Source: a virus
Length of the DNA: 64,000 nt
IMG/VR virus record: IMGVR_UViG_3300033981_002321
Location: 11,394 to 75,393 of that record
Reading direction: 5' to 3' (one strand)
Shown here: positions 1 through 64,000 of the stretch, piece after piece
Layout: each line of letters begins with the position of its first letter
Position numbering within the stretch: the first letter of the stretch is position 1
The notes under the pieces: generated by a model
Seen by the model: only the letters and a program-made list of their open reading frames with translations
The model's database searches: none
Told to the model about the DNA's origin: nothing
Made by a program: the position numbers and the translations under genes

Positions 1-1
1 C

Positions 2-139
2 CCCTATACTAACACCAGCTTCAGCTTTGGTGACAGCATCGTGATCACGGCTGGCGTTGAAGAATGGGAAGTGCTGAACTTTGCTAACAACAGCTCAGCA
101 GATGCTGCCAGTCCGCTGTTCCTGGCGCGGCTAGTCTGA
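2..139 (+). CDS. 3' end of a virion/tail protein (partial), paralog of 881..1876
   Basis: Frame 2 reads ...FSFGDSIVITAGVEEWEVLNFANNSSADAASPLFLARLV*, matching the C-terminus of 881..1876 (FDPGDTLVVTAGAEEWQVL...PMFLARMV*). Confidence 0.8.
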   Translation, partial: PYTNTSFSFGDSIVITAGVEEWEVLNFANNSSADAASPLFLARLV

Positions 140-157
140 TCTTAGCTGAAGTTGCAA

Positions 158-838
158 ATGGCCAGCATTTCTGTTCCGCCAAAAGATAGTCAAGCGGGTA
201 TTGCCGCCGAAGCCGCTTCGCAGATGACAGTTTCAACATCAAGCAGTGAATCCACCACACTGACAGCTTCGACGCCCTCTCGCATGACAATCGTGGCGAT
301 GAGGGGACTCGCAGGCACTGGCGGGGGCGGGGGCGGAGTAAAGAATCTCTCAGAGCTTGAAGATGTAAACGTTACAACAAATCCTCCATCTGATAACCAG
401 CCACTTGTTTACAATGAGTACCTAGAAAAGTGGGTTCCAGGCGATAAACCTATTAGTCTTGACTACATTGAACACACCACCGAGAGCTTGCTGCCTGGCG
501 ACGTGGAAGACGTTTCGCTAAGCTCTCCGCTAATTTTCAACATACTGGCAATATATTCAACCAACCCAGCATGGGTTCGTGTCTATGGAACAAGTGATGC
601 AAGAACGGCTGATACGCGAACCAGCCCAGGTGGAATACCACCAGCAGCTGGAACTGACTTCTACGCAGAGGTCGTAACCACGGAATCTCCACAGCTTATC
701 AGGTTCTCCCCCATCCCGATGGTACTCACATCTTTTGGAGAGGTATTTATTCGGGTCGTTAACATGGACACTGTAAACAGAGAGCTATATCTCAATTTCG
801 GGATTCTTGCTTACGGGGTTTATACAGTAGGCGGTTGA
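158..838 (+). CDS. Putative tail-fibre-associated structural protein
   Basis: S/T-rich N-terminus, Gly run and 'LSELEDVNV...LVYN....KWVP' fibre-type repeat; lies between the two paralogous virion genes. Confidence 0.6.
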   Translation: MASISVPPKDSQAGIAAEAASQMTVSTSSSESTTLTASTPSRMTIVAMRGLAGTGGGGGGVKNLSELEDVNVTTNPPSDNQPLVYNEYLEKWVPGDKPISLDYIEHTTESLLPGDVEDVSLSSPLIFNILAIYSTNPAWVRVYGTSDARTADTRTSPGGIPPAAGTDFYAEVVTTESPQLIRFSPIPMVLTSFGEVFIRVVNMDTVNRELYLNFGILAYGVYTVGG

Positions 839-880
839 CGCCTGATCCTTGCTTTCTTCACTTTATTCCTTTCTTGAATC

Positions 881-1876
881 ATGGCCTGCACTAAAGAAAC
901 CTACACCGCTACAGCAACGTGGACCGCCAGCCAGCTGGCCACGCTGTTCCGTGATGCCTTCATCGACGCTGGGTTGATGACGGACTGGTACGACTCATTT
1001 CTGAGCGGCAGTATTGAGAATCGGATTCTGGAAGTCACCTACGCCGGGACCAAAGCATACGGCAAAACTTACTACTGGTTCATGTTCTCGACTACTGGCG
1101 TGTGGTTGCATGTGGCAACGGGATGGAATACTGCGACGGATCAGCCAACTGGCACGCAGTATCTGGACTTCTTTGCCACCACAACGAACGCAACAACCAA
1201 CCACTGGCAGATGTTCGCTGCTGCCACATCAAATACTGTGGAGCTGGTGCGTTACACCTCTGGCGTGGATGCGGATCAAAGTTGGTTCACGATCAAGCGC
1301 AGCGGTGGTGTTGATCGGACGTTTACGATTATCAACGATGCGCTTACGGTGCAGTCGTGGCTAGATTTGAGCAAGGGGTTTTTCAATGGGTTTGTGCATG
1401 TGGCACCTTTGATTGATAGCAACTCTGGAGTTGTCCAGTTTGATCGTGGGCCTGCCCTTAGGCGGGAAATTGCAGTGGGGACCTATCTAATTGGTGATAC
1501 GGCCTCAACGAATTATACTAATAACATTGTCACTAGAACCCTTTGTTCGTATGGAGTAACCGGAAGGGCCAATGCTAATGGTGCTGGCAACTACGGCACA
1601 ACGGGATTCATCCCCCTCCCCACCGCCTCAGCCACCGCCAACCCTGCCTACACCGCCGACAGCAATCCCGTATTCCACAGCCTGCCATTCCACCCTTACG
1701 TTGCCGAACCGCTGCCGTCTGACTTCGGCATGAGCTTCCATTTCGCCAGCAATGCCTTCGACCCTGGCGACACGCTGGTGGTCACTGCAGGCGCTGAAGA
1801 ATGGCAAGTGCTGGCTGAAACCGCAGGCACTGCCGGGACCGTTGCCACCCCCATGTTCCTCGCCCGCATGGTCTGA
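881..1876 (+). CDS. Virion structural/tail protein (331 aa)
   Basis: T/A/G/W-rich, beta-type composition; paralog of the truncated upstream gene. Confidence 0.65.
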   Translation: MACTKETYTATATWTASQLATLFRDAFIDAGLMTDWYDSFLSGSIENRILEVTYAGTKAYGKTYYWFMFSTTGVWLHVATGWNTATDQPTGTQYLDFFATTTNATTNHWQMFAAATSNTVELVRYTSGVDADQSWFTIKRSGGVDRTFTIINDALTVQSWLDLSKGFFNGFVHVAPLIDSNSGVVQFDRGPALRREIAVGTYLIGDTASTNYTNNIVTRTLCSYGVTGRANANGAGNYGTTGFIPLPTASATANPAYTADSNPVFHSLPFHPYVAEPLPSDFGMSFHFASNAFDPGDTLVVTAGAEEWQVLAETAGTAGTVATPMFLARMV

Positions 1877-1881
1877 GTCTG

Positions 1882-2115
1882 ATGGCTGTCATCAATCAGA
1901 GCCCCTTAGGTCAAACCAGCATCGCCATCTCGGGCATCAGCTTCGCCAGCCTGGTGGTCGGCAGCGGCGATCCATTCCGTGAGCCCGCCTCGCGTGTACA
2001 TGATGGTGGGGCAAGCGTGGCGATCTCGTTTGGCGGCACTCCCGAACCCCCCGGCCCAACCATCCCCACCACCGGGCAAATCTGGCCCTTGGGCATTCCG
2101 ATTACTGGCACATAA
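1882..2115 (+). CDS. Small tail-associated hypothetical protein
   Basis: Starts 5 nt after the previous stop; ends 'PTTGQIWP', typical of small fibre-module proteins. Confidence 0.55.
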   Translation: MAVINQSPLGQTSIAISGISFASLVVGSGDPFREPASRVHDGGASVAISFGGTPEPPGPTIPTTGQIWPLGIPITGT

Positions 2116-2210
2116 AATGAAATAACTGCAATCAATTCACGCCACGAGATTTTTAAGTCGCAGCAAGAGTATGTCCCAGCCATTAGAGTGCTAGCAGTCG
2201 ATATTAAGCA

Positions 2211-2486
2211 GTGGCCGTTAAAACAAGCATTCTAAAAAGACTCGTAACTCAGCTAAGACGGAACGGAATGTCAGAGGCTGCGGCAAATGCAGCAGCCAGA
2301 AGTAGATTGCAAAAAGCTGGGATACTCAAGAAGGGAAGTGATGAACTAACGGAATATGGCAAGAAAAGACAGGCAATGGGGGCGGCTGGCAGAGCCAAAG
2401 ATCGAGCAGCAAAGGCAAGTGGCAGAAAACCGAGTGAATATAAATATAACGCTAAAACCAATAGAGCGACGCTGAAGAAAAAATAA
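2211..2486 (+). CDS. Small, highly basic (K/R-rich) protein
   Basis: 91 aa, strongly basic, clean ORF. Confidence 0.7.
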   Translation: MAVKTSILKRLVTQLRRNGMSEAAANAAARSRLQKAGILKKGSDELTEYGKKRQAMGAAGRAKDRAAKASGRKPSEYKYNAKTNRATLKKK

Positions 2487-2503
2487 ACGGATCATGGCGC
2501 GAC

Positions 2504-2532
2504 TTGACAAAGAAAAGACTGCGTGATAGAAT
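2504..2532 (+). promoter_or_regulatory. Sigma70-type promoter TTGACA-17-TAGAAT with extended -10 TG
   Basis: TTGACA 2504-2509, TAGAAT 2527-2532. Confidence 0.75.
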
Positions 2533-2562
2533 TAGGAGGTCAAGTTTCTTAACTTCTCAAAC

Positions 2563-2811
2563 ATGAAAGGATCTTTGCATTTTACCGGCAGTCAAGACAG
2601 CGAAACATTTATTGGAAAGCTTGTAAATGTGGTAGTTTCCATTAAAAACAAAGGGGAATCGAAAAGAGTTATTTGGCATCAGCCAGTTCGAGATCAGCTC
2701 TGGTGGTTTGGCTTTCAGCCCGAGAAAGGATGCTTTGGGCGCATTCGCTGGTTCAACTCGGACCAAGACGAGGGCTCATGGGGCAGGGTCTTTCTTTCAC
2801 GCAATCCGTGA
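2563..2811 (+). CDS. Hypothetical protein (82 aa)
   Basis: ATG ORF directly downstream of the promoter. Confidence 0.55.
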   Translation: MKGSLHFTGSQDSETFIGKLVNVVVSIKNKGESKRVIWHQPVRDQLWWFGFQPEKGCFGRIRWFNSDQDEGSWGRVFLSRNP

Positions 2812-2822
2812 TAGAATCCCTG

Positions 2823-3215
2823 AGCGACTCAAAGCCCCTACCGGGCCGTAGGCCGCAACAAAGACCTTGCTTCGGCGGCAAGGCGGTTTCCGGGGAGTTT
2901 GCCAGCGTTGCAGCCGGAAAACCTAGTAAATACTGGAAATGGAGACGGATGTTCGCCCGGTGAATTCAAAGTTTGTCATTAGCCATGGCATTTGTTCACC
3001 AACTTCGAGCTACCCGTCTTCGACACAACTCTCTCTTCGGCTCTGACCCCGTGCTAGACGCGGCAGTAGGAATCCCTGGGTTGTGGCTGCCGCTCTGCTA
3101 CCAAGGACGCTTGGTGAAGCATCGGGCATAAGTCCTGCTTCGGCAGGCCAGGGGGCTGATCACCCCTGCCAATCACGGAAAGACCCGAAGCTTCGGCCCT
3201 CGGGTCTTTCTTGTG
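2823..3215 (+). ncRNA. Candidate large structured non-coding RNA (~390 nt)
   Basis: Extended -10 (TGATAGAAT 2809-2817), at least ten stems with G-U pairs and UUCG loops, terminator 3178-3215, and no credible ORF. Confidence 0.65.
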
Positions 3216-3218
3216 TTT
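3178..3218. terminator. Intrinsic (probably bidirectional) terminator
   Basis: GAAAGACCCGA(3178-88)/TCGGGTCTTTC(3200-10) stem followed by TTGTGTTT, between convergent units. Confidence 0.75.
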
Positions 3219-3222
3219 GCAG

Positions 3223-4011
3223 TTATCTAGCTTTTACAGTTTTGCACAGCAATCGATCGATAGGCTCAATTGTTCTTTTTTGCCCCGGACTGAAACCGTG
3301 AGCAGTGGTTTCAAAGTATGCAATTTTCTCATCAAGGAAATCATTGATTACTTGAATTCTCATCCCTCTGCCAAGCTCCTTCTGACTTTTCTTTCTTTCG
3401 AGCAAGACCAAGATCTCTTTCAGTGCCGCTTCTGGCACATCGCATTCGTGCAGCAATTGCGCAAACAGCATAGGCGGGGATTTATGGTACTTCTCGATCC
3501 ACATACAAGCAAGCACGGGGCGGAGAACGTAAAAGTATTTCTTCGTTCTGACCAAATCACTCTTCAGGTACTCCTTGAAGTTCTTTTTGGCCATGTGAAT
3601 ATAATGATACACAGATGCTATCTCTGAAAAGCAAGACTTACTTAGTTTGTACAGCTCTTGATAGAAATCAAGATTAACCTTGTAGATCATTGGGGATCTA
3701 AGCCATTCCATGAGCACTGGATTGCCTTTATTTAGCAAAAACAGAGCTTTTCTAACATCCCAGCCAGAGTAGTCAAATTCATCTACGATCGGATATTCGA
3801 TAACATCTCTGTCTGGTATGACCTTTAGATACCATTCCTCTTTGTGTCTGTAGATAAACCGCACATCGTAATCCGAGTCGGGGGATTCAAAACCCCAGGC
3901 CCTTGAACCAGACTCTGCTGCGTAGAGAATCTCAACAGAATGTTCTTGCTCTATTTCAGATAATCGCGTGATTATCTTAGTGCAGTAATCGGAAGTGTCA
4001 GTTTGAAACAT
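3223..4011 (-). CDS. DNA polymerase beta-superfamily nucleotidyltransferase (RlaP/YcgL-like)
   Basis: ESGSRAWGFESPDSDYDVRFIY (GS...DxD), 'GWDVRKAL.LL.KGNP.L.EWL.SP' and 'KKYFYVLRP.LAC.WI' motifs; start moved to ATG 4011. Confidence 0.9.
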   Translation of the reverse strand: MFQTDTSDYCTKIITRLSEIEQEHSVEILYAAESGSRAWGFESPDSDYDVRFIYRHKEEWYLKVIPDRDVIEYPIVDEFDYSGWDVRKALFLLNKGNPVLMEWLRSPMIYKVNLDFYQELYKLSKSCFSEIASVYHYIHMAKKNFKEYLKSDLVRTKKYFYVLRPVLACMWIEKYHKSPPMLFAQLLHECDVPEAALKEILVLLERKKSQKELGRGMRIQVINDFLDEKIAYFETTAHGFSPGQKRTIEPIDRLLCKTVKAR

Positions 4012-4024
4012 TTTCAAATACTGT

Positions 4025-7000
4025 CTAATAAACGGGAGGCAGGGGATCGCAGCATCGACGCACTTTCCAGTATTCAAATCTGTTAAGTGCAACACGCTCG
4101 TAAACGTGCTGAAGCTCTCCAAAGCGACTAAACTCGGGGACGCAGATCCAGTGTGACGGCGTTACTTTCATGGAAAGACCATCGTACGGGCCACCGATGA
4201 GTGAAACTTCAGCGAACAAATCAGCCTGAGGCATTGTCAAGCAGTGCAGAGATTGCATATACCGGCCAGATGAATGGCCGCAAGAAAGCCAGTGCGATAG
4301 CCTGAGTGGTCAGCTTATCGAGTACCGAGAACAGCATCCACATAGCGAGGCAGCTGCTTCCGTAAAAGTAAACGTTCATTGAATTCCTTAAAGTGTTAGG
4401 GCTAATTTTCTGAAATATCCCATCGCCTGCGACTCCACTCCGCTGTGCTGATCACCTCTATCGCACCATCTCGAAAACGCGATGCGTATGGATCATAAAC
4501 ACTGCGAGAAGCTGGCTCAAGTGTTTGAGGGTCAACGGCAAAGCACATTTTGTCAGGGCTAATTACTTTGATTAGACCCGAATAATCGCCAGCAAACCGT
4601 GTCGTTTGCAATTCTCTTGGATCGGTCATGTTTATTTTGCCTTAGTGGTTAGCGTCTGGCATAATTAAGCGAGGGTGCTCGTGATCATGCCCAGGCACGT
4701 TCACCAAGATGATAAATTCTTTGCCCGCCCCCTCAATCAGCCCAGGCAGATTCCCGCTGTCCCTCCTTTTAATCACATCATCCCAAATCTGGAGAAGAGA
4801 CACACTTTTGTGAACTCTGAACTCACCCTTGTCATAAAACTTGCCACTCTGTTTGAAGTAGGTGAGCTTTACAACTAAAGATTCGTCTACACTTTCTCGC
4901 CCCCACTCAAAACCACGATTAGCCGCTTTGTCAATCAACCACGATTCTCGACCGGCGCCCCCATCTCTATACCGAGGCGCTTCCTCTCGCCACTTTGCTT
5001 TCAGTTCTTCGGATACGATCAGTTGCTCTGTGTTCATTTGTTTGGTTGCTGAAAAACATAGCAAAAACTATGGTCTAAAAAGCTTATGTGGTGTCACATC
5101 AGAAGAAACTGGAAGCCAGTGAGTGTCTTCGTCATAAGGGCAATCCTGCAAACCGAACTCCCAGGCATCTTCTTCTTTGTTCCAGAAACCATAAAGACAG
5201 CGCCCGCGTGCGTCCACGTCATCCGGCCCAGGCTTTTCTTCTGAAAGTGAAACTGGTTTCTTGATTTGAAAAGCAGCAATGCCAAAAGCATCTGTCATCC
5301 GTTGCTCCAGCGTAACGATTCCGCCCTCTGGAACACCACGCCCACTCTCGGGAATAGCGCCATCAGATGCCAATCCCTCTAATGCCTCCAGCCGCTTAAC
5401 TAGAGCAGCAACGATTACAGATTGAGCGCTAATGTGTTTTGCTACTTTCCGCTCCAGCGCAGCGATGCGATCAGCTTGTTGCGGATTCCAGTAACGAGTA
5501 TGCCGCCAAAGCTGACTGGGATCAACCTGTGACCAGTGATAGGTGGCAGCAACATCAAAGTAGGGAGATACTTTCACTTGTATGTCCCCGTGAAGATCAG
5601 CATCGTCCTGCGTGGGGGCGCGACCAGTGATCCATTCGTTAGTTCCGCTCATCGATCAGCCTCCACGCGCAGCTCGACCCACAAAGCATCCCAAGTAGTG
5701 GCCCTAGGCCCAGTGGTGAAGCGATTGAAAGCCGCAGCTTCTTGTGAGGCCTGGAGCCAAAGAATTGGAGAAACAATTGCAAAAACAAGAGCTACCATGC
5801 CAGCGGATACTCCAGCATAAGGCAGTATCTCTTGAAGCATTTCTTTGAACTTGCTCATAAAACACAAACGGAACGTGAGCTGCTCATGAACACTAGCACC
5901 ATTGGTGCCGTTACGCAAGAGGCTTGAGTTGGGGGCGTGGCAAGGCCCACCATGGGGCGAAGTGAGTAAACCAAGTATGGTTAGTTTCGCTTGGTGGCTC
6001 ACCTAGCACCCACTTCGAGCCACCAATTTCAGATATTAACCAGCATCTTCCAAACTCATCCAACTCTTCGGGCTCCGGTCCCCTCTCAGAAAGTGGAATA
6101 GGCCTGAAAAGTGCATCACTAGAAACTCGCGGGTCTTTTGAGACCTGCACCTCCCAATTGATGATGTCGTTTAGAGCTTTCTTTGGATCGTTTTCATTTT
6201 CCTTGTTCAAGAGAAATCTGCAAACCAGAGCATCGTCGATGACTGCACGCCATGGATTGCCTGATTTGTTTTCCAACTCGACCTGAAAAGCAGCAATTGC
6301 GGAACTCAGTTCACTGCTTTTCCAGCCATGCCCAGGCGGTCCTTCGTCACAGGCTACATCCAGTGCCTCGGACAATACCTGCCATTGCTTCGAGGTAAGC
6401 GTGACAACTTGAAACTGTTGATCAATAGTCATAAAATTCATCAATTACTTGACCATCCTTGTCATACACGGCGCCTGTATAGGGATAAATGAAGCGCACG
6501 CTTTCCTCCTTGTCGGGTCCAACCTTGTATTTGTAGATATGATCGCTACTTCCACCGTATCCAATAGAGATTGTGCTTCCATCAGGCAAGGTGCCAGCAT
6601 AAGTGAAAGTGTACTTATAGTAACTTGAAAACTTTACTTTTGCATCGCCGTATTTTTCAATAAATTCTTCTCGTGTCATTGACTTGACCTCGCTTCAAGT
6701 TCGGAGATCGCTTCGAGGGTCCGTGCCCCCCAGCGGCGCAAAGCAGCACGGACGAGAAGGCCGACATCCCCACCCTTGACCCAGAGGCCACAGGGGTGCT
6801 CTGCATGGCCCTGGATGAAGCCGTCGCGGTCTGCCCAGGCCTCTACCTCCTCGTCGCCAGGAATGTCGGTCTCCGGCCCCTGGAGCCATGCCTGAGCAAG
6901 CTCGCGAATCCCCTGCCGCCACTCATCCTCAAGCGGCTCCCCTGCTGCGGCGTGCAGCAAGCGAATGTAGGCTGCGTCTGCGTGCATACACGCCAACATA

Positions 7001-8615
7001 TCATCAATCAAATGATGCGCAGTGTAAATTGCAGTCATTGCTGAGCCTCCAGTTCGCGGGCAGAGAATTGGGCGACAACTGCAGCACCACGGCCGCTTGC
7101 ATGATTAACACAAACTTGACGCGCTTGCCTAATACTTATGTTGGTGTTGACGACATTACATTGCCACCAAAACGGAGACCACCACGGGCGAAACTGCGCC
7201 TCGTAGCCGAGATAAGAATCTCGCACCACGCGGTAACAGGTCGGGGAGAATCTGAGTTTCATTGCTGGGCCTCCCCAGTGCCGTTGCACCGCTCGCACTC
7301 CCGGTAGCTGGTGCCTTTGTGGCGGCACCAACCAGCCCACGTTTTGCCGGTGCCTCTGCAGTTCCAGCACTTGCCGGTTTCCGCTTCGTAGGCGACGGCC
7401 ATTGTCTCAAGTTCGACCTTGGAGATGATTACTCGTTTTCCCGTCCCCGTGAACCGAGGCTCACCTTTGCGCGGCCCTTTGCTGTAGACACCATCGGGGA
7501 CGCTACCGGTAACGATTGAATCGCCATCGCAGTTCTCCCACTTGTAGGCCTTCCATCCTTCAATGCCTGCTTTGACTTCTGCGGCTTCCATTGCGTCTTT
7601 GATGCTGAACTTGTAGTTCATTGCTGGGCCTCCAGTTCGGCGAGATGGGTGAGGGCGGCGCGGATAACAGAGAGCTGCGGTGTGGTTATAGCTGTGAAGT
7701 CGTATTTACCGGCGTCTTCAGGCAGTGATGCCAGCGCCTGCTCCGCCAGCGACGGAGGCCTGGGACGCATGGCGGTGCGAAGATGGTCAACAAGGTGCTC
7801 CCGAAGCTTCGTTTCGTCAATAAAGAGACGACCTACTCCATCAATAATTTCAAAACAGCAGGCATCCAACATGTGATCCGCACGCTCCTGTATCTCAGGC
7901 TCGCGCTGGTCCCAGCCCCATTGAGCTGCGGAATTAAGAGCATCGCGCCACGAATCGACAAGAAGCTCATCATTTCTTGTGTTGAACTTTCGCCAAAGTT
8001 CTTGAGCAAACTCCTGCGGCACTTGAATAGCGTGTGATTTTGACATGGATCTTGAATCAATGGTGTTGGTCATTTGATTTTTGGTTTTGTTTTAGCCAGT
8101 TATGCCTGGCCAGTCGAGAACCGTGGCACTGGCCGCGACCACATATTCTCTTGCCTTCCGGCGTAATAACAGACCCGGACGGATCAACGTAGACCCGCCC
8201 ATCGCCCAGCAGCGCACCATTGACTGTAATTGTGCGCGGCCCCAACACATGAAAGCCTCGCGCAACAAGAAAGGCGTCTATCGCAACCGCGATTTCCTCC
8301 CCCTCAAGCTCAATAGCAACTCCAGGACCGTATTCAGTTGTGCCGCCCCCGTAACCGATTCTCATAGCCAAAAAGAGAGTTTTGGTTTAGTGACAAATTG
8401 CATCATTTGATCTCGGTTTCAGAGGGAAGATTAAGCTTAACAGATGTAACAATTTTCTCCCAACAAGCATCGTCTTTAATCCATTTGGGGCGCTGCATAT
8501 AAAATAGTGGGGCGGTGATACTGCCATCTCGCCCCCATACGCCCCAAGACTTGCAAAGCCCGCTAACTGGGCCAGAAACCTCGTAGTGGCTTGGCTTAAA
8601 AACAAACTCTGTCAT
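4025..8615 (-). other. Leftward cluster of tightly packed small hypothetical genes: 4025-4234, 4221-4379 (membrane), 4402-4629, 4642-5037, 5068-5652, 5649-5858 (TM), 5911-6432, 6422-6679, 6676-7038, 7035-7262, 7259-7621, 7618-8073, 8057-8371, 8403-8615
   Basis: Contiguous same-strand ORFs, many with ATGA stop/start overlaps. 5068 and 5911 share a C-terminal 'P.SLSE..P....D..GRC...THW/F.P' module. Confidence 0.75.
7259..7621 (-). CDS. Hypothetical protein with DnaJ-type zinc finger
   Basis: CWNCRGTG and CERCNGTG (two CxxCxGxG motifs). Confidence 0.7.
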   Translation of the reverse strand: MNYKFSIKDAMEAAEVKAGIEGWKAYKWENCDGDSIVTGSVPDGVYSKGPRKGEPRFTGTGKRVIISKVELETMAVAYEAETGKCWNCRGTGKTWAGWCRHKGTSYRECERCNGTGEAQQ

Positions 8616-8618
8616 AGC

Positions 8619-8987
8619 TCAGTCAGGATCATTGCGAATAAAATCTCTGCACTCAAAAAGATCCCCCGCCTTCCCATCGTGCTCCAAATAAACTCTGAAC
8701 AAGCTGTAGTTACAGTCATATTCTTCATAGTCATAGGAGCTAAGCACTTCACTCCAGGCAACCCAGTAATCTTCATGCTCTGGCCCAGCGCGGCAAATGT
8801 TCCAATCTGCCTGAGGCACGTTATCTATCTTTTCTCGCCCCCGACAAAAAACCTGGGGGACGCAATCCCCATGAGAACCGCTAACAATTAGGGTTTTTTC
8901 ATTGGGGTCTCGATCATCGAGCCAGTATTCTGGTGGATCAAGAGGGCGCGGGTCAGTGATGGTGTCAAGCTGTGCGTTGTAGCTCAT
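8619..8987 (-). CDS. Acidic hypothetical protein, paralog of 18940..19284
   Basis: Shared 'G..VPQVFC...DW.IC..GP.HE.YW..W...DG..DLF'. Confidence 0.75.
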   Translation of the reverse strand: MSYNAQLDTITDPRPLDPPEYWLDDRDPNEKTLIVSGSHGDCVPQVFCRGREKIDNVPQADWNICRAGPEHEDYWVAWSEVLSSYDYEEYDCNYSLFRVYLEHDGKAGDLFECRDFIRNDPD

Positions 8988-9175
8988 TGTTCTTCCTGCT
9001 TGTTACTTTTTGCAGAACCCTTACTTCTCTCCCATTCATTCAAGGCATTTTCGTAAAAATTCAAAGCATCTCGAACTGTTTCCGCTTGTGTTTTGCCAAC
9101 ACGAGAAGCAAGATCGTTCAACGCCTTAAGAAAGGACGAGTCACAGGTGACTTCAAATTTAATCTGATCGGACAC
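8984..9175 (-). CDS. Ribbon-helix-helix (CopG-like) transcription regulator
   Basis: IKFEVTC beta-strand followed by 'LKALNDLASRVGKTQAETVRDALNFYE'; GTG start downstream of its own promoter. Confidence 0.7.
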   Translation of the reverse strand: MSDQIKFEVTCDSSFLKALNDLASRVGKTQAETVRDALNFYENALNEWERSKGSAKSNKQEEQ

Positions 9176-9207
9176 GAGAAACAGGATGACGCAGGCTGTC
9201 AACCTTT

Positions 9208-9236
9208 AGGGTAGCACCGTTGGTGCCTGGCGTCAA
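9208..9236 (-). promoter_or_regulatory. Promoter TTGACG-17-TACCCT with palindromic operator GCAC-N5-GTGC in the spacer
   Basis: Minus strand reads TTGACG ccagGCACcaacgGTGC TACCCT. Confidence 0.55.
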
Positions 9237-9249
9237 CAGAGCAAAGCTG

Positions 9250-9618
9250 TCAGGCATCTGTCTCGGGCATTTCCAGAAGCATTCTGTCAGCAACACGCAG
9301 GCCCATCTCGGAGTCCTCAATCTGACCTTTAAGTATCAGGAGCCTTCGTTTTTGTCTGGCGATGTACGAAATCAACGCCTCTCGCTTTGTTGGATAAGCA
9401 AATCGCTTTCTTGCATCCTTCAGCACAAACTTTTTGCCCATGCAATATGGCTGGCATAGCCAAACACCTTTAGGTGTGTGTCTGATAACTCGATACTCAA
9501 AGCAATCGAGCCTAATGTCATAACCACAAGACTCGCTCCAACTGCTTTCGCGGAATGCAACATAGCGATACCAGTATTCGCCATCGGTGCCAACCGAACG
9601 CCACAAATCAGATGACAT
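9250..9618 (-). CDS. Conserved phage hypothetical protein
   Basis: 'VIRHTPKGVWL...KRFAYPTKREAL.SY..R..R' pattern. Confidence 0.7.
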   Translation of the reverse strand: MSSDLWRSVGTDGEYWYRYVAFRESSWSESCGYDIRLDCFEYRVIRHTPKGVWLCQPYCMGKKFVLKDARKRFAYPTKREALISYIARQKRRLLILKGQIEDSEMGLRVADRMLLEMPETDA

Positions 9619-9838
9619 TACTGGCTCCCCTTTGATGATGAAACACTTTTAGCCAGGACAAACGGTGTCAGCCATTCGATTACACCCTCTTCGCAGAGGG
9701 CCTTGAAAAAGTCTGGGTGCAGGATTTCCCTGGGCAAGTTTTACGCAGGCAGTGTGTCCATTGTCCTGCAATCCAAGAAGAGACATGCAACGAAAGATTG
9801 TGTAACAGTCAAAACCATAGCACCATTGGCCCCAGCTG

Positions 9839-11296
9839 TCAAGCGCTCTTAGGCAGTCCAGGGGGCGGGGAACTGCAAAGTATAGAGCTATCCAGCAATC
9901 GTTTCAACGGGTTTTCAATGAAACAATCAAATTCATCGAGATAAATGAAAGCTTCATAGAATTTTGAAGCAATTTTTTTACAGTTATATCGATTCGAGGG
10001 CGCCATTGACTTTCTGTACTGGTGCCTGCCTGGGTTGACACCGTTACTAAGGGGGGTGTGGGCCAGGAGAGAAACCCAGTATTCCCAGTGCTTCTCAAGG
10101 GTTCTGCGGCTGATCTTGGCTGCTTTGGCAAGTTCCCTCTTGCTCAGCCCTGCTGCTTTCTTGCAGTTCCTCCAAACAACTTTAAGCTTCTCTCGACTTT
10201 CTTTGAAAAGCCTCTCATTGCGATGCTTATCACCACCAAGCTTCTCTGCTGGTACAGCTTTCAAGTTGCCGAAATCCTTTTTAAGTGAACACCTTGCCAG
10301 TCTCTCGCCCCACCCACCACGAATTGCCGTCAAGTCTTTTTTAGTTTTATCAGATGCGTGTTCATCGAAGCCTTCTGTCTCAAGTGCATTATCTCTGATA
10401 ATTTCTCCAAGCTGCACTGGGCAAGTGATGTGAGGGTTTTTAATTCTTGCAAGTGTTGTGATGCGCAGAAGTAGTTTCTCGCTTTGACCGCTTTCAGTCC
10501 ACTTGATGCCAGATTCCTTGCTGTTAAAGTTATTCGCTTTTTTCTTCGCCCCCAATGCGCCCCAGGCAGTTCTCTTCTTGAGCTGCTTTGCCGCTTCAAT
10601 CAATTTTCGCCATTCATGGCAGTCTTTAGCCTCCTCCAAATCATTGTTGAGCTGGCTGTAAATTAAATCGCAGTCTTCAACGTATGACTCGTTGACGATC
10701 AGAGCGCTGCCCTGCTGTCCGGGGAGGCGGAATCCCTGGCTCTGGACCCGCCCCAGCGAGAGATCTTCCCGGAAGTCCATCCGTGAGGGGAACAGCTCTG
10801 CCTGGCCTTGCTGAGCCTCGATCCCGGCCCTCCTGAACAGCTCCATGCCGATCCAGTGGGCCAGCCAGCAGGGGGCGGCTTCGGGCAGAGAGATGTAGCA
10901 GTGCAGCCCACCAGACTCACTGCTGCGAATGAAAGATACAGAGCAGCCAGCTTTATTTGCTTCTTGTTCGAGTTGTATTAGTTCTTTGCTGCGAGCGAAT
11001 TTGTGCCAGTATTTACTGCTGTAGTCTTCTTTGTGATCAAAGTCGCAGGTTATTGACCTTACAAATCCTTCGGGGCGGATACCAGCAATGTTTCTCTCGC
11101 TGCTGGTTAAGTTGCAGATCGCCTCTCTTCTGTAGGGCTTGGGCAGAGAAACCCATTCACCGCCGGGTTTCTTGGCGATGGCAAAGTGCCATTCACTGGG
11201 ATGAGCAACCGAGAGCCATTGCTCTTGGGGGGTGGGTTGCTGCTTGGGGCTTGGGTGCATTAGAATGCGCTTGTTCGACTTTGACAGTGAACACAT
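9839..11296 (-). CDS. AEP-fold primase/replication-initiator-like protein with C-terminal HTH
   Basis: hhDhD (TCDFD), 'RSSESGGLHCY' and 'ELFP...FRLP' AEP motifs; C-terminal 'LSKRELAKAAKISRRTL' HTH. Resembles cyanobacterial plasmid Rep-type proteins. Start may be 11260. Confidence 0.65.
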   Translation of the reverse strand: MCSLSKSNKRILMHPSPKQQPTPQEQWLSVAHPSEWHFAIAKKPGGEWVSLPKPYRREAICNLTSSERNIAGIRPEGFVRSITCDFDHKEDYSSKYWHKFARSKELIQLEQEANKAGCSVSFIRSSESGGLHCYISLPEAAPCWLAHWIGMELFRRAGIEAQQGQAELFPSRMDFREDLSLGRVQSQGFRLPGQQGSALIVNESYVEDCDLIYSQLNNDLEEAKDCHEWRKLIEAAKQLKKRTAWGALGAKKKANNFNSKESGIKWTESGQSEKLLLRITTLARIKNPHITCPVQLGEIIRDNALETEGFDEHASDKTKKDLTAIRGGWGERLARCSLKKDFGNLKAVPAEKLGGDKHRNERLFKESREKLKVVWRNCKKAAGLSKRELAKAAKISRRTLEKHWEYWVSLLAHTPLSNGVNPGRHQYRKSMAPSNRYNCKKIASKFYEAFIYLDEFDCFIENPLKRLLDSSILCSSPPPGLPKSA

Positions 11297-11331
11297 AGCG
11301 GAGTCTGGTCAAGACTTCTTTATCCGCTATT

Positions 11332-11363
11332 GAGGCCCTGGGAGTTTCCGCTCCTGGGGCCTC
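11332..11363. terminator. GC-rich hairpin upstream of the rep-like gene
   Basis: GAGGCCCTGGGAG/CTCCTGGGGCCTC inverted repeat. Confidence 0.5.
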
Positions 11364-11516
11364 ACCCTTTTCAGGGGTCGTGCTTTGGTCAGTGTAGCCC
11401 GAGAGACAAGACCCGAGCCTGGGATGTTTGGTGCCGGTCCAGATTATTCACAAGCCAAAGCCAAGTCTTGCTTTCTGGCTTTTTCCGTCTAGCCTGAGGC
11501 AACCTCTACTTTCGCC

Positions 11517-11816
11517 ATGCTTTCCACGAAGACTAGGCTGCGCGTTGAGTTTATCTGCAGGAGAATTGAAAGTTGCGCCCCCGTCGAATTATCTGATATG
11601 ACTTGGGTGCAGAAGTGGGCGGTATCAAATAGAACGGTTCACGACATGCTGCAAAATGCTCGTCGTCGCGCAGTGAGCAATGACAAGCAAGACTGGGACC
11701 TATGCGATGAGATGAATCTCGGGGACCCCGATCCGTCAAGTCACGTTACGAAAGATAGCACCGTTGACGACCTTGCCAATTTCTTCAAAGCACCGGACTG
11801 GATGCGAAGAGATTGA
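11517..11816 (+). CDS. Conserved cyanophage hypothetical protein
   Basis: 'MLSTxxRLRxEFIC..I.....V.L.DM.W..K.A' signature recalled from cyanophage genomes. Confidence 0.75.
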   Translation: MLSTKTRLRVEFICRRIESCAPVELSDMTWVQKWAVSNRTVHDMLQNARRRAVSNDKQDWDLCDEMNLGDPDPSSHVTKDSTVDDLANFFKAPDWMRRD

Positions 11817-11938
11817 AAGTCGAAGGGGCGGGCCAGCTTGCAGGCTGAGCGGTGTCGTTTTTATCTGTAGTGTACTAATGACACTCTTGCAACTGTCACA
11901 TATCTCTTTCGCTTCCGGTCTTGCAAGTCTCTCTGAGT

Positions 11939-12865
11939 CTACCTCTGCCAAATGCCCTCGATCACGGTCTGATACTTCTTGGGCAGAAGCTGCAGATCTT
12001 TCCTGTGAGTGCTGACGTGGCCTTTGCGTAGTAATTCCGCATGGTACATGAATTCCCCGAAAGCCTTGCGACTCTCGGGGATATTTTCTCTGGCGTAGCG
12101 TTCAATTGCTGATGCAGCTTTTTTGACTTTGCCGTCGCCTTGCATGTGTCTGTTGAGTCTTCTTCAGTTTACTGGCCAGCTATCAGCCTGAAGAGGTATT
12201 TGAATATGTTGTCCCTGCTTGGGCCATCCTGCCTGCTGTATTCCACAATCCGCCCTTTCTCGACTCCGATTACGCTCTTTCTCCAGCGCATGTCTTCTGT
12301 AGCTAGCTCCCTGGCTTGTTTTTCGAGAGCCTCTCTCTCTATGCGATTATTTCGTATTTTTTGCATGATTTCTTTTTTGATCAGCAATAGATAAGCCTCT
12401 CTTTCTTCCTTGTCAAATGAAAATCCCTTGATTTCACGTCGGGCTGATTCCGCCTCCACGAGTTCCATCTCCTTTTCAGAGAGATGCAAGCTTTGCAGTT
12501 GCCGGTCGCTATCGAAATACCGACACTTTGTACATCGGTATTTGTCAAAAACTTCTTGACTGAAGCAAGTTCTGCAGGTGTAATGAAAAATGTACTTTGC
12601 CATGATTTGTTAATAAATGAAACTAGAAGGGGCAGTCTTTGCGATAGGAGATGTGAACGTATTCGTATTCCGAGTCGTCCATACTTTTTGGCTTCGGACT
12701 CGACGAAGCAGTAGGTTTCTGCTTTGGTTTTTCCATGTCGATCCGGAGAGAGGCTCCGTCAATTCTGCCTCTGTACGCATCAAACCAATGCTTGAGTGTG
12801 TAGTATTCGGTTTCATTTTCGGCTAAAACCGTAAGTGTTCCGTCTTTGCTGATAGCTGCTTTCAT
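11939..12865 (-). other. Hypothetical genes 11939-12145, 12169-12603 (CxxC/CxxC plus coiled coil), 12623-12865
   Basis: Contiguous minus-strand ORFs. Confidence 0.65.
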
Positions 12866-12917
12866 TGAGACTTTGCGCGGGGGCGGAAGTTTGCAGGTCT
12901 GGCAAACAGCTTACATC

Positions 12918-13916
12918 TTACACCCCCGTGACGAAAACAGGCTTATACCACTGGACTTTTCTTTCAGATTTTCTTGGCCCGCACAGAACTGTGTGCCAAT
13001 GCCCACGCCTCCAATGCGCCCTGACGGCCTTCTTCTCTTCCGTGCTCTCTTGTGATCGCTTGGCCTTCTTTCTCTCGTACTTGAAATTCTTGCCAATCCA
13101 GGTGGGGGCGAGAGGTTGCTTGCCACTATTCCCACCAAAGCCCATGCCTTTTGTGATGGGGCGAGAGTCTGTAGAGATCAGCTCTGGCTCATATAGGTGT
13201 ACGAGCAGTGAGTTGATGGCAATTCGCAGTATCTTTTCAGTGCTCTCGTTTTGATAGCCAGAGTTCTCTGCGTACTTTATGTTTTCCTCGTGCCAGCTCT
13301 TGGCGTTCTCGTCAACGAACTCTTGCCAGAAGTTGCTGCCCCCTGGTGTGATCGTCCCCACCTGTATTCCGCTCGCCCCCAAAAAAGCATCGGGGCTGAG
13401 CTTTTCGTTTGGAAAAAATTGCTTACATATTTCTTTACCTCTTTTCATCTCATCGCTTTCGATCTCTGGGTATAGCTCGCCGGTTCTGATAATCAAAGAT
13501 ACAACTTCATCCCCCTGGTGATCGTATATGAATTTGCGGGGCAAAAACAGATGAATGTATGGCAGCACTTCTAAAATGTCTTTTGTTAGTGATGGAGTCG
13601 GCGTATTGATAAACGCTTCGCACATTTCCCTGGTGATAAACCTTGCTGGGGCAGAATTAAGAAGAGCGTCTCTGCTCAATTCGCCAACCTTGACCGCGAG
13701 AACATCGCTATGCTCGTATCCGGTGAGGATCACACGCACACTCCCCGCTGCAAAGCATACCTTCAGGTGTGTGTTCCAGTCGATGTAGTTGGGCGGAGAT
13801 CGATATAGAGATTCTTGCTTGAAGACTGCGTCTGTGTACTCTTTATTCGCCTCAAGCATTGAGGCAAGCTTTTGCATTGAGTTTTTTGCAAAGTTGTCGA
13901 GCGAAAGCTTTGTCAT
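12918..13916 (-). CDS. Hypothetical protein with C-terminal HWRRGHW motif
   Basis: 'VRAHWRRGHWHTVLCGP...W.KP.FV', a motif widespread in phage proteins. Confidence 0.8.
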   Translation of the reverse strand: MTKLSLDNFAKNSMQKLASMLEANKEYTDAVFKQESLYRSPPNYIDWNTHLKVCFAAGSVRVILTGYEHSDVLAVKVGELSRDALLNSAPARFITREMCEAFINTPTPSLTKDILEVLPYIHLFLPRKFIYDHQGDEVVSLIIRTGELYPEIESDEMKRGKEICKQFFPNEKLSPDAFLGASGIQVGTITPGGSNFWQEFVDENAKSWHEENIKYAENSGYQNESTEKILRIAINSLLVHLYEPELISTDSRPITKGMGFGGNSGKQPLAPTWIGKNFKYERKKAKRSQESTEEKKAVRAHWRRGHWHTVLCGPRKSERKVQWYKPVFVTGV

Positions 13917-14079
13917 TGCTCTTCAGTGTCAATTGATTTGGACTTTTGTTTTTTCTTGTCGGTCTCAAGATGCCTAAAAAGATCAGGGTGATCCAAGGGC
14001 CACGAAGAAATCACCCCATTGCGCCCTGCGTAACGCGAACGTAAATTGTTGATCCACTGCTTGTATTCTTTGCTTGCTC

Positions 14080-14768
14080 TCACGACGGCTCAATTCCGCC
14101 AAGAATGCAAGCAATCATATCGGCCGCAGATTTGTTTTCTTTGCTCATTTCAATGCGCAGTGATATTTCTCGCCCAATCCACCACCATTGATTCGTAGCC
14201 TGCCCCTGCCAGGTTTCCGCAATTTTGGAAACTTCTACGAAAAACTGAGCCTGCTCTTCGTGATCAAGACCGCAAAACCATGCTGCAACCTCTTCGACTT
14301 CGGCAGAGATCAGTGCTGGCATTTTTGTGCCAGTCCCATCCGTTGACGGAATTTTCGTATAATCAGTTTGATCCGAGTCTCTGGTGTTCATTTCTTTTTA
14401 AGGCTGGGATGAGGGCAGACAAGATTCTTGATCCTGTCTTGTTCTTTCTCGATAGTCTTCTGCTGCTCGGCATACAATGCAAGATGCCTTTCCAGTGCAT
14501 TTAGCTCGGGGGCCTTGCTGCCAACAGCATGACGCTTGAAGTAGTCTCGCAGCTCTTCCAGTACACCGAATTCGTACTCACTTCTTTCTGGACCCCATTT
14601 GCCATAGACCTTATGCAGTTGGAATAACTGATACCATTCCTTGTCGTCAAGATACCTTCTCTTTGCTGCCCACATCAAATCACTGTACTTGAGCTTGTCA
14701 TTTCGCTTTTGCTCTCGTTCGAGCTTTTTGTTTTCCTGGGCTTCGCGACGAGAAATGAAAGTTGCCAT
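14080..14768 (-). other. Hypothetical genes 14080-14391 and 14388-14768
   Basis: Overlapping stop/start. Confidence 0.7.
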
Positions 14769-14794
14769 TTGCTGTGTAAATGATGTTTTGGGTT

Positions 14795-14932
14795 TTACCT
14801 GTCAAGAGCCCAAGCAACGAACGATGACAGCAGCCAGATGGTCGTCATGAACCTGGCGAATCCCTTGTCTCCGGCATTTGCTTGTGCGCCCCAGACAATG
14901 GCTGCCATCAAGCAGAACTGATAGAATGGCAT
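14795..14932 (-). CDS. 45-aa two-TM membrane microprotein, copy A
   Basis: MPFYQFCLMAAIVWGAQANAGDKGFARFMTTIWLLSSFVAWALDR*; not in the ORF track. Confidence 0.7.
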   Translation of the reverse strand: MPFYQFCLMAAIVWGAQANAGDKGFARFMTTIWLLSSFVAWALDR

Positions 14933-14963
14933 CTGCTGCTATGAATAGTGTTTACGTTTTGCT

Positions 14964-15101
14964 TTATCTCTCAAGGCACCAGACCACGACCGATGCCAGG
15001 AGGTAGACGAATGACATGATCTTTGCAAAGTCTTTGTCTCCGGCATTTGCTTGTGCGTGCCAAAAGATAGATGCAGCTAAGAAAATTTGAGAAAATTGCA
15101 T
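14964..15101 (-). CDS. 45-aa two-TM membrane microprotein, copy B
   Basis: MQFSQIFLAASIFWHAQANAGDKDFAKIMSFVYLLASVVVWCLER*; same length as copy A. Confidence 0.7.
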   Translation of the reverse strand: MQFSQIFLAASIFWHAQANAGDKDFAKIMSFVYLLASVVVWCLER

Positions 15102-15141
15102 TTGCCGTTTAAGTGGTATTTACAATAAAAGGAGGCGATGA

Positions 15142-15642
15142 TCACCAAAGCCCCCGACAGATCGGGAAGATCGAGCTTTTTGCAATCTGCCAAATGGAGA
15201 TATAGTCTTCTTTTTTCACGCCCCCATTGGTAACGACTCGCCGGGCCAGCTCGGAGTCAGGGGCGGCGGAAATGCCGTAAACATTGGCGCTTGAGGCGGC
15301 TTCGCAAAAGCCAAGAAATTCGGGAGTTTTCGTCTGTGCAAAGGCTGTTCCAGAAAAAAGCATTGCAGCGAAAACAGAAAAACCTGCCAGCCTGGAGAAT
15401 GGTTTCTTTGCTACATGGATTGCTGGGACGGTCCACATCTCAGCCCCCGCCACGGATTCTGGGACGGCCTTGAGACGGCAGACGAGGCTCGGGAAGGCCT
15501 GGGTCTTGACCGTGCGATTGCTGGGCAGTTGGACGGTCACCAGGGGCTGCTCAGCGCTTCGCCCCACGAACTCGAACCCTTGATCCTCAAAGCCCTTCAC
15601 GTAAATGGTGTCGCCTGGCTTGATTGAAGAGAAGTGATTCAT
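15142..15642 (-). CDS. Hypothetical protein with internal signal/TM segment
   Basis: ATG downstream of the promoter at 15668-15696; hydrophobic 'LAGFSVFAAMLFSGTAFA'. Confidence 0.65.
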   Translation of the reverse strand: MNHFSSIKPGDTIYVKGFEDQGFEFVGRSAEQPLVTVQLPSNRTVKTQAFPSLVCRLKAVPESVAGAEMWTVPAIHVAKKPFSRLAGFSVFAAMLFSGTAFAQTKTPEFLGFCEAASSANVYGISAAPDSELARRVVTNGGVKKEDYISIWQIAKSSIFPICRGLW

Positions 15643-15667
15643 GGATGTAAATGATTGATCGCTTCTA

Positions 15668-15696
15668 ATGATACATGACAGATTGGCGGCTGTCAA
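15668..15696 (-). promoter_or_regulatory. Sigma70 promoter TTGACA-17-TATCAT
   Basis: Exact spacing on the minus strand. Confidence 0.7.
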
Positions 15697-15703
15697 CCCC
15701 TTT

Positions 15704-16130
15704 TCAAGATATTTCCTGTTTTTCCGTCTCTACTTCTCTTTCTCGCCCCCGCAGCTTGCATCTTTGCACGCGAATCCTGAACATTGAAGAACAGATGCTG
15801 GTGGTATGTTCTTCAAGTTTGCTCTGAAGCTCTTTAGAGATAGAACAGTATTCGGACTCAAGTGTTTCAAGCAGGCCATTGACTTCTTGAGAGGCTGCTC
15901 GAAGTTTTTCCTCAGAAAGTTGCAACTGCTTCAAGACTGTCTGCTTTTCTGCTTCTGAAATCGCAAAGTTGATCATAGACTTCTTTTTTGATTTTTTTAA
16001 CAGTTACCTGTTCGTAGTCGTGGGCATCGAGGGTGTCCAGGGCTTCTTTCAGGGAGGCGCAGGATTCTGGCAGGGTTCCAACTTCGGACTCCCCTGATGG
16101 CAAAATGGCTTCGTAGACGAAAACAGACAT
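15704..16130 (-). other. Hypothetical genes 15704-15976 (coiled coil) and 15912-16130
   Basis: First genes of the leftward arm, divergent from 16174. Confidence 0.6.
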
Positions 16131-16173
16131 GGTGAAAGCATTTTGTTTGCGAAACTGATTCAATTTTACAACC

Positions 16174-17197
16174 ATGCCAAGAAAGCGCAACTCAAAAGCC
16201 CCCTTTGCTTACGAAATCACCATCCACGACCGAGGGGCCTACGAGGTCGAGCGGAGGAGAAGGAGGGCGATGAAGAGTGGGCAGATTCACGAGTCAGACC
16301 GCTGGCGTGCGATTAGACACGAGGATGCGATCATGTTTTTTACATTTCAGGTCTTGAGGTTAAAACAGCAAATAAGACGCCCTTGGTACTGTTACTACAA
16401 AGTCACGGGGTATGGGGCGCCGGGGCGCAAGGAGTTTCTTTGTCCATTTACTTTTATGAAGGCCACTACAATTCAAGAGTCACAAGCCAAAATGTATCGG
16501 CAGTGGTACGCTCGCTGCATTGAGAAGTCTCGAATGATTCTTGAGTGGTTGATTCATTTGCCACCAACTGAATATACTCAGGACTTGCACCACTACCTGC
16601 TTAGGCTTTTAGTTTTCCCTCGCCCCACTACTTTCCAGGTTGATGCCTACAAGCAAAAAAGAGAATCAAAGATTTCACGGGCGTTATTCGGATGATGGGC
16701 ATTTTTATTTTTCACGTACCCAGACAGATAATAGGTTTGCTCTTTGCAAAGAGTCGCTGGCCTACAAGCGAGGGGTGAAGATAAGACTGAGAAGGATTTA
16801 TGGTTCGATAAAAGATATTGAGAAGTGCTCGATAGCAGAATGCTCTTCAGTTCATCAACTGCATAAAAGATATGTTGATTTAGCCTTGCTAGCAGATGGG
16901 GGAGAGTATTGCAAGTATGAGCAAGAGTGCTGCCCAGAGGGAGCCTTGTTTCCTTTTGTGAGAACAACTGGTTCTAGTCTCGCCCCTATCGACACGGGTT
17001 GCATTTGGTTGGGCACGAGGTTTGATTATCCACTCATTTTTGTAGATAACGAAGTCGCAAAATGGATCAGCCCATATTCTCAGGGGGGATTTCCAAGAGT
17101 TGATCCCTTTCGTCCATATTTTGAAGTCATGGATCTTTTGCCAAAGCTGATGAATAAAGCTCGCTACCCTGATCTTGACGTAGAAGGTCTGATCTAA
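16174..17197 (+). other. Hypothetical genes 16174-16695 and ~16640-17197
   Basis: Long ORFs; start of the second is uncertain. Confidence 0.6.
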
Positions 17198-17221
17198 GCT
17201 ATGGGTACAAGCTCTTTGTGC

Positions 17222-17250
17222 TTGACAGCTGGCACTAATAGTGCTATATT
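17222..17250 (+). promoter_or_regulatory. Early promoter P1, TTGACA-17-TATATT with GCAC-N5-GTGC palindrome
   Basis: TTTGTGC-TTGACA gctgGCACtaataGTGC TATATT. Confidence 0.8.
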
Positions 17251-18852
17251 ATAGATGTCCAGGACACCATCCCTTCATGTCCATTGTTCATCTTAATCTC
17301 GTTTCACATCAAGAAGCAGTTAAAACTGCTCCCGAGCCTGGAGACAAACAAACGCTGCATGAACGCATGTGTTTTATCGCAGACAGGATTGTTCGATACA
17401 ATCTTTCTGATGTTGCTGTTCACGATGCTCGTAAGCTCAGGAAAATGCGATGCGGCGAATATCGCCTGTGGATCGTGACCGAGTTCGGTTCTCAATTTCT
17501 GCCACTCTCTTGCAAGTTGTCAGAGTGGAAGAACATGGAGCTGAATGACTATCGACTCTCTGCCGTTCATGTTACAATCGCAAAGCTTCTAACAACTCAT
17601 GGATGGCAGCAAGCACAGAACCGTGTTTTATTCAACTCTGCAGAGTTTTATCTCGTGGGTAAAGGTTCTGATAGTTTCTCTGGCACTATTGAGCCTATGT
17701 CTTTTCCTGACGTTGTTCGTTTTGTTTTCTTTAATGAATTTGTAGAGATCCCCGAGTCTCTTAGCCACCTGTTCTGACTATCAATCCATTGCATCGCTCA
17801 AATGAAAACACCCGAGCTTTACGTAGGTGACATTCTTGTTGCCCTTGAAGCAATTGATTTCGCTGCTCATTCTCTTACGCAGGGCTATTTGGCGAAATCG
17901 AAAGCTATTAAGCGCAAGTCTTTTTTCAGGCCATGGAATAAACTTGCTCTTTCGAGAGAGCTTCTTGCCGACGCAAGCTTTGCACTTGGAAGACTTGGGC
18001 ATCTTCAATCCATCAGAGAGAAGCTGCTGCAGAGCACTGGCCTAGATGAAGACATGCGCCCCATCACCCTCGAAGAAATCCTCAAGAAAAATGCAACAAG
18101 AACTAATTGATGAGATCGCTAAGTTCATTCTCTATCTTGAGAATGTTGATGGCGAATCGTGGAACTCTCTGATGAAAGAACTGTCCGCGACTTACGAGGC
18201 AGGTCAAGGGCTTATGTTTTTTGGGCTTAGTATTGAAAAATGCTACGCTTTTGCAGATAGATGGTTTGGGCAGTATTGGTACAGTTTCTGCCCCCAGGAA
18301 ATCAGGTACGATTTCAGGCGACACCAAACCTCTGTTAGTCTTTTCGCTGCTGCCGAGATTCTTTCGGGGGCGGAGAAAGAGTTCAAGCTTGGTAACTTTT
18401 TTCATTGATTAACATGACAACAGCTCAAATGACAACTATCAAAAACCCCACAGCACTTGCTCTTGTTGAGGCAATGCTTCAAACATCTACTGATGATTTT
18501 GACACGCCCCTTTCCGAAATCTATTCTCCAGCAGAGGTTCTTCCCGAGTCAGTTAAGAGAATCTACCTGGAGTTTCAGCGGTTCATTGAAATGGTTGAGC
18601 CGGAAATTGACAAAGTTGACGAAAGAGAGTGGAACAGTCTTGATGAGTTCTACCTTGATTCCCGCCCCGACAATCCCACTGAGCTGTACTTTGTTTATAC
18701 CAGGAACTACGAAGGCGAAGGCTTTTGGAACAAGGACAAATGGGATGAATCTGTATCCAATATCTTGACCAGGGCTGCTCATTCTTTTCCTGAGATTGTG
18801 GCTTCTCTCGATGACAATGGGAGAATTTACTTCCATTGAGTTCCTGAAGCGG

Positions 18853-18921
18853 TTTATTTGTGCTTGACAAACAGCCGTCAAGATGGTATCATTGAATCAG
18901 TGAGGGCGCAGTGTCCTTACT
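18853..18921 (+). promoter_or_regulatory. Early promoter P2 plus 5' hairpin
   Basis: TTGACA 18864-17-TATCAT 18887; hairpin 18899-18921. Confidence 0.8.
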
Positions 18922-18939
18922 TCCCATCGCTTTATTTAC

Positions 18940-19284
18940 GTGTCAACTTCAACTGTTTCCAGATTAGATGATTGCTGGCAGCCTCATGAAATTGAGGGCG
19001 AAGACGAATCACTTTTTGGTTCTGTTCTAATCATTGGCGATCATCGCGGGATCTACGTTCCGCAGGTCTTCTGCCAGCGCTACAAAAAGACCGATAAGGT
19101 ATCTCAGGAAGACTGGGATATTTGTCTTTCCGGCCCAGACCACGAATACTACTGGGACTCGTGGGAAATCATTCTGAATGAATGGGGCGTGGAAGAAACA
19201 GATCAGTCTGGCAACAGGTATCAGATAGGCATCTATCAAGATGGCGATCTATTTCAAACTCGACGACTTATCGAAACTACATGA
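18940..19284 (+). CDS. Acidic hypothetical protein, paralog of 8619..8987
   Basis: Same shared motif as 8619..8987. Confidence 0.75.
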   Translation: MSTSTVSRLDDCWQPHEIEGEDESLFGSVLIIGDHRGIYVPQVFCQRYKKTDKVSQEDWDICLSGPDHEYYWDSWEIILNEWGVEETDQSGNRYQIGIYQDGDLFQTRRLIETT

Positions 19285-19747
19285 AAACCGTACAGGACGA
19301 ACGCTGGCTTAACGAACCTGAGTTCGAGGATAAGCGAGAGCTTTTCTTTCGCTCTCGCTATCTCGACAAAGAGATCGCATTGCAAGATATTCTTTCAATG
19401 CACATAGACGATCTCAAGAAGTTGTGGCTTGAGGTTGAAGCTCAACATGCCTTGCAGGGGTTTCACTCTGATGTCAACTCTCAGATTGAGCGCATAGACC
19501 CTTCTCACAATTGGAAGGAGGCTCATAGGCGCTTTGCCTTCAAGCGTTTTGTTCTTGTATTTTTCAGCAAAGCTGTTTCAAGGGAAATTAATTTTCGTGT
19601 TGGGGCGCTTAAGCAAAAACGAGAGTTCCTAGTTCAAAAGGAGATTGCTTCCTTGGCCAAGGAGGCTCTCGGTGGTGAAAAGTTTGCGAGGATTCTCTCG
19701 CAAGCCAACATAACAGCTGATCAAAAACTTCTTTCTCTTTCTTCGAC

Positions 19748-20089
19748 ATGACAAATTATCACCGACAGGCAATTGATTGGGTTACGCGAGAGCTTGACTG
19801 GAAAGCTGTTGCGCTTGAGATGGCAAAAGTGCAGCCCAAGCTATTTGTTGCTTGTGCAAAACGAGTTTCTCCATCGCATGTTCTCGATGATCGAGTTGCA
19901 AATCTTGCAGTCAGCGAGATCGAGAAGCAGGTTGTTCACCACGTTCTTCATGGTGGTGGTTATCCAGCCGCAAAGATCAAGGCGATTAAGTTTCATCGAG
20001 AGTTGACTGGTGTTGGGCTGGGAGAGTCCAGGCAGTTCATCGAGGAACTTTTTTCTCGCTCCAACGTTTTTTCTGTTGCAAACCAATGA
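19748..20089 (+). CDS. Protein with ribosomal L7/L12 C-terminal-like domain
   Basis: 'KIKAIKFHRELTGVGLGESRQFIE' matches the bL12 CTD consensus KIxxIKxxRxxTGLGLxEAKxxVE. Confidence 0.7.
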   Translation: MTNYHRQAIDWVTRELDWKAVALEMAKVQPKLFVACAKRVSPSHVLDDRVANLAVSEIEKQVVHHVLHGGGYPAAKIKAIKFHRELTGVGLGESRQFIEELFSRSNVFSVANQ

Positions 20090-20706
20090 GCACCTACATA
20101 AGGCCAGCCCGCATCAAAGATTGTTCTGTTCAATTCGTTGTCCCTGACGGCGAAGCTCTTTGGCCGAGGGAGAAGGCTCTCCTGCTTGTCAAAGAGCTGG
20201 AGCGACTTCTTGAGCAAGACGAAAAGCGGCGCACCCAAGATCGATACTTGTCGGACTTTGCAAGCACGATTGAAGAATTTGTGGCCGATGTTCAAGACAT
20301 TGTTGATTACGATCCAACGGGCGAAATTGATGGCGAGCCTCCATTGAGTGTAAAGGAAATGGCGAACATTTCTTTTCAGCAAAAACTTGCTCTTAAAAAA
20401 TGACTTGCATTTCTCTTCCTTCTTTCTTATTTTCCCCTAAGATTTTCGCACTGCTTTATGTCTTGCTTTCAGCCTGTGCGATGCCTGCGGTTTGTTCGTT
20501 TTATGCCAGCAAGCAAGACCGCTGGCTTTGCCAAATCAATCTATGGGAGAGGTTTGGCTGTTCAATAGCTGCAGCGTTCTGGCCAGTTTTGATTGTAATC
20601 AGGATTTTTCTCCTTGGCGTTCGGTTTTTTGTCTGGGTGCTTCCGTACTGATTCAAGCTGGTAGCAAGATCCGCTGATTACAAACTTTCTTCATTTCAGA
20701 TTTATC

Positions 20707-21366
20707 ATGTCCAAAAAACAGCTATTTCTTTGCGTTCTCCCCTTTTCTGGTTTCTACAATAGCTCTCACGACGAGGCTATCGACAATCAAGAAGAGCAGA
20801 TGTTCAGCTTTGATGATGGAAAAGTACACGATTCTCTTTACGAGCACTACTGGAAACACATGGACCACGGAGAGCTTTACGAGAAGTATGCAGAGTCCTA
20901 CGTTGAAGCTATTTCGGAGTTGACGGAACTTGATCTTGAGTTTGATGGGCTGAGTTCCCCCAGGGAATACAACTTCACGACAGACAGAATCTTTGCGTCC
21001 ATCTCTCGCAAGTCACTCGCAGAAGTCATTCGAGCCGTGAGGGGGGGGCGATTAAAGAAGATGGCGAAAGAGATGTTTACCAGTCGCTCTGGATTCATCA
21101 GTTACTATTCGCCCGATGTCTCCGAGTGGGGGCGGGTAGAGGATTGGGACCACAATCAGATACTGTGTGCCCTTGAGGCGTACTTCCAGCATCTGAATCA
21201 TGGGAGCAGTATGCTTCTGGAGGATCAAGCACTGGATCGCATCTGTGAGGGCGGTGCCCTGGATGAGCTGATTTACAATTCCGCCCCCGTCGAATCTAGG
21301 CGTGCCCTGGATGTTTTCGGTTATCTCAGAATGAGGCAGGAGAGAAGGCTCTATGTCGCTAACTAA
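20707..21366 (+). CDS. Conserved acidic MGE protein (family sometimes labelled antirestriction)
   Basis: 'PFSGFY.S.H...SPREYNFTTDRIF...FTSRSGFISYY...WDHN' motifs; the functional label is from recall only. Confidence 0.55.
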   Translation: MSKKQLFLCVLPFSGFYNSSHDEAIDNQEEQMFSFDDGKVHDSLYEHYWKHMDHGELYEKYAESYVEAISELTELDLEFDGLSSPREYNFTTDRIFASISRKSLAEVIRAVRGGRLKKMAKEMFTSRSGFISYYSPDVSEWGRVEDWDHNQILCALEAYFQHLNHGSSMLLEDQALDRICEGGALDELIYNSAPVESRRALDVFGYLRMRQERRLYVAN

Positions 21367-21969
21367 ACGCCAGCGTCAGATCATCTTAATGAGTCTGACC
21401 TTCTTTTACAATTATGGGCCAAGGTTCGTATCACTTATCAAAGAGAGATACCCTGGGCACAAAGAAGATAACTTGCTGGCGTGGGACAAGTTGCAAGATG
21501 AGATCGCTGAACTCAGAACTGAGTTGACGATTAAGTTTCACGCTTCCCCGCCCCGAGACGGTTCCTCCCCGCCCCCCAAGGGTCTCTGAGCCCAGTCAGG
21601 ATCGCCCCTGAGCCCTTTGTTTCCCCTCGCCCGAGTCTTTCCCCGATTCGGGCTTTTGCCGCCCACGGGGGGATTTTGAGAGGGGCGAGAATCGATAGTC
21701 CAATCCAAAAACATGACAACCAAAAGCACGTCTTTGCGAATTGCACGAATTACAAAAAAGTTTTATGAGTTAAATCCTTGCAAAGGCAGAAGCAGGTATC
21801 TCTCTACAAAGGGAGGATTTACGGTCTGCGCTCGATGCTGTTGCATGAATCAGAGAAAGTTTGCGTTGAACGATCATTGGGAAGTTGTTGAAGACATGAA
21901 CAATGTCTCGTCTCCCTATCTTTTCTGCGATAATTGTGGGGATAGCATCCCTCGACTCAAAAGCCCGCC

Positions 21970-22572
21970 ATGAAAGTGCTAGTCGCCTGCGAGTTTTCCG
22001 GCAGAGTCAGAGAAGCTTTTGCAAGAAGGGGGCACTACGCTGTTTCTTGCGATTTGATCAAGACAGAGTTACCTGTTTCGGAAAACTCCAAACATTTTGT
22101 GGGCGATGTAAGAAAAATGCTTGACAGAGACTGGGACATGATTATTGCCTTTCCCCCTTGCACCTATTTAGCGAGGGTCAGTGTTCGCTGGCTGAAAATA
22201 CAGGAGGGGCGATGGGAAAAGATGCTGGACGCTGTAGAGTTTTTTAACTTGTTTCTGTCCTCCCCTTGCCCAAAGGTCTGTATCGAGAATCCAATAATGC
22301 ACGGAGAAGCGAGGTCTCGCTTGCTTGTCCAGGATTATACGCAGAAGGTTCAGCCATATTCTTTTGGGCATCCAGAGCAGAAGGCTACTTGCTTTTGGCT
22401 TAAGGGGCTTTCAAAGTTGAAGGCCACAGAGGATGTTCAGCACATTATGCGAGGAATGCACCCGAATCAAATACAAAGAAGTAATAATGAGCCGGATACA
22501 AAAGATCGGCAAAAGAATCGTAGTAGGACTTACTTGGGGATTGCAGAGGCGATGGCTGAGCAATGGGGTTAA
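21970..22572 (+). CDS. Short DNA cytosine methyltransferase-like protein
   Basis: 'VLVACEFSG', 'D..IAFPPCT' (catalytic PC), 'IENP', 'RS.TY.GIA.AMA.QWG'. Confidence 0.8.
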   Translation: MKVLVACEFSGRVREAFARRGHYAVSCDLIKTELPVSENSKHFVGDVRKMLDRDWDMIIAFPPCTYLARVSVRWLKIQEGRWEKMLDAVEFFNLFLSSPCPKVCIENPIMHGEARSRLLVQDYTQKVQPYSFGHPEQKATCFWLKGLSKLKATEDVQHIMRGMHPNQIQRSNNEPDTKDRQKNRSRTYLGIAEAMAEQWG

Positions 22573-22584
22573 GTTTGCAGTTGT

Positions 22585-22652
22585 TTTTATTTGTGCTTGA
22601 CACCACCCCCCTGGTGTGTTACAATTAAGGAGTGACGGGCAAGCCCTGTCAC
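22585..22652 (+). promoter_or_regulatory. Early promoter P3 plus 5' hairpin
   Basis: TTGACA 22597-17-TACAAT 22620; hairpin 22632-22652. Confidence 0.85.
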
Positions 22653-23439
22653 GTTTTACCGCTGCAAACTTATGAGTTTTTCGGCTTTTCAGTTAACTCG
22701 CAAGGAGGTTAGTTACGACGATTTTTTCTTGTCGGATATTGCAGTGCAAAACTGCATAGACGAAGAATGGTGGAGCATAGATCACAGGCCAGAAAGTTTT
22801 TTGATTTACGAAAATCATTTTTGGATTGCTTGTTTTGTGTATCCCAGTGTTTACTACCACACTCACATTGAATCTCGGTCGTATTCCTCTTTCTCTTTGC
22901 TAGAGCTTGAGAAGCTCTTGTTTCAGTTTTCTTGTATTGAATGTTGAATTCATTTTAGATCATGACTCCAAATTATTTTGCTGCCATCTGCTCCTCGTTT
23001 GACGTAGATCCTTCAATTGCGCTTGAAGACGATGAGGTTTGCGACCTATTGGCCAGTGATCTCATGGACCCGTTGGCTCAGAATCAGGCTCGTCTTGAAC
23101 AGATCCTTTGTGAAAACTTTTGATCTCATGAACATTTCCTCTGTCAGCAGCTTTACCGTGCAAACAGAAAAGCGTGTTACGGAAACCCGTCGAGACGCTT
23201 TTTCTGTTGATGGCCTTCACTGGCGTTACATTCGCAGAGATCGCCAGGGCAAGATTCTTCACTCTTTCTCGATTCTTGAGTCAACTGCACAAATTGCTTT
23301 ACAGAAAGCATTGCAGTTGCAGCACGACAGGCCTGATCTTGTTCGTGTTGAAGTTCAGAAGTTCTCTTACACGAGAGAGTTTCAAGAAAAGTTGCGACTC
23401 ATTGCACCCTCCTCTCCGTACACCAACCACTGATTTGTC

Positions 23440-23799
23440 ATGGCTATTGCACAACTGGACATCAATCTCGACAACGATGTATTTGATGGCCGCTCAAATC
23501 GCTCGCAGGAGCTTGCTCGAATCTATCGAGAGCTTGCTTCTCGCATTGAAGAATCTCAGCCCTCTGTTGGTGATTCTTTTGTTGTTCGAGACTTCAACGG
23601 CAACTCTGTTGGTCTTTTCGAGATCGGTGAAGAAACTCCGTGTAAGACTGTTGACAAGTTTGAGCTTGTCGAGAACATGCGCAAGTATGGCGGCAATTTT
23701 GTTAGCAAGCTCGCTGATGCTCTGATTGCTGCAGATCCTCAAAATGCAAAGAGGATCATGGAAGCTTTTCCTGACGTTGTTGAGAAGTATTCCGAATGA
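23440..23799 (+). CDS. Conserved phage hypothetical protein
   Basis: C-terminal 'M.KYGGNFVSKLA.A...ADP.N..RI..AFP....KY' family motif. Confidence 0.75.
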   Translation: MAIAQLDINLDNDVFDGRSNRSQELARIYRELASRIEESQPSVGDSFVVRDFNGNSVGLFEIGEETPCKTVDKFELVENMRKYGGNFVSKLADALIAADPQNAKRIMEAFPDVVEKYSE

Positions 23800-24060
23800 G
23801 CAAGCTTTGCATTGACTGCAAGTGGCATGAGCCCTTCACGATGTCTTCTTGTCGCATCGAGAGTCTTGATCGCTGCCTAAGGCCGCAGAGTGGGCCAGTT
23901 AGCCCAATCTCTGGCCAGCAAGAGAAAAGATTCTGCTCGGTGGAAAGAGCTTACACGCATAGCAAAATGTGCGGCCCTTGCGGTCGCTTCTGGGAACCAG
24001 GACGCTGAAGCGCAGGCATCTCGGCTAATTCACTTCTTTGTTTTATTTTCACTTAGATCA

Positions 24061-24837
24061 ATGACTGTTTTTACTTTCGACCACGCCCAGGAGATTCTAG
24101 CTGCGCAAGAAAAGCGTGGCTTTGACAAGAAAAAACTCGCCAACAACACTTACCTCACCAAGAAGGACGATGCTTTTGTCATTCGTCTTCACGATACTGA
24201 CATTGTGAAGATCAAAGAAGAGAGCAGTCAAACCTTCTTTACTGTCAACACTGACGGCTGGATGACTTCTGCAACAAAAGAACGCATCAATTCTTTCACG
24301 CCCCTGCGAATCTTTCAGAAGCGTGGCGTTTGGTACGTCCATCAGCAAGTTGATGGACGAGAAGAGGTTGTGCAGTTCTTTGATGGAATGACTGTTGATC
24401 AGTCGGGGCGAGTGGTTAATTCTGCCGAGGCTTCTCTTGATAGAATTGAGGTGGGGCGGAAGCTGGATCAGATGATCACGGACTACATCAAGAAGTTCTG
24501 TGATCAATCAATCAAAGAGGGATTGCCGCTACCCAATGCTGGAGATTGCTGGCTTTGCAAGATTTACTCACAAGCCAAAAGTGAACAGAGAAATCTGGAT
24601 GGCATGGATCATGTTTACTCTCACCTAGAGGAAACCTATATCCATGGCAGCTTTCTTGTTTATGCTGCCACCGTTGCAGGCTATAGCAATCCGGGTTTCA
24701 TCTTTGCGCTCATCCAGCAAGACTGCCAGCGTGGCGACGTGACAATGCTCAAGCGGGTTTTCAGAAGCTTCTTCAAGAAAGTGCGGCAGAAGTTGCTGAA
24801 GTTTGCTGAGCAAGAAATTGAGTTGGGGGCGGAATAA
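24061..24837 (+). CDS. Conserved phage hypothetical protein
   Basis: 'LANNTYL...IRLH.TDIV...GW.T..TKERIN' motif. Confidence 0.8.
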   Translation: MTVFTFDHAQEILAAQEKRGFDKKKLANNTYLTKKDDAFVIRLHDTDIVKIKEESSQTFFTVNTDGWMTSATKERINSFTPLRIFQKRGVWYVHQQVDGREEVVQFFDGMTVDQSGRVVNSAEASLDRIEVGRKLDQMITDYIKKFCDQSIKEGLPLPNAGDCWLCKIYSQAKSEQRNLDGMDHVYSHLEETYIHGSFLVYAATVAGYSNPGFIFALIQQDCQRGDVTMLKRVFRSFFKKVRQKLLKFAEQEIELGAE

Positions 24838-24921
24838 AACAAAGTTGGTTTTATCTGTGCTTGACACGGCACTGTCCATGTGGTACAATTAAAGAGTGAT
24901 GGGCAAGTTCTATCACTCTTT
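24825..24921 (+). promoter_or_regulatory. Early promoter P4 plus 5' hairpin
   Basis: GGGGGCG 24825; TTGACA 24861-17-TACAAT 24884; AAAGAGTGAT/ATCACTCTTT stem. Confidence 0.85.
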
Positions 24922-27160
24922 GTTCACTTCTTTCTTTTAGATTGTGGCTTATTTCTCTCGCTTGCAGATTTTGCAGAATCAGGTCGATTGCCGCAATCGG
25001 CTCAATGCGGAATCCGAAAAGTTCCGCGCCCAGCTCCAGGAAGTCTTCAGTCGGTTTGTCGGCAAGAAGATTTACAAGTTTACAGGTGGCTCTTTGTCCG
25101 CTTCCGTTCTTAAAGCAGTGGAGCCGATAATGGAAGAAGCAAGGGGCAAGGGGTTTCATTGCTGGTTCGAGTCTTTTCCGTTCGGCCCTGTTTACTTCAG
25201 TGTCCAAAGCTCCTACAGAACTTCTGACGTTTCAGTTAATTACTGCAAGGCGCAATTCTTTGTTGCGTGTTTCGACCGCGACACCGGCTTGATGACAGAG
25301 GAAACTCGCGAGTTCATCAAACATCGCTGTGACTACACATTGGAGGAAATCACCGCTGCTCGCAACAAGATTTCTGAGCTGGAAGAGCAGATTAGCTCTC
25401 TGAGGTCGAGTATTGCTGAGTTCAGCTTTGACTACTGTTGATCTTTTTCTTTCTTCAAAATCATGAGCATCTACGACGATCAGCGCGACGCAGACTATCT
25501 CGATTCAATGGCTGAACTTGAGCCGGAAGAGGCCGACGAAGACAGTGATTGGGGATGGGGCGGGGTTGAAGAAATCTCGAACGAAGAAAGACATGCCTGC
25601 GATCTTTACAACGAGAGGTATGTCATGCCCTACTACGATTGATTCTTCTTTCTCTTTTTTCTTGCACACACTTCTTTTGATTTTCCATCATGTCTGTCGA
25701 TCTTGAACAGCTCGCTCAAGAGTCTGCTTTGTTTCCCTGGTTAGATAGTGACTGCATGGCGGATCATGCGGTAGATTCAATATTTGTTGATCCCGGTTTC
25801 TGCAGCGAGGACTTCCTCGATGAAATCAGCAGCCTGAGAGATTCGGAGGATTTTGGAGACTTCGAGTAAACTGTAATCTTTCTCGCCCCTAGCTTGATTT
25901 TCACTTCATCCTTCTCTACCATGGCAATCGACTATCGACAATTTGTTGACGACCGAGTTATTGAAATTGTTCGCATTGGAGTGGGCGAACGAGATATTAG
26001 AGCAAGTCGCCACTCTGATTTCAATGACATTAATCCTAGGCAGTGGGATTTAATTGCCCCCGCCGTTTCAAGATATATCGCTCCCGTTGTCAAAGCAGCC
26101 GGTTTTCCACTGACAATCTCTTTGTTGATCGGTATTCAGAAAGAAGCTGCTCGTTTTATCAGAGCGGAGGGAGAGGCGAAATGAATGTTCGCGATGAATT
26201 TGCTGTCACTCAAATACGAAAGGCAAACCTTGCTTACATCAAGAGCATTGATGATGCTGCTGCTTTGTTTCGAGAGGGCACGCTGGAACCTTTCTGCAAA
26301 GAGAATGAAATTGATTTCATCTCTGGGGCGGAGAAGTATTTCTTTCATCGCCCATCAGAAGATTTCTTCGTAGCAGGAGAGGGCGACATTCTCTCTCTCC
26401 CGCCAGACTGGCTAGCGCTTGGAAATGAGCTGAGGGGCTTATTCTCCGTGCTTGATGAGGATCTTCTCAACGGTCGCCGATTTGGCAATCATGTGAGAAG
26501 TGTCATTGAGATTCCTTTCTGATTTTTACTTCACTCAATTGCTTTAGATCAATGTCTACTTGCTATTTCGGGGCGAAAATGAATCAAGCTCCCGAGCAAA
26601 AACTTACCTGGACAAATCTTTCCCGTGGTTTCCAAGGGGGATTTCATACCAGTGACGAGATCACTGTGTTTCAGCTGGGGGCGGAAAGATCAACAATAAC
26701 TTTCCTGGTGAAAGAGTTTGACGCTCACGAGTCGAACGAATCCTTCTTTGTTCTGCTTTGCACAATCAAAGATTTTCGCTTCGATGATTGTACTCTTGAG
26801 AGCAATTGGTGTTTGGGCGAGGATTTCTATCAGGCCCAGCACGCGATTGACTTCGCGGATCATGTGGTCGAGAGTTACAGAAAGTACGGGGATCTTTCGA
26901 GGTTGCCAATGAAGGACCTGGACCATTGGGCTTTTGACCGTCTTTGATTTCCATGAAAAAAGCTGATTTTGGTTTTTCTGTTGGTTCTGTTTTTGCTGAT
27001 GGTAGCAACAACCGGTGGAGAGTTGTTGAGACGAAATCCAATTGCGTTATTCTGCAGAGCTTGTATTTGAACAATCCCAAAACAATGAGGATAAAGCCTA
27101 GTCGTCTGCTCAAGTCGTTTACTCAACTGAACTAAGTTTTGCTAGCAAGTTCTTGCTTGC

Positions 27161-27230
27161 TTTTATTTGTGCTTGACACCGCACCCGTCATGTGTTACAA
27201 TTAAAACATGGCGGGCAAGGTATGCTCGTC
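27161..27230 (+). promoter_or_regulatory. Early promoter P5 plus 5' hairpin
   Basis: TTGACA 27173-17-TACAAT 27196; hairpin 27210-27230. Confidence 0.85.
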
Positions 27231-27816
27231 TTTGTTCACTTTCTTTTTTCAGATCAATGACAAAACAAGATTATGAATTGATCGACCTTGTGGTTGATCG
27301 AATCAACTGGGACAAAATCCAGTCTATTTTTTCTTTTCTTGACTGGAAGTGGGCGATTGTTGGAACCAGCGAATACAGGGTTCCGCTTGTTGCAGACCTG
27401 AGAGAACAAGCTTCTCGACTGTGCAGAGAGGCAATTTGGCAAAAGACAACTGTTTCCGCTGGTGGGCTCGAAGCTAAGTACAGCGAACTTGAGGACAGGC
27501 GTGTTTTGTCGCTTCGCTTGGTAGTCAACGAGGTTTCCGAGACTGATTACCTGCAGTCTTTTTACGACAGGTAATCTCACAAGCCAAAATCAATCAATTC
27601 GTTTTCACCATGCAAGCCATCAACAACTTTCTCGCCAGCAGCAAATTTCCCGTGGCCCTTGCGGTTCTTGCGGTTTTTCTTTTGATTCTCGGATCTTTCT
27701 GGGGTCAAGAGAAGCAACTGATGCAGCGTTGCGAGCAAAGAGACAATGTTGTTTCTTGCCGCCTTCAGATTGTGGGGCGCTGATCTTTTCACTTTTTTCA
27801 TTTACTTCTTCTCGCC

Positions 27817-28353
27817 ATGACACTTCTTTCTGGAATCGACTACGGCCACAAAATGACGAACATCGACAGCGAAACAGGTATTCGCTATGGGGTGATTAAT
27901 AGCAACAGATTGGCTTCTCACGCTTGGGATGAGATAACCGCCAGCGGTACAGATTTGGATTATCGAGATGCCATCGAGGGATTGACCCAAGATTTGACCA
28001 ACAGCCTAAAATCTGTCTTGGCAGATTATGACTCTGGCTTTGACTGCAGGCAGGCCGCAGAAGGAATTGTGGAAGAGCTGGACCTGAATCTTGAGTCTAC
28101 CGGCGATTGCACCAGATACGAATACTCTGATGACGACGTAACTTTCACGGTCTGCTCTGACGGAGATATTTTCGTAACCAAGTCTAAGTTCTATGCGCTC
28201 CGTGGGTTTTGTTCGCCGTGTGCGCCGGGGGCGGGACATTTGGAAAGTGACGGCGAGGTTATGACGTATTGCTTGGGGCCTGATTGGTTTGACTCAGATA
28301 ACCCAATGCCGTACTCCTGCTTCAGTGTGGAAAATGACGCGGAGGTTGCCTAG
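27817..28353 (+). CDS. Conserved acidic phage hypothetical protein
   Basis: 'NID..TGIRYGVI...CSPC.PGAG.L......YCL..DWF' pattern. Confidence 0.75.
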   Translation: MTLLSGIDYGHKMTNIDSETGIRYGVINSNRLASHAWDEITASGTDLDYRDAIEGLTQDLTNSLKSVLADYDSGFDCRQAAEGIVEELDLNLESTGDCTRYEYSDDDVTFTVCSDGDIFVTKSKFYALRGFCSPCAPGAGHLESDGEVMTYCLGPDWFDSDNPMPYSCFSVENDAEVA

Positions 28354-28561
28354 TCATGATTGATTACGACCATCGCTTTCAGTTGAGATTTTTCTGCATT
28401 GAGGAAGACGATTCTATAAATTATGTCTCGGAGGGCTTCTTTGAGACACTGGAGCAGGCTCTTGATCGTCTTGAAAATATAGGCTCTCGATGGATTTTCT
28501 ATCCCCATGCGGATATTGTTCATCAGGGCAAAGTCGTTGAAACCTTTATTTCCCCAGAGCA

Positions 28562-29158
28562 ATGATCGAATCCTTCAAGGTCAATCAGCTTACAGTCGAG
28601 ATCCATCAAGACAGCGATCCCATGGACCCTAGAGAGTGGGATAATGTTGGCAAGATGGTTTGCTGGCATCGCAGGCATCTTCTCGGAGACGAACAGCCAA
28701 AGTGCTCGCCGTCCGAGTATTTGTTTCAATTGATGCGTGAAAGAGAGTTCGACAAATATCGAAAGTATCTGCCCGATGAAGAAGTCGTGGGCGAGGAAAA
28801 CATCAGAAAGTACATCGAGAAGCATTTTTATGTTTTGCCGCTGTATCTTCACGATCACAGTGGAATCACGATGTCAACTTCTAGGCTTTCCTGCCCCTGG
28901 GATAGCGGGCAAGTTGGGTTTATTTACGCTCCGATGGAGTGTGACGAATATCCTGACATGGAGAAAGGATTAGTTGGAGAAGTCGAGATCTATGATAAGT
29001 ATCTGCAAGGCGATTTTTATGTTTACGACATAAAGGATGAGCATGGCAACGTGCTCGATAGCTGTGGGGGTTACTGCGATTTTTCCGATTGCAAAGAGCA
29101 GGGCGGGATTGAGGCTGAGTCTTTGTCTCAGAAGCTTTGCGTTGCTGCTGGTATCTAG
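28562..29158 (+). CDS. Conserved MGE hypothetical protein
   Basis: 'PREWDN.G.M.C.HR...LPLYL.DHSGI...WDSGQVG...DSC.G.' family motifs. Confidence 0.8.
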   Translation: MIESFKVNQLTVEIHQDSDPMDPREWDNVGKMVCWHRRHLLGDEQPKCSPSEYLFQLMREREFDKYRKYLPDEEVVGEENIRKYIEKHFYVLPLYLHDHSGITMSTSRLSCPWDSGQVGFIYAPMECDEYPDMEKGLVGEVEIYDKYLQGDFYVYDIKDEHGNVLDSCGGYCDFSDCKEQGGIEAESLSQKLCVAAGI

Positions 29159-29164
29159 TTTGTC

Positions 29165-29259
29165 GGGGGCGAAAAGTAAAAGTCTCTTTTATTTGTACTT
29201 GACATTCGCCCCTGCGTAAGGTACAATTAAGACATGGCAGGCAAGGTCTGTCATGTCTT
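29165..29259 (+). promoter_or_regulatory. Early promoter P6 plus 5' hairpin
   Basis: GGGGGCG 29165; TTGACA 29199-17-TACAAT 29222; 14-bp stem 29229-29259. Confidence 0.85.
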
Positions 29260-30589
29260 GTTTCTTCATTTTTATCATGAAAACAATTCATCTGACTGTT
29301 CAGCTTCGCATCAATGACAATGCTGATCCGTACGAAGTTGCGGAAAATCTTGATTACAGTTTTACGCACGAAGACATTCTCGACACCGAGATTGTGAATG
29401 TCTGCGACGAAAACAACGTAGACATTTTCTAGTTTCTGCTCTTGCTGTTTATTTTTTTCTGCTATGGCAAACGATCTCTGGCCCCATGGTTTTCCTGGGG
29501 AAGATTTTGAGCAGTGGATCTCAAGCTGCCCAGTCGAATGGATAAGATTGGAGGTTGCTGAGGGCTCGGCAACTTACAAGTTTATCCTGCCCGAGCAGGA
29601 GGACGACGACGAAGAAAAAGGTCCATTCGAGGCCTATCTTCTTGTGGAAGATTGCCGAACTGGGCAAGAGTGGGTTGTGGAGTTTGACGAAGATTCCACA
29701 CTTGATCTCAGGGAGCAGGTTGAAGCATGGGCCGAAGAAGAGTTCTGCGGAGAGTTGAGGATCGCTGGTGAATTAACGCCAGCCCTCCAAGGCGATTATT
29801 ACGCCCAAATCAAAACAGATTGGAGCCCGAAAAGCTCTGTTGTTTGCTGGGAGTCTGGGGGATTTTACCTCAGGGAATCTCAGCCTCCTTTCTAGTTCCT
29901 TTCTATTGGTTTTAACATGTCTACTTACGAGCAACAAGATCCTTTTGGTATTTCAGTCCTGGAAAAAGCAAGCAAGACCTTTCCGGGTTTCGCAATTACA
30001 ATTTCTCATTTACCTGTCAAGGTCAATGACGAAGTTTGTGAGTATCAGTGGTTCGGCACCGTTTACAATGTTCAGATGGAGGTGGTTTTCGAGGTCTCCC
30101 ACTGCGACTGTCTTGAGGAGGTTTTGTTTGAATTGTCTCGCCAGATGGCTTATTATTAACGCAATTCTTGACCTCTAGTTGCAGAATCCTAGCCCTCTTT
30201 CTAGTTTTTAACTCTTTTCATTTTTACCCATTTTACAATGGCTCTCATCACTTTTGACTACAAAATTTCTTGGGACAACTTCCAGGATCTTTGCTGCACC
30301 GCTGGTTTCGGCGGTATCGACGGGTGGGCCCACAAGTGGCACCTGAACAAAGAAAACAGAATGTTTACGATTGTGGACGAAGAGTTAGTACATCACTATG
30401 TTTCTCAGGCAAAGGTTGAGCAGGTTGTTGCCGATCTCTATAATCGCAAGAAGCCTTGCCCAGAGACAACCTGGAAGTCTATTGAGTGGGCAGTTCTCGA
30501 AGATGAGTACGGGGAGATTGATGCAGGCGATGTTGACATCATCTTTCAGTATGCTTGCTTTGGGGAGATTGTTTATGGTTGAGTTTGTT

Positions 30590-30683
30590 GGGGGCGGATA
30601 AAACAAAGTACGATTTATTTGTACTTGACACCGCCCCTTGCATGTGTTACAATTAAGGAGTGACGGGGCAAGGTCTGTCACTC
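30590..30683 (+). promoter_or_regulatory. Early promoter P7 plus 5' hairpin
   Basis: GGGGGCG 30590; TTGACA 30625-17-TACAAT 30648; GAGTGAC/GTCACTC stem. Confidence 0.85.
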
Positions 30684-31871
30684 TTTTGTTGTTTTTTTCT
30701 TTTTTCATTTTTTCAAGCCATGAGTTCTGTGGTTTTTTCTTCGGCTTCGGCCACCTGTTCTATTCCGCCCTCTCTTGCAAGTGTCAACGAAATTGCGCTA
30801 TCCGTCTACGATTACTTGGTAAATCATCCAGAAGAAATCAATGACGACCTCAATGATCTTGGCGATGACTCGGATGAGTTTGTCGAAAACATCAGCAGCT
30901 ACTTAAGTCTTGATCGAGGCGTTCTTCAGATTGGCTATTCGACCGACGAGTCATTTAATGACAACTCGGCTGTTTTTGATTTTCTCTCGCATCATTTTTC
31001 CTGTTTGCAAACCTCTCTTTTTATGAAGGTTGTCTGGATTGTCGCAGACACTAAATCCTATTCTGCGGGGACGGATTACTACGACAGATCGGGGCAGAGG
31101 ATTAACGTGGATTTTATACTAGCCGGTGTTCTTGGTAGCATCACATACTGATTCTTTCCCACTTGTTTCTCAAGACTCATGAAGACCTACAAGCTTCAAA
31201 TCAGAGAGCATTTCGAGTTTGGCGGAAACGGGATCGTCTTTGTTGGCGGTCTCGGTGGCCGGGATTATTTTGAGCCTGGTCTGAGCGGCGAGCAGATTGC
31301 TCACGACATTCTTGAGCATCCGGCAGCCCCACACCCAAATGGAATCATCGACGAATTACTGGCTTTAGGGGGTTTTCTTGCTGGAAGAATCCAACATGGT
31401 TATATGAATCCGGGCGGGAGAGAATTGTCAATGGATGATCTTGGATCGGATATTTCCTTTATGGCAAAGAGCTGCCTTGATAATTCCGTGCCTTTCTGTG
31501 CCAAGCCTTGCAATAGTTTTCTCAGAGATTCCGAGACGATGGAGGCTATCAGGAAGTCCGTCGTGGGCGGACTCAGAGAAGCGTGGCAGGAATATTGCGA
31601 CAACAAAATGCTGGAAAACAACAACATTGAAGATCTCTTCGATGTAGATTCCACGGTTGGCTGGATCTGCAAGGGAGTTCAGGTGTTCAGGAAGAGATTT
31701 TCTTCCGTGAGCATTTTTGATTTATCAAATTACTTGTTTCCCGCCATTGCAAAAGAGTGCGACAAGTGGCTGCAGGGCGATGTTCAAGTTGGCGATGAGG
31801 CAAAGTTGATTGTTGATATTTCTGGAATGAGAGCGGAGCTAATTGAAGAGCGCGACTATTATTGATTGTGT

Positions 31872-31961
31872 GGGGGCGGGAAAATGAAAGTATGATTTGT
31901 TTGTACTTGACAGCGCCCTCTGCATAGTGTATAATTAAGACAGGTGGGCCGAGGTCTGCCT
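31872..31961 (+). promoter_or_regulatory. Early promoter P8 plus 5' hairpin
   Basis: GGGGGCG 31872; TTGACA 31907-17-TATAAT 31930; hairpin 31942-31961. Confidence 0.85.
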
Positions 31962-34655
31962 ATTTTCTGTTCATTTCTTTTTTCTCATGTCAGTCAAGAC
32001 TTTCGACCAGCAACTTTTTTCCCGCACTCTGGGAAATTGCGAGATTGAGTTCTGGGCCGATCCCTTCACGCGAGGTGAGTTCAACGAGGCTGCTGATAAG
32101 TGGCTGGAAATACTCAATGAGTGCCAGCTGAGGGGGACCTGGCAAATAAACGGGCTTCGATTTATGGGCGAAGTCTGCGAGACGATTTCTGACACCAGGG
32201 GAATTGTCTTTGAGGTCAAGAAAGATGAGGGGCGGTGGAAGTTTGAAGCCTCCTGGAATGGTCAATTATTGTCATTTGACTTTGGGGCGTATGATTTTGC
32301 CCCACGCCCAGCGATTGTCGCTTCCGTCAGGGCTTTCTTTTCCTGCTGATTCTTCACAAGCCAAATTGCCTTCAGCGGAGATAGGCACCGCACATTTTTA
32401 GATCAATGACGCAAACTATCTGGGTTACAGAGCTGGAGCTTCAGGGATCCAGTGGCTGGGATTGGCGTTACAGCAAAGAAGAGGCTTTGGATGTTGCGAG
32501 AAATGATTTCAAGGTATGCGCCGATGCCCCCGATTTCTTGGGCTTCGCTTTTCATCGGATGGAAGTTGCGGAGGGGTTGGATCGTGATCAAATTCAAGCA
32601 TACCTTGAGGACGCAGGGCTGATCTTTGATCGCACTGATATTCAAATAAACAACTGAACCTTCCTCCATCCTTACTCATTTCTTTTAGATCAATGACTGC
32701 TCAGCCATCTTTTCATTGCATCGCCAACATCGGTGATGCCACCCCACTTGTTTATGGCGGGGCTTTTGTTCTTGTCGATCTTCGGGGCTGCTACGATCCC
32801 GAGCTTTTGATTCTTGAGCCAGAAGGAAGTGATCGCTATGGCGATCCTACAAGTTGGGAGCGTTACGCGATCATCTGTGATCGACTGACGGCCATCAAGA
32901 ATAAGACGGGCGAATATGTAGCGCTATCCGACAATCCATTCCATGTGGATCATCCTGCATGGTTTGGAACAGAAGAAGATTTGCAATCTCTTGCAAGTTT
33001 TGCTGGCATGTCTGTTCACGAACTTGTACTTGAAGCCACTTCTTCAAATCCCGTGCATCGGGCAAGTTTTTATCGAAGACTGCTCGACTGTCATGGCCCT
33101 GTCAATTTTGAAGCGGAGCCAGAAGAGATGAGCAGGAAAGAAGCCAAGGCACTTTGCTTAGCCATGGCGGGGCAAATTGTAGAAGCCAGGTCGTGGCACG
33201 ATGGTTGGATAATTGAATAGCATTTGAACTTGTATTTTCTCGCCCCCTCTCCACAATGTTCAGCTTAGTTCAAGCCTTTCGTGTCAACGGACTAAAAGTT
33301 GAGATCATGATGGATCTCGACAACGAAGAGAGTCTTCCTGGGCAGCTTGGAAGTTACTGCTACTTTGTTGATCTACAGGAAGCGGCTTCCGAGTGTTGCT
33401 TCGGCTTCGACTCATTTCTTGAGTGCATAGCAGAAGCAATAAGAGTTGCTGAATCGTTTTAGTTTTCTTTTCTCGCCCCCCATCATTTCTTTTGCCCCCC
33501 CATGGAAAGTCTCACCATGCTTGAGCTATCTAGAAAGATTGCTCACTTCGAGAAGTTGCTGCAGCGCTATAGAAGACTGAAGGACTGGTACAAAGTTGAT
33601 AGAGTCGCCGATCAACTGGAAAGACTCCAGGAGAGACATGACGCAGAACAGAGAAGGCTGCAGCACGAACAAGATATGAAGGAGCTTAGCGACTGGTACG
33701 ATGATGAAAAGAACAGAGATGCCTATACTTCAAGAATCATAGACGAGCAGTTTTCTGATATGGTTGTTTAGCTTACAGCTTCTTGCCCCTCTATCAATCC
33801 TCATCATGGACTCTGATAAGATACAGAAAAAGATTGAAAAAATAGAAGAGAAGGCCAATCAGCAGGTTGACAATCTAGCAAGAGAATACTTTGATCAGGT
33901 AGTTGTTCCTTTTTGCAAGAAGTATAGCTTGACGTTTACAAGTGGCATGGGCCTGCTTGCATTTAGCTTCGATGAATATGATTTGATGTTTCACGCGGCC
34001 AGCGACATTCCCGATGCTGAAGACATCGCGGAAATTCACGAAGAAGACCTGTGCGGATACGAAAAGTTTGCCTTAAAGTTTCCGGGGGCGAAAAAAGAGA
34101 TGGAGGAAATTTACAAGGTTGTCTACTTAGTAGTCTTTGAGTTTGAGCTTGGTTTTAGTATGCCGTGCTATAATCCCCGAGTGATCATTTAGTTTACATT
34201 TTCTCGCCCCCCCATCACTTCCTTCCCATCATGTCTACTTTATTTGATCTCGCCCCCAACAACCAAATACGCGCAATTACTTTGCGCCTAGCCCTGATAA
34301 AGCATCGGGGCGACATTGAGGCTCAGCAACGAGAGTTCAAGCCATGGGGCGAAACAGAATATCAGCAAAAGATAGAAGAGATTGATGGATTCTTGTTTTA
34401 CATAGATCAAGCGGTGAGGGACGAAAGGTCTATCAGTGCGGAGATTGTTTATCCGCTGCCAGAGGTTGGCAAGGTTTATGGGCAGTGGAAAGTGCTCAAG
34501 CTGCAAAACGGTCTTGTTGTCGCCACCAGTTCTATTGACGAGGCGACTGAGTGGGTTATGAGCATCGCTGAGTTTTGGAGGAAAGCAAAGTAGTTTCTTT
34601 CTTTCTTAAATAGTGTGTGTCTGCGCTGTGCTCGTAAGAGCATGGCGCATTTTTC

Positions 34656-35417
34656 TTGGCTTTCTGCAACTTAAATCAGCAAACACTTTGTCCCCGCCCC
34701 CCTCATCTCTTCAATCCCCGCCCCCATCGAGAATCGCCTGCAAGGCTGTTTGCCCCCTTGGCAAGGTGTTTCCCCGTCAAAGAGGTTAGAGGGCTGTTCC
34801 TGAGGCTCCTGGGCGTCGATCCGAGAGATTGCCAGCAGCAGAAGAAAGCGTCGGGGGCGAGAAAGAGATTCTCCATCAAAGATTGCAACTTCTTTGTCTT
34901 TGAAGTAGATTCTCGAAGTAATTGCAGGGAGCGAGTGAGCTACAAAATTAACAGTGCTTTGCGAATGACAAACGCTGAGGTTTATAGAAGACTGAGATCA
35001 GTCAAGAGAATGCTGCTAAATAAAAATCAAGTATTAGTTTACGATAAAGAGATATTCAGTCTGCCCCTACAAGCTCAAGACGAAGCTTCTTTTTACACTG
35101 CTCTTGATCACAACAAAAGACTGTTTAGAAAGGATGTGTTTTTAAGTGAAATATTAGACCGCCCCCAACTGTTCAACCGCAGCAACTTTTCTTTAATGTC
35201 TGTGCAGCAATATGTGCAAGATAACAGTGAATCTATCTGCAAGAGCTTCTCTGTAACAGCAATGCTGTTCACAAAGTATCGCAAACAAAAGGATGTTGTA
35301 AAACATGTCATTGTTTGCCTAGGTAGTATTTACCACGCCCCCCGAGTCTTCTATCGAGACGAATCATCAGGTAGAGTTGTTTATCAGAAGTCTACAGAAT
35401 ATATGGATCTATACTGA
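34656..35417 (+). CDS. Basic hypothetical protein (start uncertain)
   Basis: 253-codon ORF filling the gap. Confidence 0.5.
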   Translation: MAFCNLNQQTLCPRPPHLFNPRPHRESPARLFAPLARCFPVKEVRGLFLRLLGVDPRDCQQQKKASGARKRFSIKDCNFFVFEVDSRSNCRERVSYKINSALRMTNAEVYRRLRSVKRMLLNKNQVLVYDKEIFSLPLQAQDEASFYTALDHNKRLFRKDVFLSEILDRPQLFNRSNFSLMSVQQYVQDNSESICKSFSVTAMLFTKYRKQKDVVKHVIVCLGSIYHAPRVFYRDESSGRVVYQKSTEYMDLY

Positions 35418-35454
35418 GTTTACAGTTTCCCGCCCCCACCACTTCTTTTTTCTC

Positions 35455-36210
35455 ATGACTAACAACTTTGCAAACCTTGATGATTCTGATGAAGTGCAAG
35501 CAACTGATCGAATCATAGATGTTGAAAGTAATTCACAAATGAAAAGTTTCCCGCCCCACGATGTTGATTCTGTAATTGATGAAAATGATGCAGATGATGA
35601 ACTGTTTGATGATGATGAGAATAGTTTCTCGCGTAATGAAGAAGATTTGGCTGATGAGGATATTTCTAGCTCTTTACAGGATCCATATTCCGCTACTAAC
35701 AAACTACAGTCATGGGATTACAGGTCACGGTTAGCCCCGAGAGAGGGAGAGAAAGATTTTGCGATGTTCTGCTTGTATCGTGATTCGGGGAGTGGAAGAT
35801 CAACAAAATACATATCTTTAATCTACAATTTATCAGAAACCAGAGTGCTCAAGATAGCTGCAAGGGACAACTGGGGCAAAAGAGTTGCAGATTATGATAA
35901 GTATCAACTACAGCTACTGATGAAAGAAGAGAGTAATCAGAGGGCGCTGGAGCATAAAAAGAAGTTGGAGGAATATAGATTACAGCAAGAGTTTCTTGGG
36001 CGCAGTTTAACTGCAGATGCTGCCAAGCTGGCTGCAATTGTAAGTAGAAGCTTGGATAAGTTTATTGCTGCTGACGGTGATATAGATATAAAAGATGTGC
36101 CCGGCATTCTAGCCGCTGCGTCGAAGGCGGGAGACATCGGCAGGAATCTCCAGGCAAGCAGTCTTGGGGTGGATCAGTTGTTAGCTGCGTTGGAAGAAGT
36201 GGAAGATTAA
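35455..36210 (+). CDS. Putative terminase small subunit-like HTH protein
   Basis: 'E..FA.FC.YRD.G.GRS...........W..RV..YD' HTH followed by a coiled coil; acidic N-terminus; lies upstream of the TerL region. Confidence 0.55.
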   Translation: MTNNFANLDDSDEVQATDRIIDVESNSQMKSFPPHDVDSVIDENDADDELFDDDENSFSRNEEDLADEDISSSLQDPYSATNKLQSWDYRSRLAPREGEKDFAMFCLYRDSGSGRSTKYISLIYNLSETRVLKIAARDNWGKRVADYDKYQLQLLMKEESNQRALEHKKKLEEYRLQQEFLGRSLTADAAKLAAIVSRSLDKFIAADGDIDIKDVPGILAAASKAGDIGRNLQASSLGVDQLLAALEEVED

Positions 36211-36439
36211 AGTTATTGCTGCAGTGTTCACAAGCTAAAAGTTTGTTGCGTGGCTGAGTCTCGCTGGGGGGTTCTTGGTTGCTTCCGTTTCCCCCATACC
36301 CTAAAGGACAAAATTCGACACCCCTTGAGACTCATTCCGTTGGAAGGGATTTACGAACTGTAGTAATCACGTTTGCGTTGTGCTTTTTATGATGAGCACT
36401 GGGTTTCTTTGCTCGCCCACAGAAAAACGGTGGTAAAAT

Positions 36440-36931
36440 TTGCATAGTCCTGAGACAAGCTTTGGGACAAATGAGACACGACTTTCGAGGCTTTCTGTTG
36501 TGGGCAGAAAAGAATTTCAGGGGCTTTTACTTTCATCTGAAATCTCAAAAACAGAACTTACTATTGTCATGTATCTGCTGGATATGTGCAATGAATGGGG
36601 TTTTACTACTGAATCGGCGAGTACGATTGCAGGGTTCTTTGGGGCTGACACTTCTAACACCTATGCAAGAATCAGGAAACTTAAAAAGCTTGAGGTGATA
36701 AAAGAGGTTGAATACAATGGGCGCAAAGGCTTAATGGTTAGTCCTATTTATTGCTACGCTGGTAGTTTGAAGCTGAGAAGATTCAGGTCCAGGCTTTGGT
36801 CAAGTGAAACACTTTACACAAAAGTATTCCCTAATTCTTTCTATGGCCCTCCCGTCTTAGATCGCAAAACACTTGTTTATCATTCAGCGGATAAAGTTGG
36901 GGCGAAGAAATATATTGTCGATAGAAGCTGA
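36440..36931 (+). CDS. RepL-like winged-HTH replication protein
   Basis: 'V.YLL.......IA.......T....I.KL....VI......L.VSP.Y.Y.G' RepL-type pattern. Confidence 0.55.
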   Translation: MHSPETSFGTNETRLSRLSVVGRKEFQGLLLSSEISKTELTIVMYLLDMCNEWGFTTESASTIAGFFGADTSNTYARIRKLKKLEVIKEVEYNGRKGLMVSPIYCYAGSLKLRRFRSRLWSSETLYTKVFPNSFYGPPVLDRKTLVYHSADKVGAKKYIVDRS

Positions 36932-37195
36932 TTCATTCATTCATTCACATTCACTTTCTCGCCCCCCGACTTTGCAACTGAGCGCAGTCACCATTCACTT
37001 TCAACATTCACATTCACATTCACTTTCTCGCCCCCAACTTTCTTTATTGGCCGCGGCCACCATTCACATTCATTTATTCACAGCTGCATTCATTCATTCA
37101 CAGCCATTCATTCATTCATTCATTCACAGTCACCATTCATAAGACATTCACAGTCACCATTCACCATTCACATTCACAGTCACCATTCACAGTCA
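36930..37195 (+). repeat. CATT/CATTCA/CATTCACAGTCAC low-complexity tandem repeats
   Basis: Directly visible, G-poor top strand. Confidence 0.9.
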
Positions 37196-37239
37196 CAAAA
37201 GACAGACACTAAGGGCAGACACTAAGGACAGACACAAAA

Positions 37240-37421
37240 GACAAAAGACAAAAGACAAAAGCCGAGAGACAAAAGACAAAAGCCGAGAGACAAAAGACAA
37301 AAGCCGAGAGACAAAAGACAAAAGCCGAGAGACAAAAGACAAAAGCCGAGAGGCGAGAGACAAAAGCCGAGAGGCGAGAGACAAAAGCCGAGAGGCGAGA
37401 GGCGAGAGCCGAGAGGCGAAA
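37240..37421 (+). repeat. 26 in-register heptamers (GACAAAA / GCCGAGA / GGCGAGA) forming 21-bp super-units
   Basis: Perfect 7-bp register; no T on the top strand from 37224 to 37423. Confidence 0.95.
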
Positions 37422-37608
37422 GGTTACAGCTAAAGGTTTGAGCAAGCTGGAGCAAGCTGGAGCAAGTTACAGGCGAAAGGTTACAGCTAAAGGTTTGAGC
37501 AAGCTGGAGCAAGCTGGAGCAAGTTACAGGCGAAAGGTTACAGCTAAAGGTTTGAGCAAGCTGGAGCAAGCTGGAGCAAGTTACAGGCGAAAGGTTACAG
37601 CTAAAGGT
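37415..37608 (+). repeat. 57-bp tandem repeat x3.4 with internal 10-bp GCAAGCTGGA subrepeats
   Basis: Identical units start at 37415, 37472 and 37529, with a partial unit at 37586. Confidence 0.95.
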
Positions 37609-37759
37609 CAGGGTGAAACCTATAAAGTCTGCTGCAGCGGTTCGGATTAAGAACTTAATTCTCGCGATTCTCGCCGGTAGGCTAGGTGTGTCTGCCCGTT
37701 GGCACTCCAGCCAGAATCGACGCGGAAACCTTAAAAACCTGCCCGCTTGCCCCTATCGC

Positions 37760-37788
37760 TTGACGTGTGGCGCCGATGGTGCCATTAT
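37760..37788 (+). promoter_or_regulatory. Promoter TTGACG-17-CATTAT with GCGC-N5-GTGC operator-like site
   Basis: 17-bp spacing, TGn extension. Confidence 0.55.
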
Positions 37789-37944
37789 GGACAGTGAACC
37801 TAGACAACTAGCTAGCCTCAGTCAGTCCGACCCATTGGGTCGGGTATAGCCGCGCGCGCGCTCCACTGCGCGTCGCGATTGGGCGGATCGGATCCGCCGC
37901 GCGACCCTTGCCAGACACCGAGTCTGGCTTTCTTTAGATCAACC

Positions 37945-38757
37945 ATGGCACGCGCCAACCGCACCAGCACCAGCACCAGCCAGCACCAGCCCGAGCACCA
38001 GCCCGAGCACCAGCACCAGGGCCCCCGCACCGGCCCCTTAGGTGGCGACTGCGTCACCATCCAGCCGCCCACCGAACCCAGCACCGAGCCCGCAACCGAT
38101 CCCACCACGGCAACCGCCCCGCCGTCTTTGCTGGAAATCCTCCGCCAACTAACACCACCGCCAGCCCCTAAAGGCCCCAAGGCCCCCAAGACGACAAAGG
38201 GAGCAGAGCCCGCCGGTTTTGGTGTCAGCCTCTCACCGCCAGCCCTTGCCGCACTCCAGCAACAGCAAAGCTACGCCAGCCGTTGGAGTGAACGCAGCTG
38301 GCGAACCTATCGGGCTTCCAACGCAGACAAGCTCCACCCCGACCAACGTTTCTGGGAAATGCCCGCATATCGCGCCCAAGGTGAGCCCGTGCCCTCCCTT
38401 GTCGCCCCCTCCCCTGCGATCCACAAACCCGAGCCCACGGATCGAGTCGAGCAGCACAAATGGCAAGCAACCATAGCCGCCAACCTATGGGGGATCAGTG
38501 CAGCCGCTTTGCTAATTCGCAAAGGTCGCCTCTCAATCGGTGATGCCCTGTTACTCATGAAGGCCAACGGCGCCCTATTCAAGGACCAGGGAGCAGCCCT
38601 CACCGCCTGTCAGAAGGCGATCCCCGGTTACAGGCTCCGGTGGGCAGACAATGGCGCACTGGAAATCGATCCAGAGCACAAACTCACCGAGAACGACCTT
38701 ACGCAAGCCCTTGCGGACAGGGCGACAGCTGACATCAAGGCCGCTCAGGTTCAATAA
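37945..38757 (+). CDS. Hypothetical protein with P/T/Q/H-rich disordered N-terminus (270 aa)
   Basis: ATG after TTTAGATCAACC; C-rich codon usage unlike its neighbours; followed by a terminator. Confidence 0.7.
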   Translation: MARANRTSTSTSQHQPEHQPEHQHQGPRTGPLGGDCVTIQPPTEPSTEPATDPTTATAPPSLLEILRQLTPPPAPKGPKAPKTTKGAEPAGFGVSLSPPALAALQQQQSYASRWSERSWRTYRASNADKLHPDQRFWEMPAYRAQGEPVPSLVAPSPAIHKPEPTDRVEQHKWQATIAANLWGISAAALLIRKGRLSIGDALLLMKANGALFKDQGAALTACQKAIPGYRLRWADNGALEIDPEHKLTENDLTQALADRATADIKAAQVQ

Positions 38758-38778
38758 CAGCCAGCGCCTGGAACCACG

Positions 38779-38807
38779 GCCCGGTAGTTAATCCTGCCGG
38801 GCTTTAT
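38779..38807 (+). terminator. Intrinsic terminator
   Basis: GCCCGGTAG/CTGCCGGGC followed by TTTA. Confidence 0.65.
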
Positions 38808-38910
38808 CCTTCATTCTTTAATTAAACCGACCCGGTAAGGGTTGCCCTTGCTAGGTAACTAGATGGGGTAACCCTGCCAAGTAGGGGCAGACGCCATCCC
38901 CCCACCCCTA

Positions 38911-39011
38911 AATTTTTTTTACCTATTCCAACCAGCTCTCTTCAACCTATTCCCTCTCGCTAATTTTTTTTACCTATTCTCACCAAGTCTCTTCCACCTA
39001 TTTCTCTAGCT
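38911..39011 (+). repeat. Imperfect ~51-bp direct repeat x2 with four ACCTATT boxes and T-tracts
   Basis: ACCTATT at 38921, 38945, 38972, 38996. Confidence 0.8.
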
Positions 39012-39274
39012 ACATCAACTCTCATTTATCTCAACAACGCAATTACTTTATACCCCCATCACTCTGAAAAAAATCGATTTTCGCAACTTTTTCAAGCCCA
39101 TGTCTCGAAATTTTTTTTAGTGTCTATTTCACACAGACACTTATACTTATATTGAATCTGTAAAGTTTTCAGCCCGGCTGTTCCCCCATTGCATCAATTT
39201 TCTCTCGCCCCCACTGGATTTCTTCTTAGGCTGAGCTATGCTGCTTCTCGCCCCCGCTGCATTTGCTCGGCTTC

Positions 39275-40009
39275 ATGAAAACCGAAAAAATTGATCCGCT
39301 GTTCAGAGTTGCGCTAATTCGCAGAACTGAAGAGCCGCAGAGGTGCATTTACGCTGCGATGCACCAGGATTACTGTGAAGATTTTATTGCTGATCAAGAA
39401 CTGCCCGAGGAGCGCAAGGCCGGGGCGATTGCAGTTAAAAGATTGCTGAGTGGCGATAGGGGGCATTTTGGTTGCACGGAGCATCCACAAATTACTTTGA
39501 ATGTGGGGTGGTTTCCTCACTCTGCAATGCAGCAGGCGAGAACGCATCGGATTGGGGTTAGCTTTGACGTTCAGAGTGGGCGTTATACGGGGCAGAGGAT
39601 TCTTGATGCTGCAAGTGGCAAGCGAACTGTTGAAGAAGTATTTTACCTTCGCCCCCCTCAGAGATATAGAGACCGCGACGGGGCGGATTACGAATACACA
39701 GAGGAAGATAGAAAGATTGATCTAGCTAGGTGTTATGACGCTGCATGTCACTACGCCCATCAAATCAGACAGGGCAAGGCTGAAGAGCAGGCCCGAGAGC
39801 TTATACCTTATGCAATTCGCCAGCATTTTGTGGTGAGCTTTAGCATGAGGGCGCTGATGCACTTTCTCGACCTCAGGGCTAAGCTTGACGCCCAGCAGGA
39901 GATACGCTGGCTCTGCGATCTGATGTGGCCTCACTTTGTTGATTGGGCGCCTGAGATTGCACAGTGGTACGAAGAGAAGCGCCTGCACAAAGCAAAACTA
40001 GCCCCTTAG
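39275..40009 (+). CDS. thyX: Flavin-dependent thymidylate synthase
   Basis: 'GHFGCTEHPQ', 'QARTHRIGVSFDVQSGRY', 'LMHFLDLRAKLDAQQEI', cyanobacterial/cyanophage type. Confidence 0.95.
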   Translation: MKTEKIDPLFRVALIRRTEEPQRCIYAAMHQDYCEDFIADQELPEERKAGAIAVKRLLSGDRGHFGCTEHPQITLNVGWFPHSAMQQARTHRIGVSFDVQSGRYTGQRILDAASGKRTVEEVFYLRPPQRYRDRDGADYEYTEEDRKIDLARCYDAACHYAHQIRQGKAEEQARELIPYAIRQHFVVSFSMRALMHFLDLRAKLDAQQEIRWLCDLMWPHFVDWAPEIAQWYEEKRLHKAKLAP

Positions 40010-40028
40010 TCAACAGGCCAGCGACAAC

Positions 40029-41432
40029 ATGCCAGCAAAAGCCCGCAGCGCAAGATATGCAGACAGAGCAGCTCTGCAATCGCTCGGGCTTTTTCATGAT
40101 ACGTCGATGCTCAAGGCATTAAAAAGAAAAAACAACAATGCTCTGAGCGTAGACGAGATCGAAGATCGAATTGTTGCAGATCTTCTCCCACATCAAAAAG
40201 ATTTTGTTTGCAATTTCGATACAAGGTATATCCTTTACGTGGGTGGATTGGGTTCAGGAAAGTCTTATAGCAGTGTCGCCAAGGCAATACTTTTAGCTTT
40301 TAGGAGTCAGGGGCATACTCACATTTATCTTGAGCCCACCTACGTGATGTTGAACGACATCGCGATTCCGACGTGGAACTCATTTCTTCATAAATACGAT
40401 ATTCCTTTCACGCACCGAGTTTCCCCTCAGCCCAGCTACACCTTGCATCTGCCCGAGGGGGACACCACAATCCTTCTCCGCCCCCTCATGAACGTGGAGC
40501 GCCTGGTGGGCATCAACGCTGCCTCCCTGGTGATTGACGAGGCGGATACGGTCAAGCAGGAGGTCGCCGAGGCGGCCCTGGTCAAGTTGCAGGGGCGGGT
40601 TCGTGTAGGGAGTTGTCCGCAGATTTGCTTTGTGTCTACGCCGGAGGGGCGGAAGTTTATTTGGGGGTTCTTTGAGAAAAATAAAAGCGATGACAAACAG
40701 CTTTACAGAGCGGATACTAGAGACAATCCTTACCTTGATCAAAATTACGTCAAGGACTTGCTGGAGAAGTATCCTGCAAACTTGGTTGATGCCTATGTGA
40801 AGGGCGAGTTTGTTAATCTTGAGACGACGACCGTGTTTAGTGAGTTTGAGAGAGACAGGCACTTTACAAATATCTTTTGCCCCGAGGCCAACGAGCCAAT
40901 CCTCATCGGGTGCGACTTCAACGTGGGCAAGGTTTCAAGTGTCTATGCCGTTATGCGCCCCCTGCCTTCTGGGGGCCAGGCTTTACACATATTTGACGAG
41001 AACATCTCTAGGGACACTTTCTCGCTCGCGGAGCATATCAAGCGGAAATACGCTGCTCACGTTGCAAGAAATATGGTGATGATCTATCCTGATAGCTCGG
41101 GGTCACATGCTAGCACGTCGTCCACCATGAGTGATCACGACATTCTGAGAGAGACGGGGGCAAAAGTTATAGCTGAGCGCCGAAATCCCCCAATTGCGGA
41201 AACTGTGGGGCACGCAAATAATTGCTTTAACAAGGGGCAGATTTTTATCAACTGTTCCTCGTGCCATGAATCTGTAGAAATGCTTGAAAACTGGGGTTAC
41301 GATAGTTCCCTGAAGCCAGCAAAGGGTGGAAAATTGGACTATTCTCACTTTGGCGACGCCTTAAGGTATCTCGTCTGGCAAACAATGCCAAGGCCTTCGA
41401 TTGGGCTTGGGCGAGGGCAGCGTTGGAGATAG
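40029..41432 (+). CDS. terL: Terminase large subunit
   Basis: Walker A GGLGSGKS, Walker B LVIDEAD, STPEG, nuclease 'IGCDFN' and 'HFGDALRY'. Confidence 0.95.
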   Translation: MPAKARSARYADRAALQSLGLFHDTSMLKALKRKNNNALSVDEIEDRIVADLLPHQKDFVCNFDTRYILYVGGLGSGKSYSSVAKAILLAFRSQGHTHIYLEPTYVMLNDIAIPTWNSFLHKYDIPFTHRVSPQPSYTLHLPEGDTTILLRPLMNVERLVGINAASLVIDEADTVKQEVAEAALVKLQGRVRVGSCPQICFVSTPEGRKFIWGFFEKNKSDDKQLYRADTRDNPYLDQNYVKDLLEKYPANLVDAYVKGEFVNLETTTVFSEFERDRHFTNIFCPEANEPILIGCDFNVGKVSSVYAVMRPLPSGGQALHIFDENISRDTFSLAEHIKRKYAAHVARNMVMIYPDSSGSHASTSSTMSDHDILRETGAKVIAERRNPPIAETVGHANNCFNKGQIFINCSSCHESVEMLENWGYDSSLKPAKGGKLDYSHFGDALRYLVWQTMPRPSIGLGRGQRWR

Positions 41433-41526
41433 TTTACATTTTCCCGCCCCCCTTGATTTCCCCCTTGCGCCCCCAACTGCGAAGCTTTTTCTGCTGTTAG
41501 AGTGTGAATAGTGCTGCGAAGAAACA

Positions 41527-43251
41527 GTGGTCATCGTTGGTAACTCTCTGATCCCAAATGCTGATGACGCCCTGGGGTTAAACCCGTTTGACCGGCGGCA
41601 CCCAGAGCTGGAAGCGAATGTTGAGGGGGTTACGGGCGTTGCTGAATACTCGATCGAGCAGGCTCAGCAGCTGGAAAGGCTGTCTCCGATCAAGTTTTGC
41701 ACCCTGCCCGAGTTCTTCCTGTACGAAGCGACTAGCGAATATATCCCCAAGGATCACCTTGAAGAGCCAGAGTCCTATGACGTTCGCAAAACTAGAGCAC
41801 AGAGCAGCTTTGAGCCATTCTATTCGCATCTTCGCAACCTTACAATTGGTACAGCCCTTCGCAAAGGCGTTGTAATTCCTGAGGATGTTGATGGGTCGTG
41901 GGGCAATTTTTTTGAAGATTGCGATCTTGAGGGGCATTCTTTAACTTCTTACACCAAAGAGCTTTTTACAGCAGCTGTTGATGCGGGTGTTGCGGGTATT
42001 TGGGTCGAATATCCGAAGCTTCCTACCGACCTGAGCGCGGAAGAGGAGAAAATTCTTAACCCTCGCCCCTATTTCGTCTTGATCAAGTGCGACCAAGTGC
42101 TTGAATGCAGGCACGATATTTTCAGTGCGGAGATCCTGGGGCAGTCACTTTTTGGTTCTTTTCCCACATATTTGCGTATTAAGGGGGAAATTCGCCGAAA
42201 AAGTGCTACAAATGAGTTCTTTGAGGAGGTTTTGCCCGCTGTTTTCGTTTATGACATTGTAGAAATTGGGGAAGATGGCTTTTCCGAGGTAAATGACACG
42301 CTTCGCCCTGTTTCTCCTGGCCGCAGAGTTCGCTGCAGGACGTATGTAAAGCAAAATGTACCCGGAAATACCGATAGGTATCTTCAAGAGGGGGAGGAAA
42401 GGTATCTTTCTATCCCGTTTATCCCGTTTGTGCCTGTCCTTGGGGGTGAAAAAGAAGCATTTTTCCGTGCTCGCCCCCTTCTTCTTGATATTGCGCGGCT
42501 AAATCTGCATCACTGGGCAGTTTCCGCTGATCTTGCGGAGTCAATTCACCTTACAGCCTCGCCCCTTTTGACAATGACGGGCGTGCGTGCCGACGATGAA
42601 GTAAAAGCGGGGTCTGGGCGAACGCTTTCTTCTCAAAATTCCGATGCAAGATTTGGGATGATTAGTGCAAGTATGGAGGGGGCGGAAGTTACGCTTAAAA
42701 ATCTCGACAGAATCGAGAAATCAATGGAGCGATTGGCCGCAGTTGCAATGACAACGGGCAAAACGCAGGCCGAATCCGGTTTTGCGAAGCTTCTTGACCG
42801 TTCTCAAAGCGATTCTCAGCTTGCAGTTCTTGTTCAGTCGCTTGAAGACGCTCTGAATAGGGCGCTTATGTATGCTGCGGCTTACAGAAACTACTCTGCA
42901 GTTAAGATCGCAATTAGCAAGAACTTCATTCCGGTTAAACTGCACTCGCAACAGGTAATGGCTTATAGCTCTCTGTTCAAGGATGGGGTGATAACCATTG
43001 AGCTGTTCATGCGTATGCTTGAAAGCGGGGAGCTTTTTGAGGGCATTCCTGGTTTCAGCGTGTCAGATATTATCGAAAAAATGGGACTCAAGGGGACTGA
43101 AACTATCAGGGAGCTGATGGGGGCTGGCGAGGGGACCCCTGCCGATGGGCGATCTTCTCGTCTCCGCGTTGAAGTAGACAACACGGCCCCAACGAGCGAG
43201 GGCGCCGATAGAGAAGTCTTGGAGCCGGGGTTTGAACCAAGCGAAGCTTGA
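41527..43251 (+). CDS. Portal protein (DUF4055-type)
   Basis: Follows TerL; 'YIP....E...Y..R', 'PLLLDIA.LNL.HW..SAD....IH'. Confidence 0.85.
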   Translation: MVIVGNSLIPNADDALGLNPFDRRHPELEANVEGVTGVAEYSIEQAQQLERLSPIKFCTLPEFFLYEATSEYIPKDHLEEPESYDVRKTRAQSSFEPFYSHLRNLTIGTALRKGVVIPEDVDGSWGNFFEDCDLEGHSLTSYTKELFTAAVDAGVAGIWVEYPKLPTDLSAEEEKILNPRPYFVLIKCDQVLECRHDIFSAEILGQSLFGSFPTYLRIKGEIRRKSATNEFFEEVLPAVFVYDIVEIGEDGFSEVNDTLRPVSPGRRVRCRTYVKQNVPGNTDRYLQEGEERYLSIPFIPFVPVLGGEKEAFFRARPLLLDIARLNLHHWAVSADLAESIHLTASPLLTMTGVRADDEVKAGSGRTLSSQNSDARFGMISASMEGAEVTLKNLDRIEKSMERLAAVAMTTGKTQAESGFAKLLDRSQSDSQLAVLVQSLEDALNRALMYAAAYRNYSAVKIAISKNFIPVKLHSQQVMAYSSLFKDGVITIELFMRMLESGELFEGIPGFSVSDIIEKMGLKGTETIRELMGAGEGTPADGRSSRLRVEVDNTAPTSEGADREVLEPGFEPSEA

Positions 43252-43282
43252 GCTATAGTTCTTTCACCGACAACAATTCCGT

Positions 43283-44185
43283 ATGGCTTTTGAGACTCTT
43301 GACGAAGCAAACAGTGCTTTCAAGTCCCTTGAGGATCGGCTTAACGCCCTGGAGACCGAAAACACGAAGCTGAAGGCCACGAAGGAAGGCCTGCAGGGCG
43401 ATCTCAGGAAGCGCAAGCAGATTGCCACCTTCCTGAAAGTGGCTGGCATCGAGCTGACGCCTGACATGAGCGACGAAGAGATTGCCGAGAAGGTGTTGGC
43501 CCTCAAGGCTGCGAATGCCTCCGAGGAAGGCGAGGAAGGCGACGGTGGCGGCGCTGGCGGGGGGCAGCCCCAAGGTGGACAACAGCAGCCTAAGGGGCAG
43601 CAGCAGCCTCAGGGGCAGCAGGCCTACACCAACCCCTCTGACGCCGTGGATACGGTTGTGAAAGCGGAGATGGCCTCCCTGAAGCGGCGACTGGAAGAGC
43701 AGAACAAGCGGATCATCCAGGCCGAGCAAGAGCGTGATCGCGAGCGTGAAAGCCGCCGTGCAACGCTGCTTGAGCAGAAGGTAATGGATGAGCTGGCTCG
43801 TGTTGATTGCAGGAAGCCGGGGCATCTGTTCAAGCTCAAGAAGGAGGACTTCCGTTTGCTTGAAGATGAGGAAACGGTTGTTTATGGACCCCAGGACGAT
43901 CCGGTGTCTCTCAAAGATGCCGTGAGCAAGCTTCGCGAGGATGACGACTACTCGATTTACTTTAATGGCTCGGGAGCTACCGGCTCTGGCATGGCTCCGT
44001 CTCGTACTCCTGCTTATACTTCTGCGAACAACCCGTTTGCTGTTGGATCAGTGAATGCAACTCTTGTCGCAGAAATGGTCAACGGAGGACACAAGGAGAA
44101 AGCTGCGCGACTTTTCCGTGAAGCTCGCGCTGCTGGCAAGCTTGATCCGACTCTGGCAAGGGCGATGGGCAGCATGTTTGGTTGA
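43283..44185 (+). CDS. Capsid scaffolding protein
   Basis: Coiled coil, 'GSG..PS....NPF' C-terminus, position between portal and capsid. Confidence 0.75.
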   Translation: MAFETLDEANSAFKSLEDRLNALETENTKLKATKEGLQGDLRKRKQIATFLKVAGIELTPDMSDEEIAEKVLALKAANASEEGEEGDGGGAGGGQPQGGQQQPKGQQQPQGQQAYTNPSDAVDTVVKAEMASLKRRLEEQNKRIIQAEQERDRERESRRATLLEQKVMDELARVDCRKPGHLFKLKKEDFRLLEDEETVVYGPQDDPVSLKDAVSKLREDDDYSIYFNGSGATGSGMAPSRTPAYTSANNPFAVGSVNATLVAEMVNGGHKEKAARLFREARAAGKLDPTLARAMGSMFG

Positions 44186-44476
44186 GTGAGAAACGAATTT
44201 CGCTACAACAGGAGGTATGGGCGCAGAACTGTTGCAAAGTGGTCTCGCGGGGGTTACAGAAGCCGCCGCGCTGCCTCTTCTTCAACACGTTCTTATGCGA
44301 GAACCAGAGGCTATTCTTCTTCTCGTCCCACACCTTCTTCTGTTCAGCCAGTTTCCTCTCCCGTTCCTCGTGGAAGCGGAGCCTCCTATCGGCCTAGCAA
44401 CGAGTCTTCTCCGCTAATTGGAATTTTTATTTTACTGTTGGCGGCTTTGCTGGGTCTATTGCTTTCTTTTTTTTGA
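44186..44476 (+). CDS. R/S-rich protein with C-terminal TM
   Basis: GTG ORF ending in a hydrophobic helix, before a terminator. Confidence 0.45.
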   Translation: MRNEFRYNRRYGRRTVAKWSRGGYRSRRAASSSTRSYARTRGYSSSRPTPSSVQPVSSPVPRGSGASYRPSNESSPLIGIFILLLAALLGLLLSFF

Positions 44477-44490
44477 GCCATCCTTTTGCC

Positions 44491-44520
44491 GCCCCCTCCT
44501 CTTCCCGGAGGGGGCTTTAT
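44491..44520 (+). terminator. Intrinsic terminator
   Basis: GCCCCCTCC/GGAGGGGGC followed by TTTAT. Confidence 0.75.
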
Positions 44521-44544
44521 TGTATGGGTAGCTGACTTTCCTCA

Positions 44545-44691
44545 ATGCCTTTGAAGAAAGGGCGATCGGCCAAAACTATTTCTCAAAACATCAAAAAACT
44601 GAGAGAAGAGGGCTATAGTCAGTCTCAGGCTGCTGCTATAGCTTACAGTCAGGCTGGTAAGTCACGCAAAAAGAAACCCAAGAGGAAGTGA
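44545..44691 (+). CDS. Small basic protein (MPLKKG.S.KTIS.NI...QA.AIA family)
   Basis: 48 aa, read manually; not in the ORF track. Confidence 0.8.
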
Positions 44692-44692
44692 C

Positions 44693-44845
44693 ATGGCCAA
44701 GCGCGGACTGTATTCCAACATCAACGCAAAGCGAAAGCGTATTGCGGCTGGGGCGAAAGAGCGGAAGGCTCGCCCAGGGGAAAAGGATTATCCTGACAAG
44801 GGAGCTTTTAAGCGCTCTGCAAAAACCGCCAAGAAGAAAAAGTAA
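44693..44845 (+). CDS. Small basic protein (GLY.NI.AKRKRI family)
   Basis: 50 aa, read manually; not in the ORF track. Confidence 0.8.
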   Translation: MAKRGLYSNINAKRKRIAAGAKERKARPGEKDYPDKGAFKRSAKTAKKKK

Positions 44846-45178
44846 ATGGCTGTTCCAGAAAGAGTTAAAAACAAAATGAAAGAGCTTGGGCTCTCGGGGG
44901 TGAACAAGCCCAAGAAAACTCCTGGCCATAAAACAAAGTCTCATGTCGTAATGGCAAAGGAGGGTGATACCTATAAAGTAGTTCGCTTTGGGCAGCAAGG
45001 TGTTGAAGGCGCTGGGGGCAGTCCTGGGACGGAGGCTGAAAAAGCCAGGCGTCGAAGCTATTATGCAAGGCATAACGCGCAAGGCAAGCCAACAAGCAAG
45101 CTATCTGCTAAGTATTGGAGCCATAAAGTTAAATGGATTCTTCTTTTATCTCTCCTGCCTCTTAATCATTTCTTTTAA
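44846..45178 (+). CDS. Basic protein (KPK.TP.H..KSH.V...RFGQQG...ARH...YW family)
   Basis: Family motif common in aquatic phages. Confidence 0.8.
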   Translation: MAVPERVKNKMKELGLSGVNKPKKTPGHKTKSHVVMAKEGDTYKVVRFGQQGVEGAGGSPGTEAEKARRRSYYARHNAQGKPTSKLSAKYWSHKVKWILLLSLLPLNHFF

Positions 45179-45337
45179 TTCAGTTACATGCTTTCTTAGC
45201 TCTCTTGTCTTCTCCAGGTGCCATATATTGTTTGTTTGAAAATACATCGTATTGTGAGTATCAATCGCTTTCAGTGCCTCTCTAATGAAGTCGTTCCACG
45301 GCTCTCTGCGAGCGGTGTTGTACTCTCTTCTCGACAT
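45146..45337 (-). CDS. Cyanophage-type hypothetical protein on the opposite strand
   Basis: 'REPWN..I...LKAID.HN..YF....WH..K...LR..V.ELK' pattern. Confidence 0.65.
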   Translation of the reverse strand: MSRREYNTARREPWNDFIREALKAIDTHNTMYFQTNNIWHLEKTRELRKHVTELKEMIKRQER

Positions 45338-45394
45338 GGCTGGGTCTCGGCTGTCATGGCTATTCTGATGTAGGGCACTCTACTCAGACGCACC

Positions 45395-45685
45395 ATGAGC
45401 TACAAAACTGATCGCAATGTGATTGGAAGGCAAATCACTTCTGCTGTTGAAGAGGTGATTACGGCTCTTCGTATTGCCTATGACGCTGGCATGGCAAGTG
45501 GTAGCATCTATGTGATTCCTGCCGCCTTTACAAGGGCCAATCTTGTTGAGCTTTTTGCTGGCCTTCCTACCGTAACCGGAACTCAGACCCTGGACATCAG
45601 TGGCACCACTGGTAATGCCACTGTTTCTACTGGCGAGAAGGCTGTTGCCACCGGCAAAGGTTGGACCCTTGATGTGACTCCTTGA
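45395..45685 (+). CDS. Small virion (decoration/fibre-like) protein
   Basis: T/A/G-rich, capsid-like codon usage, own -10 and terminator (45710-45730). Confidence 0.55.
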   Translation: MSYKTDRNVIGRQITSAVEEVITALRIAYDAGMASGSIYVIPAAFTRANLVELFAGLPTVTGTQTLDISGTTGNATVSTGEKAVATGKGWTLDVTP

Positions 45686-45925
45686 CCACACCTACAGCTT
45701 CTCGCCTCCGCCCCCTTTTGGGGGCTTTTTATTGCTCGTGTGATTTCCTGCTATAGTGACGATGTAGGGCTTCTTCGTTGCAGTGCTTCGAGGATGCTGT
45801 CGCGGCAGTGCCGCAATCTTTTTTCTTGGTGTTGAGAGAGCGCTGGCGTTTGACGCCCCTCATCTCTGTCGGCTGTGCCGAGCCTCGAACCTGTTCAAGC
45901 AACTCTTCCTTTTGAGGCTAAAGCC

Positions 45926-46909
45926 ATGCTGCTCGCTGGTGTTCCTTTTATCCCACAGCTCTTCCTGGAATACCAGCAGGAAGAGGTTCAAGACCGTAAT
46001 CAACTGGTCAATTCCGGCCTGATGGTGACGAATGACGCCATCCAGGCTGAGTTCGCCAAAGGCGGCAAAACCATTGACCTTCCCTTCTTCGGTGATCTCT
46101 CGGGAGATTCCGAGATCCTGAACGACTCTGTTGGCCTGACCCCCTCGGTACTGGCTGGCGATCTGCAGACCGGCGTTCGCAACGTGCGTGGCCGTGCCTG
46201 GAGCGCTTCCGACCTGGCTGGTGAGCTGGCTGGCTCCGACCCCATGCAGGCCATTGCTCGTCGCACTGGTCAGTATTGGGTGCGGGACATGCAGAAGACC
46301 ATGATCAGCATCCTGCGCGGCATGTTCGTTGCTGGGGGTCCCCTGGCCACCAGCCACGCCGTTGGTGGCACTTCCACCGCCCTGAGCCAGTCGGCCATGG
46401 TGAGCGGTATTGCCAAGCTGGGCGACGCCGGTCAGGAGCTGACGGGCATCCTGATGCGCTCTCCGGTGTATTACGCCCTCATGAACCTGGATCTGATCGT
46501 TCCTGCGAGCCAGACCAGTCAGCTGGATACCCGCCTCTCCCGCGAGCGTCTTGAGCTGGGCACCTACCTGGGCCGTCCCGTGTTCGTGGACGACACTCTC
46601 CCCTACGACGCTGGTGCAGGCACTGGTGGCGCAGACGTTCATCACACCTACTTCTTCGGTCCTGGTGCTTTCGCTTATGCGACTGCCCCTGCCAAGACTC
46701 CGGTGGAAACTGATCGCGACACCCTGAAGGCCGTTGACTTCCTGATCAACCGTACTCACTATCTGGTGCATCCCAATGGCATCAGCTGGACTGGTAATGC
46801 TGTCGGCAACTCGCCCAGTAACACTGAGCTTGCTACTGGTGCCAACTGGTCCAAGGTGTTTACCGATGATCGGAACATTCGCCTGACTCAGCTTCGCTGC
46901 TACGTGTGA
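45926..46909 (+). CDS. Major capsid protein (SPP1 gp13-like)
   Basis: 'GG.TI.LPFFGDLSG', 'R.RAW...DLA.ELAGSDPM..IA...YW', 'TYLG..V.VDD', 'HP.GI'; highly biased codons; GAGG before ATG 45926. Confidence 0.92.
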   Translation: MLLAGVPFIPQLFLEYQQEEVQDRNQLVNSGLMVTNDAIQAEFAKGGKTIDLPFFGDLSGDSEILNDSVGLTPSVLAGDLQTGVRNVRGRAWSASDLAGELAGSDPMQAIARRTGQYWVRDMQKTMISILRGMFVAGGPLATSHAVGGTSTALSQSAMVSGIAKLGDAGQELTGILMRSPVYYALMNLDLIVPASQTSQLDTRLSRERLELGTYLGRPVFVDDTLPYDAGAGTGGADVHHTYFFGPGAFAYATAPAKTPVETDRDTLKAVDFLINRTHYLVHPNGISWTGNAVGNSPSNTELATGANWSKVFTDDRNIRLTQLRCYV

Positions 46910-46930
46910 CCCCTGGTTGCACTACTGCTG

Positions 46931-46970
46931 GGCCCTGCTGGCATTTAATATGCTGGTGGGGCCTTTTTCT
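46931..46970 (+). terminator. Terminator after the capsid gene
   Basis: GGCCC...GGGCC followed by TTTTTCT. Confidence 0.6.
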
Positions 46971-46991
46971 TACTCAATCGCAAAACAAGCC

Positions 46992-47225
46992 ATGTCCATG
47001 ATTACTTTCCGTCTTGCTCGTGAAGCGCAAGAGCGCAAAGCTCAAGAAGAGGTGCAGAGTGCTTCGCCTGTGGAGTCTCTGGCAGAAGAGGCTCCTGTTG
47101 CTGAATGCTCGATCAAGCCTCCGGTTGAATCGAAGCCCGCTGAGCCAAAGCCCGTGCAGGCGAAAGCCCCTGTCACTTCTGCGGCTAAGGTGAAAGCAGC
47201 CCCTGGTGTCACTTCGTCTAAGTGA
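46992..47225 (+). CDS. Small A/P/K-rich protein after the capsid gene
   Basis: 'MSM.TFRLARE' start typical of post-capsid genes. Confidence 0.65.
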   Translation: MSMITFRLAREAQERKAQEEVQSASPVESLAEEAPVAECSIKPPVESKPAEPKPVQAKAPVTSAAKVKAAPGVTSSK

Positions 47226-47233
47226 TTGCGTGA

Positions 47234-47896
47234 ATGGCCTTCGTTTCCACTCTTGGGGCGTCTAACGCCAATTCTTTTGTGAGTGCAGCGAGGGCCACTT
47301 CGCTTCTTTCTGACTTGCCGCAAAGCCCAGGTATTACTTCCTGGCTTGCTCTTGGCAGCCAACAAAAAGAGCAGACGCTTGTGGGGGCGACGATGGCAAT
47401 CAACCCTCTCAAGTGGAAGGGGGCCTTGGTTGATCCTCAGCAGTCTCTCGCCTGGCCTCGATACATCAAGATCGATGGGCGAATTCTTCCGAGTGACGAG
47501 CTTCCACTTGACTTTGAAATTGCTGTCTCCTACATGGCGGCCTTTCTTACTACAACCGGGGGTTATGCAGGCATTGGGGCTGATAACGATGGCGGTGTTT
47601 TGCTGAAAGAGAACGATCAGTACGATGAAGTGAATCTCGGCAGTGGGTCTCTTCAGGTTAAGTATCGAGACCGAGACACTGTGCAGTCGGGCTTTGAGTT
47701 TATTCCACCATTTGTGATGGATATTCTTTCAAAGTATATCATTGATAGCAGTTTTCACCAGTCTCATCTTACGAAAGGCAGTTCCGCCAGGATTGACAAG
47801 TATTACGCTGCCGGGGCTTTTAGGGGGCGACGTGTAACCTTTGCGGGCGGCATGGTTTATCCGGTTTCTGGGGGTTGGTATAGCAATCCTCTTTGA
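47234..47896 (+). CDS. Head-tail adaptor (DnaT-like domain)
   Basis: 'ANSFVS...K...L..AT..I....WKG.....Q.LAWPR'. Confidence 0.8.
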   Translation: MAFVSTLGASNANSFVSAARATSLLSDLPQSPGITSWLALGSQQKEQTLVGATMAINPLKWKGALVDPQQSLAWPRYIKIDGRILPSDELPLDFEIAVSYMAAFLTTTGGYAGIGADNDGGVLLKENDQYDEVNLGSGSLQVKYRDRDTVQSGFEFIPPFVMDILSKYIIDSSFHQSHLTKGSSARIDKYYAAGAFRGRRVTFAGGMVYPVSGGWYSNPL

Positions 47897-47902
47897 TTTC
47901 TT

Positions 47903-48280
47903 ATGTCTCTTGCTGATCGCGTATTTGGGAAGATTCCGGGGCCGCTGATTGCTCAGTGGGGAATTTCTGGCACTTATATTAAGTCATCTCAGAATCAGCA
48001 GTATGACCCATATACCGGGACGGTAATGGGGTGTGACTCGGAGGTTCCTATCAAGCTTCTTCCGACTCAACTCAGGCCGGAAGAGGTGCAGGGGCTTTAT
48101 CAGATGACAGATGTGAAGATTCTGATCTCGGCTTCGTCACTCGGAGAGTATTATCCGAGAACTACTGATTCTGTGCGATATTTGCAAGATGGGGCGCAGA
48201 GAACAGCAAAGATTGTTGGCATTATGTCCTATCGAGGGGATAATCCTATACTGCATGTAGTTGTTGGGAGGTTGAGCTGA
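47903..48280 (+). CDS. Head closure/joining protein
   Basis: Position, size and 'YDP.TG' motif. Confidence 0.65.
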   Translation: MSLADRVFGKIPGPLIAQWGISGTYIKSSQNQQYDPYTGTVMGCDSEVPIKLLPTQLRPEEVQGLYQMTDVKILISASSLGEYYPRTTDSVRYLQDGAQRTAKIVGIMSYRGDNPILHVVVGRLS

Positions 48281-48915
48281 TGCCCAGAAGAATGAGGGGC
48301 GCAACACCAAGGCAGGTTGCTTCTTATCGGGCTAGAAACCTGAGAAGAAACGCAGAGGAGCAGGAAAAAATTCTTACAAGGCTCATAGCTCGATCTATCC
48401 AGGAAGTTGCAGTTCGCTCCATGAATGGCCTGGCCGAGGCTGGTCCTGCATGGAGCGGTGAATTTGCTGCTTCCTGGGGTTTTTCTCCTGCTGGACAAAG
48501 GCCACAGATTGCCGATGGAGGATCTACTGGCCCCGAGGGGGTTAAAAAGTACACGAAAAACGATGCGCCGGTTAGGCGCATTGAGCGCTACCTGGCAAAT
48601 GGCGTATCAAGATTTAATATTGTCAACGTATCTGATCACGCAGAAAAGGCCGTTGATGGTAAAAGGGGAAAGTTTGTCCGCCCAAATAATGCACCCATAA
48701 AGGAAAAAGCTTTAGAGCTTGGCACAGCCAGAGATAATCCAAGCTTTCGTCATGAGATTGGAGATTCTTTCAATGGTCAGTTGCGGGATGCTCCTGCCGC
48801 CAGGACGGCTGAACAGGATTGGCTCGATAACTACGCCAAGGGCGGGCCCTTGCAAAAAGATCTTGCCGATGGCGTCTCATTTGCCTTTAGCGATGTAGAT
48901 ATGTTTTCTCCGTGA
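48280..48915 (+). CDS. Neck protein (HK97 gp10-like)
   Basis: 'GPAWSGEFAASW' (P..tG....sW) and position. Confidence 0.65.
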   Translation: MPRRMRGATPRQVASYRARNLRRNAEEQEKILTRLIARSIQEVAVRSMNGLAEAGPAWSGEFAASWGFSPAGQRPQIADGGSTGPEGVKKYTKNDAPVRRIERYLANGVSRFNIVNVSDHAEKAVDGKRGKFVRPNNAPIKEKALELGTARDNPSFRHEIGDSFNGQLRDAPAARTAEQDWLDNYAKGGPLQKDLADGVSFAFSDVDMFSP

Positions 48916-49415
48916 CGGTCATGCCAGATCAAATACTTAATGGCTTAACCGAATACCAGCGTATCAGAGCCGCTATTGAAGCGCCTCTGTTGACTGCTTT
49001 TAATTCTCAGGTTCCACCTGTGCCGGTCTATTTTGACAATATCACTGCTGTTCCGCCTGACCCTCCGAAGGAGTATGTTCGCATCAATCTTACTTTTGGG
49101 TTGATGAACGAGTCAGGCATATCTCAAACGGTGAAAAACGCGAGAGGGGCTCTTATTGTTCGCTGTTTCGCTCCTCTTGGGGGTGGGCCTGCGAGATGCC
49201 AGGAGCTTATTGGCATTGCAGCAAAAGTCATTACTCAGCTTGGGGCGACAAAAAAGAATGTCGATCAAGTGTTTGTAAGGACTGGGCCAATTACTGGGCC
49301 TGACTTTATTAGGGAGAGAGCGGAATCAATTGAGCCATCTCTTTCATCCTATTCGCCTCACTTTATGGGCAAGATCTCTGCTGGTTGGCAGGCTATGGTG
49401 CCCTGCTCTGAGTGA
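48912..49415 (+). CDS. Tail terminator protein
   Basis: 'PVYFDN...EYVRINLTFG...RG.L.VR.F.P.G.G'; immediately precedes the tail tube. Confidence 0.7.
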   Translation: MTVMPDQILNGLTEYQRIRAAIEAPLLTAFNSQVPPVPVYFDNITAVPPDPPKEYVRINLTFGLMNESGISQTVKNARGALIVRCFAPLGGGPARCQELIGIAAKVITQLGATKKNVDQVFVRTGPITGPDFIRERAESIEPSLSSYSPHFMGKISAGWQAMVPCSE

Positions 49416-49479
49416 TCGGCCACGGCTATTCTGAATGTAACCGGGCAGTGCCCGTACTGCTGTTCTGTGTAAAGCAATC

Positions 49480-50232
49480 ATGACTTGCGACACTACGGTG
49501 CTTACCGGCACTTCCGGGGCTTTTTACTACAAGCCCGCCAACACTGAAGCCTGTCTTCTCGCCACCGCCTTTCCCGCCACCGGCTCCAACATCACCGTTG
49601 GCGTCTTTCTTGGTTTTCGAGTGAATGATCCCATCACTCTTAGCTATCCGGTGGGTTCGACCACTACCAACGCAATTGCTGCTGGCGACTATTTCGTCAA
49701 AACCTACGATCCCACTACGGGCGTGATGACGATTAGCACCACCGCTGGTGGCACTGCTGCAACTGCGACTGCTCAACCTTCTGGTTTTGGGGCGGCCAAG
49801 GCGAAGATTGTCTACAAGGGCTTCAGTGTTGTTGGGCAGGTTCGTGATTGGAGTTTTGAGATCACTCGCTCCGAGATCGACGTGACCACCATTGGTCAGG
49901 GCACCGGGCAGTATGCACCGTTCCGTAAGTACGTCACTGGCTTTGCAGATGGTAGTGGCACGGCCACTATCTATACCACCGACGAAGAGGAGTCCATCGC
50001 CAACCGCATGATTGAGGATGTAATTCAGCGTCGTCAAACTGGTGCTGCGGTGAAGCTGTATATCGATCAGGTGTTCTCTGGTGGCACTCTTAGCGACTCG
50101 CTGAGTCGTTCGATTGAGAGCAAGATCGTTTTGACTTCTGCAAGTCTGAACGTCAACCCCGATGATGCTCAGTCGATTTCGATCAACTTCCGTCCGAGCG
50201 AAGCTCCTACTTTTGACCTGACGAAATCCTGA
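49480..50232 (+). CDS. Major tail tube protein
   Basis: 'VGQVRDWSFEITR.EIDVTT...F.KYV.GF.DGSG'; followed by terminator 50256-50280. Confidence 0.85.
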   Translation: MTCDTTVLTGTSGAFYYKPANTEACLLATAFPATGSNITVGVFLGFRVNDPITLSYPVGSTTTNAIAAGDYFVKTYDPTTGVMTISTTAGGTAATATAQPSGFGAAKAKIVYKGFSVVGQVRDWSFEITRSEIDVTTIGQGTGQYAPFRKYVTGFADGSGTATIYTTDEEESIANRMIEDVIQRRQTGAAVKLYIDQVFSGGTLSDSLSRSIESKIVLTSASLNVNPDDAQSISINFRPSEAPTFDLTKS

Positions 50233-50330
50233 ATATCTCAGGCATTGATCTGCGGCCCCTCCTCCGGGAGGGGTTTTTCTTTGTCTGGGCCTGGGACTGG
50301 CTAGATTGACTGTGTAGCAGCCGAGTGAGC

Positions 50331-51008
50331 ATGTCTGCAGGGGCTTTTCTGATTGGTAGAGGGCCTGACGGGAATGATCTTCCGGTCACTGTTACCGATG
50401 AAGGTTTTTTGAAAGTTGATATTCAAGGTGCAACACTCAGCCTGGATGCTGCTGGTGTTGAGATTGCGAATGATACTGGCAATCCAATTCCTGTTAGTGA
50501 TGCTGGCAGCAGCCTGACTGTTGACGGAAAGACTTACCACGCTGCGGTGACGATCACTCGCCCGAGCAACACCACTGCGTATGCCGCTGGTGACGTGGTG
50601 GGTGACACCGGCGGCAGCGCCATTCTGACCCTGCCCAGCATCGGGCCCAGTGGCGGCTCTGTGCTGATTCAGAGCGTATCGCTGGTGTTCAGCGATGCAG
50701 CGGTAATCAGCAGCATGGGAGCATTCCGGTTGCATTTCTACCAGTCAAGTCCGACTGCTATTGCAGATAACGCCGCCTTTGATCTGGTGAGTGGTGAACG
50801 CGCAAGCTACATGGGCTATGTTGACATCCCTGCGCCGCTGGATTTTGGCAGCAGCCTATATGCCCAGGCGGACTACCCCGGTCGGTTGATCAAACTGGCA
50901 TCGGCCAGCACGACGCTCTACGCCGAGCTTGAAACGCGAGGGGCATACACACCGGCATCGGCCAGCACGATCTCGGTGCGTGTGGCGGCAATGGAGACTG
51001 GTCTGTGA
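50331..51008 (+). CDS. Virion structural protein
   Basis: 'TRP.NTTAYAAGDVVG' motif, fibre-module context. Confidence 0.6.
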   Translation: MSAGAFLIGRGPDGNDLPVTVTDEGFLKVDIQGATLSLDAAGVEIANDTGNPIPVSDAGSSLTVDGKTYHAAVTITRPSNTTAYAAGDVVGDTGGSAILTLPSIGPSGGSVLIQSVSLVFSDAAVISSMGAFRLHFYQSSPTAIADNAAFDLVSGERASYMGYVDIPAPLDFGSSLYAQADYPGRLIKLASASTTLYAELETRGAYTPASASTISVRVAAMETGL

Positions 51009-52834
51009 CGCTGGCGCTGCCATCTAGGCGTGCTGCACTGCTGCCTGGCCGGTGGGTCAGCAACGACCTCTGGCGCCGCGCCCGTGCTGTGCCATCACTG
51101 TCCCTGCAGTTCGCCGCAACCCGCTCGATGGTCGATGTGATCTCTGGGCGGAACTTGATCACGCACACCAGGCTGAGTGGTGCCACGACCATCAACGAGC
51201 TGGGGCGGGTTGCGCCTGCGGTGACGAATCTGCTGCTGCAGTCCGAAGATTTTACAACGACATGGCTGACGGGTAATTATGTCGTTACACCTAATGCGGC
51301 AATAGCGCCATCGGGCTTGCTAACGGCTGACAAGCTCGTCAGAGACACAGTTGTTACGGCAACGAGCGCATCGCAAAGCGTCGCATGTCTCGCAAATACG
51401 ACATCCACTCTCAGCTGTTTTGTCAAGGCAGCTGAATGGTCAAAGTTCGGACTCAGGGAAGGGTTCGCTACGGGAAACTATGTAACTTTTGACCTTGTTA
51501 CTGCGTCAGTCATATCCTCTAGCGGAGCCACCGGGACCATCACGGCCTTCCCAGATGGGTGGTATCGCGTGGCAATGCAAATGACAACCCAGGTGGGGCA
51601 GACAACCTTTGGAGCCAGGATCAACCCACTCCCTAATTCCTATGTAAGCGGCACGCCTTTGTATGGTTTCGCGGGTGATAACACCTCCGGCCTATTCGTC
51701 TGGGGCGCCCAACTAGAGCAATCCGCCACCATGGGCGAATACGTCCCCACTGGTGCAAGCATCAACAGCGCACCCAGGATCACCCACGACCCGGTGACGC
51801 TGGAGTGCTTGGGGTTCCTGCCGGAGGAGCAGAAGGCGAATCTGACACCTAGAAGTGAAGAGTTTAATGATGCAACGTGGGTAAAAGCTAGGGCTTCAAT
51901 TACGGCCAATGCCGCCGCGTCCCCCAGCGGAGCGATTACGGCAGACAAATTAGTAGAAGACAATACCGCTAATAATACGCACGTTGCCGTCCAAGTCTTT
52001 ACGTTTGCTGCAACAACGTATACGCTATCTATTTTTGCAAAAGCTGCTGAACGTTCATGGGTGCGCCTATTTGCATTTGACGGAGTAACGAACTTTGGCT
52101 GTTACTTCAATCTTTCGGCAGGCACCGTAGGAACCGCAGTCGCCTCTACGGGCTTCATTAGCCCACTCGCAAATGGTTGGTTCCGATGCGTAATGACGTT
52201 TACAGCCGCAGCGGGAACAGGGACTTATGCGGCTCGCCTGGCGACAGGAGACGGGGCGGACGTTTATACCGGCGACGGCACTTCCGGCCTATTCGTCTGG
52301 GGCGCCCAACTAGAGGTCGGCGGCCTGACCAGCTACATCCCAACAGCCGGAAGCTCTGTCGTGCGTGCCGCTGATGCGGTGTCAATCACGGGGGCGAACT
52401 TCAGTAGCTGGTATCGGCAGGATGAGGGGACGATCTATGTAGATGGCCGCAGGAGTGACCTAAACCACACCGCATCTGCATGGTTCCTGGCAATGTCAAC
52501 AGGGGTTGCAACGACAAGGCTACAGCTTGGCTTTGATTTCCCCGCAAACGGAAATTATGCCATCGTGTCCTCAGGCACTCTTCAAGGTGATGTCTATCCT
52601 TTGGTAAACACTTTAGTTCGGCGAGCAGCGGCAGCGTATTCAAATAATTGCGCGGTTTCGTACAACGGGGCATCGCCATCCTCCTTTGCGGCTGCAAGCC
52701 TAGGCGCCTATTCACGAATGGATATTGGCGCTTACGTCAATTCGGCCAGCGGCTGGCTCAACGGCCCCATCGCCCGCCTCGATTACTGGCCCCGCCGCCC
52801 GCCTAATAGCATCCTTCAGGAGCTATCCCGATGA
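51005..52834 (+). CDS. Spike/fibre protein with two tandem carbohydrate-binding-like domains
   Basis: Twice 'NL...SE.F...W......NA...P.G..TADKLV...GW.R...SGLFVWGAQLE'; 'TSYIPT..S.V.RAAD'. Confidence 0.8.
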   Translation: MTLALPSRRAALLPGRWVSNDLWRRARAVPSLSLQFAATRSMVDVISGRNLITHTRLSGATTINELGRVAPAVTNLLLQSEDFTTTWLTGNYVVTPNAAIAPSGLLTADKLVRDTVVTATSASQSVACLANTTSTLSCFVKAAEWSKFGLREGFATGNYVTFDLVTASVISSSGATGTITAFPDGWYRVAMQMTTQVGQTTFGARINPLPNSYVSGTPLYGFAGDNTSGLFVWGAQLEQSATMGEYVPTGASINSAPRITHDPVTLECLGFLPEEQKANLTPRSEEFNDATWVKARASITANAAASPSGAITADKLVEDNTANNTHVAVQVFTFAATTYTLSIFAKAAERSWVRLFAFDGVTNFGCYFNLSAGTVGTAVASTGFISPLANGWFRCVMTFTAAAGTGTYAARLATGDGADVYTGDGTSGLFVWGAQLEVGGLTSYIPTAGSSVVRAADAVSITGANFSSWYRQDEGTIYVDGRRSDLNHTASAWFLAMSTGVATTRLQLGFDFPANGNYAIVSSGTLQGDVYPLVNTLVRRAAAAYSNNCAVSYNGASPSSFAAASLGAYSRMDIGAYVNSASGWLNGPIARLDYWPRRPPNSILQELSR

Positions 52835-53339
52835 GCTTCTATTGCTACCGCTTCCCCACCCGCAACCAATTCCGCACCCTCGCCGCCGCCGAGGGCCTGA
52901 TCACCGATGACGGCGAGCTGATCACCGCCAGTCACACCCACAGCCTCGATGAGGTCGGCACCATCCACGAAGGCGGCGAATACGGCCCCGATGGCGAGGT
53001 GATCACCCCGCCCGTTGCGCTCTCCGGCTGGCATGTGAACACCATCGGCCTAGCCCCTGAGGCATGGGACCAGTATCTGGTGGTGGTGAACTCTCCGGCC
53101 CGCGTGTTTCTCGGCGGCCCCACCCAGGCCCCCGATGACGCCACCCTGGAGGCCATGAATCAATGACCAATCCATATCTGCGTGCTGCTCAGAAGTTCCC
53201 CGCCCTCCGCCAGCAGGCCGCCGAGCGCCTCAGCAAGCGGCCCGATCACGCAGGCCGCCCGATCATCCCCGAGGTGGTCGAGGATCGCCCCCAGCCGCCA
53301 GCAGCGCCCGGCAAGAAGTCCAAGCCTGGGCAGCATTGA
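52831..53339 (+). other. Fibre-associated small genes 52831-53166 and 53163-53339
   Basis: ATGA-coupled, GC-rich like the fibre gene. Confidence 0.65.
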
Positions 53340-53494
53340 TGATCGGTGCCTACCGCAGTGCCGCCTTTGCGCAGAATCCACTAAACCATCTGGCTGCGCA
53401 AAGGCTTGACTGGGCTAATCGCTGGCACGGTTCACATTGAACCCATTGTCTTGAGATTCTTTCTGGCTAGCCTGATCGTAGGCAGTAAAAGAAG

Positions 53495-54381
53495 ATGGCG
53501 ATTCAGCCTGCAAAGTGGAATATTTCCCTTCAGCGAAGAGCGGCATGGAGGTATTATGTTGAGCTTCTTGATGAAGCTGATAATCCTATTGACTTGACTG
53601 GGGCAAGTGTTTATTCTCAGATTTGGGATAAAGACAGAGATACTAAGTATGCTGATTTTTCAATTGAATACATTAATCGCTCGCTTGGAAAGTTTTACTG
53701 GATGCTGGCAGCGGCTGATTCTATCAATCTTCCGTGTGAATGCTTTTATGACATGTTGCTTGTTGACTCACTCTCGACCCCCTATTATTTAGTGGAAGGC
53801 CTTGCCTTTGTTTCTGAGGGCTATACGTCACCATGACTCAATCTGCAAGCATTGAAAGCGCAATAGGGCAGCCGAAGATTATTCTGCGTGTTCCTGGGAT
53901 TGCCGGCCCTCCAAGCCCTGCTCCTACAAAAGAAGTTGGGGTAATGTATCTCAAAAACAACACAACCCCTACTGGGATTCCCTCTGTCAATGCAAGAGCG
54001 GTTGTTAATGGAACAATGCAGACTGGGACCTTGCTAAACTTCGCCAAGGACACTGGCACCAATTCTTTGAGATACTTGGGACCAGGGGGCCTCTTTCATG
54101 TAATTGCAACTTTTAGCTTTAGGGATGGCTCTCAAAATGTTTGCGGTTTTTATATTGGGAGGAATCAGGACATTTCCTCTCCCTTGGACCCGAATGCCGA
54201 CAGGATCTCTGAATCTGAAATCTACTGCAACTCTGGTTCATCCTCTAATCAGCCAAGGACTGCTGCTATTCAAACCATTTGCCAGCTCAATACAGATGAT
54301 CGACTGTTTTTCATAGTGCAAAACCAAACGGCTGCCGTACCAATAACTGTAGAATTTCTGAAGTTTGTTGCAATTGGGTGA
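53495..54381 (+). other. Virion genes 53495-53836 (BppU-N-like, 'IDLTG....Q') and 53833-54381
   Basis: Motif and tail-module position. Confidence 0.6.
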
Positions 54382-54467
54382 TCGATCTGTCGGCATTTCC
54401 GCTTGCTCGACTTGAGTTCTTTTCTTCCCTGAGGTAGACTTTTAGGGAAAGTTGCCCCGATTAATTC

Positions 54468-54845
54468 ATGGCCGCCACTCCGACCAGTCCCTCTACCGGC
54501 TCCATGCGGGCCATTGACCGCCTGCGCAAAGCGGCAAACTTTGAGCCCATCAAGCAGTCCGTACTGCTTGCAAGTGGTGACGAGCTGGAGTTTTATGTCA
54601 CGCCTTTGACGACAGCCGAACGGGAGAAGGCTCAGAAAAATGCTAAATCTGATAGCACTAACGACTACGCCCTGCAACTTCTGATTCTGAAAGCCAAGGA
54701 TGAGAATGGGCAGCCTCTTTTCCGCCCCGGCGATGCTGCAATTCTCAAACAGGAAGTTGAGGATGAAATTCTTCAGCAGATGATCTTGAAAGTTCTCCGC
54801 CCTGACGAAGAAGGGGAGGTTGAGACGGATCTGAAAAGCAGCTGA
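54468..54845 (+). CDS. Tail assembly chaperone (gpG-like)
   Basis: Upstream of the tape measure; 'PLT.AERE.AQK...A.DENG..LF'. Confidence 0.8.
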   Translation: MAATPTSPSTGSMRAIDRLRKAANFEPIKQSVLLASGDELEFYVTPLTTAEREKAQKNAKSDSTNDYALQLLILKAKDENGQPLFRPGDAAILKQEVEDEILQQMILKVLRPDEEGEVETDLKSS

Positions 54846-55029
54846 GGCTGAGCTAGAGAAAGACACAAGGCTCTTCTTTCAGTTGCAACTGGCAGAAGAA
54901 CTTAAGATGACTCTTTCTCAGCTCAAAGATGCCGTAACAGAAGAAGAGCTAATTTTGTGGCAGTTGTATTATTCTATCAAAGGCAAAAGACAGAAAGCCG
55001 AGATGGAGAAGATCAAGAAACGCCGCTAG
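54835..55029 (+). CDS. gpT-like extension in the +1 frame (probable frameshift product)
   Basis: KAAEAELEKDTRLFFQLQLAEELKMTLSQL...EEL..W..YY...RR*, a typical gpGT C-terminus. Confidence 0.65.
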   Translation, partial: KAAEAELEKDTRLFFQLQLAEELKMTLSQLKDAVTEEELILWQLYYSIKGKRQKAEMEKIKKRR

Positions 55030-55089
55030 CCTGACCGGGGCCAGCGGCTTTTTCATGCCTAGACTGTTAGCACGAGGAACTGTCGAGGC

Positions 55090-58000
55090 ATGGCTAGCTA
55101 TCAGGCGATTATTGATCTTATCGTCAATGGCCAGACCGAGGTTGACAGAGTAATTCGTAGCACCGATCAACTTGCTGCTGCGATTGGAAGAATCAATAGC
55201 AGGCCGCTTGAGTTACAACCGGGAAGAGCGCAGCAATCTGTTGAAAGACTTACAAGAAGTCTTCAAGGAATTGACCGTCAAGTAGAGCAGGCGGCAGCCC
55301 ACCTCACTCCACTGAGAAATAACTTTCAGGCAGTGTCAAGAGAGGCTGGCACTCTTGATAGGGCGCTGCAAAGAAATAGTAGGAGTCTAGAGGTAAATAG
55401 AAGGCAGTCTCAGATTTATGGAAATGCCGTAAGGAATGCAGCCGCAGGCTCTGAAGAACTCCAAAGAGCCTCATTTCGCCATTCGTTAGTTGTTGGGCGA
55501 ATCAGCAGATTAACCGAGCAGCAAACTCAGCTCGAACGCAGGAGGGCGGCAGTTGACGCCAGGATGACCTACCAGCTCCGTCAAATGGCGGGGGCTGAAG
55601 CCGATCTCGCCGAGGCTCAGGAAAGGCGGGGGCAGGCTTTTCAGGATCGAGAGAGCGCACGAGGCCTGCAGGCTCAAATCCAATTTGCAGATCGCCTGGC
55701 AAGGTCCTACATGAATGCAGAGGCTGCTCAGCAGCGTGCGGCCAGGGGGCTTCGAGATGCTGGACTTGATGACTTGGCCGGTCGTATTGGAGCAGTGCAG
55801 TCAACTGCTGGACTGCGTTCTGAAATTCAATTTTTTGACAGCCTCGCTTCTAGCGTTGCAACTAACACAGAGGCTTTCAAAAGGTTCACCATTGCCTCTC
55901 GTGCAGCGTCTCAGAGCCTTGCTGAGGTAAACAGAAACAGATTGGCAATTCTGGCAGAGGCTTTCACGCCCCCAGATCGACCTGTCATGGGGCCAGGGGG
56001 GACGCTGGTTGAGCCTCCCATCGCCGGAAGGCCGCTTGAGCCTGGTCAGCGCCCGCGCACCAGCAATGAGGCGAGGCGAGGCACGAGTGGCAGGGCCTTG
56101 AGCAATGAAGAGGTTTCGAGAACCAGGCAGGAGGTTGATCGGTTAATCAACAGCTTCAACGAAGTTCCTAGAAGTGAGGCAGGTCTCAGGGATTACATTG
56201 AAAGACTTGGCGAGCTGAGAAGTGTTGTAACTTTTACGTCTGAGGCTTACAGAAGGCTCGCACAGCAGCAGCGAATTGCCGGCGACCTCCTTGAGACTGC
56301 TGCTTCATTGCAGCGCCCAGGTGCAATGCAGGGGCCGGGTCAGCTTGCGGCAACAACTGGCCCCGCCTCACTGATTGAGGCTCCCGAAAACAGACTGAAG
56401 CGACAACTGTTTTATGAAAAAACCAGAGAAGATATTCTTTCTAGGCTTGTTGCATTTGAGAACAATATTAACGAGGCTGATCTGACTCAAGTTCAGAGAA
56501 CTCAGCTTCAGATTCGCCTTGATGAAGCGTTGCTTGCACTGGATCAAAACAGACTTGATGTTGCCAGGCGGCTCACGAGAGAGGGCGAACAGGCCAGGAT
56601 GTCAACCGAGAGAGAGAACAGAAGGAACAGAATCACGGGCGGGCCAATGAGGGCTGGGGGGCCTGGGGAGACCATTGCTTCTATTGACGCCCCTCAGAAG
56701 GTTCAGGAAATACTGAGGCAGACGACAACTCTGCAGCTCTACCTAAACAAGCTTGCGTCGGAAGGGGTTGACGTAACTCTGCAGCAGTCTGCGGCGCAAA
56801 ATCTGATCAATGAGATTTCCGCTCAGGGGCTTCAGCTGTCCGATCGTTTTGTCAAGGCAAAGAGAGATGAACTTTCGGCAATCAGAGAGATTACAAAACA
56901 GGAAAAAATAAGGCAGACAGGTGGACTTGATCCAGAGGTTCTGGAGGGTCGCGTGCAACGCCTTCTCGGCAGGACGATAGGCCTTGAGAGTAAGGCTATT
57001 TCGTTGCAAGAGAAAGGGGCGACGAACGCCGATCAGCTGCGCTTGGAGGTTCAGCAGAAAATAAACGCACTGAAGCAACTTGAGGGCAATATTACGAGTC
57101 AAAACGCTGATGCTGTGGCTAACGATCTTCGACTGTTGCTGAAGAGCATAAATGAAATAAGCAATGCCCTTGGTGAAGCAAGGAACCAGGTTTCACAAGT
57201 TGCAGCTCTTACCGGCTTTGAGGGAAGCTTCCAGAAGCTTCAGACCTCATTTGCCGAAACCGGATCATTCTTCCAGAATGTCTCGCCAGAAGAAGCTATT
57301 GATAAAATTGTCAGGCAGTTCACCCCATCCCTTGCTGGCACTACCGGCCTTGCAGCTCTTGAGCAGCTCGAAAAACCTGCAAAGCTCTCCTCTCAAAAAC
57401 TGACCCTTCTCGCCTCTGGCCTGCAAGAGCTTGCCGCTCAAATTGATCCACTTGTGCCTGGAGCGAAAAGACTTCTCAAGGAGATGAATGGGGTTTCTGC
57501 CTCGCTTCAGAACGAACAGGCTGGTCGCGCCCCTGACGCTGACTTCCTGGTCCGCCTCACCAAGAACCCACGCTTGGCTGCTGGTATCAGCGAGGGCCTA
57601 ATCGGTGGCGCTTTCCCGCTGCTGTTTGGGCAGGGGGTCGGCGCTGCAGCCGGTGGTGGCATTGGTGGCTTTGCCGGTGGTTATGCCGGTGGCGCCCTGG
57701 GCTTTGGTCTGTCGCTGATTGGTACGGCGATCGGCTCTGCAGTTGATACCACTGTCAACAACCTGAAGGCACTCGCCTCAAGTCTGAAAGAGCCAACGGC
57801 GGCGCTTGAGGCGATGAAGACCGCTGGCCTGAAAGTTGACTCAGGACTTCAAGATCTTGTTGACCGACTGGAGACTGTTGGCAACGCGGCTGCTGCGCAA
57901 GCGATTGTTTTTGCCGAGCTTGAGAAGCAGCTTGGCCCTGGAGCCGCAAAACGGCTGAATGCACTTTCAGAGGAACAGAAAAAACTTGACGAGATAAATC

Positions 58001-61000
58001 AGAAGCTCTATGCAGCTCTTTCCTCCGAGATGCTTCCACTGCTTACTGGAACAATCTCGATCATAAATGACTTTGCTGCCGCTCTTCAAAGAATTGCCTC
58101 CATAGACGTACCCGACTGGGTTAAAAACGTTGGAGGTGCTGCATTTAACGTTGCATCTGTCGTTAATCCCGGTTTTGGTCTCTCTAGGGCTCAATTTGAA
58201 AACGCAAGAAAGCGTGGCCAGGAGGCCGCAGAAAGGGCTGGTACTCCACCGCTCACTCAAGAAGGTCAGAGAAAGCAGGAATTGCTGCCATTTCAGCAAA
58301 CTACTGCTGCTCTCTCTGCCGGCCTTGAAGCGTCAGACATTGCTAAAAAGTACACTGATGCAATCAAAACTGCAGCAGAGGAACAAGAAAGCTTAGACGA
58401 GCAAAGATTTGAGCTGATCGAATCTTACGAAAAATCAATTGCCGATATTAGAAGAGGGGTTGAGCAAAGAATCACTCAAGAGCGACTGTCTGTTATTGCT
58501 AAAGAAAACGAGCTGTTTGCGGCTCAAGGAGAAGTTCGCCTTCAACAGCTGCGCAATGCAAATGCCGAACTGAGAGCTACCGTCTTCGGCAACGAGATTG
58601 GGCAACAGCTTATTGATGCTGTTTCTGAATTTACAGAAAAACAGCTTTCGACTGAGAACGAGGTTGCAAATCGTCGTCGCTCTCTTGAGCTAGAGCTTGA
58701 ATCCAAGCGAATTGAGATCGAGCAATACAGGATTGATGTTGCGAAGCAAGTTAGCGATCTAAATCTCTCAACTCAAAAACAGGTTGAGAAAATTAACGAC
58801 GGGATTCTGAAGAAAAACCAAGCCTATGACAGGAGTCGCTTTGAGATTGAAAAGCGCATCAATATCAATAATCTTGAGATCAAGAGACTGGAGGCGAAAC
58901 AGCAAGAAAATCTGTTTAGAGGGGCTGCCAACAATAGCAATCCGGCCATCGCCAAACAAAATCGCGAACTGGCTGATCTTTACGCCAATCAAGCCACTTT
59001 TATCGAAGCTCAAAAGAATGCCGTGAAGAGCTTTGCTCCGCCCCCACAGCTTTCTTTCGGGTCGGTAAGCGCTAGTGCTTCTGTTTCTACTGCTGGGCTT
59101 GACACTGTTGCCGCTCGCGGCAAGCAACTCGCAACGGCTATTGCAAGTGTTCAGAACGAGCTGTCTTCACTTGTATCAAGTGGTGACTTCATCGGATTCA
59201 ATGCTCGCCTCAAGGAGATTGCGGACCAAGGCGTCACTGGACTTATCAATCAGTTCGAGCAGCTCAGGGGCGAGTTGAGCAACGATCCGCTGGGGGCTCA
59301 ATTTGCAAAAATCGGAGAGGCGTTTGAGGCTGTTTCAAAGGCTCCCGAAATAGCTCCCTACAAAGAGCTTGTTCTTGAGTACCAAAGGCTCGCGGAGGCC
59401 AACGTAAAACTTGGTGCATCGCTTGAGTTCTTCCTTGAGAAAGGGGGTCAGCAGTCCTCTCAGCTTGATTCACTGCGAGTTGAAATCAACTCTGCCATCA
59501 GCGGCACCACGGAGCTTGAGAAAGCCATGATGGATCTTACTCAGAGAGGTATTAGTCCCGCCTCTGAAGAGTTTAAGATTCTCACAGAAAATGCAGCAAA
59601 GCTTGACATGCTGCAACAAAAGCTTCAGGTCATCAACAACTTCAAGACTGCTTCGTCTGAGCTGACTCTCTCACTGCGCGGATTGATCGAAGGCTTCTAC
59701 GAGCTTGGTAGCGCCTCTGAGGCCGTCAAGAGAGTGGGTGAAGAGCTGGGGCGTAAGAGTCTTGGCTTTGTGCTTGACATTGCTTTTAAGCCCGTTGAGC
59801 AGGCTATGCAGAAAACGATGTTTGACCTTGCTGGCAAGCTTGGTTTTGACATCAAGCCAGAACAGTTGCAACAGCTTGAAGAAATCAAAATACTGAAAGA
59901 TCTTGTTGCGAGCATTGAAAGAGAGATTGTGAAAAAGCAGGGCGCAGTCGTTCCAACGACTCTTGGGGTGGGGGTGCCCGCCTCAGAGAAAATACTGACA
60001 GAGGAACAGCTGAGGGTTCAGGGCCTGGTCAGGGGGCTTGGCTCACAAATACAGAAACGAGTCGAGGAGGTTTCAGGCAGTTCCGAACTTGAGACGCTAA
60101 GGGGAGCGCTGAAGGGCGAGGTCAACCTATTGCTCCCCCCGGCTGACATAAATCCAAATCAGTTCAGACTGATAAAGGAAGGTGCTCTCAGCGAAGTAGA
60201 CAGGCAGATTAATGAAAAAATCCAAAAACTATATCCCCAGTTACCGCCCTCTCAACAGCTACCGCCCCAGTCTTCCCTCCCCAGCGCCTTCACCGGCATT
60301 GGCGGGCCGAACGGTCAGTCGCACGAAATTCTTAAAACAAAAGCAGATCAACTTTTTCTTGATTTTGCTTTTGAGACCTATGAAAAGGTTGAGGCAGCCC
60401 TCGGTGAAACGGTGCAGAAAATTCAAACAATGTCTGAGCTTGGATTGTACAGGGAAAAGCAGTTTAATGCGATCGGAAATTTCCTGAGCAGCGTGCCAGA
60501 CGAGGCGAGGCCCGCCATGACCGTTGACATAGAAAGAATAATAGAAACAGCCATCTCAAAACGCGCTTCTGAAATTTCTGCTGGTCCAGCCATTGTTGCC
60601 CCTTCGCCCGAGTCAGCGGTTGCCCCGGCCGCCAAATCGATGCAGTTGATTAATGAGTATACGGTCGATTCGGCCCAGCTAACCGGAGAAGCAGCACAAA
60701 AAATACAAGAAAGCAATCAGAAGATAGGGGGCATTGTTCCGCAATGGGGCAAGAACCTTGGACAGGTCGTAACAGGTCTAAGCCTCGCCTCCTCTGCTGT
60801 TATTGGAATCGTGGGCGGCATTCAAAACATACAAAAGGGCGGGGCTGGAAACGTACTCAGCGGCATTGGCTCGGTCCTAACAACCGTTGGCAGCATTGGC
60901 ATGAGTGTCGCTGGATTTATGAAGCCTTCTGGCTTTGGGGGTCCCGCCGCCGCCGGAAATAATCCATGGACTAGCGCAGTCCAGGGAGTTATCAAAAACG

Positions 61001-61533
61001 CAAACGGAAACGCATTTCAGAATGGCGAGTTGATGAAATTTGCCAATGGCGGAATTCTGCAGTCCCCTACACTGTTCAGTTTTGAGAGCGCCGGGGTGAC
61101 CCGTACCGGACAGGCCGGTGAGGCGGGAACAGAGGCGATCATGCCGCTCAAGCGGACCAAGGATGGGCGCCTGGGCGTCGAGGCGGACCTCTCCATCCCA
61201 TTCGAGGGTGGCAGCCTGATGGTGGACGAGGAGCCTCCCACGGCCCCCAGTGGCAGCAGCTCGATTCCTTTCCGCAGTCGCTCTGGCAACACGCAGCAGC
61301 AGCCTTTGAGCATTCCGTTCATGAGGGCTGATGTTGTATCTGCTGAGTTTGGTGGAGACGCCGGGGATGGGCCGATCAAGTTTGAATCAACAGTGATCAA
61401 CAATGTAGAATACGTGACCAGGGCAGAGGCGGAACAGATTGGACGTGCTTCGGCTGCCCGTGGGGCCGAATTGGCTCAGCGTCGCATTAAAAACAATCCA
61501 CAGGTTCGTCGTTCAATCGGGATGTCGCAGTAA
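55090..61533 (+). CDS. Tape measure protein (2147 aa)
   Basis: Long helical A/Q/E-rich protein, Gly-rich TM-like segment, C-terminal 'FANGG..SPTLF...GEAG.EAIMPL.R..DG.LGV'. Confidence 0.92.
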   Translation: MASYQAIIDLIVNGQTEVDRVIRSTDQLAAAIGRINSRPLELQPGRAQQSVERLTRSLQGIDRQVEQAAAHLTPLRNNFQAVSREAGTLDRALQRNSRSLEVNRRQSQIYGNAVRNAAAGSEELQRASFRHSLVVGRISRLTEQQTQLERRRAAVDARMTYQLRQMAGAEADLAEAQERRGQAFQDRESARGLQAQIQFADRLARSYMNAEAAQQRAARGLRDAGLDDLAGRIGAVQSTAGLRSEIQFFDSLASSVATNTEAFKRFTIASRAASQSLAEVNRNRLAILAEAFTPPDRPVMGPGGTLVEPPIAGRPLEPGQRPRTSNEARRGTSGRALSNEEVSRTRQEVDRLINSFNEVPRSEAGLRDYIERLGELRSVVTFTSEAYRRLAQQQRIAGDLLETAASLQRPGAMQGPGQLAATTGPASLIEAPENRLKRQLFYEKTREDILSRLVAFENNINEADLTQVQRTQLQIRLDEALLALDQNRLDVARRLTREGEQARMSTERENRRNRITGGPMRAGGPGETIASIDAPQKVQEILRQTTTLQLYLNKLASEGVDVTLQQSAAQNLINEISAQGLQLSDRFVKAKRDELSAIREITKQEKIRQTGGLDPEVLEGRVQRLLGRTIGLESKAISLQEKGATNADQLRLEVQQKINALKQLEGNITSQNADAVANDLRLLLKSINEISNALGEARNQVSQVAALTGFEGSFQKLQTSFAETGSFFQNVSPEEAIDKIVRQFTPSLAGTTGLAALEQLEKPAKLSSQKLTLLASGLQELAAQIDPLVPGAKRLLKEMNGVSASLQNEQAGRAPDADFLVRLTKNPRLAAGISEGLIGGAFPLLFGQGVGAAAGGGIGGFAGGYAGGALGFGLSLIGTAIGSAVDTTVNNLKALASSLKEPTAALEAMKTAGLKVDSGLQDLVDRLETVGNAAAAQAIVFAELEKQLGPGAAKRLNALSEEQKKLDEINQKLYAALSSEMLPLLTGTISIINDFAAALQRIASIDVPDWVKNVGGAAFNVASVVNPGFGLSRAQFENARKRGQEAAERAGTPPLTQEGQRKQELLPFQQTTAALSAGLEASDIAKKYTDAIKTAAEEQESLDEQRFELIESYEKSIADIRRGVEQRITQERLSVIAKENELFAAQGEVRLQQLRNANAELRATVFGNEIGQQLIDAVSEFTEKQLSTENEVANRRRSLELELESKRIEIEQYRIDVAKQVSDLNLSTQKQVEKINDGILKKNQAYDRSRFEIEKRININNLEIKRLEAKQQENLFRGAANNSNPAIAKQNRELADLYANQATFIEAQKNAVKSFAPPPQLSFGSVSASASVSTAGLDTVAARGKQLATAIASVQNELSSLVSSGDFIGFNARLKEIADQGVTGLINQFEQLRGELSNDPLGAQFAKIGEAFEAVSKAPEIAPYKELVLEYQRLAEANVKLGASLEFFLEKGGQQSSQLDSLRVEINSAISGTTELEKAMMDLTQRGISPASEEFKILTENAAKLDMLQQKLQVINNFKTASSELTLSLRGLIEGFYELGSASEAVKRVGEELGRKSLGFVLDIAFKPVEQAMQKTMFDLAGKLGFDIKPEQLQQLEEIKILKDLVASIEREIVKKQGAVVPTTLGVGVPASEKILTEEQLRVQGLVRGLGSQIQKRVEEVSGSSELETLRGALKGEVNLLLPPADINPNQFRLIKEGALSEVDRQINEKIQKLYPQLPPSQQLPPQSSLPSAFTGIGGPNGQSHEILKTKADQLFLDFAFETYEKVEAALGETVQKIQTMSELGLYREKQFNAIGNFLSSVPDEARPAMTVDIERIIETAISKRASEISAGPAIVAPSPESAVAPAAKSMQLINEYTVDSAQLTGEAAQKIQESNQKIGGIVPQWGKNLGQVVTGLSLASSAVIGIVGGIQNIQKGGAGNVLSGIGSVLTTVGSIGMSVAGFMKPSGFGGPAAAGNNPWTSAVQGVIKNANGNAFQNGELMKFANGGILQSPTLFSFESAGVTRTGQAGEAGTEAIMPLKRTKDGRLGVEADLSIPFEGGSLMVDEEPPTAPSGSSSIPFRSRSGNTQQQPLSIPFMRADVVSAEFGGDAGDGPIKFESTVINNVEYVTRAEAEQIGRASAARGAELAQRRIKNNPQVRRSIGMSQ

Positions 61534-62000
61534 TGGAACTATGTAACTTCATGCGATTCAAAAGCAGGGATGGAGTTTACACAAATTGGGCTGCTCAGAA
61601 TTTTTTCCCCGATCAGTCCAAGAGCTTTCAGGGGGCGTCCTATCGGTTTATACCAATAGCAGTTGCAACAAATGCTTCTACAAGGGGCGGTGATCGAGCA
61701 GAGGCGGCGATTAGCGCTCCAGCCGGCGAAATAACCAGCTCTGTTTTCAAAGAGGCAACAGATGAAGACTGGCTGCTAGAAATTAAAACCGCAAAAATAA
61801 ATAGATCCAGCTTCACTATTGACAATTTGCTTACCACTGAGATATGGGCCTGCTCCCAGGTTCAGTATGACATTTCTCAGAATGGAGTTGTACTTCAGCT
61901 TGCTTCGCCCCTTGATTCAGTGAGTCGAATTGGCGGAAGGTTTTTGTCTCAGTCTCTGGTTGGCGCACTTCCGACAAACGGAAACCTTGTGCTGCAATGA
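61533..62000 (+). CDS. Minor tail protein
   Basis: TAATG-coupled to the tape measure; 'L.L.SPLD.V...R.L...LVG.LP..G'. Confidence 0.7.
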   Translation: MELCNFMRFKSRDGVYTNWAAQNFFPDQSKSFQGASYRFIPIAVATNASTRGGDRAEAAISAPAGEITSSVFKEATDEDWLLEIKTAKINRSSFTIDNLLTTEIWACSQVQYDISQNGVVLQLASPLDSVSRIGGRFLSQSLVGALPTNGNLVLQ

Positions 62001-62383
62001 TTGACTACTCTAAATGGATCGGACTGCCTCACAGGTTTGCCGCTGATCCCGATGATGGCGAGGGGGCGGATTGCTTGATTCTAGCTCACAAGATATTGAT
62101 TTCTGCTGGCGCCCCATGTCCGCCACTTAACGGCGAATGGCTGCAACTTGCTCTTGCTAGGCAATGGGATCAACTTGAGCAAGAGTGGCACAGGTACATG
62201 GTTGCGGTTAAGATCCCCAGGGATTTTGATTTGTATATGACAAGAAACCCCGAGACGGGCTTCAGCATTGCGACGGTTGTCGAGGACGGCGTTGTGTTTG
62301 TGAGCCACAGAAAGGGGGTGGCATGGATTCCGTTAGGATTGGTTCAGGGGAATTTCTGGAGAGTCCGCTGTGCTTCCGGCTGA
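61997..62383 (+). CDS. NlpC/P60-like tail assembly protein (gpK-like)
   Basis: 'WIGLPH..........DC.IL' motif. Confidence 0.7.
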   Translation: MIDYSKWIGLPHRFAADPDDGEGADCLILAHKILISAGAPCPPLNGEWLQLALARQWDQLEQEWHRYMVAVKIPRDFDLYMTRNPETGFSIATVVEDGVVFVSHRKGVAWIPLGLVQGNFWRVRCASG

Positions 62384-64000
62384 TCGTTACGTTGCTTCCC
62401 TTCTGGGACTGACCGAAGAGCAATACAAATTCTGGAAGGATTATGTAGAGGAGCAGGCGAGGAAGGGGCCCCAGCCTGCAGTTGTTTGCGGTGAACCAGT
62501 TTCAACAACAATAGCAACCATTTCCCTGGTTTTGTCAGTTATTGGTGTTGGTTTTCAGATTATCGGCTTTCTGCTGCAGTCAAGACCTGGCAGGCCAGCA
62601 GAACTTCAGACAAGGAATAAGAACGGCAATAACCAAATAGGAATTTCCTCCTTCGCCCCCCGTGCTGGTTTTGATGCAATCCAAGACGTTGCGGCGCTCG
62701 GGGCTCCCATTCCAGTAATTTACGCAAACAGAGAGACGATTGATGGCAAGACTTATGGAGGGGTGAGGGCGAATCTTTCGTTGCTGTGGTCTCAGGTCTG
62801 GAGCCTTGGCGGAAGCCAGATGCTTAGGGCCGTTTTCATGATAGGAGAAGGGGATGTTGAGTCAGTTGATCCACTTGGTTTTGCAATCGGGGATAATACA
62901 ATTGGCGCCTATGATTTACTTAGTGCATCCGCCAACCAGTCGGGTAGTCGAATCACTATCTATTACAAAGGGGATGGGGGTCGCATTGTATCTGGTGACA
63001 GAATTGCCGGCAGAGCCGCCAGTCAAGACCCTGGAAACGCCCAAAATTCCGGTGGAGATGACGTTTTCTCGATCCTTTCTGTTGGAAATGATTGGGCCAA
63101 AGATTTTTCCTCAACTAGCAAGCCAAGCAATAGCACGACATTTGGCGTATTTAGATTAATTGGAAACAATCTTGCCTTTAAGCTAAATCCAAACGTTCGC
63201 CCTGGTGTGAATGCAAGGCTTAAGCCCGTTGGTGACGAGGGCGATGCAAAGGTTGAGTGCCCAATTGATAATGTCGCAAATGTGCAAAGGCAGAAATTTG
63301 AAGCGACGTTTTCTTCTCGCTCAGGAATCGTCTCCGGTGGCTTTAGCGAGGGAGACACGTTTACATACAAATTGCTCAGCGGCAGTGATTTTCAAACCGA
63401 ATACTCTTATGGCATTGCAAACGAAGAGGGTTGGGAATCTAAAAAGGAGTTAAATAGAGGGCCTGTCGTTTATTCAAAAACGGGTGCAACTCTAACGATT
63501 GATTGGCTGTCTTTTCTTACTGTTGAGGCTCCTTCTATTGACACGGTTGCTCAAACATCTTCTGTGAGGGTGTTGTTTGACACGACGGCTGCTGGATCTG
63601 CTCTTGCCGGTGCAGCGGAGGGGCGCTACAGAGTAGAGTATTGGGTTAAGCTTGAAAACGATGAGATCAAAGAAGATATATCCTCTTTCTTTGATGCCAT
63701 AATCACGATCTACAAGGATCAAACGCTCTACGAGGCGCAGAAGAACAATGATGGGCTGGTAACAGATATTGTTGTCACTTCTGGGACCGGCGGTGGCTTT
63801 ACTAGGTTTGAGTATGAGATTTCAAATGATTCTACGCCCCTGTCTGCCCAAAACGGAAATCTGAGGGCTGATATTAACTTTGATTTCTCTGAGCTTGATG
63901 CTTACCTGGAAAAGGCCGATGACGCAGCTTCTTCTGTTGCGGCAAGGCAAAAATCTTGGGATGATGCAATTGTTGTCGGAGAAATGTATAAAGTTGGCTC
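62370..64000 (+). CDS. Tail tip/host-specificity protein (partial, runs off the window)
   Basis: GTG start MLPADRYVASLLGLTEEQY...; 'G.PIPVIY', 'LLWSQ.WS.G..Q.L'; still in frame at the window end (DDAIVVGEMYKVG). Confidence 0.8.
   Translation, partial: MLPADRYVASLLGLTEEQYKFWKDYVEEQARKGPQPAVVCGEPVSTTIATISLVLSVIGVGFQIIGFLLQSRPGRPAELQTRNKNGNNQIGISSFAPRAGFDAIQDVAALGAPIPVIYANRETIDGKTYGGVRANLSLLWSQVWSLGGSQMLRAVFMIGEGDVESVDPLGFAIGDNTIGAYDLLSASANQSGSRITIYYKGDGGRIVSGDRIAGRAASQDPGNAQNSGGDDVFSILSVGNDWAKDFSSTSKPSNSTTFGVFRLIGNNLAFKLNPNVRPGVNARLKPVGDEGDAKVECPIDNVANVQRQKFEATFSSRSGIVSGGFSEGDTFTYKLLSGSDFQTEYSYGIANEEGWESKKELNRGPVVYSKTGATLTIDWLSFLTVEAPSIDTVAQTSSVRVLFDTTAAGSALAGAAEGRYRVEYWVKLENDEIKEDISSFFDAIITIYKDQTLYEAQKNNDGLVTDIVVTSGTGGGFTRFEYEISNDSTPLSAQNGNLRADINFDFSELDAYLEKADDAASSVAARQKSWDDAIVVGEMYKVG

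Follow-up and report, generated by a model that had tools for sequence, protein, structure and literature searches.

The 64,000-nucleotide window analysed here comes from the 75,393-bp genome of a freshwater phage (G000) and contains, scattered between positions 322 and 63840, 138 copies of the short asymmetric word CGCCCC/GGGGCG. On the minus strand (9839..11296) it also contains a gene coding for a 485-residue AEP primase-polymerase (Prim-Pol), our candidate reader of the word, which itself harbors six copies of it. The plus strand of the window has 70 copies of GGGGCG and 68 of CGCCCC, more than the 60-65 per strand tallied in the original prediction, and the example positions listed there are all real (one, 35432, becomes 35431). 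The whole genome has 79 and 81 copies in the two orientations (160 in total). Both-strand expectations for the window are 28.9 (order 0), 32.8 (order-2 Markov) and 62.4 (order 3), and the excess is about fourfold on both strands in this phage and its closest relatives. When ranked by z-score, CGCCCC/GGGGCG is the top hexamer of the window and CGCCCCC the top heptamer; the form TTTCTCGCCCCC occurs eight times. No enrichment is seen for the reversed word, CCCCGC (42 copies), and in the relative G001 YCGCCCCC occurs 49 times as against 5 for the reversed control. The HIP1 sequence GCGATCGC has no copy in the genome, in agreement with the claim that the two words are distinct. A megablast search against phage records gave no matches, and string searches of the literature for the word recovered primer sequences only.

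The over-representation persists under both Markov and codon-shuffled null models. The called genes contain 117 sites, as against 37.5±5.6 after synonymous-codon shuffling (z=14) and 32.4±5.6 under codon permutation; Gly-Ala is spelled GGGGCG 29 times (5.9 expected) and Arg-Pro is spelled CGCCCC 18 times (3.7 expected). An artefact might be entertained, arising from G+C content, from the usage of codons or dipeptides, or from a small number of repeated cassettes, as some copies do belong to promoter cassettes that recur, to leader elements or to terminator stems; however, the codon-aware z-score of ~14, the unenriched reversed word, the excess in all frames and modules, and the existence of relatives of the same G+C content whose homologous genes lack it refute this explanation, to which we give practically no credence. 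The word is a DNA-level feature beyond composition and codon usage, and in this the core of the original prediction, including its view that G+C content is not the cause, holds.

About 73% of the copies lie within genes, in all reading frames and either orientation, and others in intergenic DNA; the presence in both coding and intergenic DNA had been noted from the letters alone. The spacing of the copies is near Poisson, with no clustering. Orientation is random along the genome (79:81; runs test p=0.12, range test p=0.40), with no switch of the kind expected from a fixed origin with bidirectional forks. The claimed lack of strand polarity stands for this phage but not for two of its relatives, which are strand-biased (103:66 in G001 and 34:12 in another). 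In the genes of G000 the sense G-form outnumbers the C-form (69 vs 48), and the bias of G001 would be opposite to this if its genes, which are uncalled, mostly keep the orientation of those in G000. Enrichment is uneven, reaching 7-9x in the early and middle regions and 2.6x in the structural genes; the density maximum placed at 33-39 kb is recovered as 3.5 copies per kb across 33.2-42.6 kb. The capsid gene is indeed free of the word, but a gap of that size is unremarkable (12 gaps of at least 1.4 kb vs 7.9 expected), and we accordingly reject the empty capsid gene as meaningful.

Examination of individual copies revealed several that sit in regulatory-looking contexts. An early promoter cassette (29165..29212, plus strand) contains GGGGGCG and CGCCCC as an inverted pair starting exactly 41 bp apart: the former lies 8 nt past the preceding stop codon and ~28 bp upstream of the -35 element, and the latter within the spacer of TTGACA-17-TACAAT. 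A second cassette on the same strand (30590..30637) has the same inverted pair at 41 bp. Single GGGGGCG copies on the plus strand at 24825..24831 and 31872..31878 lie ~29 and ~28 bp upstream of the -35 elements of early promoters at 24861 and 31907, respectively; of the seven early promoters, four thus have GGGGGCG upstream of the -35 at a constant spacing. Several start codons are preceded by a copy at 15-26 nt; the gene-start element TTTCTCGCCCCCC (33469..33504, plus strand), which is conserved in G001, stands 22 nt before the ATG and lacks a Shine-Dalgarno sequence, and elements at 33236, 34200, 35426 and 41440 resemble it. A copy also forms the basis of a terminator-like hairpin, GCCCCC-TTTT-GGGGGC followed by a T-run (45706..45735, plus strand), with a similar one at 44487-44520, both as read from the sequence. 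The densest cluster spans 59 bp (8487..8545) and comprises two G-form followed by two C-form copies that might form nested hairpins; we rejected it as a structured origin, given that its fold is not significant (z -1.7).

These contexts raise the possibility that the word is a duplex-DNA binding site for some other protein particular to the lineage (a regulator, a silencer or a factor that coats DNA, for instance), with the function of the promoter-linked copies being primary; it would then resemble a mycobacteriophage stoperator or the nucleation site of a nucleoid protein. The fixed spacing at the early promoters, the 41-bp inverted pairs, the copies before start codons and ~10 small ORFs common to G000 and G001 only are all in line with such a role. 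Yet most copies lie in genes, where they are randomly oriented and Poisson-spaced, the polarity relative to transcription appears inconsistent between G000 and G001, and the pyrimidine-rich flank described below is left unexplained. Moreover, no candidate protein has a recognizable DNA-binding fold save the helix-turn-helix (HTH) of the Prim-Pol; no repressor was recognizable among 63 small ORFs, and searches with Pfam, PHROGs and NCBIfam assigned no function to most early genes. Stoperators are 13-14 bp long and follow the direction of transcription, with ~20-35 of them in a genome. Those of the cluster A mycobacteriophages likewise are asymmetric sites found in both genes and intergenic DNA of one lineage, and are read by a phage protein, with one site also lying at an early promoter (PMC9283540, PMC6550527). 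The present word differs in being 6 bp long, in its 160 copies and in its random orientation, which is not tied to transcription in the stoperator manner. On the whole, we consider a binding site of this type improbable.

Comparison with G001, which is 73% identical, points to constraint acting across the population of sites. Of 66 sites 34 are intact (51%), as against a baseline of 19.6%. Third-codon identity is 75% inside sites and 54% outside them (p=3e-5), with no such difference at codon positions 1 and 2, and non-coding identity is 85% at sites versus 72.5%. Among ~90%-identical relatives 6.1% of motif positions are variable, as opposed to 14.2% elsewhere. The selection at synonymous sites that the original prediction had raised is hence borne out, and its footprint comprises exactly the six core bases. 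The extended consensus is Y-rich(10)-CGCCCC-(C/A), in which the 10-nt 5' flank is 63-75% pyrimidine, alike at coding-sense, coding-antisense and intergenic sites, and is kept in G001 mainly via Y-to-Y substitutions; beyond this flank, we found no fixed partner motif at a set distance from the word. On this evidence CGCCCC, taken with the pyrimidine-rich flank on its 5' side, is with reasonable probability a recognition word that selection on the DNA itself keeps at high density.

Within the phage family the enrichment is patchy and strong in one lineage. The word is at 4.2-4.3x in the complete genomes of G000 and G001, both with a confirmed AEP Prim-Pol, and at 1.15x and 1.8x in G004 and G005, which have the same G+C content and at the syntenic locus code for a DnaD-like initiator, a DnaB helicase and Erf. 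All contigs whose Prim-Pol is 56% or more identical have it as their top-ranked word, whereas genomes with a Prim-Pol at most 48% identical mostly lack enrichment (G007 has 1.7x). The excess is thus strong with one type of primase and weak or absent with the more distant Prim-Pols or DnaB/Erf, an association that is phylogenetically confounded: the module swap is a natural replacement at a syntenic locus, but it coincides with phylogeny, with differences in tail genes (a possible change of host) and with the presence or absence of a recombinase. Homologous blocks of G000 and G004 have 12 and 2 sites, respectively, and the corresponding counts for G000 and G007 are 27 and 10, while G008 has gained sites of its own. 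Such unequal loads in the same genes, together with the independent gains, fit selection on how dense the sites are, not on where each one lies.

The gains in G008 would equally be expected if mutation or repair were biased, perhaps through a link to methylation, and were turning near-matches into a functionless word. Such a drive would account for the lack of positional logic, the equal strands and the sharp six-base footprint, and would mimic conservation; a comparable origin has been proposed for HIP1. However, a Pfam scan of ~93 early, middle and left-arm ORFs recovered no methyltransferase, Vsr-like or other repair gene, nor the RepL-like protein that had been listed along with a methyltransferase in the original prediction. 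The one-mismatch neighbors TGCCCC, CGCCTC and CGCCCT are at 1.7x, with no depletion of the deamination/repair type (VSP-like, transition-specific), and hence the suggested methylase footprint gains no positive support, although a host enzyme could be responsible. Neither the conserved pyrimidine flank nor the uneven enrichment (7-9x vs 2.6x) is predicted by such a process, and the candidate-host DNA shows no signal. We regard a mutational footprint as unlikely.

Freshwater picocyanobacteria are the candidate host, solely on the basis of 65% ThyX identity to Cyanobium/Synechococcus and distant cyanosiphovirus structural genes; across 808 kb of their DNA the word is at 1.01x of expectation and ranks 936th of 2080. 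Nor is there an excess in ~60 other ThyX-carrying phage contigs (45-65% G+C), and so the word is not equally present in the host candidate and in other phages, as the original prediction allowed it might be. The RlaP gene was rejected as a host probe, its matches being at 48-58% (with one partial match at 72%) over unrelated phyla, and no tRNA genes were found in the phage that might give a clue to its host. These data bear on the possibility that the word mimics a host-read motif (for example, one that regulates RecBCD/AddAB as Chi does, or a different 'self' word) that piles up in phages without a recombination module. G000 and G001 have no recognizable recombinase, in contrast to G004 and G005, where enrichment is weak and Erf is encoded, paralleling the Chi-rich Rec-less lambdoid phages (PMC12315714); the actual host may also be enriched, the picocyanobacteria being a candidate. 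In the lambdoid phages, too, a short asymmetric G-rich word is far above expectation in the absence of a recombination module, and its presence or absence tracks the module swap (PMC12315714; PMC3784561). But Chi is strand-polar, end-clustered and host-enriched, with strand ratios of 20:3 and 32:0 in Chi-rich phages (PMC12315714), as opposed to the 79:81 ratio, the lack of clustering and the negative picocyanobacterial and ThyX-phage DNA seen here. Host mimicry accordingly appears quite improbable to us.

We then return to the reading in which the word is recognized by a phage replication protein. The product of 9839-11296 has the DxD motif (CDFDHK), an SGGLH motif and a C-terminal HTH resembling sigma-70 region 4. 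Pfam matches are to Sigma70_ECF (4.6e-5) and AEP-TOTE (0.069), and a profile search against PDB recovered the CAPP Prim-Pol. Likewise, a Foldseek search with its AlphaFold model (pLDDT 74.6) recovered the CAPP Prim-Pol (E 1e-8), along with RepB', LigD-Pol and S-2L PrimPol. The predicted AEP fold and the catalytic motifs confirm it as a real Prim-Pol, in keeping with the 'AEP-Rep' label it had been given. No helicase partner was recognized in the phage, and the protein could be an origin-specific initiator like RepB' instead of a general primase. We rejected a switch in HTH specificity between clades, as the recognition helix (SRRTLEKHW) is nearly identical in the word-enriched and non-enriched Prim-Pol groups.

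The structurally closest Prim-Pols, those of CAPP, start with GTP and act best on 3'-R-C-C-5', and AEP primases favor polypyrimidine templates (review PMC10345425). Read 3' to 5', the word is CCCC-G-C-Y(63-75%), which fits this grammar as a pattern match. Of the template, the CCCC would serve for recognition and, like the purine G next to it, would not be copied; the C after this G would template the initiating GTP, and the pyrimidine tract that comes next would give a primer made up of purines only. Chance alone would place a six-base signal on each strand about every 4 kb, an interval that selection may have shortened to about 0.94 kb, on the scale of Okazaki fragments, on both strands and in every frame; some copies additionally fall within gene-start leaders, terminator stems and the cassettes of early promoters. 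Okazaki fragments of T7 are 1-6 kb (PMC8599759), and the density and strand symmetry of the word are compatible with a priming function. Selection at silent sites, combined with a strong excess only with one type of primase, therefore suggests scattered replication-priming signals, most plausibly read by the phage's own Prim-Pol, a reading that we favor tentatively. Priming was among the functions originally listed, and gains specific support from the Prim-Pol fold, the module type and the grammar, while the reader protein stays a candidate. Against the Prim-Pol as reader stand G005, enriched 1.8x without one, and the Prim-Pols at most 48% identical, which mostly go without enrichment in spite of sharing the HTH helix, as well as the missing orientation switch and the confounding of the module swap. 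More doubtful still is the further step that an unusually long, six-base template requirement of this Prim-Pol forced its own genome into a fourfold excess, silent positions included.

Known primase sites are comparable in that a purine which is not copied precedes C and pyrimidines, in that a polypyrimidine template yields a purine primer, and in that both strands require them every kilobase or so; this phage also has a Prim-Pol gene. The pRN1 primase has an uncopied GTG recognition motif. Known sites are, however, of 3-5 bases, in contrast to the six-base core enriched about fourfold here, for which priming is a proposal, and we know of no genome reshaped to supply them, since they are common by chance. 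The T7 gp4 primase, for instance, initiates at 5'-GTC-3' (PMC8599759).

In its genome-wide, frame-independent presence on both strands at about one per kb the word also resembles HIP1 and USS/DUS, but it is confined to a phage sub-lineage and absent from candidate-host DNA. Both of those are properties of cellular genomes: HIP1 is palindromic, and USS combines a G+C-rich core with an A+T-rich flank. Short words that shape genomes (Chi, KOPS, uptake sequences and HIP1) are known chiefly from cells, the clear phage cases being host Chi mimicry and stoperators. Here, a phage-lineage-specific, non-polar six-base word is under measurable selection at silent sites, and word-poor close relatives provide natural controls. 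If it proves to be a drive or a protection tag, it would be an equally tractable entry to a new mechanism. Should it turn out to signal priming, we know of no earlier genome reshaped to supply its own primase, and the template specificity of an uncharacterized Prim-Pol would be directly testable; the specificity of a primase would then visibly sculpt the genome, and the swap of a replication module would relax this constraint.

The hexamer CGCCCC (C-form), or GGGGCG (G-form) on the other strand, is by a wide margin the first-ranked hexamer in the window, with 68 and 70 copies respectively (160 in the whole genome), which bears out a genome-wide excess originally put by hand at about 60-65 per strand. 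Both-strand expectations for the window are 29 from base composition, 33 under an order-2 Markov model and 62 under order 3. The genes, called by our own crude ORF procedure, hold 117 copies as against 37.5±5.6 after synonymous-codon shuffling (z=14) and 32.4 expected under codon permutation, so that the excess persists under a codon-aware null. The word occurs in all three reading frames and in both orientations, at 2.8 per kb in intergenic and 1.9 per kb in coding DNA; Gly-Ala is encoded as GGGGCG 29 times (5.9 expected) and Arg-Pro as CGCCCC 18 times (3.7 expected). The same bases in reversed order show no enrichment, and an artefact is extremely improbable. All modules are raised (early 7.0x, middle 8.8x, structural 2.6x). 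The major capsid gene (window 45875-46909) is indeed free of copies, as had been noticed, but this gap lies within expectation and is not telling. Inter-copy spacing is near Poisson (CV 1.1), and the two orientations follow one another at random along the genome (p=0.12 in a runs test), in agreement with the lack of strand polarity claimed in the original prediction.

The IMG/VR virus record (75,393 bp, linear, ~94% complete, 49.5% G+C), of which the window takes up bases 11394-75393, is a siphovirus-like phage, with a small terminase-like gene (window 35377-36210), ThyX (39263-40009), large terminase (40029-41432), portal (41527-43251) and a putative tape measure gene (55090-61533) named by size and position only. 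Among named phages the closest are marine cyanosiphoviruses, whose proteins reach no more than 26-36% identity, and its ThyX shares 65% identity with the freshwater Cyanobium/Synechococcus enzyme; given this ThyX likeness and the cyanosiphovirus-related proteins, a picocyanobacterial host is plausible. The RlaP-family nucleotidyltransferase gene (window 3223-4122, minus strand; Pfam E 5e-88) has homologues, mostly 48-58% identical, in Azoarcus, Campylobacteraceae, Spirochaetia, Treponemataceae and Brevibacillus among the matches listed; it has been widely transferred and carries no host signal. A 673-aa protein (genome 5055-7076, minus strand) belongs to PHROG 1735, to which PHROG assigns no function; the unrelated Ruegeria DSS3_VP1, Pseudomonas Zuri, Microcoleus and Aeromonas phages have counterparts at 43-46% identity, with matches in 538 phage records altogether.

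The excess is shared neither by 808 kb of DNA from freshwater picocyanobacteria, the candidate hosts (1.01x, rank 936 of 2080), nor by about 60 other ThyX-carrying viral contigs of 45-65% G+C. It is patchy inside the family to which the phage belongs (69-79% TerL identity, G+C 46-51%): as a ratio over order-2 expectation it reaches 4.2x in the window's genome (G000), 4.3x in G001, 3.5x in the fragment G006, 2.3x in the fragment G008, 1.8x in G005, 1.7x in G007 and 1.15x in G004. Sites of G000 are kept above baseline in G001 and G006, and only at baseline in G004, G005, G007 and G008; homologous gene blocks hold 12 sites in G000 versus 2 in G004, and 27 versus 10 in G007. These block counts and the retention pattern suggest that a pressure acts in certain lineages on whatever DNA is resident, favouring density rather than particular positions. 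In G008 (records L258-L260) the word is strand-biased, 34:12 versus 81:79 in the window's genome, at sites that lack homology to the window's own. The 21 kb around TerL in G001 (L009) carry a distinct, very abundant repeat absent from the window, with TAACTA, CTATAA, AGTTAT and similar words at 36-48 copies.

Comparison with the syntenic G001 (66.6 kb, 73% identical over aligned blocks), where the word is also first-ranked with 169 copies, points to constraint on the sites. Within aligned blocks 34 of 66 G000 sites are intact (binomial p about 1e-8); the baseline is 19.6% over hexamers in general and 22% over those made of G and C only. Third-codon identity, which bears on selection at synonymous sites, is 75% in sites versus 54% outside (p=3e-5), with no difference at codon positions 1 and 2; non-coding identity is 85% versus 72.5%, and the rise coincides precisely with the six-base core. 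In closer relatives, at about 90% identity, variation affects 6.1% of the positions in motifs versus 14.2% of others (p=2e-5), with both site gain and loss. The 10 nt 5' of CGCCCC are 63-75% pyrimidine in intergenic, coding-sense and coding-antisense sites equally, a richness kept between G000 and G001 through Y-to-Y substitutions, and the 3' base is C or A. Biased-repair drive, by which a phage methylase or repair activity leaves the word as its footprint, does not foresee this conserved flank; we found no methyltransferase or repair gene among about 93 phage ORFs scanned against Pfam and no deamination- or repair-like depletion among one-mismatch neighbours, and we regard this originally suggested origin as somewhat unlikely.

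A minority of copies fall in recognisable elements. Four of seven near-consensus sigma-70 early promoters (TTGACA-17-TAyAAT; window 22597-31940, also 2504) carry GGGGGCG some 28 bp before the -35 box, and two of these four also have CGCCCC in the spacer, the paired words being inverted with starts exactly 41 bp apart. Several middle genes have TTTCTCGCCCCCC 15-26 nt upstream of the ATG without a Shine-Dalgarno, and two terminator-like hairpins incorporate the word. Downstream of six of the seven early promoters lie hairpins of the TAAGGAGTGACGGGCAAG...GTCAC type and T-rich tracts, so that the early genes share a repeated cassette. At window 33236-35460 and 41440-41530 a conserved TTTACAnTTTCTCGCCCCCC element lies 15-26 nt before middle-gene starts, in C/T-rich leaders without Shine-Dalgarno, in contrast to the strong TAAGGAG sites of early genes, as if the phage used expression signals of two classes. 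In the repeat tract that separates the small terminase-like gene from ThyX (window 36930-37100), ATTCACATTCAC-type short repeats immediately precede two copies of TTTCTCGCCCCC; CATTCACA is present 13 times in the window.

A candidate reader is the AEP primase-polymerase (Prim-Pol) at window 9839-11296 (minus strand), with conserved DxD and SGGLH motifs and a C-terminal HTH like sigma-70 region 4. A profile search of PDB matched CAPP Prim-Pol, as did its AlphaFold model (pLDDT 74.6; E 1e-8), which also resembles RepB', the LigD polymerase domain, Prim-PolC and cyanophage S-2L PrimPol. The syntenic locus of the non-enriched G004 (L256:15032-19561) and weakly enriched G005 (L262:10100-15867) codes for a DnaD-like initiator, DnaB helicase and Erf recombinase instead, a clean replication-module swap inside one phage family. 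The word takes first place in every viral contig with a Prim-Pol of 56% identity or more, but mostly not in those at 48% or below. Recognition by another binding protein is unlikely. Erf loss keeps alive a Chi-like or host word, but phages rich in Chi show strong strand polarity (20:3 and 32:0; PMC12315714), unlike the 81:79 here, and the candidate-host DNA has no excess; we consider this quite unlikely.

CAPP Prim-Pols begin with GTP, best on 3'-R-C-C-5', and AEP primases prefer polypyrimidine templates (PMC10345425). Read 3' to 5', the word is CCCC-G-C-YYYY: its G would stay uncopied, the next C would be the start, and the pyrimidine template would yield a purine primer. Each strand has one word per 0.94 kb, versus one per 4 kb by chance for a six-base signal, a spacing on the scale of Okazaki fragments (1-6 kb in T7; PMC8599759). 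Prim-Pol priming is weakened by the lack of polarity with replication direction, by an HTH recognition helix that is the same in enriched and non-enriched Prim-Pol clades, by G005 reaching 1.8x without a Prim-Pol, and by a swap confounded with phylogeny, tail genes and Erf loss. We tentatively propose that the word is possibly a dispersed Prim-Pol priming signal, which would account for its core, flank, density, strand symmetry, lineage restriction and the module swap.

Follow-up and report, generated by a model that had tools for sequence, protein, structure and literature searches.

The stretch of DNA analysed here (64 kb; hereafter the window) is the right part of a 75.4-kb IMG/VR virus record that is estimated to be 94% complete. 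It encodes a terminase, a portal, a major head protein with no more than 37% identity to any isolated relative, and a 2147-aa tail protein, and ARAGORN found neither a tRNA gene nor a tmRNA in it. The replication protein is most similar to Cyanobacteriota proteins in the ESM Atlas, which serves as a lead only. The stretch flagged by the initial annotation is intergenic, lying between the end of an 82-aa open reading frame (ORF; 2563–2811, + strand) and a minus-strand gene at 3223–4122, and it holds a non-coding RNA of ~394 nt (2823–3216, + strand). This is a real, structured and modular RNA gene that belongs to a wider family. The minus-strand gene is its convergent neighbour and encodes an RlaP-family RNA 3′-end nucleotidyltransferase (PF10127, E 4.8e-88).

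The 82-aa ORF is context and lies outside the RNA; a promoter at 2504–2532 is predicted to drive it. Its frame and length are conserved across 8 variants, the C-terminal half being invariant, and it has no Pfam or PHROG match. An RNA-protein particle formed with the 82-aa protein was considered and rejected, because the ORF is not beside the RNA in one relative (L002), the structure model of the protein is of low confidence (pLDDT 46.6), and an Atlas search was empty.

Promoter, terminator and non-coding status

Transcription of the RNA is predicted to start at A2823 or G2824 and to end in the U-tract past an intrinsic terminator. The promoter box CGTGATAGAAT (2807–2817, + strand) includes the extended −10 element TGATAGAAT (2809–2817), with TG at 2809–2810 and TAGAAT at 2812–2817, and overlaps the TGA stop codon of the 82-aa ORF. 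As the initial annotation had noticed, this −10 box is identical to that of the upstream promoter: the 64 kb hold exactly two copies of the 11-mer, at 2807 and at 2522, the latter within the near-consensus promoter at 2504–2532. The −10 box is kept in all relatives of the RNA, even in L002, which has unrelated DNA ahead of ATCCGTGATAGAAT, and the invariance of the sequence starts at AGCGACUC, directly after a variable discriminator. We infer from the sequence that the box at 2807–2817 is an active promoter.

The terminator (3177–3218, + strand) consists of a 12-bp stem (3177–3188/3200–3211) followed by UUGUGUUU. A terminator belonging to the RNA itself had been proposed at the outset, and both its hairpin and its U-tract are present; the stem is kept in the relatives by compensatory changes (one two-sided and four one-sided changes), and the U-tract exists on the + strand only. 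No terminator was found between the 82-aa ORF and the RNA. The edges of the RNA coincide with recombination breakpoints in the relatives. In L002, an unrelated DprA-like gene precedes the RNA and homology starts precisely at ATCCGTGATAGAAT; in L005 and L006 the DNA past the terminator differs and lacks RlaP. These breaks in homology indicate that the −10 box moves together with the RNA and the terminator as a single cassette.

In the ORFs that overlap the RNA, approximately 1 in 3 residues is altered between relatives (~13 of 38 in the frame at 2973–3131), and none of these ORFs is conserved as a protein. A protein database search with a relative's ORF over the RNA also found nothing. Therefore, we regard the locus as an RNA gene and not as a protein gene.

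Covariation and the modular fold

The same RNA was found in four IMG/VR relatives (L002/L013, L003/L004, L005 and L006) by searches with flanking proteins and DNA words. L005 and L006 are identical within the RNA; the close family comprises five contigs with four distinct sequences, and several helices rest on few events. The RNA of the window is 81–90% identical to those of the four relatives, with 91–93% identity over 2823–3045 and 74–81%, with indels, over 3046–3175. Exact-word scans beyond the four relatives gave only chance matches in coding DNA (two viral 18-mers, a metagenome 21-mer, a species-genome 19-mer and a gapped two-block pattern), and synteny searches via the Rep protein and via a 91-aa upstream protein revealed no further copy of the RNA.

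Pairing was scored for 70 pairs in 11 local helices, using an alignment that was hand-corrected in two registers. In the four distinct close copies, 98.6% of the cells are paired; two-sided changes affect 10 pairs and one-sided changes 11, and only 2 pairs contain any broken cell. An automated count of 73 pairs, made on the uncorrected alignment with two mis-registered hairpins left out, gave 99.7% paired, a value reached by 2 of 500 shuffles. G-U cells exceed A-C cells by 33 to 4 in the close copies, which places the RNA on the + strand. The initial annotation had described an unannotated, structured, non-coding RNA of the + strand, and the covariation, the G-U excess and the lack of a conserved ORF agree with it. 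The complete RNA folds only moderately better than shuffled sequences (MFE z-score −2.66 on the + strand and −1.41 on the − strand). The folding signal is local, being found in the P4 arm (2939–3023; z −3.88 against dinucleotide shuffles) and the terminator (z −5.14); the 5′ 116 nt alone are no better than shuffles (z +0.5). Four of the 20 CTTCGG words in the window fall within the flagged ~400 nt.

In the consensus fold, single-stranded linkers separate the modules, and no helix joins the 5′ and 3′ ends of the RNA. The 5′ leader (2823–2864) is nearly invariant and is predicted to form one short hairpin, either CCUAC/GUAGG or GCCC/GGGC. These alternatives are all compatible with its two variable sites, and the pairing of the 5′ 60 nt, like that of the P3 region, is ambiguous in the close set. 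P2 (2865–2883) is a 7-bp hairpin in which two pairs are changed on both sides, one is changed on one side, and none is broken.

The P3 module (2885–2937) has a stem (2885–2893/2914–2923) that carries a conserved 20-nt loop, GGAGUUUGCCAGCGUUGCAG. In the stem GGTTTCCGG/CCGGAAAACC of the initial annotation, two uncompensated changes in L002 strike the outer three pairs. The CCAGC segment of the loop (2902–2906) probably pairs with ACUGG (2933–2937) to form a pseudoknot, for which the covariation of one knot pair is suggestive only. Within the close set, the P3 region also admits two long-range alternatives. A helix between 2889–2896 and 3073–3080 fits the changes seen but is energetically disfavoured in three of the four copies, and a helix between 2912–2918 and 3036–3042 shows a compensated G-C to A-U change but costs 8–16 kcal/mol in three relatives. 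Both were dropped because of the energetics in three of the four copies and because P3 is kept as a stem in three sister contigs (L076, L088 and L093; discussed below).

The long interrupted arm P4 (2940–3022) is composed of P4a (2940–2948/3014–3022), P4b (2951–2955/3006–3010), P4c (2959–2963/2996–3000) and P4d (2974–2979/2985–2990). It shows one two-sided and three one-sided changes, none of its pairs is broken, and its consensus pair probabilities are 0.9–1.0. The P5 arm (3024–3085) contains P5 itself (3024–3031/3078–3085), an inner helix (3039–3044/3069–3074) and the P6 hairpin (3050–3053/3059–3062). Four one-sided changes all preserve its pairing, and the window copy has one C-A cell. The P5/P6 arm replaces a multiloop that had been drawn with CCCGTGCT/AGCATCGGG as its closure, of which the inner four pairs break in the relatives. 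From the stem GCGGCAG/CTGCCGC, GCG/CGC is kept and the remaining pairs are not.

The B stem (3090–3125) is formed by CCG (3090–3092) with CGG (3123–3125) and by UGC (3096–3098) with GCA (3119–3121). It carries P7 (3100–3105/3110–3115), an exchangeable hairpin with three two-sided pair changes (ACCAAG/CUUGGU vs ACCGGA/UCCAGU). The following UAAGUCC-P8-P9 segment (3128–3168) comprises P8 (3134–3138/3143–3147) and P9 (3149–3154/3163–3168), the latter with the loop GCUGAUCA. The UUCG loop of P8 is variable among the relatives. Three pairs of P9 show two-sided changes in the four close copies, and its palindromic UGAUCA loop is invariant while the stem covaries. P9 is followed by GCCA in three of the four distinct copies, and L004 reads GCAC. 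A T-loop or CCA minihelix was rejected at this site, since the loop positions are unfit and the CCA is not kept in L004.

Most of the local stems given in the initial annotation are kept by compensatory changes, namely CCTTGC/GCAAGG (P2), the interrupted arm at 2940–3022 (P4), ACCAAG/CTTGGT (P7), CCTGC-UUCG-GCAGG (P8) and CAGGGG/CCCCTG (P9). The long-range pairings fared differently. GGAGTT/AACTCT becomes A-C in three relatives. No relative keeps AGCCCC/GGGGCT intact, since P9 covaries with the 3′ strand of its own stem. The outer pairs of GGCCGCAAC/GTTGTGGCT are lost, and this pairing competes with CACAACUC/GGGUUGUG, for which there is better support. The notion of a single large pseudoknotted fold was abandoned, because these long-range pairs fail, there is no closing helix, and parts of the RNA recur separately and reordered elsewhere.

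Shared modules and known RNA classes

L004, L005 and L006 carry a 45-nt insert before the terminator. A 19-mer from this insert occurs in 21 further viral contigs, against a chance expectation, estimated from the collection size, of less than one match. The shared module consists of four hairpins, UAAGUCC-P8, P9, P10 and P11, and a pseudoknot between the P10 loop and the tail that follows P11 (GGUCC/GGACC, GAUCC/GGAUC or GAUUC/GAAUC). In 18 distinct sequences of the P8–P11 module, its 23 pairs are 95.9% paired; 11 pairs, including three of the pseudoknot, show two-sided changes, and none of 500 shuffles matches this. A covariance model (R1) built from 16 sister sequences, with the clade of the window excluded, has a sole match in the 64 kb, at 3123–3183 on the + strand (31 bits, E 7e-6). 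The same model gave 95.5 and 92 bits for L004 and L005, respectively, and 25 bits for L002, and nhmmer comparison with ten sister loci gave E-values of 2e-8 to 6e-5. In the R1 alignments to the window and L002, P8 and P9 match and P10 and P11, which are present in L004, L005 and L006, are skipped; the window and L002 therefore have deletion forms of the module. The loop word of P10 was not found in the window, even at 3 mismatches. The P8–P11 module is common to the window, in its deletion form, and at least 21 other viral contigs. Of nine sister loci inspected, six have a TGnTAnnnT box 165–235 nt ahead of the module.

Other parts of the RNA recur as well. The B-stem halves CCGCUCUGC and GCAUCGGGCAU are found at the start of L079-type RNAs, where they are split only by UUU and lack P7. 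The P3 loop and the ACUGGAAAUGG tail recur, 29 nt apart as in the window, in L076, L088 and L093, in which the P3 module lies downstream of the pseudoknot module, so that the order differs from that in the window. The P3 stems of these three contigs are wholly different (CACUACC/GGUAGUG and CACUGCU/GGCAGUG), the knot reads CCGG/CCGG in place of the CCAG/CUGG of the window, and the long arm again opens at AAAUGG. The P3 module shows modest homology (nhmmer E about 0.002; covariation in a single knot pair). The comparison with the three contigs probably backs P3 and its local pseudoknot, against the long-range alternatives and a small CUAGU/ACUGG hairpin. Since the parts recur separately and in another order, the RNA is a chain of autonomous modules. 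For the leader, P2, the P4 interior and P5/P6 (the 5′ 260 nt of the RNA), no counterpart was found outside its own five contigs, and BLASTN found the shared modules in no isolated phage or plasmid.

Comparison with known RNAs gave no family assignment. Rfam 15 has no gathering-level match in the 64-kb window, and at the RNA its E-value mode returned chance-level matches only (e.g., psaA RNA with 15.5 bits vs 50). A BLASTN search of 50,697 phage records and 72,556 plasmids with the region found no match. The absence of a tRNA, tmRNA, RNase P, group I/II intron or small ribozyme, as originally noted, agrees with the empty results from the Rfam models and ARAGORN. The accompanying suggestion of a ribozyme or a GOLLD/ROOL-like relative was not borne out: there is no Rfam match, and nothing points to catalysis. 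Covariance models of GOLLD, ROOL, OLE, raiA, HEARO and other large Rfam RNAs have no match at or near gathering. GOLLD (RF02032) and ROOL (RF03087) are large ornate RNAs that are often phage-borne, and GOLLD, ROOL and OLE assemble via loop contacts (PMC12286853). The window RNA resembles GOLLD and ROOL in being large, heavily paired and phage-associated, with conserved loops that could make RNA-RNA contacts. However, it is at most half their size, modular and permutable, and has no conserved global architecture.

There was also no match to the YrlA/Y RNA model (RF02553), no tRNA-like domain, and no stem between the 5′ and 3′ ends, and the neighbour genes scanned include no Ro60 gene. Like YrlA-type Y RNAs, the window RNA is structured and lies beside an RlaP gene, but in convergent orientation. 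A type III (ToxI-like) antitoxin is not apparent, as there is no tandem repeat in 2700–3300 and the neighbour genes scanned match no known toxin family. Two further candidates were rejected. The eight GGA words counted by eye are about as many as expected, which does not suit a CsrB-like GGA sponge, and the best antisense match to the phage's own genome is 13 nt (E 0.3).

The abiF motif (RF03085) scored above gathering in 9 of the 14 sister loci scanned (46.6–55.7 bits vs a cut-off of 37). It lies ~15–85 nt past the module, and tRNA genes often follow. Several sister loci also carry glutamine riboswitches, which are typical of cyanobacteria and their phages. The phages that carry this RNA family are uncultured and probably cyanobacterial. 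The abiF RNA (RCd22 of C. difficile) is the RNA antitoxin of AbiF/Abi_2 HEPN toxins (PMC12373285). An Abi_2 toxin gene was absent from the five abiF-bearing sister records searched, one of which is complete. In the 75-kb genome of the window itself, the best abiF match has 10 bits (cut-off 37) and is located away from the RNA; in 2500–3400 there is no match at E ≤ 10, and there is none in the four close relatives.

The window RNA is, like the abiF RNA, a small structured RNA with its own promoter, and abiF is the last module in sister RNAs; however, the motif is absent from the window RNA, and no toxin gene adjoins it. The cyanophage-like modular RNAs that end in abiF share with it the UAAGUCC-P8-P9 segment and the beads-on-a-string build. 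Its close relatives L004 and L005 share the whole P8–P11 module with them, and the P3 loop-pseudoknot-P4 part is common to L076, L088 and L093 in a different module order. In contrast, P10, P11 and the abiF hairpin are missing from the window copy, which has a plain terminator instead of tRNA genes. In the literature searched, abiF alone was reported for cyanophages, in cyanophage S-CREM1 (PMC9964418), and the rest of the modular RNAs are undescribed. The modular phage RNA family is undescribed so far, and its P8–P11 and P3–P4 modules are new, clean candidates for Rfam families.

Possible functions of the RNA

The overall explanation that we favour, with a confidence somewhat above even, is that the RNA is a separate gene of ~395 nt made of independently folding modules, and that its family recombines such modules in phages. 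The host RNA polymerase probably transcribes it from the extended −10 promoter, and the intrinsic terminator would end the transcript. The product would be a chain of P2, the P3 loop-pseudoknot, the P4 arm, the P5/P6 arm, the B stem with P7, P8, P9 and the terminator. Phages would recombine these modules, of which the P3–P4 module is repositioned in three sister contigs, and each would serve as an autonomous binding unit. Because no gene lies downstream on its strand and no antisense target is apparent in the phage, the RNA would act in trans.

As for its role, we tentatively suggest that the RNA may be an abundant protein-binding decoy or scaffold directed against RNA-centred defences or regulatory proteins of the host, a possibility that we consider short of probable. 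The suggestion comes by analogy from the sister RNAs, whose last module is a copy of the abiF antitoxin RNA without its toxin. None of the modules of the window RNA corresponds to a known antitoxin or protein-binding RNA. For the family as a whole, the working analogy is the pseudo-ToxI of phage PhiTE, which Blower et al. reportedly described in PLoS Genet in 2012 as a phage-encoded antitoxin mimic. It is likewise a phage-borne non-coding RNA without a toxin, proposed to neutralise an abortive-infection nuclease of the host; however, ToxI-type RNAs are tandem repeats, which the window RNA lacks, and there is no sequence or structural match. A bolder version, to which we give less credence, is that each module might have a target of its own in the host, a toxin under RNA control or a defence protein that binds RNA, and act on it as a decoy or antidote.

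Small stable RNAs are also made from phage tRNA clusters, and by analogy the transcript could be a precursor that host RNases cut into several small stable RNAs, at least one per module, for the take-over of RNA processing or translation. The beads-on-a-string build with single-stranded linkers and the exchange of modules as units suit such a precursor, as do the tRNA genes that directly follow sister RNAs and are probably co-transcribed and processed with them, but the window has no tRNA gene. We consider this unlikely, although it ranks next after the decoy reading, with which it is compatible and not exclusive. The size and pairing density of the RNA would also suit one large pseudoknotted molecule with a global tertiary fold, either a ribozyme or a GOLLD/ROOL-like RNA, possibly self-assembling via the UGAUCA loop. 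That loop is invariant on a covarying stem, the large RNAs GOLLD, ROOL and OLE assemble via loops (PMC12286853), and the alternative helix 2912–2918/3036–3042 has its compensated change. However, no Rfam model of GOLLD, ROOL or a ribozyme matches, the three proposed long-range pairings fail, that helix is costly in three relatives (8–16 kcal/mol), and a 6-nt palindrome among ~10 loops is not rare by chance. Modules that are solitary and permuted elsewhere are hard to fit with an obligatory single fold, and we find this reading highly improbable.

The neighbouring RlaP gene raises the question of a functional pair, in which the RNA, or its 3′ part with a hairpin plus CCA, would be a substrate, guide or regulator of the convergently encoded enzyme. 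RlaP enzymes extend damaged 3′ ends of RNA by one or two nucleotides (PMC12776372), RlaP adjoins the RNA in three of the five contigs (the window, L002 and L004), and P9 is followed by GCCA in three of the four distinct copies. However, L005 and L006 have the RNA without RlaP beside it, as do the examined flanks of 21 sister RNAs, and no isolated phage that bears RlaP has the RNA. The two genes are convergent and not co-transcribed, L004 has GCAC instead of GCCA, and there is no tRNA-like domain. From these gene orders, the adjacency is lineage-specific, and we regard a functional pair as improbable; at most, the neighbourhood hints at counter-defence functions centred on RNA in this part of the genome. 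Least probable of all, in our judgement, is that the stretch is a long structured 3′ UTR of the 82-aa ORF gene, which would stabilise the mRNA or serve as a terminator region in cis. The strong promoter at 2504–2532 can read through the ORF, with no terminator in between. Against this, the RNA in L002 follows the unrelated DprA-like gene with homology beginning at the −10 box, the modules elsewhere sit behind extended −10 boxes of their own, and 390 nt of covarying structure far exceed the need of a stabiliser.

Phage non-coding RNAs are far less charted than phage proteins, and this family suggests that freshwater, probably cyanobacterial, phages build long RNAs from interchangeable folded modules. 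Even without a decoy role, the P8–P11 and P3–P4 modules suit structural study. If each module does address a different host factor, the P3-pseudoknot-P4, P5/P6 and P8–P9 parts would mimic undiscovered regulatory RNAs of the host, pointing to RNA-regulated defences in cyanobacteria. If the other modules are decoys, each would provide a handle on a still unknown defence or RNA-binding factor of the host, and the family would parallel, at the level of RNA, the anti-defence islands of proteins in phages.

Genes flanking the RNA

The gene for RlaP, a member of the RNA 3'-end nucleotidyltransferase family, is followed by further leftward genes (window 3223-9618, (-) strand). Scans of these genes against Pfam or PHROGs gave no match to an RNA ligase, a kinase/phosphatase or any protein of named function. 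Among the genes scanned, RlaP stands alone.

On the other side of the RNA, an 82-aa ORF is predicted to be transcribed from a near-consensus putative promoter, TTGACA-17-TAGAAT with a TG element (window 2504-2811). Its product is predicted to be all-beta, of unknown family, and the C-terminal half is unchanged across eight database variants; the AlphaFold model is of low confidence (pLDDT 46.6). In the contig of a close relative, the gene directly upstream of the RNA encodes a 202-aa DprA/SLOG-like protein (L013 2974-3582, (-); PF02481, 28.1 bits, slightly below the cut-off), and its stop codon is the same TGA within the -10 box.

A 91-aa basic protein (window 2211-2486), which has no match in Pfam or PHROG, shows 92% identity between phages whose Rep replication proteins share only 56%. 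Eleven further viral contigs, all devoid of the RNA, encode it (54-82% identity). In L044, a contig also encoding this protein, the P8-P11 covariance model R1 gave a weak match to the P11 hairpin alone (292-321, (+); 20.3 bits, E 0.004), which may represent a lone P11-like module or a chance match.

Word composition

Across the whole window there are 70 copies of GGGGCG and 68 of CGCCCC; the commonest octamer is CTCGCCCC (20 copies), and the cyanobacterial HIP1 word GCGATCGC does not occur.

Module order in sister RNAs

In sister contigs (L075 2194-2309 (-), L078 3761-3872 (+), L079 8056-8210 (+) and L085 2610-2674 (+)), tRNA genes directly adjoin abiF motifs, and Glutamine and Glutamine-II riboswitches are also present, one directly after a tRNA. 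Three sister RNAs carry, in place of abiF, the P3-loop/pseudoknot/long-arm module 3' of the P8-P11 module (L076 2925-3057, L093 7397-7529 and L088 781-913, all (-)). Compared with the window, these RNAs thus have their modules in a permuted order.
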